43,963 bases of DNA from Acetobacteraceae bacterium (GTDB lineage Bacteria; Pseudomonadota; Alphaproteobacteria; Acetobacterales; Acetobacteraceae): positions 36,462 through 80,424 of the forward strand of contig PKZM01000020.1 of assembly GCA_003133065.1 (NCBI GenBank), in the 5' to 3' direction. Each line of letters begins with the position of its first letter. Positions within the stretch are counted from its first letter, which is position 1. Positions 1 to 43,963 of the stretch are shown here, one piece after another. The position numbers and the translations under genes are program-made. A model generated the notes under the pieces. That model made no database searches. It was not told the DNA's origin and was given only the letters and a program-made list of their open reading frames with translations.

Positions 1-12
1 CTTCCTTCCTTC

Positions 13-2427
13 CTAAAACCTCTGCGCCAATTTTATCCCCACGGTCAGCGGCTGAATCGGCAGCACATACACCGTCTGGCAGATGCCGATCGTGCACTCT
101 ACCGACCTGTTCACCTGGCCAAGTTCGTTGAAGGCATTCTTCACGAAGAGTGACAGCGAAAGCCGGTTCTTGGTGATGCCGGCATCGAAATCGACGGTGC
201 CGTAGGCCGGCATGCTGCCGACGATGGCTTTTTCGTTCTGGCCGTTGGCGTCGTTGCTCAGAAGTTCGGCTTGCACGCGGGTCTGATACACGCCGGTGGC
301 CTGCACGTGGGCGTCCCAATCGAAAAAGTCGAAGGTGTAGCGGGCGGTCAGGTTGCCCTTGAAGCTTGGCGTGTAGGGCAGTTGCGTGCCCGCCGGCGCC
401 TCGGAATCGGCCGCCGAGCAGGTGCTGCCCACGGTCTTGCACAGGTTTTGGGAGAGTTCGGCATCGGTGAAGGTGGCGCCTGCGGTGAAGGTCAGGTCGT
501 TGGTGGCGCGCCATACGCTTTCCACCTCCGCCCCCTTCACGTTGGCGCCGGGGGCGTTGGAAATGATGGTCAGGCTGTTGGGGCCAAGGAACGAGTATTG
601 GAAATTGTTCCAGTCCTCATCGTAGAGCGCCACGTTGAATTGCAGTGTCTGACCCAGCCAGCTCGATTTGAAACCGAGCTCGTAATTGGTCAGGCTGTCG
701 GCCGCGTAGCCGCCGAAATTGGCATTGCGGTTCACACCGCCCGGGCGATAGCCGGTGGAGTAGGTGAAATACACCAGCCGGTCGCGATCGATCTTGTAAG
801 TCAGGTTGATCTTGTGGGTTTCGCCATGGCCGGAGACGGTCTTGTTGAGATCCACGCAAGGCGCGGAATCGAAGCTTTGCCCGGCCTTGCAGTTCACGTC
901 GTTGACGCCTTCGCCGGGGCCGAATCCGGTCTGCTCGTCATAGGCGGCGCTGAAGCCGAAGAATCCTTTCAGCGAGTTCTCGTACCAGTACGGGCGCACG
1001 CCGCCGGTTGCGGTGAAGTTGGGCAGGATATCGAAGGCAAGTTCGCCGAAGGCGGCCTCGTCGCGGTCGGTGCGCAACTGGTCGGTGAGCCATATCGTGT
1101 TGGCCCAGCCGGGCACGATCAGGGCGGGATCGAAGCCGGCGATTTCGTAATCCTGCAGGATGCGGTGGTTCTGGATCTCCTGATAGGCGCCGACGATAAA
1201 CCGCAGCCGGTCGCTTGCCGGCGAGTTCAGGCGGATTTCGTTGCTTTCCTTGTTGAAATGGTCGCGCCCCTCGATCTCCTGCCGCGGCGTGGCCAGAGGT
1301 TGCCCGTTCTTGCCGAGCCAGTTGGCGCCGGACCCGTAGATCGCATCATAATAGATGGAGTAATCGGCGTAATCGGACTGCGTCACTTCGTCGCGCACGA
1401 AGTAGCCGCCGGCGTAGGTGAGGTCGAAGCTGCCGATTTTACCGGTGATGGTGGCGCCGGCCTGCACCCAGCGGTCGTGCAGCGTGTCCGGGCCGAAGCG
1501 TTCCACATTGAGGGAGCCTTCGCTGGGGGCAAAGGAGAAGATGCCACTGGAGCGCTGGTCCTGGAATATGACGTTCGGCGTGATCGTCCAGTCGTCGGGC
1601 AGTTCCACGCGGATGGCGGCGCGGCCACCGAAGCTGTCATAGGGGTTGAAGCCGTTCTTGGCATAGGCGGCATCACTGATCGTGGCGGCGGGGGCGCCAT
1701 ACAGCCCCGCGGCGGTGGGGAAGGTGCGGGTGGCGGGGATGTTGTTGATGTAGCCGGGATCGTGCTCGTCGAAGGCGACCAGGCGGATGGCGATCGTGTC
1801 GGTGATGGGGATGTTCACGAAACCTTCGGCAACCCCGCCGGCGCCGCCATGGGCCACGCCATCGCCTTCCAGGTCGTAGCCGGCGGCGAATTTGCTGGGG
1901 TCGGGCTGATTGGTGATGATGCGCAGCGTTCCGGCCTCGGAAGATGCGCCGAACAGCGTGCCCTGCGGCCCCGGCAGTGCCTCGATACGCGCCACGTCGT
2001 AGACATGCACATCCAGCGTGCCGCCGATGGTGGTAATGGGCAGTTCGTCCAGATACGTGCCCACCGTAGGCAGCGGGCCGGAATGGTTGCCTTCGGCGCC
2101 GCTGGCGATGCCGCGCATGTAGATGGTGGTCTGGTTCGGCCCATCGGTTTGCGCGGTTACGCTGGGCAGGAGTTTCAGATAGTCCTGAAATTCATTCACG
2201 TTCTGCTGCTCGAGCTTCTTGGTATCCAGCACCTGCACGCTCATCGGCACTTTCTGCAGCTTCTCGGAACGTTTTTCCGAGGTGACGATCACCTCTTCGA
2301 TGCCATGGGCGGGTTGTGGCAGCGTGGCGGCCGGCGCGGTTTGTGCCCGCGCCGGTGATGTGGCGGCTTGCGCCGCCGCTATTGCGAGCACGCTCGCGCC
2401 GAGAAGTCTGATGCGCAGGCTTGTCAT
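13..2427 (-). CDS. TonB-dependent receptor
   Basis: Signal peptide (MTSLRIRLLGASVLAIAAAQA), TonB box-like EEVIVT, plug motif IEALPGPQGTLFG, C-terminal Phe. Start trimmed from 2487 to ATG 2427. Confidence 0.95.
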   Translation of the reverse strand: MTSLRIRLLGASVLAIAAAQAATSPARAQTAPAATLPQPAHGIEEVIVTSEKRSEKLQKVPMSVQVLDTKKLEQQNVNEFQDYLKLLPSVTAQTDGPNQTTIYMRGIASGAEGNHSGPLPTVGTYLDELPITTIGGTLDVHVYDVARIEALPGPQGTLFGASSEAGTLRIITNQPDPSKFAAGYDLEGDGVAHGGAGGVAEGFVNIPITDTIAIRLVAFDEHDPGYINNIPATRTFPTAAGLYGAPAATISDAAYAKNGFNPYDSFGGRAAIRVELPDDWTITPNVIFQDQRSSGIFSFAPSEGSLNVERFGPDTLHDRWVQAGATITGKIGSFDLTYAGGYFVRDEVTQSDYADYSIYYDAIYGSGANWLGKNGQPLATPRQEIEGRDHFNKESNEIRLNSPASDRLRFIVGAYQEIQNHRILQDYEIAGFDPALIVPGWANTIWLTDQLRTDRDEAAFGELAFDILPNFTATGGVRPYWYENSLKGFFGFSAAYDEQTGFGPGEGVNDVNCKAGQSFDSAPCVDLNKTVSGHGETHKINLTYKIDRDRLVYFTYSTGYRPGGVNRNANFGGYAADSLTNYELGFKSSWLGQTLQFNVALYDEDWNNFQYSFLGPNSLTIISNAPGANVKGAEVESVWRATNDLTFTAGATFTDAELSQNLCKTVGSTCSAADSEAPAGTQLPYTPSFKGNLTARYTFDFFDWDAHVQATGVYQTRVQAELLSNDANGQNEKAIVGSMPAYGTVDFDAGITKNRLSLSLFVKNAFNELGQVNRSVECTIGICQTVYVLPIQPLTVGIKLAQRF

Positions 2428-2759
2428 TCCGCCCCCCGTGGTACGCGAACGGCAGGTTTTGGCCGCTCGCGGAATTGTGCACGCCATGATTGCCGCCCGG
2501 GTACCGGGTACGCAATGTGTGTATCGAACGAAGCAAGGGCTGTGCCGGATTCGCCACAGCGCGGAGCCTGAAGGCTGGTTTATGGTGCCGGCACGTTAGG
2601 GAGACACACCGTATGCGGAACCGGCCTTGGGGGGATCAGGAAGCGCCCGCCTATCTCGCAACCGAGCCGGGCGCCCGACAGCCGACGGCAACACACCAGA
2701 AAAATGGGCGAAGCGGGTTTGCGTGGCGGCCATCGCAGGTGATCACCGCGGCGGCGAAG

Positions 2760-4703
2760 ATGCGGCGGCGGCTGACCTATGGCTATATGCTGGCCCTGAC
2801 GCTGCTGGCGATCCTCACGCTCAGCGGCAGCCTGATTCTCTCAAACCTGGTGATGCGGCAGTCGGATGCTGCCGCGGTGATCAACCTGGCCGGGGCGCAA
2901 CGCATGCTGTCGCAGCGGATCGCGGCGCTGGTGGTGGATGCCGCGGGGGTACAGGGGGCGGCCAAGCAACAAGCCTTGACCGACCTGGAATCGGCGGCAG
3001 CGCGCATGCGGGTGTCGCATGAAGCGCTGACGGTGGGGGATCGGGCCGCGGCCCGGCGGACGGCCGCGCTGCAGGCGCTGTATTTTGGCGGTCCCGCGCC
3101 GCTGGATCTGATGGTGCGGCGGTTCCTGGCCGAGGTGGATTCGGTCAGCCTGGCAATACGCACCCCGCGTGGGGCGGACCCCGCCGCGATCGCGGCGATT
3201 CGCGATCGGGCTTTGGGCACCCTGCTGACGCGGTTGCAGATGGCGGTCGCGCTGCATGAGGCGGCGGCAAAACGCGGCGTGGGACAGGCCATCGCGTTTC
3301 ATTGGGCGGTGGTGGCCGCGACCCTGGCGGTTCTTGTGCTGGAGGTGTTCCTGATCTTCCGGCCCCTGGCACGGGAGGTATTCGTGCTGGCCGATGGGCT
3401 GGATCGGGAGGCGCGGCGGGACCTGCTGACCGGGCTTTTGAACCGGCGCGCGATGGGCGAGGCGCTGACCGAGGTGGCCGCATCCGGCAGCCCGGTCGCT
3501 GTGATCGCCATCGACCTGGACCACTTCAAGGAAGTGAACGATGCGGAGGGCCATGCCGCCGGCGATGCGCTGCTGCGGGCGGCGGCTGCACGGCTGCCGC
3601 TGGCTGTGCGCGGCGGCGATCTGATCGCGCGGATCGGCGGCGACGAGTTCGCGGTGTTCCTGATCGGGGTGGGCGACCACGGCACGGCCAATGACGTGGC
3701 CATGCGTATCCGGGATTCGCTGCACGTGCCGGTGCAGTATGGCAATCGCACGCTGCGGCTGGGCGCGACGCTGGGTGTAGCGATTGTGCCGCAGGATGCG
3801 GATTCGGCGGAAGCCGGCATGCGCGCGGCGGACGATGCGATGCTGCGTGTGAAGATCACCGAACGCGGCGGAATCGGCTGGGCAAGCCGTAAGGACACCG
3901 AGCGTGTGGCGCGCGTGGCCGCGATCCTGCGGGCCTTCGATTCCGCGGGGCCTTTGAGCGAATTGGTGGGGCTGTCGGCGCATTTTCAGCCCATCGTGTC
4001 GTTGCGCGGGCCGCCGGTGGGACCGCCGCTTCTGCTGGCGCTAGAGGCTCTCACCCGTTGGCATCATCCCAGCCTGGGGGATATTCCGCCCGTGGAGCTG
4101 ATCGATGCCATCGGGCCGGAGCGTTCGGCGCGGTTGGGCCGTGCGGTGCGCGAAGATGCGCTGCGGGGTTTTGCAGCCCTGCGGGCAGCTTTGCCTGCCG
4201 GGGTGCGTGTGGGGCTGAATCTTTCGGCCAGCGAGGTGGCGCGGCGGGAGATGGTGGCCCAGATCGGGGACCAGGTGCAGGCGGCCGGCCTGACGCTGAA
4301 CGACGTGTCGATTGAAATCACCGAGCAGGTGCTACTCGATCGGGTGAGCGCGCGGGTCATCGATCAATTGATGAACCTGCGCGCGTGCGGTGCCCGGCTG
4401 GTGCTGGATGATTTCGGCACCGGCAATGCCGGCCTTGCCCAATTGCTGCGGCTGAACCTGGATGCGGTGAAGCTGGACCGTCGCTTCATCCATGGCCTGG
4501 GTGATAATGCGCGGGCGGAGGCGATCGTGCGGGCAACCTTGTCCCTGGCGCATGGGCTTGAGTTGCAGGTGATCGCCGAGGGGGTGGAAACCGTGCAGCA
4601 GGCCGCCATTCTGCGCCGCCTTGGCTGCGACGCCGCCCAGGGCTACCTCTTCGCCCGCCCGATGGATTCCGGCGCCCTGCGTGGCTGGGTCGAAGCCGCC
4701 TGA
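2760..4703 (+). CDS. Membrane-bound PilJ/NarX-type sensor GGDEF-EAL protein
   Basis: Two TM segments around a periplasmic region with INLAGAQRMLSQRIA; RGGDLIARIGGDEF (RxxD I-site plus intact GGDEF); EAL motifs LEAL, EITE, DDFGTG, EGVE, QG. Start chosen at ATG 2760; ORF is open from 2490. Confidence 0.9.
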   Translation: MRRRLTYGYMLALTLLAILTLSGSLILSNLVMRQSDAAAVINLAGAQRMLSQRIAALVVDAAGVQGAAKQQALTDLESAAARMRVSHEALTVGDRAAARRTAALQALYFGGPAPLDLMVRRFLAEVDSVSLAIRTPRGADPAAIAAIRDRALGTLLTRLQMAVALHEAAAKRGVGQAIAFHWAVVAATLAVLVLEVFLIFRPLAREVFVLADGLDREARRDLLTGLLNRRAMGEALTEVAASGSPVAVIAIDLDHFKEVNDAEGHAAGDALLRAAAARLPLAVRGGDLIARIGGDEFAVFLIGVGDHGTANDVAMRIRDSLHVPVQYGNRTLRLGATLGVAIVPQDADSAEAGMRAADDAMLRVKITERGGIGWASRKDTERVARVAAILRAFDSAGPLSELVGLSAHFQPIVSLRGPPVGPPLLLALEALTRWHHPSLGDIPPVELIDAIGPERSARLGRAVREDALRGFAALRAALPAGVRVGLNLSASEVARREMVAQIGDQVQAAGLTLNDVSIEITEQVLLDRVSARVIDQLMNLRACGARLVLDDFGTGNAGLAQLLRLNLDAVKLDRRFIHGLGDNARAEAIVRATLSLAHGLELQVIAEGVETVQQAAILRRLGCDAAQGYLFARPMDSGALRGWVEAA

Positions 4704-4710
4704 AGTAGAT

Positions 4711-4789
4711 AAAAGTTTTTTGCTTCTTTTTTTCAAAAAAGAAGGGCTTTCTTTTTGTTCTTTTTTGAAAAAAGACCCAAAAAACGTTT
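4711..4789. repeat. AT-rich hairpin repeat locus 1 (tail-to-tail arms)
   Basis: Reverse arm aaaagttttttgcttctttttttcaaaaaagaag (4711-4744), 12 nt linker, forward arm gttcttttttgaaaaaagacccaaaaaacgttt (4757-4789). Confidence 0.9.
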
Positions 4790-4840
4790 ACGTGGTGGTA
4801 CCCGGCTCGCGGGCCGCAGCGAGTCTGGTGGAGGGGTGTC

Positions 4841-6229
4841 ATGACCGTCAGCGTTTTTGATCTGTTCAAGTTGGGGGTGGGCCCCTCCAGCTCGCATACG
4901 ATGGGGCCGATGACGGCAGGGGCGCGGTTCGCGGGGCTGTTGCGGGCACGCGCGACGCTGGCGCGGGTGGCGCGGGTGGAGGTGACGCTCTACGCGTCCT
5001 TGGCGCTGACCGGGCGGGGGCATCACACGGACCGCGCGGTGATCCTGGGGCTGATGGGGTGGGAGCCGGCGCGGCTGGATCCGGATGAGGGCGAGGCGTC
5101 GCTGGCAGTCGTGGAAGCCACGCAGATTTTGCGGCTTGGCGGCACGCACGACATCTCCTTTGAACCGGCGCGCGATATCCTATGGGCGGGGCGCCAGCGC
5201 CTGCCGCAACATCCCAACGCGGTGAGTTTCGCCGCCTTCGATGAGGCGGGTGAGATGCTGGCCGCGCGCACCTGGTTTTCGATCGGCGGCGGGTTTGTGC
5301 GCGACGAGGACGAAATCGGGCGCAACGATCCCGACGAGGCGGGCGCGGCGGTGCCGCATCCGTTCGAAAACGCCGAGGATCTGCTGGTGCGGGCGGGGGC
5401 GGCGGGGATCAGCATCGCGCGGCTGATGTTCGAGAACGAGGTGTCCCGCCAGCCGGAGGCAGAGGTTGTGGCCGGGCTGGACCGGATCCATGCGGCCATG
5501 GAGGCCTGCATCGACCGCGGCATGCGCCAGGATGGCGTGCTGCCCGGCGGGCTGGCGGTGAAGCGGCGCGCGCTGCAGATCCGGCGGGCGATCCTCGCAC
5601 GGATGGAGCGCAACGTATCCGACCCGCTCGCGGCGATGGATTGGGTCAATCTGTGGGCAATGGCGGTGAACGAGGAGAATGCGGCGGGCAGCCGCGTGGT
5701 GACGGCGCCGACCAACGGAGCCGCCGGGATCGTGCCGGCGGTGCTACGCTATTACGACCGGTTTCATGCGGGCACCGCGGAGGGGCGGCGGTCGTTCCTG
5801 CTGACGGCGGGGGCGATTGGCGCACTCTATAAGAGGAATGCGTCGATCTCGGGGGCGGAGGTGGGCTGCCAGGGTGAGGTGGGGGTTGCGTGTTCAATGG
5901 CGGCGGGCGGCCTGGCCGCGGCGCTGGGGGGCAGCCCGGCGCAGGTGGAAAACGCGGCCGAGATCGGCATGGAACATAATCTGGGACTGACCTGCGATCC
6001 GATCGGCGGGCTGGTGCAGATCCCGTGCATCGAGCGCAATGCGATGGGGGCGATCAAGGCCATCGATGCGGCGCGGCTGGCCTTGCTGGGGGATGGGCAG
6101 CATTCCGTGTCGCTGGACAAGGTGATCGCGACGATGAAGCGAACCGGGGAAGATATGAACGAGATTTACAAGGAGACCTCGCTGGGCGGACTGGCGGTGG
6201 GACTGGCTGTCAACCGGGTGGAGTGCTAA
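4841..6229 (+). CDS. sdaA: L-serine ammonia-lyase (Fe-S type)
   Basis: [82 protein letters not shown]. Confidence 0.97.
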
Positions 6230-6401
6230 CAACTTGAGGTTGTAAACGGCGGGCGCGTATCAGCAATGCGCCGGACGGCGTGGATTTGAGTAAAGTCTCC
6301 AATTTTAGACTTGCTAATTCTTAAAAAAGGATTACACCGACCCTCAGCCAAGTCGTTCCGTGGGCGTCGCCGCGGATCGCCGTTTCTGAGGAGTCAGCCG
6401 C

Positions 6402-7244
6402 GTGACCAGTCATCTCTCTTTCAGCCGTCTCCTGATCGTAGCGGCAGCCATGGGCGTGGCAGCGCTCGCGCCGGCGCGTGCCAGCACGTTCACCGGCATC
6501 ACGAACGGCAATTTCGCGAGCAATACGGCTACGTACAACAACAATGGTACGATTATTGGCGCGAGCGTTACGAATTCCGACCTGACCGGCTGGAACATCA
6601 CGGGTTGCCTGGCGAACTGCCAGGGCATCCTTGCCAGCACGGACACATTTGCTGCGCTCGCGCTCGGCAACGTGGGCACGGCGGGCATTCAGTTTAACCT
6701 GCCCGATCTGAACGGCAACATTCCGATGTGGACCGGTCCGACCGGCACCGCGCCCAGTGCGCAGGCGTTTACGGAAGATGCCGGCACACAGACCGCCGCG
6801 CTATACCAGACCGTGAGCAATCTCACCGTTGGTAACACCTATACGCTGAACTTCTCGCAGGCGACGATGCAGGCGAACGAGACGGGCGAGTCGCCCGCCG
6901 GGTTCACCGCCGCCTGGAACGTGTATTTCGGCACCGGCCCTGCCTCCAACGCATACTCTGCCCCCACGGCCGTGGGCTCGACCATGGTCAACCCGTATCA
7001 GGGGAGCTCGAGCTGGGTTGCGCAGACGATGACGTTCACGGCCACCGCGGCCAGCGAGACGCTCTCGTTCTTCGCCACGGGCAGCAACGGCCAGCCCCCG
7101 TTCCTGCTGCTGGATGGAATTTCGCTGACGCAGAACACCTCCGGCGGGACATCGGTGCCGGAGCCGGGCAGCATAGCACTCCTCGGCGCTGGGCTTGTCG
7201 GGTTCATGGTGATCCGTCGCAGCGGCAAGAACGCGGCCGTCTAA
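6402..7244 (+). CDS. PEP-CTERM sorting domain surface protein
   Basis: N-terminal signal peptide, Thr/Asn/Gly-rich body, C-terminal VPEPGSIALLGAGLVGFMVIRR; GAGGAG RBS before GTG. Confidence 0.93.
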   Translation: MTSHLSFSRLLIVAAAMGVAALAPARASTFTGITNGNFASNTATYNNNGTIIGASVTNSDLTGWNITGCLANCQGILASTDTFAALALGNVGTAGIQFNLPDLNGNIPMWTGPTGTAPSAQAFTEDAGTQTAALYQTVSNLTVGNTYTLNFSQATMQANETGESPAGFTAAWNVYFGTGPASNAYSAPTAVGSTMVNPYQGSSSWVAQTMTFTATAASETLSFFATGSNGQPPFLLLDGISLTQNTSGGTSVPEPGSIALLGAGLVGFMVIRRSGKNAAV

Positions 7245-7278
7245 GCCGCAATAACGCCCCTCCCAGAACCGGCTGTTT

Positions 7279-7313
7279 GGCATGGCAGGAGCCCGCGTGG
7301 CTCCTGCCATGCC
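7279..7313. terminator. Perfect 15-bp GC-rich stem-loop after the PEP-CTERM gene
   Basis: ggcatggcaggagcc-cgcgt-ggctcctgccatgcc; no clear U-tract. Confidence 0.6.
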
Positions 7314-7525
7314 GCGTTGTGCGCAGCCTGTGCCGCAAGGTCGGCATTGGCACAGCCGCCACGCTGCGCGGCTAGGCCATCATGGGCGGTTGCAATCCCC
7401 TACGGCGCCCAGGCTGCGGTCGAAAATCGATGCGACGCCAATTTTGTAACAAATCGGTATCGCTCGGGAATCCGGGGCCGCATTGGTCGTTAGCGGCCTC
7501 GTCGATCACAAACCGGAGTGCCCAA

Positions 7526-7708
7526 GTGTTACCGAGTTCAAGACAAAATGTGGCCGCCCTGCTGGCCGCGTTGAGCGTGGCGGGGCTTCTGACGGCCTGC
7601 AGTTCCAGTTTTGGTGGCGGGTCCTCGCCGCCGGCCAACACCACCGTGGTGATCCCGCCCGGCGCGAGGGTGGTATGCAGCAACGGCAACCCCCCACCCT
7701 GCCAATAG
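7526..7708 (+). CDS. Small lipoprotein (about 60 aa)
   Basis: GGAG 7 nt before GTG 7526; hydrophobic stretch then lipobox LTAC; C-terminal CSNGNPPPC. Confidence 0.7.
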   Translation: MLPSSRQNVAALLAALSVAGLLTACSSSFGGGSSPPANTTVVIPPGARVVCSNGNPPPCQ

Positions 7709-7731
7709 TACTCTGCCAGTAATACAGGGCC

Positions 7732-8394
7732 TTAGGGCGGTATCGGCAAGCATTGGCGGGCGGCCGCAGCGGCCCGCCACATCGTTTGGCCGGAGAGGAT
7801 TGCGCCGTCGGGGCTGACAGGCAGGCCGGCCTGATGAAGGGCCGCCGCAACCCAGGTATTGCAGGTGTGGGCCAGCGTGTACTCGCTCGTCGCGACATAG
7901 AAGAGCGCGCCGGGGAAGGCGCCTGGGCCCACCAGCAGAGGGGCACCGGCTTTGTCGTGGGCGAGATCGTTCCAGATGAACGCGGAAAGCTGTGTGGCGC
8001 CACCCTGTGGCAGGCTCAGACTCACCGAGTCGCCTGGGCCATAGGCGGCCTCGGGCGAGGTGGACAGGCCGATCGCCTCGATCACGGCGGGGCCGGGGAA
8101 CGGACCGAGCAGGTATTCGCTGGCACGGTCGGCGCGGGCGGTCATGAAGGTGCGCTTGCCATAGCCGAACATGATCGTGCGGGCGCCGGGGAAAATGTCG
8201 CGGAAGATGGTCAGGGGGCCGTGCAGTTGGTCCGCTGGAATGCCGATTTCGGTATGCCAGCCGCGGCTGAGGACGGTGATCGTATCGGCGGGCGTGGCGT
8301 GGCACCCGCGCGCCTGCGGCGGCGGGGCGGCGCTGCACGCGGCCAGCCAGGCCGGCAGCGCGACGCGGACCGCAGCGGCCGCTTGTGTGGGCAA
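7732..8394 (-). CDS. DUF2459-like protein, probable lipoprotein
   Basis: LAAC lipobox-like, VLSRGWHTEIGIP, FGYG, YTLAHTCNTWVAAAL. Start uncertain (TTG 8394); the 5' extension to 8922 overlaps the opposite gene. Confidence 0.75.
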   Translation of the reverse strand: MPTQAAAAVRVALPAWLAACSAAPPPQARGCHATPADTITVLSRGWHTEIGIPADQLHGPLTIFRDIFPGARTIMFGYGKRTFMTARADRASEYLLGPFPGPAVIEAIGLSTSPEAAYGPGDSVSLSLPQGGATQLSAFIWNDLAHDKAGAPLLVGPGAFPGALFYVATSEYTLAHTCNTWVAAALHQAGLPVSPDGAILSGQTMWRAAAAARQCLPIPP

Positions 8395-8459
8395 GCGCCA
8401 TGCGCTTCCGTGGCGTGGCGGAATCGGTAATCTCCCTCGATCGTTGTGTGCGGGGTTGC

Positions 8460-9077
8460 ATGTATCAGCCGGCGGCGTTTGTGGAAGATCGGCTGGAGGT
8501 GATGCATGGCCTGATGCGTGACCATCCCCTGGCCATGCTGGTAACGGGCGGCGCGCTGGGGCTGATGGCCAACCTGATCCCTTTCCAGATTCATCCGGAG
8601 CTTTCGCCGAAGGGCACGCTGCGGGCGCATCTGGCGCGCGCCAACGGGCAACTGGCCGCACTCGCCGAGGGCGGCGAGGCGATGGTGTTGTTCCAGGGGC
8701 CGCAGGCTTACGTGTCCCCCTCCTTGTATGCGTCCAAGCGGGAGCACGGGCGCGTGGTACCGACCTGGAATTATGTGACCGTGCATGCGTGGGGCGTGCC
8801 GCGCCTGATGGACGATGCGGTGTGGATGCGGCGCCAGGTGGGCGCGCTGACCGACCGCCACGAGGCTGGGCGCGCGGACCCTTGGGCGGTGGAGGATGCG
8901 CCGGCGGATTTCGTGGCCGCACAGATGCGCGGGATCGTGGGGCTGGAAATCGACATCACGCGGATCGAGGGGAAGTGGAAGGCGAGCCAGAACCGGCAGC
9001 ACGCGGATCGGGCGGGGGTGGCGGCGGGGCTGGGGGGCGAAATGGGAGAGGTTGTCAAGGAAGGCCTTCTTTTTTGA
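8460..9077 (+). CDS. FMN-binding negative transcriptional regulator (PaiB-like)
   Basis: MYQPAAF, HLARAN, FQGPQAYVSPSLY, VPTWNYVTVHAWG, GKWKASQN. Stop codon lies inside repeat locus 2. Confidence 0.93.
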   Translation: MYQPAAFVEDRLEVMHGLMRDHPLAMLVTGGALGLMANLIPFQIHPELSPKGTLRAHLARANGQLAALAEGGEAMVLFQGPQAYVSPSLYASKREHGRVVPTWNYVTVHAWGVPRLMDDAVWMRRQVGALTDRHEAGRADPWAVEDAPADFVAAQMRGIVGLEIDITRIEGKWKASQNRQHADRAGVAAGLGGEMGEVVKEGLLF

Positions 9078-9176
9078 AAAAAAGAAGCAAAAAACTTTTG
9101 ACTTATGGCGTACGCTTCCGGCGCGGTCCGCGACAGCGCGCGCAAAAGTTTTTGGGTCTTTTTTTCAAAAAAGACC
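9066..9176. repeat. AT-rich hairpin repeat locus 2 (inverted pair, 44-nt core)
   Basis: Forward arm 9066-9099, core 9100-9143, reverse arm 9144-9176. Confidence 0.95.
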
Positions 9177-9426
9177 GCTTACTTTCTCTATCCCGTAGGC
9201 ATTCGCTGCGCAGGCGCTGCCCTAAATCATTTGTAAGCGCGTTTGATGCAATCTTCTTGGTGCAGAGCAAAAGCTTTTCACGTTAGGCTGACGTGTTGAC
9301 CTGAGCGACTCCAAGGATGCGGTGGCCGGCGGGGGCAGGCACCAGAGTGCATCGATCAGACACTGGACCTGCTTGCGTTCGGACCCAGATTTGCTTCCCA
9401 CGGGATTCGCACGCTGGAGATTTGAC

Positions 9427-11373
9427 ATGACCAAGCCGGACGACATTTTCCGCCTGCATGCTACCCTCCACGAGCGTACCCGCGAGGTGGAGATGAGCCT
9501 CGTGGAATATCTGGACGCGTGCCGTGCCGATCCGCTGTGCTACGCGAGCCCGGCGGAGCGCATGTTGCGCGCCATCGGCGAGCCTGAGGTGATCGACACT
9601 TCCCGCGATCCGCGGATGAGCCGGCTGTTCCTCAATCGCACCATCCGCATCTATCCTGCTTTCTCCGAGTTCCACGGCATGGAAGAGACCATCGAGCGGA
9701 TCGTCGGCTTCTTCCGGCATGCGGCGCAGGGCCTGGAGGAGCGCAAGCAGGTGCTCTATCTGCTGGGCCCGGTGGGTGGCGGCAAATCCTCGCTGGGTGA
9801 GCGGCTGAAGGCGCTGATGGAGCGCGAGCCGATCTACGTGCTGAAGGCCGGCGCGCATCTGAGCCCGGTGTTCGAAAGTCCGCTGGGGCTGTTCGAGCCG
9901 GAGACGATGGGCGAGGCGCTGGCTGAGCGCTATGGCATCCCCAGGCGCGTGCTGACCGGCATTGCCAGCCCTTGGGCTCTGAAAAGGCTGGAGGAATTCG
10001 GCGGGGATATCCAGAAATTCCGGGTGGTGAAACTGTTCCCATCGCGCCGCAAGCAGATCGCGATCGCCAAGACCGAGCCGGGGGACGACAACAACCAGGA
10101 TATTTCCGCCCTGGTCGGCAAGGTGGATATCCGCAAGCTGGAGAGCTTTTCCCAGAATGATCCGGATGCCTACGGGTTTTCCGGCGGCCTGAACCGCGCC
10201 AACCAGGGCATCCTGGAATTCGTGGAAATGTTCAAGGCGCCGATCAAGATGCTGCATCCGCTGCTGACGGCGACGCAGGAAGGCAACTACCTGGGCACCG
10301 AGAACATCGGCGCCATTCCCTACCAGGGCATCATCCTGGCCCATTCCAACGAGGCGGAGTGGCAGAGTTTCCGCAACAACCGCACCAACGAGGCCTTCCT
10401 CGACCGTGTGAGCGTGGTGAAGGTGCCCTACTGCCTGCGGGTGACCGAGGAAGCCAGGATCTACGAGAAGCTGATCAGCGGCTCGGCCCTGGCCGAGGCG
10501 CCCTGCGCCCCGCATACGCTGGAGATGCTGGCGCGGTTCGCCGTGCTGTCGCGCCTGAAGCCGCATGCCAACTCGCGGCCCTTCGCGAAGATGCGGGTCT
10601 ATGACGGTGAGAATATCCGCGAGACCGATCCCAAAGTTAAGACAATGCAGGAGTATCGTGACGCCGCCGGCGTGGACGAGGGCATGGATGGGGTCTCCAC
10701 CCGTTTTGCCTACAAGGTGCTCTCAGCCACGTTCAACCACTCCTCCAGCGAGGTCGCGGCCGATCCCGTGCATCTCATGTATGTGCTGGAGCAGGCGATC
10801 CGCCGCGAGCAGTTTCCGCCCGAGACCGAGGCGGCTTACCTCGCCACCATCAAGAGCGAGTTGGCATCGCGCTACGCCGAGTTCATCGGCAACGAGATCC
10901 AGAAGGCATATCTGGAGAGCTATGGCGATTACGGCCAGAACCTGTTCGATCGTTACCTGGATTACGCGGATGCCTGGATCGAGGACCAGGACTTCAAGGA
11001 CCCCGATACCGGACAGATGCTGAACCGGGAGTTGCTGAATGCGGAGCTGACGAAGATCGAAAAGCCAGCCGGTATCGCCAACCCGAAGGATTTCCGTAAC
11101 GAGGTTGTGAAGTTCGCGCTGCGCACCAGGGCTGCCAATGGGGGGCGGAATCCGTCCTGGACCAGTTACGAGAAAATTCGTGAAGTTATTGAAAAGCGGA
11201 TGTTCAGCCAGGTCGAGGACCTTCTGCCGGTCATCAGCTTCGGCTCGAAGAAGGACAACGAGACGGAGAAGAAGCACAACGACTTCGTGGCCCGGATGGT
11301 CAGCCGGGGCTATACGGAGCGCCAGGTTCGCCGGCTGGTTGATTGGTACATGCGCGTGAAGCAATCCGCATGA
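9427..11373 (+). CDS. prkA: PrkA/YeaG family AAA+ serine protein kinase
   Basis: YASPAERML, GLEERKQVLYLLGPVGGGKSSL (Walker A), EPGDDNNQDISALVGKVDIRKL, EFVEMFKAPIKMLHPLLTATQEGNY; GGAG RBS before ATG 9427. Confidence 0.97.
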   Translation: MTKPDDIFRLHATLHERTREVEMSLVEYLDACRADPLCYASPAERMLRAIGEPEVIDTSRDPRMSRLFLNRTIRIYPAFSEFHGMEETIERIVGFFRHAAQGLEERKQVLYLLGPVGGGKSSLGERLKALMEREPIYVLKAGAHLSPVFESPLGLFEPETMGEALAERYGIPRRVLTGIASPWALKRLEEFGGDIQKFRVVKLFPSRRKQIAIAKTEPGDDNNQDISALVGKVDIRKLESFSQNDPDAYGFSGGLNRANQGILEFVEMFKAPIKMLHPLLTATQEGNYLGTENIGAIPYQGIILAHSNEAEWQSFRNNRTNEAFLDRVSVVKVPYCLRVTEEARIYEKLISGSALAEAPCAPHTLEMLARFAVLSRLKPHANSRPFAKMRVYDGENIRETDPKVKTMQEYRDAAGVDEGMDGVSTRFAYKVLSATFNHSSSEVAADPVHLMYVLEQAIRREQFPPETEAAYLATIKSELASRYAEFIGNEIQKAYLESYGDYGQNLFDRYLDYADAWIEDQDFKDPDTGQMLNRELLNAELTKIEKPAGIANPKDFRNEVVKFALRTRAANGGRNPSWTSYEKIREVIEKRMFSQVEDLLPVISFGSKKDNETEKKHNDFVARMVSRGYTERQVRRLVDWYMRVKQSA

Positions 11374-11479
11374 TGCAATAGAGTTTGCAACCTTGTGCGT
11401 TTCCGCATCAAATTCGCTTTGGGGATGGACGAGGGCCGGCGGCTTGCGTTGTCACCCCATGGGTCGCACATGACTGACG

Positions 11480-12802
11480 TTGGAAGTTGAGTTCCTAAAT
11501 TTGGACATTATCGACCGCAGGCCTAATCCGCACGGGAAAAACCTGGAAAACCGCCAGCGGGTGATCGCACGGGCACGCGCCGCAGTGGCGCGGGCCACAC
11601 GGGCGGCGATCGATGGCGGCACGCTGCGCGAGATCGGGCGGGACCAGGCGGTGACCATCCCCTCCGACACGTTGCACGAGCCGAGCTTTCACAGCGTGTT
11701 CAGCAAGGGACAACGCCAGATCGTGCTCTCCGGCAACAAGGTATTCTCCGCCGGCGACAGGCTGGCTCGGCCGCCTGGCGGCAGCGGCGGGGGCGGGGGC
11801 GGCGATGGCAGCGGCAGCGGCGATGGTGAGGCGCAGGACGGGTTCCGGTTCGTGCTCACACGAGATGAATTCCTGGACCTGTTCTTCGAGGATCTGGAAT
11901 TGCCGGACCTGGTGAAAAGCCAGATCGTGGCCACCGAAGCCATGACTCCGGTGCGGGCCGGTATCAGCGTGGATGGCTCCCCATCCCAGATCGACATGGG
12001 GCGCACGATGCGCCAGTCCATGGCGCGGCGGATCGGGCTGCGGCGGCCCAAAACACCCGATGTTCTGGCGCTGGAGATCGAGATCGAGCGGCTGGAGGCG
12101 GAAGCGCGCGACGGCAGCGATCGCGCCGAGCCATTGGCGGCGCTGCGGGGGGAGCTGGAAATGGTTCTGCGGCGCATGGCGCGGGTGCCGTGGATCGATC
12201 CCGTGGATCTGCGGTACCGGCGTTATACCCAGGCGCCCAAGCCCACGGCCCGGGCGGTGATGTTCTGCCTGATGGATGTGTCGGGATCGATGAGCGAATC
12301 GATGAAGGACCTGGCCAAGCGCTTCTTCCTGCTGCTGCACGTGTTTCTGGAGCGGCGCTACAAGCGGGTGGAGCTGGTGTTCATCCGGCATACGGAAACC
12401 GCCGAGGAAGTGGACGAGAACACCTTCTTCACCGATCCGCGCACCGGCGGCACGGTGGTTTCCACCGCTTTCGCTGAATTCGTGCGCATCCAGCGGGCGC
12501 GCTTCCCCGACGATAGCTGGAACATCTACGCCGCCCAGGCCTCCGACGGCGATAATTCCAGCATGGATACGCGCCAGGCCATGTCCATGCTGGAGGGACA
12601 GATCCTGCCCGTGGTGCAACATTTCGCCTATATCGAGGTGGCAGCCTCCGCCGCGCATATCCGCGGCGAGAGCGATCTGTGGCGCGGCTATGCGCCGCTC
12701 TCGCAACGGGAGCCGAAATTGGCCATGCGGCGTGTGGCTGAGCCGAAGGATATTTTCCCGGTGTTCCGGGAGTTGTTCGGGCGGAAGGTGGCGACGCCGT
12801 AA
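11480..12802 (+). CDS. yeaH: YeaH/YhbH (UPF0229) vWA-domain protein
   Basis: IIDRRPN, EFLDLFFEDLELPDL, AVMFCLMDVSGSM, WNIYAAQASDGDN; follows prkA. Start may be TTG 11501. Confidence 0.95.
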   Translation: MEVEFLNLDIIDRRPNPHGKNLENRQRVIARARAAVARATRAAIDGGTLREIGRDQAVTIPSDTLHEPSFHSVFSKGQRQIVLSGNKVFSAGDRLARPPGGSGGGGGGDGSGSGDGEAQDGFRFVLTRDEFLDLFFEDLELPDLVKSQIVATEAMTPVRAGISVDGSPSQIDMGRTMRQSMARRIGLRRPKTPDVLALEIEIERLEAEARDGSDRAEPLAALRGELEMVLRRMARVPWIDPVDLRYRRYTQAPKPTARAVMFCLMDVSGSMSESMKDLAKRFFLLLHVFLERRYKRVELVFIRHTETAEEVDENTFFTDPRTGGTVVSTAFAEFVRIQRARFPDDSWNIYAAQASDGDNSSMDTRQAMSMLEGQILPVVQHFAYIEVAASAAHIRGESDLWRGYAPLSQREPKLAMRRVAEPKDIFPVFRELFGRKVATP

Positions 12803-12856
12803 GAAAGAGAGAGAGAGAGACTCTTCTTTTTTGAAAAAAAGAAGCAAAAAACTTTT
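12803..12856 (+). repeat. AT-rich hairpin repeat locus 3 (solo arm with (GA)7 tail)
   Basis: gaaagagagagagagagact followed by cttcttttttgaaaaaaagaagcaaaaaactttt (12823-12856). Confidence 0.93.
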
Positions 12857-12873
12857 GGTCCTTGGGGTGTCGG

Positions 12874-14400
12874 ATGGATAACCAGCTGCTTTATGCGGGG
12901 ACTGATTGGGATTTTTCCACGCTTCGGCGCAGCTATGAGGCGATTGAACGAATCGCGTGCGACGAACTGGGCCTGGAGGTGTATCCGAACCGCATCGAGG
13001 TGATCACCTCGGAGCAGATGCTGGACGTGTATACGGCCCACGGCATGCCGTTGACATACCGGCACTGGTCTTACGGCAAACGGTTTCTGCAGCACGAGAC
13101 GAGCTACCGACGCGGCTATACGAGCCTCGCCTACGAGGTCGTGATCAATTCAAACCCCTGCATCAGCTATCTGATGGAAGGCAATACCGCCACGATGCAG
13201 GCGCTGGTGATCGCGCATGCAGCCTTTGGGCACAATCATTTTTTCCGCAACAACCATTTGTTCCAGCAATGGACGGATGCGTCCGCCATCCTCGATTACC
13301 TGGAGTTCGCCCGCACCTATATCGGTAGCTGCGAGGACAAGTATGGCGTCGGGGCGACGGAGCGCGTGCTGGATGCGGCACACGCACTCTCTCGCCACGG
13401 GGTCAACCGGCACGGCGGCGCGCGGCCGCTGAATCTGAAGATCGATCAGAAGCGGGAGCGCGAGCGGCGCGAATACGACGAGAAGATTTTCGATGATCTG
13501 TGGCGCACCGTGCCGGTGGGCAAGGCCGCGCCTGAATCCGATCCTATTGGAGAGCGCCGGCGCAAGCTTGGTCTGCCGGAAGAAAACCTGCTGTATTTCA
13601 TTGAGAAAACCTCACCCAAACTGCAGTTCTGGGAGCGCGAGATCATCCGCATCGTGCGGCTGATCGCCCAGTATTTCTATCCCCAGCCGCAAGCCAAGGT
13701 GATGAACGAAGGCTGCGCCACCTGGGTGCATCAGCGCGTGATGACGCGGCTGCACGAGACGGGGCAGATCGACGATGCGGCCTTTCTGGAAGTGCTGCAC
13801 TCGACGGCCAATGTGATCATGCAGCCCGGCTTCGATCATCCGGCGGGCGGGCCGGGGTTCAATCCCTACGCGCTCGGCTACGCGATGATGAGCGATATCG
13901 AGCGCATCTGCACGTCCCCCACCGCGGAAGACCGCGATTGGTTCCCCGATATCGCCGGCAACCGCAATCCGCTTGGCACGCTGCGCTACGCCTGGGCCAA
14001 TTTCCGCGATGAGAGTTTTATTCTGCAATATCTTTCACCGGCAGTGATGCGGCAGTTCAAGATGTTCCGCCTGCTCGATGATACCGCGGACAAGGACCTG
14101 CTGGTGGATGCGATCCACGACGATGCCGGCTACCGCGCCATTCGCCGCAGCCTCGCGCAAAGCTACGATCCGGCCACGCACGATGCCGATGTGCAGGTGG
14201 TGGATGTGGATCTGGCAGGCGATCGCAAGCTGATTTTGCAACACCGCACGCGCGCCGGGCAGTTGCTGGCGCAGCCTGATGCGGATCTGACGCTGAAGCA
14301 TATCGCCACGCTGTGGGGGTATGAGGTGCGCATGCAGGAAGTGGATGGGGAGACGGAGGCGGTGCTGGCGTCGCACAGCGCGGGGCCGCCGGGCAAGTAA
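12874..14400 (+). CDS. ycgB: SpoVR/YcgB family protein
   Basis: IEVITSEQMLD, YRHWSYGK, LAYEVVINSNPCISYLME, IAHAAFGHNHFF, QYFYPQ, VMNEGCAT. Confidence 0.96.
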   Translation: MDNQLLYAGTDWDFSTLRRSYEAIERIACDELGLEVYPNRIEVITSEQMLDVYTAHGMPLTYRHWSYGKRFLQHETSYRRGYTSLAYEVVINSNPCISYLMEGNTATMQALVIAHAAFGHNHFFRNNHLFQQWTDASAILDYLEFARTYIGSCEDKYGVGATERVLDAAHALSRHGVNRHGGARPLNLKIDQKRERERREYDEKIFDDLWRTVPVGKAAPESDPIGERRRKLGLPEENLLYFIEKTSPKLQFWEREIIRIVRLIAQYFYPQPQAKVMNEGCATWVHQRVMTRLHETGQIDDAAFLEVLHSTANVIMQPGFDHPAGGPGFNPYALGYAMMSDIERICTSPTAEDRDWFPDIAGNRNPLGTLRYAWANFRDESFILQYLSPAVMRQFKMFRLLDDTADKDLLVDAIHDDAGYRAIRRSLAQSYDPATHDADVQVVDVDLAGDRKLILQHRTRAGQLLAQPDADLTLKHIATLWGYEVRMQEVDGETEAVLASHSAGPPGK

Positions 14401-14521
14401 GGAAGGTCTTCTTTTTTGAAAAAAGAAGCAAAAACTTTTATCCTTTGCGCCCGCTTCCGGAAAGTCCCACACCAACAGTCTAAAGTTTTTTGCTTCTTTT
14501 TTTCAAAAAAGAAGTCCTTCC
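14401..14521. repeat. AT-rich hairpin repeat locus 4 (inverted pair, 42-nt core)
   Basis: ggaaggt+arm 14401-14439, core 14440-14481, reverse arm+tccttcc 14482-14521. Confidence 0.95.
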
Positions 14522-14626
14522 TTCTTCATGGCGGTCAATTTTTCGCGCCCGGCCGGAACTGCGGGGCGTCGCCACGCGTGTGCAACGCGGTGCGCGCGGG
14601 TGCGCGACGTTTGAGGATTTCCCAAC

Positions 14627-15136
14627 ATGATCACATTTTCCCTCAAGGGCGGCCTGTGCGGCCTAGCTATTGCGGTGTCGGCTGCCGGCCTGGCAGGCTG
14701 CGCGACGCAGCAGACCGTCACGCAGAACACCGAGCAGATACTCGCCGCCGCAGGTTTTCTGCAGAAACCCGCTAATACCCCGCATCGCGAGGCCCGCCTG
14801 GCGGCGCTGCAGCCTTACCATATCCTCTCGCAGCGCCTGATGGTCCACGGACAGGATACGGTCGGCTATGTATATGCCGATCCGCAGTATTGCCACTGTG
14901 TGTATGTGGGCGATCCGACCGCGTATCAGCGTTTTCAGCAATTGGCGTTGCAGCAGCAGATGCAGCAGCAGCAGATTGCCGCCGCGGACATGGCCTATAA
15001 CGACAGCTTTGGCTGGGGCGATTGGGGGCCGTATCCCTATTGGGGCGGCGGCGGCGGCGACGTGGTGGTGTATGGTGGTGGCGGGTTCCACGGCGGCGGT
15101 GGCGGCTTCCACGGCGGGGGTGGCGGGCATCATTGA
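14627..15136 (+). CDS. Lipoprotein with Gln-rich segment and Gly-rich tail
   Basis: GAGG RBS, lipobox LAGC, LAAAGF and YVYADPQYCHCVYVG motifs, QQQMQQQQ, GGGGFHGGGGGFHGGGG. Confidence 0.85.
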   Translation: MITFSLKGGLCGLAIAVSAAGLAGCATQQTVTQNTEQILAAAGFLQKPANTPHREARLAALQPYHILSQRLMVHGQDTVGYVYADPQYCHCVYVGDPTAYQRFQQLALQQQMQQQQIAAADMAYNDSFGWGDWGPYPYWGGGGGDVVVYGGGGFHGGGGGFHGGGGGHH

Positions 15137-15140
15137 ATAG

Positions 15141-15264
15141 GGAAGGTCTTCTTTTTTGAAAAAAAGAAGCAAAAAACTTTTGACTGTTGGCGTCTAACTC
15201 TCCGGAAGCGCGCGCTAAGGGATAAAAGTTTTTTGGTTATTTTTTTCAAAAAAGAACACCTTCC
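15141..15264. repeat. AT-rich hairpin repeat locus 5 (inverted pair, 42-nt core)
   Basis: Forward arm 15141-15181, core 15182-15223, reverse arm 15224-15264; lies between convergent genes. Confidence 0.95.
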
Positions 15265-15269
15265 TTCAG

Positions 15270-17606
15270 TTACTCCCTGACCACATAAGTATAAAATCGA
15301 ATTGACCCATCCGGCTCCCGCCCGCGGTAAACACCCTGGATCTCGTTATCCAGCCCCGGGAATTTATTCGCGGCCCGCTCGAAGATTCGCAAATAGTCGA
15401 TCATCGGTCGGGCCCGCGAGTCCACGCGCTCGCCGGGGATGATGGTGGCGATGCCGGGTGGGTAGACGACCCAGAGTGTGGTGGCGATGCGGCCCTCCAC
15501 CTGGTCGATCGGCACGAAATCGACGTTATTGCGCACCAGTTCACGCACCGCCTGGTCAGGCCGCATCGCCATCACAGGGAAGTGGTCGCGCTGGAATTGT
15601 TGGCGTTGCAAGCTGCTGGTGTCGTGCGTGCGGTAAAAATCGTGGATTTCGGCACACAGATCACGCAGGCCAATTTTCGAGTAGCGCTTGGGGCGCTGGC
15701 GCACGAAATCGGGCATCACATCGTCCAGCAGGCGGTTATCGTCGTGCAGGCGCTTGAAGAACACCAGCGCGCTGAGCAGCGTGCCCGCCTTGCTGCTTTC
15801 CACCCCGGGGGTGAGGAGGAAAAGGATCGAGTTCAGATCGTTTTTTTCCGGTACGATGCGGTTTTCGCGCAGAAACACGGCGAGCACCGGGGCGGGGACA
15901 CCATGGGCGGTATGTTCGCCGGTGGCGCGGTCGAAGCCGGGCGTGAGCAAGGTGAGCTTGTTGGGATCGGTAATGGCGAAACCAGCTTTCACATCACCAA
16001 AACCATGCCAACTCTGCTCGGGGCCGAGCGCCCAATAGGCGGGGGTCACGGCGAGTTCGTCGGTGGGCACGTTTTCCCAGCGGATTTCCTCGCCCTGTCG
16101 AATCACCTTGTCCGGCACGAAAGGTTCGAAGAACCAGCGGCGGTTCGGATCATCCTCGCGGACCAGGATTTCCTCGCGGATTGCGCGGATCTTCTTGCGT
16201 AGCTCGATGCCGAGGCGGATCGTATCGTCCCACAGCACTTCACCCTGGCGGCCCTTCATCATTTGCGCCCCGACATCGAGCGAGGCGAATAGCGGGTAGA
16301 AGGGCGACGTCGATGCGTGCATCATGAAAAATTCATTGAATCGGCGATGTTCCACGCGGCGTCGCTGACCTTTGATGTGGTTGTCGCGCATGTGGATCTG
16401 GCTGGATTGGCTGAAGCCGGCGAGTTGCTTGTGGGTGGATTGCGTGGCGATGATGCCCGGGCTGTCCGGCCCGAGTTTGTCCAGCCCCATGGCGAAGCGG
16501 CCGCGGTAGAGGGGGTGGAATTTCATGAAGCCGGCCCAGGCTTCGTCGAACATGATGTAGTCGCAGAGATGGCCGAGTTTTTCGAGGATCATTTCGGCGC
16601 TGTAGATCGTGCCGTCGTAGCTGCACTGCTCGATGACGGCCACTCGGAAGGGGCGCGGGCGCTGCCAGGCGGTGGGGTCGGTGACGAGGGGATTGGCCCG
16701 GATGCTCTCGCGAATGTCCTTTTCATCGAGTGCGGCGAAATCGATCGGTCCGATCATGCCGTGCGCGTTGCGGGCGGTGGGGATGAAGATGGGGATGCCG
16801 CAGCCGAGATACAGCGCGCCGTGATGCGCGGCCTTGTGGTTGTTGCGGTCGAACAGCACCAGATCGTCGTCGGCCACCAGCGATTGCAGAACCACCTTGT
16901 TGGAGGTTGATGTGCCGTTGAGCACGAAATAGGTGCGTTCGGCACCGAATATCTTTGCGGCCTCCATCTGGGCGCGAAGCGGCGCCCCCTCGTGGATCAG
17001 CAGGTCGCCGAGGTCGAGCACGGAATTGTCCAGATCGTCGCGGAAAACGGCTTCGCCGAGATGTTCGACGAACACGCGCCCGATCGGGCTGCGCGAATAG
17101 AACACGCCGCCATTGTGGCCCGGGCAGGTCCAGAGCTGATTGCCCTGTTCGGCGAAATCCAGCAGCGCGCCGAAGAAGGGCGTGCGCAGGGCCTCGGCGT
17201 AGTGGCGCAGATGGCTGGCGAGATTCTTGGCGATGAATTCAGGGGTTTCCTCGGCGAGGAAGACATAGCCATCAGCTTCGTGGAGCACGTCCACGGGGAT
17301 GTCCTCGAAACGCTGGCGGCGGACGAGGATGATGATCGGCACATCCAGGCCGCGCTTACGGATGAAGGAAACCAGCGCCGCCGCCTTGCCCTGCGGGCCG
17401 CGGCGGCCCCAATCCACCACCACGCAGCCAACGGCGGCATCGGTGCGGATCACCAGCTCGGCGTCCTCGGTGCGGTGCGCGCGCAGCGAGGCAAAACCGA
17501 TTCGCTCGATTTCGACGGTGATCTGCTCGAGGCGCTCGCCTTCGATGTCGCCGGCCTCGAAGGCGGGGGCGCAGATGAGGAATTTGAAGCGGCGTTCGAA
17601 TTGCAT
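15270..17606 (-). CDS. Orn/Lys/Arg decarboxylase (fold type I PLP), likely ornithine decarboxylase
   Basis: CPGHNGG, LGDLLIHEG, TYFVLNGTSTSNK, FDEAW, PLP-lysine motif QSTHKQLAGFSQSSQIH, STSPFYPLFASLD. Confidence 0.95.
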   Translation of the reverse strand: MQFERRFKFLICAPAFEAGDIEGERLEQITVEIERIGFASLRAHRTEDAELVIRTDAAVGCVVVDWGRRGPQGKAAALVSFIRKRGLDVPIIILVRRQRFEDIPVDVLHEADGYVFLAEETPEFIAKNLASHLRHYAEALRTPFFGALLDFAEQGNQLWTCPGHNGGVFYSRSPIGRVFVEHLGEAVFRDDLDNSVLDLGDLLIHEGAPLRAQMEAAKIFGAERTYFVLNGTSTSNKVVLQSLVADDDLVLFDRNNHKAAHHGALYLGCGIPIFIPTARNAHGMIGPIDFAALDEKDIRESIRANPLVTDPTAWQRPRPFRVAVIEQCSYDGTIYSAEMILEKLGHLCDYIMFDEAWAGFMKFHPLYRGRFAMGLDKLGPDSPGIIATQSTHKQLAGFSQSSQIHMRDNHIKGQRRRVEHRRFNEFFMMHASTSPFYPLFASLDVGAQMMKGRQGEVLWDDTIRLGIELRKKIRAIREEILVREDDPNRRWFFEPFVPDKVIRQGEEIRWENVPTDELAVTPAYWALGPEQSWHGFGDVKAGFAITDPNKLTLLTPGFDRATGEHTAHGVPAPVLAVFLRENRIVPEKNDLNSILFLLTPGVESSKAGTLLSALVFFKRLHDDNRLLDDVMPDFVRQRPKRYSKIGLRDLCAEIHDFYRTHDTSSLQRQQFQRDHFPVMAMRPDQAVRELVRNNVDFVPIDQVEGRIATTLWVVYPPGIATIIPGERVDSRARPMIDYLRIFERAANKFPGLDNEIQGVYRGREPDGSIRFYTYVVRE

Positions 17607-17620
17607 CGGGGTTCCAAGAA

Positions 17621-17763
17621 AGAAAGAGTGTTCTTTTTTGAAAAAAGAACCAAAAAACTTTTACCCGTTCGCCTTCACCGGGCACCCGACACAGCAGTCA
17701 CAGCGCGTACCTGAAAAGATAAAAGTTTTTTGGTTCTTTTTTTCAAAAAAGAACACTCTTTCT
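17621..17763. repeat. AT-rich hairpin repeat locus 6 (inverted pair, 58-nt core)
   Basis: agaaagagtgttcttttttgaaaaaagaaccaaaaaactttt (17621-17662) and its near-perfect reverse complement (17721-17763). Confidence 0.95.
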
Positions 17764-17769
17764 CTTGCC

Positions 17770-20340
17770 TCAAAGCACCCACGTCTTGTTCGCCAGCGCA
17801 TGCGCCTCCGGCCCAGGCACGGGCCGGCTGAACAGATAGCCCTGCGCGTAGTCGTAGCCCATCTGCCGCACCAGATCGCATTGCGCGGTGGTCTCCACGC
17901 CCTCGGCCAGTGTGCGCACCCGCAGGGCGCGGCCCAGGCCGCTCACACCCTCCACGATCGCATCGCCGCCGGCGTTGTCCGGCACACCGACCATCAGCGA
18001 CTGGTCGAGCTTGATCTTGTCGAAGGGGAAGCGGCGCAGCGTGCTGAGCGATGAATAGCCGGTGCCGAAATCGTCCATCACGATACGAACGCCCATGGCG
18101 TGCAGGCGGTTCAGCACGCCCAGATTGGCGTCGGTGTGGCTGAGCAGCAGGGATTCCACCACCTCCACCTCCAGCCGGTGCGGCGGCAGGCCCGATCGCG
18201 CCAGCGCCTCGGCCACGTCGGCTTCCACCGTGCCGGCACTGAACTGCATCACCGAGAAATTCACAGCCACACTCACCGGGTCCGGCCAGCGCACCGCATC
18301 CATGCAGGCGGCCATCACCGCCCAGCGGCCGAAGCCGACGATCCAGCCGGTCTCCTCGGCCACGGGAATAAAGTCGACGGGCGAGACCATGCCACGCTCG
18401 GGGTGCTGCCAGCGCATCAGCGCCTCGAAACCCCCGGTGCGGCCAGTGCGCAAATCCACCAGCGGCTGGTAGAACAGGCGCAGCTCCTGCCGCTCCAGCG
18501 CGTCGCGCAATTCCAGCTTCAGCGCCTCGCGGGCCTGCAAATGCAGGTCCATCTCGGGCTCGAAGAAATGCGTGCTGCCGTGGCCGATGGATTTGCTGCG
18601 GTACAGGGCGGTGGCGGCATCCTTGCGCAGCTGGTCGGGCAGCACCGCGTCGTCCGGCGCCAGAGCGATGCCGACACAGGCGGAGAGCATGATCGCCCGC
18701 GCACCGACATAGGAGGGTTGTGCCAGCGCATGCAGGATTCGGCGTGCCAGCGATTCGGCATCCGCACGGCTGGGCAGGCCGGGGGCCAGCACGGCGAATT
18801 CGCCGCCGCCGGTATGGGCCACAACGTCGCGCCCGCCGGCGCAACTGCGCAGGCAGGCGGCCGCCTGCAACAGCACATGGTCGCCGCCATCCTGGCCCAG
18901 GGAATCGTTGATCGCCTTGAAGTCATTGATCTCGATATGCAGAAGGGCCAGGTGGCTGTCCGCGCTGGCCTGCTTCAGAGCGGCGGCGATGCTGGTGTGC
19001 AGCAGATGCGCATTGGCCAGATCGGTGACCGGGTCGTGGTTGGCCAGATGGATCATCCTGGCCTCGGCGCGCCGCCGGTCCTCCTCGGCGTTCTGGCGCT
19101 CGGTGATGTCGAGCGAGGTGCCGACGGCGCCACAGGGCTGGCCGTCCTCGCCGTGCACGGGGCGTCCGGTCAGGCGCACCCAGTGGATGCTGCCGTCGCG
19201 CCAAATATTGCGGCACTCGACATGCATGTACTCGCCTGTCGCCAGGCATTTGCCCATCTCAGCATCGTAGAGCGGCCGGTCCTGAGGGTGCAGCACATCC
19301 AGCAGCGTATCGTAATGCAGCAACTCATCGGCGTGGTGCAGGCCGAGATCGCGGGCGCATTGGTCGGAGGCGGCAAGGCGGCCGCTTTGGAAATCCACCT
19401 CCCAGGTGCCGAGCTTGCCGCTTTCCAGCGCGAAGCGCAGGCGCCGCTCGCTCTCCTGCAAGGCAAGCCGCGTCAATTTGCGATCGTTATGATCCTCCAG
19501 CGTGCCATACCAGCGGATGATGGCGCCGTGGCCGTCGCGCAGGGCGTAGGCGCGGGCACGAAACCAGCTGTAATGTCCGTCTTTCAGGCGCAGGCGGTAT
19601 TCTACGTCCAGCGGCCGGCCGCTGGGCAGGCATTCGGCCCATTGCGCGAAGGCGGCAGCCGCGTCCTCGGGATGCACGCAGGCGGCCCAGCCATGGCCGA
19701 GTGCCTCGTCCGGCGGCAGGCCCACCAGATCGAACCAGCGCGGGCTGGCGGCGTCCACCCCGCCTGCTGGGTTGGCAGTCCAGAACACCTGCGGGCTGAG
19801 CTCGACGGTATTGCGGTGATGCTCCGCGATCTGCCGCAGGTCGGATTTCAGCTTGTAGAAGCTCAGCCGGTCGGAGGCGATCCGGGCGAGCCGGGCCAGC
19901 GCATTGGCGGCATTCTCATCGAAGGCGCGGGGGCGCACATCCATCACGCAGAGCACGCCCAGCGCGTGGCCGGCTTCGTCCGTCAGTGGCGCCCCGGCAT
20001 AGAAGCGGATGCCCGGATCGAACACCCGCGGGTTGGTGGCGAAACGCGCATCGAGATGAGTGTCGGCAACGATGGTCAGGTCGGTGGGCGAAAGGATCGT
20101 GTGGGCACAGAAGGCGAGATGCCGGGGCGTGGCGCCGGGGGCCGGCATGCCGAAAGCAGCGCAGGTGCGCACCGTATCGGCGTCCACCAGGTTGATTTCG
20201 GCCCAGGGCATGCCGTGCTGATGTGCCGCGATCTCGGTAATGATATCGAAATGGGGATCGCCGCTCTGCGGCAGGTCGTCGTGCCCGCGTAGCGCCAGCA
20301 TGCGCTCCGTCTCATCGGGCGGCATTAGCAGATCGAACAC
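17770..20340 (-). CDS. GAF-PAS-PAS-GGDEF(degenerate)-EAL protein, probable c-di-GMP phosphodiesterase
   Basis: GAF (FCAHTIL, IRFYAGAPL), two PAS/PAC (VHPED, LHPQD), GGGEF in place of GGDEF, EAL motifs FEALMRW, DDFGTGYSSL, EGVET. Confidence 0.93.
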   Translation of the reverse strand: MFDLLMPPDETERMLALRGHDDLPQSGDPHFDIITEIAAHQHGMPWAEINLVDADTVRTCAAFGMPAPGATPRHLAFCAHTILSPTDLTIVADTHLDARFATNPRVFDPGIRFYAGAPLTDEAGHALGVLCVMDVRPRAFDENAANALARLARIASDRLSFYKLKSDLRQIAEHHRNTVELSPQVFWTANPAGGVDAASPRWFDLVGLPPDEALGHGWAACVHPEDAAAAFAQWAECLPSGRPLDVEYRLRLKDGHYSWFRARAYALRDGHGAIIRWYGTLEDHNDRKLTRLALQESERRLRFALESGKLGTWEVDFQSGRLAASDQCARDLGLHHADELLHYDTLLDVLHPQDRPLYDAEMGKCLATGEYMHVECRNIWRDGSIHWVRLTGRPVHGEDGQPCGAVGTSLDITERQNAEEDRRRAEARMIHLANHDPVTDLANAHLLHTSIAAALKQASADSHLALLHIEINDFKAINDSLGQDGGDHVLLQAAACLRSCAGGRDVVAHTGGGEFAVLAPGLPSRADAESLARRILHALAQPSYVGARAIMLSACVGIALAPDDAVLPDQLRKDAATALYRSKSIGHGSTHFFEPEMDLHLQAREALKLELRDALERQELRLFYQPLVDLRTGRTGGFEALMRWQHPERGMVSPVDFIPVAEETGWIVGFGRWAVMAACMDAVRWPDPVSVAVNFSVMQFSAGTVEADVAEALARSGLPPHRLEVEVVESLLLSHTDANLGVLNRLHAMGVRIVMDDFGTGYSSLSTLRRFPFDKIKLDQSLMVGVPDNAGGDAIVEGVSGLGRALRVRTLAEGVETTAQCDLVRQMGYDYAQGYLFSRPVPGPEAHALANKTWVL

Positions 20341-20473
20341 TCAACCCCCCCGCGCAGTGTCGCCATCGGGCAGCCAGGTCAGCCTTTCCCCAGCTCTCCG
20401 CTGCCCGGGCGATGCCGCGGGCCGGATTGCACGCCCTGCGCGTGTGCGCGATGTCAAGCGGCGGGTGTACATG

Positions 20474-21142
20474 TCACGTGCGGCGATACTCCAGAACCGA
20501 CCCGTCCTTGACGTGCGCCCGCAGCGCCGTCCAGGTCTGCGCGGCATCATACCAGTCTTCGATCGGCGCCGCACCCCGCATGGCGTAATGCCGCGCGGCC
20601 ACGATCTGGCCATCCGCCAGCATCACGCGGTCCTGCCCCTGAAACTGGGCGGTCTCCTCCAGCAGCGTGCCATCCTGCGGATTGAACAGCGGGGCGGACA
20701 TGCAGGCCTGGTTCCAATGCGTCAGTGGCAGGGCGCCGGCGGGGGCGACCCGGGTGATGCCGCCGCTGCGTATCTCGATCCCGGCGGGAGTGCGGCGGGC
20801 GGAAAGGGACAAGGCTGTGCCGTTATTGTCGGTGGTGGTGTCCAGAGCGGCGAAGCGGCCATTCTCCCACCGTTCCAGGCCCTTGTGATGGTAGCGAAAA
20901 ACCGTGATCGGGCCGAAGCTGATGCGCAGTTTGCAGTCCAGATGCGCAGCCAGGGTTTTGCCCGCGGTTTCGAACCATACTGCGTGCGTGCCGATCACGG
21001 TGCCGTGGCGCATCACCTGGAAGGCCAGTGCGTTCGTTTGTGGGGCGGGCATGGCGCGGGCGGCCGGCGAGGTGGCTGCCACGGCGGCGGCGCGCACGAA
21101 CATGCGGCGGGTCAGGCCATATCCGGTGGGCGCGCCTTGCAT
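20474..21142 (-). CDS. DUF6134-like exported protein with twin-arginine signal
   Basis: LTRRMFVRAAAVAA; FQVMRHGTVIGTH, FRYHHKGLERWENG, WYDA; ATG overlaps the cfa stop (TGATG). Confidence 0.75.
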   Translation of the reverse strand: MQGAPTGYGLTRRMFVRAAAVAATSPAARAMPAPQTNALAFQVMRHGTVIGTHAVWFETAGKTLAAHLDCKLRISFGPITVFRYHHKGLERWENGRFAALDTTTDNNGTALSLSARRTPAGIEIRSGGITRVAPAGALPLTHWNQACMSAPLFNPQDGTLLEETAQFQGQDRVMLADGQIVAARHYAMRGAAPIEDWYDAAQTWTALRAHVKDGSVLEYRRT

Positions 21143-22407
21143 CAGGTGCCTCCTGCATGCGTGACTTCGTAGAGCCCGACATCGATCGAGCCGGCGCGGA
21201 ACCCGGCCTCGCAATAGGCCAGGTAGTATTCCCACTTCCTTTTGAATGTGTCATCGAAGCCTAAGCCCTGCAGGCGGGGCCAGGCGTGCTGGAAGCGGCG
21301 CTGCCATTCCGCCAGGGTTGCGGCATAGCTGTCGCCGAAATGCTGGATGGAGCGCAAGCTGAGGCCGGCCTGCTCGATCTGCGCGCGCAGAACGCTGACC
21401 GATGGCAGCATGCCGCCGGGAAAGATGTGGCGCTGGATGAAATCGGGATCGCGGCGATAGCTGTCGTAATACCGTTCCGCGATGGTGATCACCTGCAGCA
21501 CGGCACGGCCGCTGCTGGCCAGGCATTGGCGCAGACGCGCGAAATATACCGGCCAATATTCGGCGCCCACCGCTTCCAGCATCTCGATCGAGACGATGCG
21601 ATCGAAGCGGCCCTCGACATCGCGGTAATCCTGCAGGCGCAGATCGTGCCGGCCGTGCAGGCCGGCATCCTCCAGCCGGGTGCGGGCATGGTCGAGTTGC
21701 GCCGGTGACAGGGTAAGGCCCGTGACGTGGCAGGAGTTTTCCATAATCAGGCGTTCGGCCAGGCCGCCCCAGCCGCAGCCGATCTCCAGGACAGTCTCTC
21801 CGCCCGAGAGCCCCAGGCGGGACATGACCAGATCCTGCTTGGCCCGTTGCGCAGCCTCCAGGGACAGGGTTTGCCCGGGTTTGGTGTCTGGCGGGTAGTA
21901 AGCCGAGGAGTAGCTCATGTCGCGATCCAGCCAGGCGGCATAGAAATCGTTACCGAGATCGTAATGCGCCTCGATGTTCCGGCGGCTGCCGCGGCGGGTG
22001 TTCGCGCGCTTGCGGTGCTGCAGGCGCACCAGCACGCGCGAGAACCGCGAACCCATCAGGGTGCGGTTCAACGCATCCTGATTCAGGGCGAACAGCTCGA
22101 TCAGGGCGGCCAGGTTGGGGCTGGTCCAATCGCCTTCCATATAGGCTTCGGCAAAGCCGATCTGGCCGTCGGCCAGCACGCGGCGCAGCAGCTGCCAGTT
22201 GCGCAGAACCAGGGTTGCTTCAGGGCCTGGGCTTTGGGCGTCGTTCTGGATGCGGTCGCCGGACGGTGTCACGATGGTGAGGCGGCCGACGGCGAGAATT
22301 TGGATCAGGCTGTGCAGCAGCCGGCCGGAAACGCTCGCCCGCCCGAGCAGGAGGCGCCTGGGGCTTGCGCGCAGGGCATGCAACGTGTCGGCAGTCGGCA
22401 ACGTCAT
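21142..22407 (-). CDS. cfa: Cyclopropane-fatty-acyl-phospholipid synthase family methyltransferase (UfaM-like)
   Basis: IGFAEAYMEGDW, NIEAHYDLGNDFY, VLEIGCGWGG, DYRD, FDRIVSIEMLEAVG, FIQRHIFPGG, WEYYLAYCEAGF. Confidence 0.93.
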   Translation of the reverse strand: MTLPTADTLHALRASPRRLLLGRASVSGRLLHSLIQILAVGRLTIVTPSGDRIQNDAQSPGPEATLVLRNWQLLRRVLADGQIGFAEAYMEGDWTSPNLAALIELFALNQDALNRTLMGSRFSRVLVRLQHRKRANTRRGSRRNIEAHYDLGNDFYAAWLDRDMSYSSAYYPPDTKPGQTLSLEAAQRAKQDLVMSRLGLSGGETVLEIGCGWGGLAERLIMENSCHVTGLTLSPAQLDHARTRLEDAGLHGRHDLRLQDYRDVEGRFDRIVSIEMLEAVGAEYWPVYFARLRQCLASSGRAVLQVITIAERYYDSYRRDPDFIQRHIFPGGMLPSVSVLRAQIEQAGLSLRSIQHFGDSYAATLAEWQRRFQHAWPRLQGLGFDDTFKRKWEYYLAYCEAGFRAGSIDVGLYEVTHAGGT

Positions 22408-22417
22408 TCTGGGCAGC

Positions 22418-23296
22418 CTAGAGTGGGGTGGAAACGGGATGCAGCGGGGGCGCCGGCCGTGGCAGCAGGGCAAGTCCCCGCCACCACAGCTTCAGCGCCT
22501 CCCAATGGATGGCGGCGAGTACCTTTATGCCAAGGAGCGGCGTCGCCAGGAACCGTGCCAGCAGCGCGCCGTCCGTCAGGTTCTGCCGCGTGCCAGCAAA
22601 GGCCGTGGCGATCAGCGTGCCTGCTTCATCGGACGCGGTGATCGCCAGCGACACGGAAGGCCCCGGCGGCTTGACCCGGAAACGATAGGTCAGGCGCATC
22701 GGCATGAACGGAGAGACAAAAAACTGTTTCTCACAGCTTTGCCGGACCACGCTGCGTTCGGCCGTCTGGGCCGGGATCAGGTAGCAATGTTTTTCGCCGA
22801 AGGTGTTGCGCACCTCGTAGATCATCGCGAGCAGCGCGCCGTCAGGGGCGTGGCAGAAGAACACGCTGATGGGATTGAAGGCGTGGCCGAGGATACGCGG
22901 CATGCACAGGATTTGGATGGGGCCGCAGCGTTCGCCCAGGCCTGCGGCGGCGAGGTGCTGCTGCACCCAGGGGCGTAGCCCGCCCGGCGCGCCGTTGCCG
23001 TGGTCGCGTTCGCGGAAGGAAAACAGATTGAACCGCTCATGCGAGAACAGGCGGAGCCGGGCCGACAGCATCGGCAGCTCATCCAGATCGAACAGCATGT
23101 AGAACACGCGATAGCGCAGCCGATGCCTGACCGGCCTCAACCGCTGATGCACCACGCTGCCATCATAAAACGCGCTCACCGCATGTTGCGGATCCAGACA
23201 GGCAAAAGTTTTTTGCTTCTTTTTTTCAAAAAAGAAGAAAGAATCTTCTTTTCTGAAGAAAAGAAGCAAAAGACTTTTACCTATTGTACCCGTCAT
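22418..23296 (-). CDS. DUF1365 protein (UfaO-like); homology begins at GTG 23179, ORF extends in frame through repeat locus 7
   Basis: SAFYDGSVVHQRLRPVRH, MPRILGHAFNPISVFFC, YEVRNTFGEKH, KQFFVSPFM, IHWEALKLWWRG. Confidence 0.9.
   Translation of the reverse strand: MTGTIGKSLLLLFFRKEDSFFFFEKKKQKTFACLDPQHAVSAFYDGSVVHQRLRPVRHRLRYRVFYMLFDLDELPMLSARLRLFSHERFNLFSFRERDHGNGAPGGLRPWVQQHLAAAGLGERCGPIQILCMPRILGHAFNPISVFFCHAPDGALLAMIYEVRNTFGEKHCYLIPAQTAERSVVRQSCEKQFFVSPFMPMRLTYRFRVKPPGPSVSLAITASDEAGTLIATAFAGTRQNLTDGALLARFLATPLLGIKVLAAIHWEALKLWWRGLALLPRPAPPLHPVSTPL
23204..23278. repeat. AT-rich hairpin repeat locus 7 (tail-to-tail arms)
   Basis: Reverse arm 23204-23237, 7-nt linker aaagaat, forward arm cttcttttctgaagaaaagaagcaaaagactttt 23245-23278. 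Confidence 0.95.
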
Positions 23297-24639
23297 ACGG
23301 GCACGGCTTCGGTTATGGGGATGAGGGGGTGGGTGTGGATTCGGGCGGAGCCGGGGGGGACGGACCAGGGGCGGGATTCGCCGCCCAGGGCTTCGGCGAC
23401 GGCGAGGCCGGCTTGCAGCCCATCCTCGTGGAAGCCGGCGCCGAACCAGGCGCCGCAGAACCAGGTGCGGCGCACGCCCTGCAGCGACCAGAGTTTTCGT
23501 TGCGCCTGCATCGCCCCCACATCGAAGAGCGGGTGTTCATAGCTCTGGCGGAACAGCTCCGTGCCGTGGCGGGGCGGGCGGGGCGGATTGAGCGTGACGA
23601 AAATCGGCTTCTCGCGGCGCAGGTTTTGCAGGTTGTTCATCCAGTAGGTAACGCACGGGCCCGCATCGCTGTCGCGCCGCGTGCCGATATAATTCCAGCT
23701 GGCCCATACCGCGCGGCGCTTGGGCATGAAACTCGGATCGCGGTGGAGAACGGCAACGTTGTGGCTGGTGCCGAACGCGCCGAGCAGGTCGTGCTCCTCG
23801 TCATCGGCATCGCTGAGCATGGCCAGAGCCTGGTCGGCATGCGTGGCGATGACGGCGTGGTCGAACTGGGCCGACTCGCCGTTGGTATCGCGCAGCAGCA
23901 CGCCATCCGGCAGGCGCTTCAGCGAGGCCACGCCGCGGTTGAGGTGGATGGTGCCGGAAAACGCCGATGCCAGGCGCGAGACATAGGCCTGGCTGCCGCC
24001 GGTGACGGTGCGCCATAATGGACGGTGGCGAAGCCGGAGCAGGCCGTGATTGTCGCAGAAGCGGAAGAAGGCGGCCGCCGGATATTCCCGCATTTCGCTG
24101 GGCCTGGCCGACCAGATGGCAGCCGCCATCGGCAGCAGGTGATCTTCCAGCAGCGGCGTGCCGTAGCCCCGCCAGTCCAGCCAGTCGCCCAGCGAGGTGA
24201 GGTCCGGCTCCGCGATGATGGGGTCACGCGGGGCCTCGGCATAGAGGCGCCTCAGATCCGCCAGCATGGACCAGAAGCGCCGGTTGAACAGGTTGGCCGG
24301 CTGCCCGAACAGGCCGCGCAGCCCGGTGCCCGCATATTCCAGCCTGCCATCGTCCAGCGAGGCGGCGAACGACATGTCGGAGGCTTCGGTCGGCACGCGC
24401 AGATGGCGGAACAGCGCGGTGAGATTGGGGTAGGTTGGCTCATTGTAGACAATGAAGCCGGTATCGACCGGGAAGGGACCATGTTCGCCGGCGACATCCA
24501 CCGTATGCGCATGGCCGCCCAGGCGCGGGCCCTGTTCGTAGAGGGTGACGCGGTGATTGCGGGAAAGCAGCCAGGCGCAGGATAGCCCCGCGATGCCGCT
24601 GCCGATGACGGCGATGCTCTGGTCGAAACGGTCTGGCAT
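23293..24639 (-). CDS. FAD-dependent oxidoreductase (UfaD/Rv0449c-like)
   Basis: IAVIGSGIAGL, RLGGHAHT, VDTGFIVYN, WASWNY, YEHP, CGAWFGAGFHEDG. Confidence 0.93.
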   Translation of the reverse strand: MPDRFDQSIAVIGSGIAGLSCAWLLSRNHRVTLYEQGPRLGGHAHTVDVAGEHGPFPVDTGFIVYNEPTYPNLTALFRHLRVPTEASDMSFAASLDDGRLEYAGTGLRGLFGQPANLFNRRFWSMLADLRRLYAEAPRDPIIAEPDLTSLGDWLDWRGYGTPLLEDHLLPMAAAIWSARPSEMREYPAAAFFRFCDNHGLLRLRHRPLWRTVTGGSQAYVSRLASAFSGTIHLNRGVASLKRLPDGVLLRDTNGESAQFDHAVIATHADQALAMLSDADDEEHDLLGAFGTSHNVAVLHRDPSFMPKRRAVWASWNYIGTRRDSDAGPCVTYWMNNLQNLRREKPIFVTLNPPRPPRHGTELFRQSYEHPLFDVGAMQAQRKLWSLQGVRRTWFCGAWFGAGFHEDGLQAGLAVAEALGGESRPWSVPPGSARIHTHPLIPITEAVPV

Positions 24640-24732
24640 CTGAACCACGGCGTTGTTCGCTCCTTCGATGCCTGACCGGCACGGCCATCCGCAACGGGAA
24701 GGTGGCTGGCCCAGGCGCTGGTGCCGTGGGGG

Positions 24733-24758
24733 TACGGCGCAGGTGCGGCACCGGATGC
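24733..24758 (-). promoter_or_regulatory. Putative ECF sigma promoter (GCATCC-N16-CGTA) for the oxidoreductase-DUF1365-cfa operon
   Basis: Minus strand GCATCCggtgccgcacctgcgcCGTA; the same motif and spacing occur on the opposite strand. Confidence 0.65.
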
Positions 24759-24855
24759 GGATAGCGTGCAAAATGGTCGCACGCCAACCTCACATACACA
24801 CGCGCGATTGCCTACCCATGATGCCCCAGTGTCACGCGCGGGCAGGCGAGGTCAC

Positions 24856-24881
24856 GCATCCGATGCCGCGTCATAGGCGTA
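24856..24881 (+). promoter_or_regulatory. Putative ECF sigma promoter (GCATCC-N16-CGTA) for DUF1295-methyltransferase
   Basis: GCATCCgatgccgcgtcataggCGTA, 50 nt before ATG 24932. Confidence 0.65.
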
Positions 24882-24931
24882 GGCTCATTCGGATCGTATG
24901 AGTGTGTGCCGCCTCACAGGTTGTAACCGGA

Positions 24932-25753
24932 ATGATGATTTGGCTCTCGCTGCTCGCGTTGGTGATGATGGTGCTGGTGATGTCGCTCGCTTGGGCGGTG
25001 CAGAAACGCACGCGCAATGCCGGCTGGGTTGATGCGTTCTGGAGTGCGGGCACCGGCGTTGCCGGCGCGATCTGCGCGCTGCTTCCGGTGCGCGGCGCGC
25101 CTACGTTGCGCGTCTGGCTGGTGGCGCTGCTGGCACTGGCATGGGCGGGGCGGCTGGCGTTCTACCTTGTTCGGCGCACCAGCGGATCGGCGCGCGAGGA
25201 TGTTCGTTATGCCCGCTTCAGGCAGGAATGGGGCGCCGCTTTCGATTCGCGCATGTTCTGGTTCTTGATGGTGCAGGCGGCGGTGGGCGCGCTGCTGGCC
25301 ATTTGCGTGATGCTGGCGGCGCGCAATCCGGTGGCGCAGCTGCGCTGGCTGGATGTGGCCGCAGCCCTTGTGCTGTTGGTGGCGGTTGGCGGCGAAACCC
25401 TGGCGGATCGGCAGATGCACCGTTTTCGCGTCGATCCGGCGAATCGGGGAAAGGTGTGCGCCGTGGGGTTATGGGGCTGGTCGCGCCATCCGAACTATTT
25501 TTTCGAGTGTGTCGGCTGGTGTGCCTATCCGATCTTCGCGTTCGATCCATCATTCCACTGGAACTGGGGCCTGGCGGCGCTGGCCGGGCCGCTGGCGATG
25601 ATCTGGCTGCTGACCAAGGTTTCGGGCATTCCGCCCCTGGAGCGGGAAATGGTCGATTCCCGGCCCGCCGCCTACCGGGCTTACCAGGCGCGCGTGAGTG
25701 CCTTTATTCCGCGTCCCCCCAAAACCACCCCTGGCCTTGAGGCAACACGATGA
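24932..25753 (+). CDS. DUF1295 membrane protein (steroid 5-alpha-reductase-like)
   Basis: NAGWVDAFWS, EDVRY, ETLADRQMHRF, GLWGWSRHPNYFFE, VSGIPPLE, YRAYQARVSAFIP. Confidence 0.93.
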   Translation: MMIWLSLLALVMMVLVMSLAWAVQKRTRNAGWVDAFWSAGTGVAGAICALLPVRGAPTLRVWLVALLALAWAGRLAFYLVRRTSGSAREDVRYARFRQEWGAAFDSRMFWFLMVQAAVGALLAICVMLAARNPVAQLRWLDVAAALVLLVAVGGETLADRQMHRFRVDPANRGKVCAVGLWGWSRHPNYFFECVGWCAYPIFAFDPSFHWNWGLAALAGPLAMIWLLTKVSGIPPLEREMVDSRPAAYRAYQARVSAFIPRPPKTTPGLEATR

Positions 25754-26784
25754 CCGCACTGGGACTGACCTTGGCCACCGGCGCCGCCGAGCGCCTGCCG
25801 TTGCCGGACAGGCTGACGCGGCTGGGCATCAGGATGCTGGTGGGCCGCACATCGCGAAAGCTGGCGGCCGTGCCGGACCGGGCGGAGGCGGCCTTTGCGG
25901 CGGGCTTCGGTGCTTTTCCGATCGCGGCGCATACGGATGACGCGAACGCACAGCATTATGAATTACCGGCAGAATTCTTCGGCCTGGTGTTGGGGGCACG
26001 GCGGAAATATTCCAGCTGCCTGTACACCGAGGCCGCCGATACGCTGGATGTGGCGGAGGTGCGCGCGCTGGAGGAAACCTGCCTGCATGCGCGGCTGGCT
26101 GATGGCCAGTCGATCCTGGAACTGGGCTGCGGCTGGGGTTCGCTGAGCCTGTGGATGGCAGAGCGTTATCCGGGCGCGCGGATCATGGCGGTGAGCAATT
26201 CCGCCTCCCAGAGGGCTTATATCGAAGCGGTGGCGGCGGCGCGCGGTTTTACGAATCTGCGCGTGGTGACGGCGGATATGAACAGTTTTTCTCCGGAGCG
26301 GCTGTTCGACCGTGTGGTCTCCGTGGAGATGTTCGAGCACATGGCCAACTGGCAGGCGCTGCTGGCGCGCGTGCATGGCTGGCTGGCGCCTGGCGGCAAG
26401 TTGTTCGTGCATGTATTCGCGCATAAGCGGGCACCCTACCGGTTCGACCACACCGATGACGGCGACTGGATCGCCAAGCACTTCTTCACCGGCGGCATCA
26501 TGCCGAGCCACGGCCTGATGCAGCATTTTTCGGACCTGTTCGCGGTGGAGGCGCAGTGGCGCTGGGGCGGGGTGCATTACCAGCGTACCGCACGGGACTG
26601 GCTGGCCAATTACGACCGCAACCAGGCCGAGGTGATGCGGGTGTTGCGCGCGGTGTATGGCGCCGATGCGCGGCTGTGGCAGCGCCGCTGGCGACTGTTT
26701 TTTCTGGCCACCGCAGGGCTGTTCGGCTACCGGGGCGGCAAGGAATGGGGCGTGAGCCATTATTTGCTGGTGCCGACGGCCTAG
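25750..26784 (+). CDS. Cfa-like SAM-dependent methyltransferase
   Basis: ANAQHYELP, KYSSC, ILELGCGWGSLSL, FDRVVSVEMFEHM, FFTGGIMPS; ATGA overlap with DUF1295. Confidence 0.93.
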   Translation: MTALGLTLATGAAERLPLPDRLTRLGIRMLVGRTSRKLAAVPDRAEAAFAAGFGAFPIAAHTDDANAQHYELPAEFFGLVLGARRKYSSCLYTEAADTLDVAEVRALEETCLHARLADGQSILELGCGWGSLSLWMAERYPGARIMAVSNSASQRAYIEAVAAARGFTNLRVVTADMNSFSPERLFDRVVSVEMFEHMANWQALLARVHGWLAPGGKLFVHVFAHKRAPYRFDHTDDGDWIAKHFFTGGIMPSHGLMQHFSDLFAVEAQWRWGGVHYQRTARDWLANYDRNQAEVMRVLRAVYGADARLWQRRWRLFFLATAGLFGYRGGKEWGVSHYLLVPTA

Positions 26785-26899
26785 AGCATCATCCGACGAC
26801 AAGGGGGTTACCCGTCGGATAAAGATGCTCGCCAAAACAAAGACCTAGAGCATTTTCCGGCCGCCTACCCAAAGTCGAATAGGTCGGAAAATGCTCCAG
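26781..26899. repeat. Alphaproteobacterial double-hairpin intergenic repeat (CIR/Bru-RS-like)
   Basis: CTAGAGCAT...ATGCTC-gccAAAACAAAGAC-CTAGAGCATTTTCC...GGAAAATGCTCCAG: two stem-loops joined by an A-rich linker. Confidence 0.8.
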
Positions 26900-26931
26900 G
26901 GCGTATCGGATCGTGGTCAGGGCGTAGGGAC

Positions 26932-26965
26932 AAAAGTTTTTTGGTGCTTTTTTTCATAAAAGAAC
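26932..26965 (-). repeat. AT-rich hairpin repeat locus 8 (degenerate solo arm)
   Basis: aaaagttttttggtgctttttttcataaaagaac. Confidence 0.85.
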
Positions 26966-27036
26966 ATCTTTCTCGCCTTCACCGCCGCTCTTCCCCTCCC
27001 GTCCCGCGCCTGCTATCAGGCGCCTCCCTGGGCACG

Positions 27037-27112
<76 letters not shown>

Positions 27113-27322
27113 TTGGCTCTGCTGCCCTATCCTGCTTCTGTCCGCGCGGCACGATCTGGTGCGCGCCATCAGGGACGCGACGTTGCAGCGCGGCAGTCTT
27201 CAGCCATGCTGACGGTTTCAAAGCTGGGCGCCGGAGAGGTCTGCGGGGCATGAAGGCGGTGCCTGCCGCCGGCTGGGCTACGCCCCTGGCCTTTCTGCGG
27301 CTCTGCCCCCATCCTTAGCTGC

Positions 27323-27829
27323 ATGCCCATCCAAACCGCCGCCAGCCAGGACGGCACGCTCACCTACCTCATCGATCACTCGCCCGCCGACCTTCCCACC
27401 GTGCGCGGCCGCGATCTCATGCTCGCCTGGGATCTGGCGCGCGATGCCGCCCATCGCGCCGCATGGGGCACCGCGCGCGCCTTTCGCTTTCGCCGCGCCG
27501 ATGGCAGTTGCACCGATCTCGCCCTGCACGACCGCGACGCCCGCTGCTGGGCAGGGGCTGTCGATCGTGCCGTCGGCATCGAGAGTTTCTACGGCCTGTC
27601 TGTTTGTCTGCGCCTGCTGGCGCTGGTCGATCTGCTGGCCCGCGCGCCGTGGGCGGCGCGCCTGATCGATCTGGCCGACGGCAGCGCCGCCTTGCATCCC
27701 GCCCTGCTGCGCCTGGCCGCGGAAACCCGGCTGACGGAGGACGCGCGATTTGACGAATCCGGCTTCCGCCACTGCCTGCAATCGCTGCCGGCCGGTCCTG
27801 GCCTAACCCAAGGAACTCCCCTCACATGA
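27323..27829 (+). CDS. Hypothetical protein
   Basis: 168-aa ORF with protein-like composition; ATGA overlap with the next gene. Confidence 0.7.
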   Translation: MPIQTAASQDGTLTYLIDHSPADLPTVRGRDLMLAWDLARDAAHRAAWGTARAFRFRRADGSCTDLALHDRDARCWAGAVDRAVGIESFYGLSVCLRLLALVDLLARAPWAARLIDLADGSAALHPALLRLAAETRLTEDARFDESGFRHCLQSLPAGPGLTQGTPLT

Positions 27830-28140
27830 CTGCCCCGCGCCTTCCCGCCATCGCCCTGTGCCTGTCCGCTTCGTCCGCGCTCAGCGCCTGCGGCTTCTCC
27901 CCGCCTTTGTCGGAGACGCAGCGCGCCGCGATCGACGCTTGCCGCAGCGATGCGGACCGCACCTATAACGCCCAAAACCGCTATCAACTCTCCGAGCGCG
28001 ACACCCGCGACACGCCTTTCTCCTCCACCGCAGCACCAACCCAGTCCGATACCCTGTCCGACCAATACGGCCACGATCAACTCGTGTCCGACTGTGTCAA
28101 TCACAGCGCCGCCGTGCCTGTCGCTGGCGGAAATCCCTAA
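27826..28140 (+). CDS. Putative lipoprotein
   Basis: Signal peptide with lipobox LSAC; two further Cys. Confidence 0.75.
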   Translation: MTAPRLPAIALCLSASSALSACGFSPPLSETQRAAIDACRSDADRTYNAQNRYQLSERDTRDTPFSSTAAPTQSDTLSDQYGHDQLVSDCVNHSAAVPVAGGNP

Positions 28141-28155
28141 CTGGAGACCTGAACC

Positions 28156-28506
28156 ATGAGCCGAATCATCCGCACCGACGCCGGCCCCATCCTGGCCCGC
28201 GCCGTCGAGTACCATGGCTTCGTCTATACCCAGGGCATGGTGACGCGCGATCCGACCCTCGATATCGCCGGCCAGGTGAAGGACGTGCTCGCGCAGATCG
28301 ACGCAGTGCTCGAAACCCACGGCACGGACAATACCCGCCTGCTACAGGCGCAGATATGGTTGAAACATATCAGCGACCGCGCTGCCCTCAATGCGGTCTG
28401 GTCCGCCTGGCTGCCGGAAGGTGCCGCTCCGGCCCGCGCCGTGGTGCAGGCCGAGCTGGCCGATCCCGCCTGGCTGGTGGAGATTATGGTCACCACCTGC
28501 AAGTAG
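28156..28506 (+). CDS. RidA/YjgF family protein (YoaB-like)
   Basis: QVKDVLAQIDAVL, AQIWL, LNAVWSAW, APARAVVQAEL, LVEIMV; GGAG RBS. Confidence 0.93.
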   Translation: MSRIIRTDAGPILARAVEYHGFVYTQGMVTRDPTLDIAGQVKDVLAQIDAVLETHGTDNTRLLQAQIWLKHISDRAALNAVWSAWLPEGAAPARAVVQAELADPAWLVEIMVTTCK

Positions 28507-28810
28507 GCGCCCCCCGGCACGGCGCCGAGCGTGCGACCGGGGACCCTCCTCCCATGCGTGGCGAATCAGCAATGGCAAGCTGTGTTTTTTTGCAACAGTC
28601 CTGGGTGAACGTGTTGGTACCCGGCACACGCTTACGGAATTATGCTATATTGTTGGCATTAGGAAATAAGGCCTAAATTCAGCTATCACACACAGCCCTA
28701 AATGAGTTAATATGCTCACGGATCGCCGAGCCGTGATGTAAACGGTTGCCAGGGTTGCACACAGGTTGTTACCGAGTTTGTCAGGCTCGAAGACATCACG
28801 AGGTGCGCGT

Positions 28811-29596
28811 ATGGCGGCTGGCGGTAAAAAGTTGAAAGCTCTCAGTGCGTTCGTGGCACTGTCCAGCATTGCCTGCTCAGCGCAGGCCGCCACCCATTCG
28901 CACCGGCACAGCCATCACGCCGCTGCCAACCGTGTTGCCTACCACGCAGTATTCTCCCACACCGGGTCTCACCACACCGCCGCCCACCATGGCGCGGCCT
29001 ACCGGCATTACAGCGCCATCCATGGTGCGCGCGTGATCCAGTGCGTGGCCTTCGCCAAGCGCGATGCCGGCATCGAGATCGCCGGTAACGCACGGGACTG
29101 GTGGGGCAACGCCGCCGGCATCTATGAACGTGGCAGTCGCCCGGAAGCCGGCAGCGTGCTGAGCTTCCGCGCCAACGGCCGCATGCCGCTGGGCCACGTG
29201 GCCGTCGTGTCGCGTATCGCCGATAGCCGCACCATCGTCATCGACCAGTCCCATTGGAATAGCGGCGGCATCACCCGCGATATCGAGGTGAAGGACGTCT
29301 CCGAGAATAACGACTGGACCGCGGTGCGCGTGCAACTCGGCCATGGCGGCGGCTTCGGCAGCATCTATCCCACCCATGGCTTCATCTATCCCCGCCCCGA
29401 CCGGGGCGAAGTTCTCGCCAACGACAGCCACGCGCCGATGCCCATTCTCACCGCCGCGCCCGCCGATCTGCGCGGCCGCCATGTTCGTATCCGCCACGCC
29501 GACATGGAAGTGGCCGAGGCGCCCGAGGCGGCACATGCGCTGGATCTGACGGTGCAGGGGATCTCGTTCGATGCGCCTAATCGGAGCCTGAGGTAA
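28811..29596 (+). CDS. Secreted CHAP-domain protein (putative peptidoglycan amidase/peptidase)
   Basis: Signal peptide, His-rich linker, QCVAFAK (Cys), GNARDWW, GHVAVV (His). Confidence 0.9.
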   Translation: MAAGGKKLKALSAFVALSSIACSAQAATHSHRHSHHAAANRVAYHAVFSHTGSHHTAAHHGAAYRHYSAIHGARVIQCVAFAKRDAGIEIAGNARDWWGNAAGIYERGSRPEAGSVLSFRANGRMPLGHVAVVSRIADSRTIVIDQSHWNSGGITRDIEVKDVSENNDWTAVRVQLGHGGGFGSIYPTHGFIYPRPDRGEVLANDSHAPMPILTAAPADLRGRHVRIRHADMEVAEAPEAAHALDLTVQGISFDAPNRSLR

Positions 29597-29736
29597 GGAA
29601 GGTCTTCTTTTTTGAAAAAAAGAAGCAAAAAACTTTTGTCCGGACGCCGTCCCGGCCATCCGACGCGCACACCACATTGCGCATCAGAACAGGTAAAAGT
29701 TTTTTGGTTCTTTTTTTCAAAAAAGAACTCTTTCCT
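29597..29736. repeat. AT-rich hairpin repeat locus 9 (inverted pair, 57-nt core)
   Basis: Forward arm 29597-29637, core 29638-29694, reverse arm 29695-29736; fills the whole gap between two convergent TAA stops. Confidence 0.95.
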
Positions 29737-30000
29737 TTAGTAGGTTACCGCGCGCCGCCCAAATACCGCATGGTAAATCACCAGCACCAGCACCGCGCCC
29801 ACCACAGCCACGAACATGCTGTAGATGTTGAACCCGGTCACCGGGGTCGCACCAAGGGTAGCGAACAGCCAGCCGCCCACCATAGCGCCCACAATTCCGA
29901 GCACGATATCCAGCAGCATGCCCGCACCGGTGTGATTGACGATCTTGCTCGCGATGAAGCCGGCGATCAGGCCCAGCACGAGCCACGCAAGGATAGACAT
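29737..30000 (-). CDS. GlsB/YeaQ/YmgE stress-response membrane protein
   Basis: MSILAWLVLGLIAGFIASKIVN, DIVLGIVGAMVGG, VAVVGAVLVL; GAGG RBS. Confidence 0.93.
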   Translation of the reverse strand: MSILAWLVLGLIAGFIASKIVNHTGAGMLLDIVLGIVGAMVGGWLFATLGATPVTGFNIYSMFVAVVGAVLVLVIYHAVFGRRAVTY

Positions 30001-30035
30001 CCGGAAATTCCTCTTTCTGTGAAGACCTGAGGCCC

Positions 30036-30060
30036 AACGGCATCGCTCCCGCAGGGTTGC
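30036..30060 (-). promoter_or_regulatory. Putative EcfG (general stress) promoter
   Basis: Minus strand GCAAC-N16-CGTT upstream of the YeaQ-family gene. Confidence 0.65.
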
Positions 30061-30071
30061 GCGCCGGCCGC

Positions 30072-30096
30072 GGAACATTGGCGTGCATGCCGCGTC
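30072..30096 (+). promoter_or_regulatory. Putative EcfG (general stress) promoter
   Basis: GGAAC-N16-CGTC upstream of the AI-2E gene. Confidence 0.6.
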
Positions 30097-30134
30097 TGGT
30101 CTCGCGGCGCCGCGGTGGCGCCACGGGATGAAGA

Positions 30135-32072
30135 ATGTCGGATCAGATTGCCACCCCATCTTCATCCCGGGCGCAGGTTCTGCCGCCGGAACTTCCCGGC
30201 GTGAGCAGCCTGCTCACACTCACCGTGTCGGTGGTGGTGATCGCCGCCCTTTATCTGGCGCGTGAGGTGCTGATCCCGGTGACACTCGCCGGCCTGCTCA
30301 GCTTCGTGCTCGCGCCTCTCGCCAGCCTGCTCCGCCGCATTCATGTGCCGCGCGTGCCTTCCGTGCTGCTGGCCATCATCACCGCGCTCGCCCTGATCCT
30401 GTCGCTCGGCATGGTGATCGAGCAGCAGATCGCCGATCTCGCGGTGGGTCTGCCGCAATACGAAACCACCATCGAGGCCAAGGTTGACACCCTGCGCCGC
30501 ACCACGCTGGGCCGGCTGGAAGAGCTGATGACCCAGCTTGGCGGCCGCTTCGATCCGGCCCCCGCGCACCCCCACGCCAGAAGCGCCCGCCCCGCCGGCA
30601 CCGCGCAAAACCCCATGACGGTGCAGGTGGAAACCCCGCCGCCCACGGCGCTGCAACTGGTGCAGAGCGTGCTGATTCAGCTGCTCTCGCCGTTGGGCAC
30701 ACTGGTACTGGTGCTGATCGTGTCGGTGTTCATCCTGCTGCAGAAGGAGGATCTGCGGGATCGCCTGATCCGCCTGTTCGGCTCCACGGACCTGCACCGC
30801 ACCACCCTGGCGATGAACGATGCCGGCCGGCGCCTGTCGAAATATTTTCTAACCCAGTTGGCGATCAATGCCACGTTCGGCTGCATCATTGGCACCGGGC
30901 TGTTCTTCATCGGCGTGCCGAGCCCCGTATTGTGGGGCCTGGTCGCGATGCTGGCGCGTTTCGTGCCCTATGCCGGCACCTTCATCGCCGCCGCCGTGCC
31001 GCTGCTGCTCGCCGCCGGTGTGGACCCCAGCTGGGGCACCACGTTTTGGACGATGGCGCTGTATTTCGTCACTGAGCCTGTCATGGGCCAGGTCATCGAG
31101 CCTTTCGCCTATGGACATTCCACCGGTCTGTCGCCCGTCTCGGTGGTGATCGCGGCGATTTTCTGGACCTGGATCTGGGGGCCGATCGGCCTGCTGCTGG
31201 CAACCCCGCTGACGCTCTGCCTGGTAGTGCTCGGGCGCCACGTCAAACGCCTGGAGTTTCTCGATGTGCTGCTCGGCGATCGCCCGGCGCTGACCCCGAT
31301 CGAGAGCCTCTACCAGCGCATGCTCGCCGGCGACCCGGACGAGGCCGCCGCCCAGGCCGAGGCCCTGCTGCGCGACCTCCCGCTTTCATTATATTATGAC
31401 GACGTCGCGCTGCGCAGCCTGCAGCTTGCCGCCACCGACGTGGCGCGCGGTGTGCTGGCGCGGGAGCGGCAGGTGCTGATGCGTGACGCGCTGATCGGCC
31501 TCGTCGAGGATCTCGACTCGCATGAGGACGTGGTACCCCCGCCGCACCGCGCCGATGACGGGCCGGCCGCCTTGCCGATGGCCGAGCGCAGCACAGTGTC
31601 TCGCCTGCAGCCGGTCCGCCTGCCGCCCGATGCCGGGGCGCTGCCGCCGCTGTGGCGCGGCGCCGGCCCGGTGCTTTGCGTCGGCGGCCGCAGCCCGCTG
31701 GACGATGCCGCCGCCGCCATGCTCGCCCAGTTGCTCACCAAGCACGGCCTGCCGGCGCGCCTGGTGCCGCATGATGCCGTCACCCGCGCCGCCATCGCCA
31801 CGCTCGATCCCGCGGGCGTGGCATTGGTTGTCATTTCTTACATGGAGGCCACGGGCAGTCCCGCGCATTTGCGCACGCTGCTGCGCCGGTTACAGCAGCG
31901 CCTGCCTGCAGCCGGGTTTGTCCTGGGCCTGTGGGCCGGCGACACCCCGCCGGAGCCGGGGCGGGAGCTGCACGCGCTGACCGGCGCCACTGCGCGGTCG
32001 CTGCGGGATTGTGTGGCTCTGTGTGTGGATGCCGCCCATGCGGCTTGCCTGCAAAGCGCCGCGGCTGGCTAG
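30135..32072 (+). CDS. AI-2E family transporter with C-terminal extension
   Basis: ALYLAREVLIP, EDLRDRLIRL, RFVPYAG, GHSTGLSP, WTWIWGPIGLLLATPLT, YQRMLAGD. Confidence 0.93.
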   Translation: MSDQIATPSSSRAQVLPPELPGVSSLLTLTVSVVVIAALYLAREVLIPVTLAGLLSFVLAPLASLLRRIHVPRVPSVLLAIITALALILSLGMVIEQQIADLAVGLPQYETTIEAKVDTLRRTTLGRLEELMTQLGGRFDPAPAHPHARSARPAGTAQNPMTVQVETPPPTALQLVQSVLIQLLSPLGTLVLVLIVSVFILLQKEDLRDRLIRLFGSTDLHRTTLAMNDAGRRLSKYFLTQLAINATFGCIIGTGLFFIGVPSPVLWGLVAMLARFVPYAGTFIAAAVPLLLAAGVDPSWGTTFWTMALYFVTEPVMGQVIEPFAYGHSTGLSPVSVVIAAIFWTWIWGPIGLLLATPLTLCLVVLGRHVKRLEFLDVLLGDRPALTPIESLYQRMLAGDPDEAAAQAEALLRDLPLSLYYDDVALRSLQLAATDVARGVLARERQVLMRDALIGLVEDLDSHEDVVPPPHRADDGPAALPMAERSTVSRLQPVRLPPDAGALPPLWRGAGPVLCVGGRSPLDDAAAAMLAQLLTKHGLPARLVPHDAVTRAAIATLDPAGVALVVISYMEATGSPAHLRTLLRRLQQRLPAAGFVLGLWAGDTPPEPGRELHALTGATARSLRDCVALCVDAAHAACLQSAAAG

Positions 32073-32081
32073 AAGGAAGGC

Positions 32082-32196
32082 AAGGTCTTCTTTTCTGAAG
32101 AAAGAAGCAAAAGACTTTTGACTGGCTGTCGCGGACCGAGCCAGCAGCGCGCGCCAAAGGGCAAAAGTTTTTTGGTTCTTTTTTTCAAAAAAGAAC
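32082..32196. repeat. AT-rich hairpin repeat locus 10 (inverted pair, 43-nt core)
   Basis: Forward arm 32082-32119, core 32120-32162, reverse arm 32163-32196. Confidence 0.95.
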
Positions 32197-32368
32197 ATTC
32201 TTTCTTTCTCTGCCCCTGAGCGTCTTGCCATCCCCACCGCCTGCGCCATAAACCACGCTCTCACTCCGTGATTGCCAAGAGGCACTGTGTGACGCGTTTA
32301 TTTGTCATCCCGTTGATGCCATACCGTTACAACCTGCCGGCCATCGCCGCAGAACGGGCGGCCGTGCC

Positions 32369-33151
32369 ATGCTGACTTTTAGCGACCTCGCCTATCCCAG
32401 CCTCGGCCTTGTGGTCGGATTGATCGTCGGCCTCACCGGGGTTGGCGGTGGCTCGCTGATGACGCCGCTTCTGGTGTTGATCTTCCACATCCACCCCACC
32501 AGGGCGGTCGGCACCGATCTGCTCTACGCCGCCGCCACCAAAACGGTCGGCACCCTGGTGCACAGCGCCAGCAGCACGGTGGATTGGCGCATTGTGCGCC
32601 GACTGGCCTATGGGTCGGTGCCGGCAACCGCCGTCACGCTCATATCACTCGATCAATTCGGCCCGGAGAGCCCGCGCACCGCGGAGGTGATCACCTTCAG
32701 CCTGGGCATTGCCCTCCTTCTGACGTCCATCGCCATCCTCTTCCGCGGCTGGGTCATCGCCCGTATCGCGCGCCTGGCGGGCGAACCCTCCGAGGGCACC
32801 GCCCTGCGCCTCACCATCATCACCGGCCTTGTGCTGGGCGTTCTGGTCTCCATCTCCTCGGTCGGCGCCGGGGCGCTGGGCGTCACCGCGCTGATCCTGC
32901 TCTATCCCCGCAGCAAGCTCGCCACTATCGTGGGTTCCGACATCGCCCACGCCGTGCCGCTGACGCTGATTGCCGGCCTGGGCCATTGGCAGATGGGTGA
33001 CGTGAACATGACCCTGCTCGGCCAATTGCTGATCGGCTCGATCCCGGGCATCCTGGTGGGCAGCTACCTCGCCCCCCGCCTCCCCGAAACCGGCCTGCGC
33101 CCCGTATTGGCCGTGGTGCTTGCCATCGTCGGCGGTAAATTGGTCTTCTAA
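32369..33151 (+). CDS. TauE/SafE family sulfite exporter
   Basis: GLTGVGGGSLMTP, AVGTDLL, SSVGAGALG, VGSDIAHAVPLT, LLIGSIPG. Confidence 0.93.
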   Translation: MLTFSDLAYPSLGLVVGLIVGLTGVGGGSLMTPLLVLIFHIHPTRAVGTDLLYAAATKTVGTLVHSASSTVDWRIVRRLAYGSVPATAVTLISLDQFGPESPRTAEVITFSLGIALLLTSIAILFRGWVIARIARLAGEPSEGTALRLTIITGLVLGVLVSISSVGAGALGVTALILLYPRSKLATIVGSDIAHAVPLTLIAGLGHWQMGDVNMTLLGQLLIGSIPGILVGSYLAPRLPETGLRPVLAVVLAIVGGKLVF

Positions 33152-33160
33152 CAGGACTTA

Positions 33161-34486
33161 TTGGACCCGTCCCTCATGGAATCACCCGCGGAGTCAATTG
33201 CCGGTCGGGAGGCGCTCCAGGCTAGTCCGCTGGATGGGCTGCTGTTTGAGGGCGTGCCGCTCACGCAGATCGCGCGCGCGCATGGCACACCCACGTGGGT
33301 GTATGGTGCGGGGACCCTCCGCACGCGCTTCCGCCGGCTGCGCGCCGCCATGCCGGGCGTCGCCATCCACTATGCCGTGAAGGCGCTCGACCACCTCGCC
33401 ATTCTCGCCATCCTGGCAGAAGAAGGTGCGGGGGCGGACGTGGTCAGTGCCGGCGAGCTGATCCGCGCCCGCCGCGCCGGCATCCCGCCCGATCGCATCA
33501 TCTTCTCCGGCGTCGGCAAAACCGCGCCCGACCTCGCCCTCGCGCTGGATCACGACATCGCGCAGATCAACGTGGAGAGTGCCGAGGAACTGCATCTCCT
33601 CTCCGCCATTGCCGCGGCCCGCGGTACCCGCGCCCGTGTTGCCCTGCGGATCAACCCCGATGTTGACGCCGGCACCCACGCCAAAATCAGCACCGGCCGC
33701 GCCGGCGACAAATTCGGCATTCCCATCGCCCAGGCCGCCAGCCTCTACGCCGAAGCCGCGGCGCTGCCCGGCATCACCGCCCAGGGCCTGGCTGTGCATA
33801 TCGGCAGCCAGATCAACCGCACCGCCCCTTTCACCGCCGCCTACACGCGCCTGGCCGATCTGGTGCGGCAGCTTCGGCAAACCGGCCATCGCGTCGCCAC
33901 GCTGGATTGCGGCGGCGGACTCGCAATCCCCTACAATGGCGAGCCGCAGGCCCGTCCTGAAGCGTGGGCCGCCGCTATCCAGTCCGCCTTCGGCGGCCTG
34001 GATCTCCATCTCGCCATCGAACCCGGGCGCTGGCTCGTCGGCCCCGCCGGCATCCTGCTCGCCTCCGTCATCCGCACACGGCGCCACGGCCAGGCCCGGC
34101 CCATCGTGGTGCTGGATGCCGCGATGAACGATCTCGCCCGCCCCGCCCTCTACGATTCCTGGCACGCCATCCTGCCTGTCGCCCCCGGGCACCTCACCGC
34201 AGATGCGGAACCCACCGACATCGTCGGCCCCGTATGCGAGAGCAGCGACATTCTGGCCCGCGCCCGTCCCTTGGCGCCGCTGCCGGACAACGCTTTTGTG
34301 GCGATCCTTGACGCAGGCGCATATGGTGCGGTGATGAGCTCTACCTACAACGCCCGCCCCCAGGCGGCCCAGGTGCTGGTTGACGCACGCGCGGGTCAGC
34401 CCGCCGGCTTCACCCTCATCCGGCCCCGCCAGACGATCGAAACCCTGTGGCGGGATGAGATCCTGCCGGAACCGGCCGGCGCCTGA
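33161..34486 (+). CDS. lysA: Diaminopimelate decarboxylase
   Basis: GTPTWVY, HYAVKA, DVVSAGEL, FSGVGK, RINPDVDAGTHAKISTG, HIGSQI, EPGR, VGPVCESSD, AGAYGAVMSSTYNARP. Confidence 0.96.
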   Translation: MDPSLMESPAESIAGREALQASPLDGLLFEGVPLTQIARAHGTPTWVYGAGTLRTRFRRLRAAMPGVAIHYAVKALDHLAILAILAEEGAGADVVSAGELIRARRAGIPPDRIIFSGVGKTAPDLALALDHDIAQINVESAEELHLLSAIAAARGTRARVALRINPDVDAGTHAKISTGRAGDKFGIPIAQAASLYAEAAALPGITAQGLAVHIGSQINRTAPFTAAYTRLADLVRQLRQTGHRVATLDCGGGLAIPYNGEPQARPEAWAAAIQSAFGGLDLHLAIEPGRWLVGPAGILLASVIRTRRHGQARPIVVLDAAMNDLARPALYDSWHAILPVAPGHLTADAEPTDIVGPVCESSDILARARPLAPLPDNAFVAILDAGAYGAVMSSTYNARPQAAQVLVDARAGQPAGFTLIRPRQTIETLWRDEILPEPAGA

Positions 34487-37191
34487 TGCCGCCCCGCCCG
34501 GCTGCCGCCAGCGTCCCGCCCAGCGTGCTTGCCGCCAAGATCGTCCTGTGGATCGAGGCGCTCACCCTGGCCGCCTGGCCCGCGAGTGCTGCCCTGGCCA
34601 CCCTGCTCGCCATCGGCCTGCTTGGCCTGCCCGCATTGCTGCCCGCCGCCCTGCGCATCGCTCTGCTCGCCGCGGCCGCGGCCGCCCTGGTTCTGCTGGT
34701 GGCAAGCGGTGCCGCCCGCTTCCGCCGCCCCGAAGATGCGGATGCCGAGCGCCGCCTGGAACAGGATTCCGGCCTGCTGCACCGCCCGTTTGCAACCCTG
34801 CGCGATGCACCCGCCGAAACGGCCCAGCCTGCTCAGCTGCATCTGTGGCGCCTGCACCAGCTCCGCGCCCGCGCGGCCATTGCCGGTATCCGGCTTGGCC
34901 CGCCGCGCCCGCTGCTGGCGATGCACGATCCCTTCGCGCTGCGTGCCGCCGCTTTGCTGGTGCTCGTTTCCGCCGCCATCATCGCCGGCCCCCAGGCGCC
35001 CGGCCGGCTTGCCGCCTTCCTGTTCCCTGGCCTGCCGGACGTGCTCAGCTCCGCCCACCCCACCATCCAGGCCTGGTTGGAGCCGCCCGCCTACACCGGC
35101 CTGCCGCCGATCTTCCTGCCGCCGGCCGGCGGAGACGTGACCGCCCCCACCGGGTCACGCCTGACCATCAGCATCACCGGCGTGCAGCGGCGCCCCGCAC
35201 TCTCCATCGCGGGCCATGCGGCGAAGCTGGAGCCGATCGGCGCCGACAGTTTTTCCGCCACCGCCGCGCTCACCAGCGGGGGCATCATCAGCATCGACCG
35301 CTTCTTCTCCACCCTGGCAAGCTGGCACCTGACGCTACTGCCCAACGAGGCGCCGGTGGCCGGCTGGCCCGCGCTGCCCGGCCGCGCGGGCACCTCGCTC
35401 TCCACGAAACTGCCCTGGCAGGTACAGCAGCGCTGGGGCGTGGCCGCGCTGCTGGCCGAACTGCGCCCGCAGGGCCATCCGGCCTTGCCGCCCCTGGTCG
35501 TTCCGGTGCCGTTGCCGGGCACGCCCAAATCCGCCACCGGGTCGGCCACCACCGACCTCTCCGCCAATCCCTATGCGGGCCTCACCATGACCGGCCGCCT
35601 GGTGGCGCGGGATGTTTCGGGTCAGACCGGCCAAAGCCCGCCGGTTGATTTCGTGCTGCCCGCCCGCACCTTCCGCCATCCGCTCGCCCGTGCCATCGCC
35701 GACTTGCGCCGCCGGCTCGCGCTGAACCCCGATCACCCGCAGGATGCAGCCGACGATCTGACCGCCCTGGCCGAGGCCCCGCAGGTGCAGCCGGTGCGCG
35801 GCCTGGCGCCCGCCGCCATTACCCTCAATATGGCGGCGATCGCCGCCGTGCTCACGCCCGATCCGAACCATCCGCAGCTCGGCCCCGCCGCCATCGCCCA
35901 GGCGCAGGGCCGGCTATGGACACTCGCTTTGGCTCTGGACGGCGCGCTCCCCGATGCCTCCGCCCGGGCGCTGGCCGAAGCGCGCGAGGACCTCAAGCAC
36001 GCTTTGGACGATCGCGCACACGGCCGGCTCACCGACCGCGACCTCGCCAAGCGCCTGGACGCGCTGCGCCAGGCGCTGGACAAACGCCTGTCCGATATCG
36101 CCCGCCAGGCGATGCAAAAAGGCGCCATCCAGAAATTCGACCCCAACACCCAGCACCTGTCCTCGCCGGCGATGGACCGGGCGATCCGGGAACTGCGGAA
36201 GGCGCTGGAGGAAGGCCGCATGGCCGATGCGCGGGACCGCATGGCCGAACTCGAACGCATGATGGACCAGCTCAACAACGCCCACATCATGACGCAGGAG
36301 GAGGCCCGCCAGCAGCGGGAGCAGGCCAAGCGCGGCCGCCAGCAAATGGGGGCCGCCCAGGATCTGGTGCAGCGCGAATCCAAGCTGTTGGACCACGCCC
36401 AGGGCCGCGCGCCGAATCTTGCCCCGCAGATTCCCGGCCTGCCGCAGTTCCAGAACTTCGATTTCAATAACCCGCAAGGCAACGGCGATCGCAACATGGA
36501 CCCCGGCGCCCCGGACCCGGGCACGCAGGATCCCACGGAAAGCCAGAATTCCCTTGGCTCCGCCGAATCTCAGCCCGGCGCCCCGCCCAGCGGGGGCATG
36601 GCCGATTCGGCGCCAGCCACCCCGCAAACCGCGCCGGCGCCGCCGGCCAAGCCCACCCAGGCCCAGGATGCCCGTACCCAGCGCGCCCTTCACCGCGCGC
36701 TCGATGCGCTGAAGGACACGCTCGCCCAGTCCGGCCACCAGCCGCCCCATAGCCTGGATGATGCCAGCCAGGCCATGCAGGACGCGGCGCGTGCGCTGGC
36801 CGAGCGGGAGGACCCCGCCGCCCGCGATGCGATCGCCCGCGCGATTGCAGCACTTCAGCAGGGTGCACAGGACATGTCGCGTCAGATGGGCCGGCAGTCC
36901 GGGTCCGCCGGCATGCAACTCAGCCTGGCACCCGGCGGCCAGGCGGGCCAGCAGGGCGATGAGGGTTCCGATGATCCCGGCGATGGCCAGGGCGGCCATA
37001 AGCGCGACCCTTTTGGACGCCAGGTGGATGGCAACGGCACCACGGCGGACGACCCCGATCTGCGGGTGCCCGATGAAATGGAGCAGGGCCGCAGCCGCGC
37101 CATCCAGGAAGAGCTGCGCCGCCGTGGCGCGGACCGGGCGCGGCCTAAAGGCGAACTGGATTACATCGATAGGTTGCTGAAGCCGTTTTAG
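34486..37191 (+). CDS. DUF4175 / TIGR02302-like protein
   Basis: ERRLEQDSGLLHRP, DPFALR, AWLEPPAYTGLPPIFL, FRHPLARAI, RDPFGR, RAIQEELRRR, ELDYIDRLL; coupled to lysA (TGATG). Confidence 0.9.
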   Translation: MPPRPAAASVPPSVLAAKIVLWIEALTLAAWPASAALATLLAIGLLGLPALLPAALRIALLAAAAAALVLLVASGAARFRRPEDADAERRLEQDSGLLHRPFATLRDAPAETAQPAQLHLWRLHQLRARAAIAGIRLGPPRPLLAMHDPFALRAAALLVLVSAAIIAGPQAPGRLAAFLFPGLPDVLSSAHPTIQAWLEPPAYTGLPPIFLPPAGGDVTAPTGSRLTISITGVQRRPALSIAGHAAKLEPIGADSFSATAALTSGGIISIDRFFSTLASWHLTLLPNEAPVAGWPALPGRAGTSLSTKLPWQVQQRWGVAALLAELRPQGHPALPPLVVPVPLPGTPKSATGSATTDLSANPYAGLTMTGRLVARDVSGQTGQSPPVDFVLPARTFRHPLARAIADLRRRLALNPDHPQDAADDLTALAEAPQVQPVRGLAPAAITLNMAAIAAVLTPDPNHPQLGPAAIAQAQGRLWTLALALDGALPDASARALAEAREDLKHALDDRAHGRLTDRDLAKRLDALRQALDKRLSDIARQAMQKGAIQKFDPNTQHLSSPAMDRAIRELRKALEEGRMADARDRMAELERMMDQLNNAHIMTQEEARQQREQAKRGRQQMGAAQDLVQRESKLLDHAQGRAPNLAPQIPGLPQFQNFDFNNPQGNGDRNMDPGAPDPGTQDPTESQNSLGSAESQPGAPPSGGMADSAPATPQTAPAPPAKPTQAQDARTQRALHRALDALKDTLAQSGHQPPHSLDDASQAMQDAARALAEREDPAARDAIARAIAALQQGAQDMSRQMGRQSGSAGMQLSLAPGGQAGQQGDEGSDDPGDGQGGHKRDPFGRQVDGNGTTADDPDLRVPDEMEQGRSRAIQEELRRRGADRARPKGELDYIDRLLKPF

Positions 37192-37210
37192 TTTCAGGGA
37201 AGAAAAGAAC

Positions 37211-37321
37211 GTTCTTTTTTTGAGAAAAAGACCCAAAAAACTTTTGATACTTTGTAAGCGTTACCGACCGGGAGGCCACAAAAAGTCAAAAGGTTTTTGG
37301 GTCTTTTTTTCAAAAAAGAAG
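37211..37321. repeat. AT-rich hairpin repeat locus 11 (inverted pair, 42-nt core)
   Basis: Forward arm 37211-37245, core 37246-37287, reverse arm 37288-37321. Confidence 0.92.
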
Positions 37322-37565
37322 AGTTACTCCTTACTTTTTCCAAATATCCGGCAGTATCCTGCCGTGCCGTTCACATCTTTGTGACTTTCTGCGATGCCTT
37401 AGCATGCTCATGTATGTAGAGCGCAAGGTGATCCTGCCGACAACGCGCCCCCAGGTTGCAAATAATCCAAGTATCTCCATGAAATCCGCAGGGAAGTGTT
37501 CATTTTAACCCATATTGCGTCTATGATGCGCGGATCGGCTGCCGACTACTCGGCTGCGGGGAAAC

Positions 37566-39854
37566 ATGCTGGCTAGACTCGTCAGGCGGTTCAGTCCGGC
37601 CACATTGATCGCCTATGGCGGGTGGGCCCTGCTGGCGCTTGTACTGCTTGGCGGCACGCTGATCTCCCTGCACCAGTCCCGCAACGCGCAGATCAAGGCC
37701 GTGCTCGCCCGCGCCGGGGCCGGTTCGGCGGCCATCGAACAAACCATGCTGCGGGCGTTCGAGGCGTTGCAGACATTGCAGACCCTCGCTCAGACCCGGC
37801 TGCAACTGGTCGATACCGGCAATAGCGACGGCATTCAGGCGATTGACGCCCAGTTGAAGGACACTGTTCTGCGCCACCGCTTCGGCATCCGCGACGCCCT
37901 GATCGTGCGCCGGGGGTGGCCGGACTGGTCGAGCGAGACCGGCCACCTCGATCATCCGTTGGATCCCAGTGTGACCAACGCTCCCCCGGAAGGGGCCGAT
38001 GGCATGCGGCTGGACAGCCCTACCATGAGCAGCCCTGGCGGCGCCGGCGGTGCGGCCGACGCCTGGCTGTTCAAGACCACCTGGCCGCTGCGTGATCAGA
38101 GCGGGGCGCCCGCCGGCTGGCTGATCGTCTGGATCGATCCGCTCGCCTGGTCGGAGATGATCAGGCCGCTGACCTCCGGCCCCGGCGCCATCAGCATGGT
38201 CCAGCGCCGCAGCGACGGAGCCTTCCTGGCGCGCACGGTCAATCCCCGCATGGCGATGCGTGAACACCCGTTGACCACCGACCCTGCCTTCGCCCGCGCG
38301 GTGCGCGAGGGCAGCGGCACGATGCAGGATAGCAGCGGCGGCGTGGACAGGCTGATCGGCTTCCGCGCGCCTCCCAATGTGCCGATCGTGATCAGCCAGT
38401 CCTTCGATACGGAGATGTCGCTGGCCGATTTCACGCGGCTGCGCCGGATTGTGCTGGCGGTGGTTGGCGTGCTCGTGATCGGCGCCCTGGTGGGCACACG
38501 GCTGATCCTGTCGAACTACCTGCTGCGCCGCCGCCTGGGCGAGCAGGCGATGCTCGATCCGCTCACCGGCCTGTTCAACCGCCGTTTTTTTACCGACATC
38601 ATGTCGCGCCGGTTCCAAATCGCCCGCCGCTCCGGCCTCTCGGCTGCCGTGCTGCTGGTGGATCTGGACGGGTTCAAGCAGGTGAACGACACGCGCGGCC
38701 ACCCCGTTGGCGATGCCCTGCTGCGCCAGGTGGCGGAGCGCCTGAGCCATTGCGTGGGTGCGGATGACGTGGCCCTGCGCCTGGGCGGTGACGAATTCGC
38801 CATCGTGCGGCTCTGCCACCAGCAGCGCCGGGATGCCACGGCTTTGGCACGCTTCATCGTCAGTGCGCTCTCCAAGATATATGAGGTGGATGGCTACCAT
38901 CTGCGCATCAGCGCCAGTGTCGGCGTGGCGCTGTATCCGGCCGGCGGCGAGCAGTTGAACGATCTGCTGCGCAGCGCCGATATCGCGCTGTATTTCGTCA
39001 AGGCCGATGGCGGGGACGCCTACCGTATCTTCGATCCCGCCATGGAGGAGACGGTGCGCACCCGCCGCGCGCTGGAGATCGACCTGCGCGAGGCGTTGGT
39101 CCGCAACCAGTTGGAGGTGTATTTCCAGCCGCTGGTGCAGTTGGAGCCGCGGCGTGTTTGCGGGTTCGAGGCGCTGCTCCGCTGGCACCACCCCGTGCTC
39201 GGCATGGTGATGCCCGGCCGGTTCATCCCCATCGCCGAGGAAACAGGTCTGATCGCCAGCATCGGCGAATGGGTGCTGCGCCAGGCATGCCGCGAAGCGA
39301 CCAACTGGCCGCCTAACACGCGCATCGCCGTCAATCTCTCGCCGGTGCAGTTCGAGCGGTCGGACATCGTGGATATCGTCGCTTCCATCCTGCGCGAAAC
39401 CCGGCTTTCGCCCGGCCGGTTGGAGTTGGAGATTACCGAGGGCGTGGTGATGCGCGATATCGGCGACGTGCTGGCCACCATGCGCCGCCTGCAGGGCCTG
39501 GGCGTTCGCCTCGCGCTGGACGATTTCGGCACGGGCTATTCCTCGCTGAGCTACCTGCGCAGCTTCCCCTTCGACAAGGTGAAGATCGACGCGAGCTTCC
39601 TGGCCGACCTGCACGGCGATGGCGGCACCATCATCCGCGCCGTGCTCGGCCTGTGCGGCCATCTGCACCTCGATACGCTGGTCGAGGGCGTAGAAACCGA
39701 AGAGCAGCTTCATTGGCTGCGCAACGAGGGCTGTACCGAAGTGCAGGGCCATCTGTTCAGCCCGCCACGCCCGGCCGGTGGCGTTAACGAAATCATCGCC
39801 AACGTTGCAGCCCGCATCCCCGGCCTGCCCGCCCGAACGATGGTGCGCTCCTAA
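37566..39854 (+). CDS. Membrane-bound Cache-like sensor GGDEF-EAL protein
   Basis: Two TM segments, DPLTGLFNRR, LRLGGDEF (no RxxD), FEALLRW, DDFGTGYSSLSYL, EGVET. Confidence 0.93.
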   Translation: MLARLVRRFSPATLIAYGGWALLALVLLGGTLISLHQSRNAQIKAVLARAGAGSAAIEQTMLRAFEALQTLQTLAQTRLQLVDTGNSDGIQAIDAQLKDTVLRHRFGIRDALIVRRGWPDWSSETGHLDHPLDPSVTNAPPEGADGMRLDSPTMSSPGGAGGAADAWLFKTTWPLRDQSGAPAGWLIVWIDPLAWSEMIRPLTSGPGAISMVQRRSDGAFLARTVNPRMAMREHPLTTDPAFARAVREGSGTMQDSSGGVDRLIGFRAPPNVPIVISQSFDTEMSLADFTRLRRIVLAVVGVLVIGALVGTRLILSNYLLRRRLGEQAMLDPLTGLFNRRFFTDIMSRRFQIARRSGLSAAVLLVDLDGFKQVNDTRGHPVGDALLRQVAERLSHCVGADDVALRLGGDEFAIVRLCHQQRRDATALARFIVSALSKIYEVDGYHLRISASVGVALYPAGGEQLNDLLRSADIALYFVKADGGDAYRIFDPAMEETVRTRRALEIDLREALVRNQLEVYFQPLVQLEPRRVCGFEALLRWHHPVLGMVMPGRFIPIAEETGLIASIGEWVLRQACREATNWPPNTRIAVNLSPVQFERSDIVDIVASILRETRLSPGRLELEITEGVVMRDIGDVLATMRRLQGLGVRLALDDFGTGYSSLSYLRSFPFDKVKIDASFLADLHGDGGTIIRAVLGLCGHLHLDTLVEGVETEEQLHWLRNEGCTEVQGHLFSPPRPAGGVNEIIANVAARIPGLPARTMVRS

Positions 39855-39898
39855 CGCGCGCCGCGCCGGCAGCGCCCTTGGGTCGAGCAAGAAAGATT

Positions 39899-39931
39899 CT
39901 TCTTTTTTGAAAAAAGAAGCAAAAAACTTTT
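39899..39931 (+). repeat. AT-rich hairpin repeat locus 12 (solo arm plus core remnant)
   Basis: cttcttttttgaaaaaagaagcaaaaaactttt followed by gactatggcgt, which resembles the start of the locus 2 core (gacttatggcgt). Confidence 0.93.
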
Positions 39932-40017
39932 GACTATGGCGTGTCGCGACATCTGCGAATGCACGCTTGGTGGTGAGCAAGGCGCGGGGTAACGTCGGGC
40001 AAAAACGGAAACGCCCA

Positions 40018-41484
40018 ATGTCCCGCCAGCTCGATCACTATCCCGATCCTGCACGCCGCCGCAGGCAGCTCGCCCTCGTCGTGCTCATTACCATCGCGCT
40101 CTACTATGCCCTCTATGTGGGTGGCGGCGTGACACCGCTGGTGATGCGCGACCTGCATATGCCCTTCACCTACCTCGTCGGCCTGCTTGCCATCGCCAAT
40201 GCGGTCGGGGCTTTTGCCTCGCTGCTGGCCGGGCTCACTGACCGGTTCGGCCGCGCCAACCTGGTCGTCTACGGGCTCCTCATCGTCGCCCTGCTCACCA
40301 TCTTTGCCGTGCCCGCCGTCCACACACGACTGGGCTATGCCCTGGTCAGCATCGCGGTCGGCTTCGTGGAGGGGATTATCCTGGTCGCCACCCCCGCCTT
40401 GATCCGCGATTTCTCGCCGCAGATCGGGCGCGCGACCGCTATGGGTTTCTGGACCATCGGCCCCGTGCTCGGCAGCCTTCTCACCAGTGCCGTCAACAGC
40501 GCAACGCTGCCGACCAACCCCGATTGGCGCACCCAATTTTTGTATTGCGGCTATATCTGCGCCGGCGTCTGGGTGCTGGCACTGTTGTTCCTGCGCGAGC
40601 TGGCACCCGCCCTGCGCAACCAGGTCATGGTGACGGAACGCGACCGTCTGATCAACGAGGGGCGCGCCCGCACCCAAACCCGCGCGCCCCATCCGTGGCG
40701 CCGCCTGCTGCACCCGCGGATCATTCTCTCAGCCCTGGGTGTGTCGCTGCTGCTGCTCGTGTATTTCACCACGGTGGCCTTCGGTGTCGTCTATCTCGTG
40801 ACGGTCTTCGGCTTCACGCCGGCCCGTGCCAACGCGCTGCTCAACTTCGCCTGGGCCGCCAACGCCCTGGCCCTGATCGGTGCCGGGGTGTGGTCGGATG
40901 TGCTGGGTGTGCGCAAACCCTTCATGCTCGCCGGCGGCATCGGCGCGGGGCTGCTCGTGGGCGTGTTCATGGGGCCGCTCAGCCCACCCGGCCTGCACCC
41001 CGGCTTGCCCGCCATGGCGGTGATCGGCATCTGGATCGCAGCCCTGCTGGGGGCGGCCTACGCCACCTGGATGGCCAGCTTCACCGAAACCATCGAGGCA
41101 CAGGACGCGGCCCTCACTGCCACGGGCCTGGCGATCTGGGGCTGGATCCTGCGCCTGGTCGTCACCGCGTCCTTCCTCGCTTTGCCGCATGTCGTGACCA
41201 CCGTCACCCCTTTGGTCGAGGCGGGGCCCGCCATCGACGCTTTCAAGGAGCTCTCGGCCCGCCACGCACCCATCCCGCCGGACCTGGCCGCCCGCATGGC
41301 CGAGATCGTCCACGCCGCGACCAGCACAGCCGCGCAATGGCAAGACTGGTTCGGCATCTGCGCCCTGGGGGCAGCGGTGTTTGTTGCCCTGATTTTCACC
41401 ATGGGCGGCTATTGGAGCCCGCAGCGCGCGCGGGCCGAACGGGCCGCGCATGAGGCGTGGGTTGATGGGCAATTGGCGGACTGA
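40018..41484 (+). CDS. MFS transporter
   Basis: About 12 TM segments, motif A GLTDRFGR and GVWSDVLGVRKP. Confidence 0.92.
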   Translation: MSRQLDHYPDPARRRRQLALVVLITIALYYALYVGGGVTPLVMRDLHMPFTYLVGLLAIANAVGAFASLLAGLTDRFGRANLVVYGLLIVALLTIFAVPAVHTRLGYALVSIAVGFVEGIILVATPALIRDFSPQIGRATAMGFWTIGPVLGSLLTSAVNSATLPTNPDWRTQFLYCGYICAGVWVLALLFLRELAPALRNQVMVTERDRLINEGRARTQTRAPHPWRRLLHPRIILSALGVSLLLLVYFTTVAFGVVYLVTVFGFTPARANALLNFAWAANALALIGAGVWSDVLGVRKPFMLAGGIGAGLLVGVFMGPLSPPGLHPGLPAMAVIGIWIAALLGAAYATWMASFTETIEAQDAALTATGLAIWGWILRLVVTASFLALPHVVTTVTPLVEAGPAIDAFKELSARHAPIPPDLAARMAEIVHAATSTAAQWQDWFGICALGAAVFVALIFTMGGYWSPQRARAERAAHEAWVDGQLAD

Positions 41485-41497
41485 AGAAAGGAAGAAT

Positions 41498-41608
41498 GTT
41501 CTTTTTTGCAAAAAAGAACCAAAAAACTTTTGCCTATTGCATATGCTTCCGGCGAGTCCGCGACAGGACAACCAAAGTCTTTTTGGCTCTTTTTTTCTCA
41601 GAAAAGAA
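41498..41608. repeat. AT-rich hairpin repeat locus 13 (inverted pair, 42-nt core)
   Basis: Forward arm 41498-41531, core 41532-41573, degenerate reverse arm 41574-41608; lies between convergent genes. Confidence 0.92.
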
Positions 41609-41639
41609 AGACCTTGGCTCTGTCTGCCGCGGCCAGCGG

Positions 41640-43331
41640 CTAGAAATGCAGGATCACATCGCCAGCGCCGATAAGCGTGTGGTTCTTGTCGGCCGGAATT
41701 CCGTGTGACGGATTTGCGTTGAAGGCAATCCCATTGATCGAACGATAATAGCCAACCTCAGGCCGGAACTCGATCTGAGGCGAGAGCCAATGCTGCCAGC
41801 CGACTGAGAACTCGAAGTAATCCGCCTTCGTGCCCGTCCGCTGTCCTTCCTCGTCGGCATAATACTCGGGACGAAACGAGAAGTTGTTGAGCGGATCAGG
41901 AGAATAGTTCAGGTAGCCGGTTACGCCAATGCCGGTTGCGGTGCAGCTCAGAACCACGGCATTCTTGCACTGCGCCAGATCCGGGCCGTTGATCGGGGTG
42001 TACTGCGGCGAGAAAGGCGTGCCGCCATTGGCATACCAGCCCTGAACCTGGCTATTCCGCTCGTTGGGCACGCGGCGCTGCGATTCGTCGTAGGCTTCGA
42101 AATCCAGGTGCCAATGGTCGTTGAATTTGTGGTAATACGTGACGCCATACCATTGCAGATTGTTGTAGCCCCAGATGCCGCTATTGATGCCATTGGCGCA
42201 GGGCTGAATGTTGTCGTTGCCATTATTCCAGCTATATCGAACGCACAGCGTGAAGGTAGGGAATTGCGCCCCGGGATCCTTCAGAAAGGTGCTTCCGGGG
42301 TAGAGCGGATTGGGATCCAAATTCTTTTCCCGCGCACCCACATGCCAGATCGCGGCTTCCGTGCCTTCTTCCACACCCGCTTGCAGGAACAGGTTCCTGG
42401 TGATGGCCGTGGTCGTTACGATACCAGTGTTGGTGTAGTTGTCGACGGCGTAGGTCAGCGAGTGGGTATACATGTAGTTGTTCGGGGCCAACTGCGCTTC
42501 GATATCGGGCAGAGAAATATATCGTCCGGCGCGGATCATCATCCCCTGGAAAATGAAGGGAATGTAGAGCTCGCCATACACCATCGGAAAATCATAGCCG
42601 ATCGGCGCATTGGTCTTCAGCAACTGATAGCTGGCTATGCCATAAGCGGTGGTATAGCGATAATTCTCGCCATAGATCCCCGACAGGCGCAAGCCCCAGT
42701 CGATATGGTCCGTCTGAACGGTATCAGGGAAGCGATCGATATACAGCACCGCCTGATCAAGCTGCACCGTGTTGGGCGTATACGCGTAGGCCACTGGGGC
42801 GTTGCCGGCGGGGCGCTGCGTGTTGCTGCTGATGTTTGCGCCCGGATCGAGCCAGCCATAGATCTGGAAATGATTTTCGCTGAGCCATTGTCCCGGAGAG
42901 GTGTTCGCGATGGCTACCATCAGCGGTGAATCGACCGAGTTCGGGCGCGTGACGCCGATCGCCGTGGTTCCGCCGTAGGGCCACTCCGAAAACGGCATGG
43001 GCGGCACGCTTTCCGGCGTGGCGGGCCAATCCGCAATGCGGCCGGGCGGTGCATTGGGATCCGATGGCGCCGCCGAATGCCCCAGTTCCAGCTTATAGTA
43101 GTTGATCAGCCGTTCACCCACGTCTGTGCCGAGATACGCATCCAGGCACGAATAGTTGGTGTACGGATCGGGATTCTTCGAGCAATCCACTTTCGGCGCT
43201 GCAGGTGCGGGGGCCGCGACCAGATTTACCGAGGGGGCAGCGGCCGGCGCCGCAGTCTGGGCAATCGCGCCCGCCGAAAACAACATCATGCCCGCACCGA
43301 GCGCCGAGCAGGAAGCCAGAATACGCCGCAT
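41640..43331 (-). CDS. Outer-membrane beta-barrel protein (BBP2/DUF1597-like porin)
   Basis: GAGGAG RBS, signal peptide, aromatic-rich beta strands, RAGRYISLPDIEAQLAPNNYMYTHS, C-terminal Phe. Confidence 0.85.
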   Translation of the reverse strand: MRRILASCSALGAGMMLFSAGAIAQTAAPAAAPSVNLVAAPAPAAPKVDCSKNPDPYTNYSCLDAYLGTDVGERLINYYKLELGHSAAPSDPNAPPGRIADWPATPESVPPMPFSEWPYGGTTAIGVTRPNSVDSPLMVAIANTSPGQWLSENHFQIYGWLDPGANISSNTQRPAGNAPVAYAYTPNTVQLDQAVLYIDRFPDTVQTDHIDWGLRLSGIYGENYRYTTAYGIASYQLLKTNAPIGYDFPMVYGELYIPFIFQGMMIRAGRYISLPDIEAQLAPNNYMYTHSLTYAVDNYTNTGIVTTTAITRNLFLQAGVEEGTEAAIWHVGAREKNLDPNPLYPGSTFLKDPGAQFPTFTLCVRYSWNNGNDNIQPCANGINSGIWGYNNLQWYGVTYYHKFNDHWHLDFEAYDESQRRVPNERNSQVQGWYANGGTPFSPQYTPINGPDLAQCKNAVVLSCTATGIGVTGYLNYSPDPLNNFSFRPEYYADEEGQRTGTKADYFEFSVGWQHWLSPQIEFRPEVGYYRSINGIAFNANPSHGIPADKNHTLIGAGDVILHF

Positions 43332-43600
43332 AAAACTCTCCTCGCCGGGCACATGTGCGTTCCGTAAAGTGGCACAACCCGTGTGGTGCGTGTCTCGCGG
43401 TCCGACATAAAAAAGCAATGTGGTTTTGGTGCCGGATAGAGTGTGCACTCGGCTACGGCCGGTGTGCCGGCTTCCCGTTGCGGTGCGAACCGGCGTTCCC
43501 GCCCCGCAACGCTGCGATCTTCGTGCTCATCGGAATGAACGCGATCAAGCGCCCTAAGTTGCGCGGCTGCGGCATTGCGCCTCACAAGGCGTAAGCCCCG

Positions 43601-43963
43601 TCAGTACTGTACGTGAAGCCTTATCCCCAGCACAGAAACCGGCCCTCGCAGCCGGTCATATCCAGGGTTGTTGATAAACTGATAGTCCGCCGTCACCTGT
43701 GCGTATGATGCAACATAATAACGATAATACGTCTCAGCCGCCGATTCCGGGCCCGCCTGCAACAGGCTGCCATCCCCCACCAGAACGCCCAGGCCGCCGG
43801 CATTGAGGAAGTTCTTTGCGCGGCGGGAAATATCGTCGATGACAAACGCCAGCCCCACCGTGTCATCAGGACGCGACCATGCCTTGCCCACCAGCGAAAG
43901 GCCGATCGAGAAAGTCTTGTCGATGTCGGTGAATTCGTAGGTCTCCACGCCGCCTTCGTTAAT
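43601..43963 (-). CDS. Carbohydrate porin (OprB family), 3' part only
   Basis: WSRPDDTVGLA, ETYY, ADYQFINNPGYDRLRGPV, IRLHVQY; runs off the window end. Confidence 0.85.
   Translation of the reverse strand: MNEGGVETYEFTDIDKTFSIGLSLVGKAWSRPDDTVGLAFVIDDISRRAKNFLNAGGLGVLVGDGSLLQAGPESAAETYYRYYVASYAQVTADYQFINNPGYDRLRGPVSVLGIRLHVQY

Follow-up and report, generated by a model that had tools for sequence, protein, structure and literature searches.

What kind of element is the short A/T-rich repeat scattered along this alphaproteobacterial DNA, and what keeps its copies alike? The window, that is, the whole analysed stretch of 43,963 nucleotides, contains 23 arms at 13 loci, the same loci as in a sequence-only reading of this DNA, and the eight head-to-head pairs, two tail-to-tail pairs and three solo arms described there were all recovered in our arm listing. 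A stricter pattern gives 22 arms; a strict pattern matched 20 times in the window and never in 200 shuffles that kept two-base blocks, and in the first 40 contigs a reversed-sequence control yielded 3 matches vs 370 for the real arm. No Rfam family reached the gathering score in the window, one tRNA excepted, and all matches at four loci searched with E up to 1 fell below that score. The loci are the following.

4711-4789: tail-to-tail pair (arms 4711-4743, minus strand, and 4758-4789, plus strand) between the gene at 2739-4703 and a serine dehydratase gene
9067-9175: head-to-head doublet with short spacer, a G21 arm and a C21 arm, upstream of prkA
12824-12856, plus strand: solo arm, with the DUF444 gene on one side and spoVR on the other
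14409-14513: doublet after the spoVR stop
15149-15256: doublet with convergent genes on either side
17631-17753: doublet of the long spacer class, from the arm listing
23204-23278: tail-to-tail pair; its plus arm, 23246-23278, is a triple-compensated column-8 variant
26932-26964, minus strand: solo arm upstream of the tRNA gene at 27037-27109
29605-29727: doublet of the long spacer class with convergent genes on either side
32088-32195: doublet; left arm a column-8 variant, right arm of the all-T type
37212-37320: head-to-head doublet, arms partly decayed
39900-39931, plus strand: solo arm, from the arm listing
41499-41608: doublet, right arm decayed, with convergent genes on either side

Anatomy of the arm and three-way covariation

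An arm of about 33-34 nt consists of a pyrimidine tract, a complementary purine tract and a third tract that mirrors the purine tract, and positions 10-28 are almost wholly purine on one strand. The parts of a model arm (9057-9099) are given below, all on the plus strand.

9057-9064: outer purine tail of NAAG-like units, from the tail comparison
9066-9075: 5' stem strand (positions 0-9), a 4-base foot and then a 6-base pyrimidine tract
9076-9077: GA loop of two bases (positions 10-11), GA in 1,424 of 1,451 parsed arms
9078-9087: 3' stem strand (positions 12-21), purine tract then foot, in Watson-Crick covariation with positions 9-0
9088-9094: invariant C (position 22) and third tract (positions 23-28), which mirrors positions 17-12 and is the predicted third strand of a triplex
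9095-9099: conserved CTTTT end, adjoining the spacer

In this copy, the gene at 8460-9077 is predicted to end with the TGA at 9075-9077. The stem of the hairpin recognized in the earlier reading is borne out by directly observed covariation of its pairs, and the mirror third tract had been overlooked. Among 1,661 arms, the foot pair 0-21 is C-G in 916 and G-C in 615; the foot pairs exchange purine and pyrimidine freely, and the tracts remain pure. As had been stated, the arms lack a GTAG/GGAG foot: neither this nor a CGTC tag was found at the hairpin foot in the feet and tails compared. The outer purine tail was considered as a second piece of the third strand and rejected because it does not covary with the foot.

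Covariation extends, equally directly, to triads that join all three tracts. Of the same 1,661 arms, columns 7-14-26 read T/A/A in 1,437 and C/G/G in 178, and columns 8-13-27 read T/A/A in 1,392 and C/G/G in 197; a third variant column, 9-12-28, is represented by 71 copies in 800 kb of a congener, G008. Across 2,219 arms (13,314 columns), 548 triple changes, which descend from perhaps four or five events, stand against 17 double changes (CAG 7, CGA 5, TGG 5), with 133 single transitions. Perfect stem variants carry an exact mirror third tract in 331 of 356 cases in the genome of the window (G000), 140 of 148 in G008, 37 of 40 in other genomes and 34 of 35 in viral contigs, and tract lengths vary together, from 5/5/5 to 8/8/8. 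Variant arms are seldom partners of each other (in G000, 2 of 318 doublets against 6.7 expected; in G008, 4 of 194 against 17.9), so arm-to-arm pairing fails to explain the third tract.

The covariation of the tracts is thus likely to be the signature of an intrastrand triplex. Fitted to the ITxF motif definition (classes II/IV), the arm has 6-nt stems and loops of 2 and 5 nt. The mirror third tract is the reason why we place the family with described intrastrand-triplex repeats, and, by its sequence features, the family is an A/T-rich form of this known kind with a 4-bp stem extension. Substitution spectra of single and double variants gave no signal as to the strand of the triplex.

Doublets and turnover at orthologous sites

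Counted genome-wide, G000 (230 contigs) has 1,808 arms at 1,175 loci, and the repeat elements cover about 2.6% of the genome. The single-contig G008 (labels of this form denote genomes of the genus) has 594 arms in 800 kb, with the same anatomy and its own variant. Copy number ranges from 2 to 1,448 within the genus; the order-level genome sample contained Acetobacteraceae only. Arms are also present in viral contigs.

The 461 doublets of G000 have spacers of either 40-48 nt (355) or 54-66 nt (106). Exact arms are more frequent in doublets (592 of 913) than among solo arms (275 of 513; p 4e-6), and arms diverge from the consensus by 1.7% per site, compared with 29% for 42-nt spacers. Short doublets join partners with unlike feet, as seen directly in G000 (252 of 318, 157.9 expected) and G008 (179 of 194, 97 expected); long-spacer doublets show no bias (37 of 99, 38.8 expected). 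The spacers are all distinct (461 of 461), with nearest neighbours typically 5-7 differences apart, and since no two doublets share identical spacers, nothing points to a burst in the recent past. Spacer classes, doublet conservation and copy-number spread agree with the REPIN architecture proposed earlier; the RAYT link that came with it is not supported, as discussed below.

At orthologous sites, gain or loss and change in place are both observed. The site of the solo arm at 12824 is empty in G008 and holds a full doublet in G010, and that of the doublet at 14409 holds doublets in both, of other arm types. Among 166 orthologous junctions of G000 and G008, 26 are occupied in both genomes, 9 in G000 only, 34 in G008 only and 97 in neither; 7 of the 34 lie where G000 genes overlap. 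Arm type differs in 13 of 47 typed comparisons, in 5 of 25 arms where the spacer is still orthologous (4 of them clear). Of 27 spacer pairs, 12 are at most 57% alike between flanks that are 81-92% alike. All these comparisons share loci; they are not independent. Judged from such alignments, many sites are old, with arms and spacers replaced in place in the congeners. Presence and absence at orthologous junctions accords with the earlier view of a REPIN-like mobile family, in which the rewriting of old sites had gone unnoticed.

Neither target duplications nor sharp ends were demonstrable at empty sites, for which the available relatives are too distant. No clean empty-site joint occurred among the joints listed from public contigs of near-identical strains; the arms (33 nt) exceed the 31-letter words of these contigs, which break at arms.

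A proposed explanation

We propose that the non-coding arm would fold into a hairpin of 10 bp with an intrastrand triple helix of 6 triads, and that this fold would be the signal through which a putative trans-acting factor works on DNA; occupied sites would then be rewritten, and new ones occasionally filled, by repair from a different copy. We give this scheme as a whole slightly better than an even chance. Its parts differ in strength. That selection acts on the triple-helical fold appears well founded in the covariation, and we hold it with considerable confidence; granted such selection, DNA-level copying by a trans factor is reasonably probable. The triplex would form in the cell and act as DNA, with a cut-and-copy step to follow, and it is likely because of their three-stranded shape that the putative factor keeps and re-copies the arms. 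With six mostly A/T triads, stability may be marginal.

In loop 1 of an H-type pseudoknot, one nucleotide bridges four base pairs across the major groove. A pyrimidine-motif arm could be built alike, one nucleotide bridging four base pairs, so that the four covarying foot pairs could stay paired; a purine-motif fold on the other strand would need them opened. Because the one-nucleotide bridge would fit and the foot pairs could stay paired, we lean somewhat towards the T-rich strand folding as a pyrimidine-motif triplex (T.A-T, C+.G-C; Holder class IV). The most specific version, which we advance tentatively and consider rather doubtful, combines this triplex and its one-base, pseudoknot-like crossover with a factor other than RAYT, DUF559 or GxxExxY proteins, possibly a core host protein, that rewrites more than 1,000 sites in place.

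Alternative explanations

The arms might instead be RNA elements selected by the host, two-way terminators or 3'-end protectors whose T-rich form could make a U.A-U triple helix at mRNA ends, kept alike by conversion. Predicted genes contain 14 of the 1,175 loci, and of 529 doublet ends that face a stop codon, 457 are no more than 20 nt away from it. Of 3,462 predicted intergenic junctions, 1,083 (about 31%) are occupied, with convergent gaps leading (287 of 512) over tandem (680 of 2,420) and divergent ones (116 of 530). Stop-codon proximity and convergent-gap preference fit an RNA role and count against the DNA-level view. RNA can form pyrimidine-motif triplexes (PMC4666352), and doublets fold strongly as RNA (z -3.2 to -8.4 vs shuffles), modelled as long rods in which both arms would be sequestered at equilibrium, a point against the proposed arm triplex. 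For a solo arm, however, the predicted fold is no stronger than that of shuffled sequences (z +1.3 and +0.5), and solo arms flanked by genes of the same orientation favour neither strand relative to transcription (G21 91:95, C21 49:63). Elements within operons and at junctions whose genes overlap in relatives, together with a several-hundredfold copy-number spread within the genus, also speak against a host-selected RNA element, which we regard as unlikely. Replication-strand polarity is likewise absent among short doublets (104:105, contigs oriented by GC skew).

A second alternative dispenses with the single intrastrand triplex in favour of two distinct structures in duplex DNA, H-DNA formed by the purine mirror repeat and a cruciform formed by the hairpin, or of slipped Watson-Crick pairing between the third and the pyrimidine tract. 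The nearly pure purine run of positions 10-28 would suit H-DNA, and, in each variant, part of the pyrimidine tract is complementary to the third tract as well. Yet slippage would have to change register from one variant to the next, and it leaves the number of bases that follow the G unpredicted. The mirror register stays the same throughout, length variants included, and two structures are less parsimonious than one. We consider this alternative improbable.

Less probable still is a classical REPIN moved in trans by RAYT, or by a DUF559 or GxxExxY nuclease, a possibility that is largely refuted for G008. In the window, a Pfam scan of 24 of 31 predicted proteins found no nuclease or transposase family, in line with the earlier statement that no mobilising enzyme is encoded there. 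PF01797 had no match in G000 and matches in 2 of 26 genus genomes; this profile missed RAYTs recovered with NF047646, and therefore the choice of profile matters. With NF047646, G000 does encode RAYTs, and RAYT matches are more frequent in arm-positive (14 of 34) than in arm-negative genomes (18 of 116; Fisher p 0.003, kin not independent). The RAYTs of G000 are, however, bracketed by GTAG inverted repeats of their own; an arm was nearby at 3 of 30 RAYT loci and bracketed none of the 30, and RAYT was found neither in the four arm-rich congeners G008, G006, G016 and G001 nor in 6 of 14 family genomes with at least 30 arms. DUF559 (PF04480), with no match in G000 and matches in 2 of 26 genus and 28 of 151 family genomes, is rarer in arm-positive (3 of 34) than in arm-negative genomes (25 of 116) and, like RAYT, was not found in the arm-richest complete genome. 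Of 30 PF04480 loci, one had an arm, which lay about 1 kb away from the gene, and 9 had G/C-rich triplex-like repeats. GxxExxY proteins (PF13366) occur in 14 of 26 genus genomes, G000 included, but their genes have their own repeats, with single arms near 3 of 16 among the loci listed and none bracketed. PF01541 gave one match, in a 686-aa frame.

Translations judged by eye revealed no recurrent nuclease among arm-flanked G000 genes or the listed neighbours of viral, low-copy-genome and metagenome loci, and no parent transposase was recognized by eye among arm-flanked G000 genes of up to 330 aa or among the recurrent neighbours listed for the other loci. One arm-flanked gene, which we take to be MmcB-like, was set aside as a candidate, its flanking being explained by the 31% occupancy. 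Loss of SbcD was likewise dropped as a permissive factor, SbcD having turned up in 1 of 34 genomes with arms and 11 of 116 without, an uninformative contrast.

Finally, the chance that short-read assembly made the arms uniform or mis-joined them is negligible: G000 is fragmented and contigs do break at arms, but the anatomy recurs in the single contig of G008, with its own variant, and orthologous elements recur in independent genomes, so that artefact is refuted for the family.

Relation to known repeats

MITEs such as Correia and ERIC are non-coding, high-copy elements of 110-150 bp with inverted ends, and the arm family shares all these features. In contrast to MITEs, its interior is far less conserved than the ends and is replaced in place, its outer boundary is a variable purine tail, and neither a target duplication nor a parent transposase could be shown; without the former, the MITE resemblance suggested earlier is not sustained.

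BoxC/PIT/TMECO are described as intrastrand-triplex repeats (Hoyne et al. 2000, as cited by Holder et al.). Holder et al. (2015; PMC4666352) define ITxF classes II/IV by three consecutive stems of 6-15 nt, loops of 1-6 nt and C-G-G/T-A-A triads, and describe folding of these repeats in vitro, with no protection in vivo and no mobilising activity found; A/T-rich triplexes are stabilised by pyrimidine-motif T-A-T triads, and TMECO of type A pairs with type B. Like BoxC/PIT/TMECO, the arms have pyrimidine, purine and mirror tracts within a single strand (class II or class IV, depending on which strand is read), are intergenic without strand bias, join unlike types in inverted pairs and differ widely in copy number among relatives, and a mobilising gene is known for neither. 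Unlike them, the arm is A/T-rich rather than G/C-rich, with 6 triads instead of 9; its first loop has 2 bases, its stem is extended by 4 bp, and a single linker base replaces the 3-base second loop. The 1,808 arms compare with 23 copies in E. coli K-12 and, for TMECO, no more than 143, and the TMECO pattern (9-nt G/C-rich stems, 3-nt second loop) had 0 matches in G000. A further difference is the three-way covariation demonstrated for the arms.

With REPINs (Bertels and Rainey 2011, PMC3116915) and GTAG/CGTC REPs (PMC3733652), the family shares inverted doublets, discrete spacer lengths, extragenic location, a long hairpin, the greater conservation of doublet arms over singlets and ends that abut or supply stop codons. 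It differs from them in having a third mirror tract and neither a GTAG/CGTC tag nor an arm-bracketed RAYT. CGTC repeats are absent from Acetobacteraceae according to Di Nocera et al. (2013; PMC3733652).

Three-way compensation, a type of evidence that has served to prove base triples in RNA, is seen here in a dispersed genomic repeat. If a pyrimidine-motif triplex is indeed read by a factor, the arms would offer comparative proof that living bacteria form and read a DNA triplex, and would reveal a new way of maintaining repeats. Since the elements cover so much of the genome and its junctions, the maintaining agent shapes the genome. Natural arm variants are ready-made test oligonucleotides. 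The arms also break short-read assemblies and seed spurious peptides.

Abundance and distribution

The 23 arms at 13 loci that the sequence-only reading had counted in the window were recovered exactly; a strict arm pattern gave 20 matches there and none in 200 shuffles. The arm family is a real, very abundant repeat. The genome that holds the window (G000; 4.19 Mb, 230 contigs, 64.6% G+C, 89.9% complete) contains 1,818 fuzzy arm matches, or 1,808 without overlaps, spread over 1,175 loci. Head-to-head doublets make up 459 of these, solo arms 544, tail-to-tail pairs 168 and clusters of other kinds 4; 14 loci fall within genes predicted by our own gene caller.

Exact arms were found in all 24 congeners (2 to 1,448 copies each) and in 34 of 150 genomes of the family; 16 genomes drawn from the class's other families had none. 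Among the loci listed from named records, 80 of 156 belong to Acetobacteraceae or Rhodospirillales. Three plasmid records and 85 stretches of viral contigs (L173-L257) also carry exact arms, and on the latter the neighbours of arms, judged by eye, resemble prophage structural genes. The elements in these stretches occupy gaps between genes of terminase, portal, capsid and baseplate-like type, and the prophage-like clusters concerned are related, again as judged by eye.

Three-way covariation in the arm

When the base preceding TTC is numbered 0, the stem of the arm joins positions 0-9 to 21-12, with GA as the loop. Compensatory swaps at the foot demonstrate this pairing: of 1,661 arms, 916 have C-G and 615 have G-C at 0-21, and other feet exchange base pairs at 1-20 and 2-19. 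A third tract (23-28) comes after an invariant C22, and every time a T-A pair of the tract changes to C-G, the third tract acquires a G at the mirror position. Such variants affect columns 7-14-26 (178 arms), 8-13-27 (197 arms) and 9-12-28 (71 arms of the related genome G008). Across 2,219 pooled arms, from which 20 arms more than two changes away from any type were left out, there are 548 triple changes versus 17 double changes. Tract lengths also shift in step, and arms with a perfect variant stem carry an exactly mirrored third tract in 331/356, 140/148, 37/40 and 34/35 cases in four sequence sets. The variant copies stem from few events, yet these involve three or more columns and several changes of length. 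Because we know of no copying process that generates mirror images, selection on three-stranded pairing is, judging from sequence, the likely cause of the mirror covariation. Arm-to-arm pairing within a doublet was rejected as the source of the third tract, as the usual partner of a variant arm is an all-T arm.

Under the scheme of Holder et al. (PMC4666352), the purine motif of one arm strand places it in class II and the pyrimidine motif of the other in class IV. Covariation does not separate the two, and single and double variants of the arm carry no signal for the folding strand. We favour the T-rich strand as the predicted triplex strand on two grounds. That paper attributes pyrimidine-motif stability to T-A-T triads and purine-motif stability to G-G-C triads (PMC4666352), which, with arms that are mostly A/T, favours the T-rich strand. 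In addition, the link between third tract and stem is a single base, across a distance of four base pairs, and this geometry favours the same strand: in the T-rich strand, the one-base link would span the major groove while the covarying foot stays paired. Loop 1 of pseudoknots crosses the major groove, and it is this geometry that we apply to the link.

Anatomically the arm is close to the BoxC/TMECO triplex repeats, and in its organisation to REPINs (PMC3116915; PMC3733652); by the sequence or enzyme criteria of those families it belongs to neither. The main text of PMC4666352 makes no mention of Acetobacter, Acidiphilium or Alphaproteobacteria; its database algorithm would pick up a 6-nt-stem motif such as the arm, so that raw entries may exist in that triplex database. 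In the literature covered, with subscription journals mostly outside it, we found neither the arm family described nor any account of covariation in triplex repeats of bacteria.

Doublet architecture and gene context

Doublet spacers fall into two classes, of 40-48 and 54-66 nt, and all 461 spacer sequences are distinct; departure from consensus per site is 1.7% in arms and 29% in 42-nt spacers. Modal spacer lengths are 42 nt (G000) and 45 nt (G008) in the short class and 57 and 60 nt in the long one, a distance of 15 nt between classes in either genome. Unlike arms are in excess in short doublets (252/318 versus 157.9 expected) and show no bias in long ones (37/99 versus 38.8). Conservation is higher in doublet arms than in solo arms, and many of the latter are doublet remnants, given that 289 of 532 retain half a spacer (9 in shuffles).

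The elements prefer convergent gaps and lie close to stop codons, which adjoin an outer tail of NAAG-like units; TAA is over-represented at these stops (280/584 versus 887/3,564). Neither form of the solo arm is preferred in mRNA, and doublet polarity is independent of replication strand; the arm with G at position 21 lies upstream in the transcript in 95 cases versus 72. In predicted RNA folding solo arms do no better than shuffles, and doublets fold as long rods. Together these results make a role at the DNA level more probable than an RNA one.

At window positions 9075-9077, the upstream gene is predicted to end at a TGA supplied by the arm loop, as at 61 doublet ends genome-wide; arms thus give proteins short tails at the C terminus, or spurious extensions. 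Among the 5-nt gaps within tail-to-tail pairs genome-wide, GACTC and GAATC are the most frequent (46/163; window 23237-23245); they form a GANTC site, which is the CcrM methylation motif of Alphaproteobacteria.

Dynamics at orthologous sites

Comparison of G000 with 800 kb of G008 gave 166 orthologous junctions, with elements in both genomes at 26, in G000 only at 9, in G008 only at 34 and in neither at 97. At 7 of the 34 the corresponding genes of G000 overlap, an indication that elements were gained. The DUF444-spoVR junction of the window holds a solo arm in G000, is empty in G008 and carries a doublet in G010, another relative.

In a closer clade (G018 versus G001, G190, G007 and G004), most sites are common. 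Among the comparisons listed, which share loci, arm type differs in at least 13 of 47 typed cases, one switch being a full three-base change next to a spacer of 84% identity; identity is at most 57% in 12 of 27 spacer pairs. In G007 both arms are lost at 6 of the 10 sites listed, some by decay toward G/C-rich sequence (seen at several orthologous sites, L598-L603) and some by interior loss with tails remaining; this is possibly a lineage in which upkeep of arms was lost. Together these observations suggest that arm sites are old, rewritten from other copies and decaying where upkeep fails. Two results speak against recent transposition: G000 has no identical doublets, and no empty site occurs among the joints listed from near-identical strains.

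Candidate mobilising enzymes

Nuclease profile searches and neighbour clustering found no cognate mobiliser, and no nuclease recurs among the arm neighbours listed. G000 does encode RAYTs, bracketed by GTAG repeats:

L167, contig C40: RAYT gene, 31-32 nt GTAG inverted repeats
L168, contig C155: RAYT gene, 31-32 nt GTAG inverted repeats
L169, contig C87: RAYT gene, 31-32 nt GTAG inverted repeats

These three were missed by PF01797 and detected by NF047646; GTAG-type repeats have 84 matches in G000. None of 30 RAYT loci is bracketed by arms, and G008, the arm-richest genome (one contig, 99% complete), has no match to NF047646, PF01797 or PF04480. The higher frequency of RAYT matches in arm-positive genomes (14/34 versus 18/116 arm-negative) points the other way.

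G/C-rich triplex repeats of TMECO-like type flank DUF559 genes at 9 of 30 loci (L606-L635) and at L162 in genome G020. This link does not extend to the A/T-rich arms, and DUF559 has no match in G000.

GxxExxY proteins, encoded in G000 with repeats of their own, add a third pairing of nuclease and repeat to RAYT/GTAG and DUF559/triplex. In G000 and congeners, short inverted tandem repeats of the type ACCACGAAG/CACGAAG bracket their genes (PF13366; L258, L259-L269, L272, L277) and overlap the ends of these; G000 has 32 matches to such repeats.
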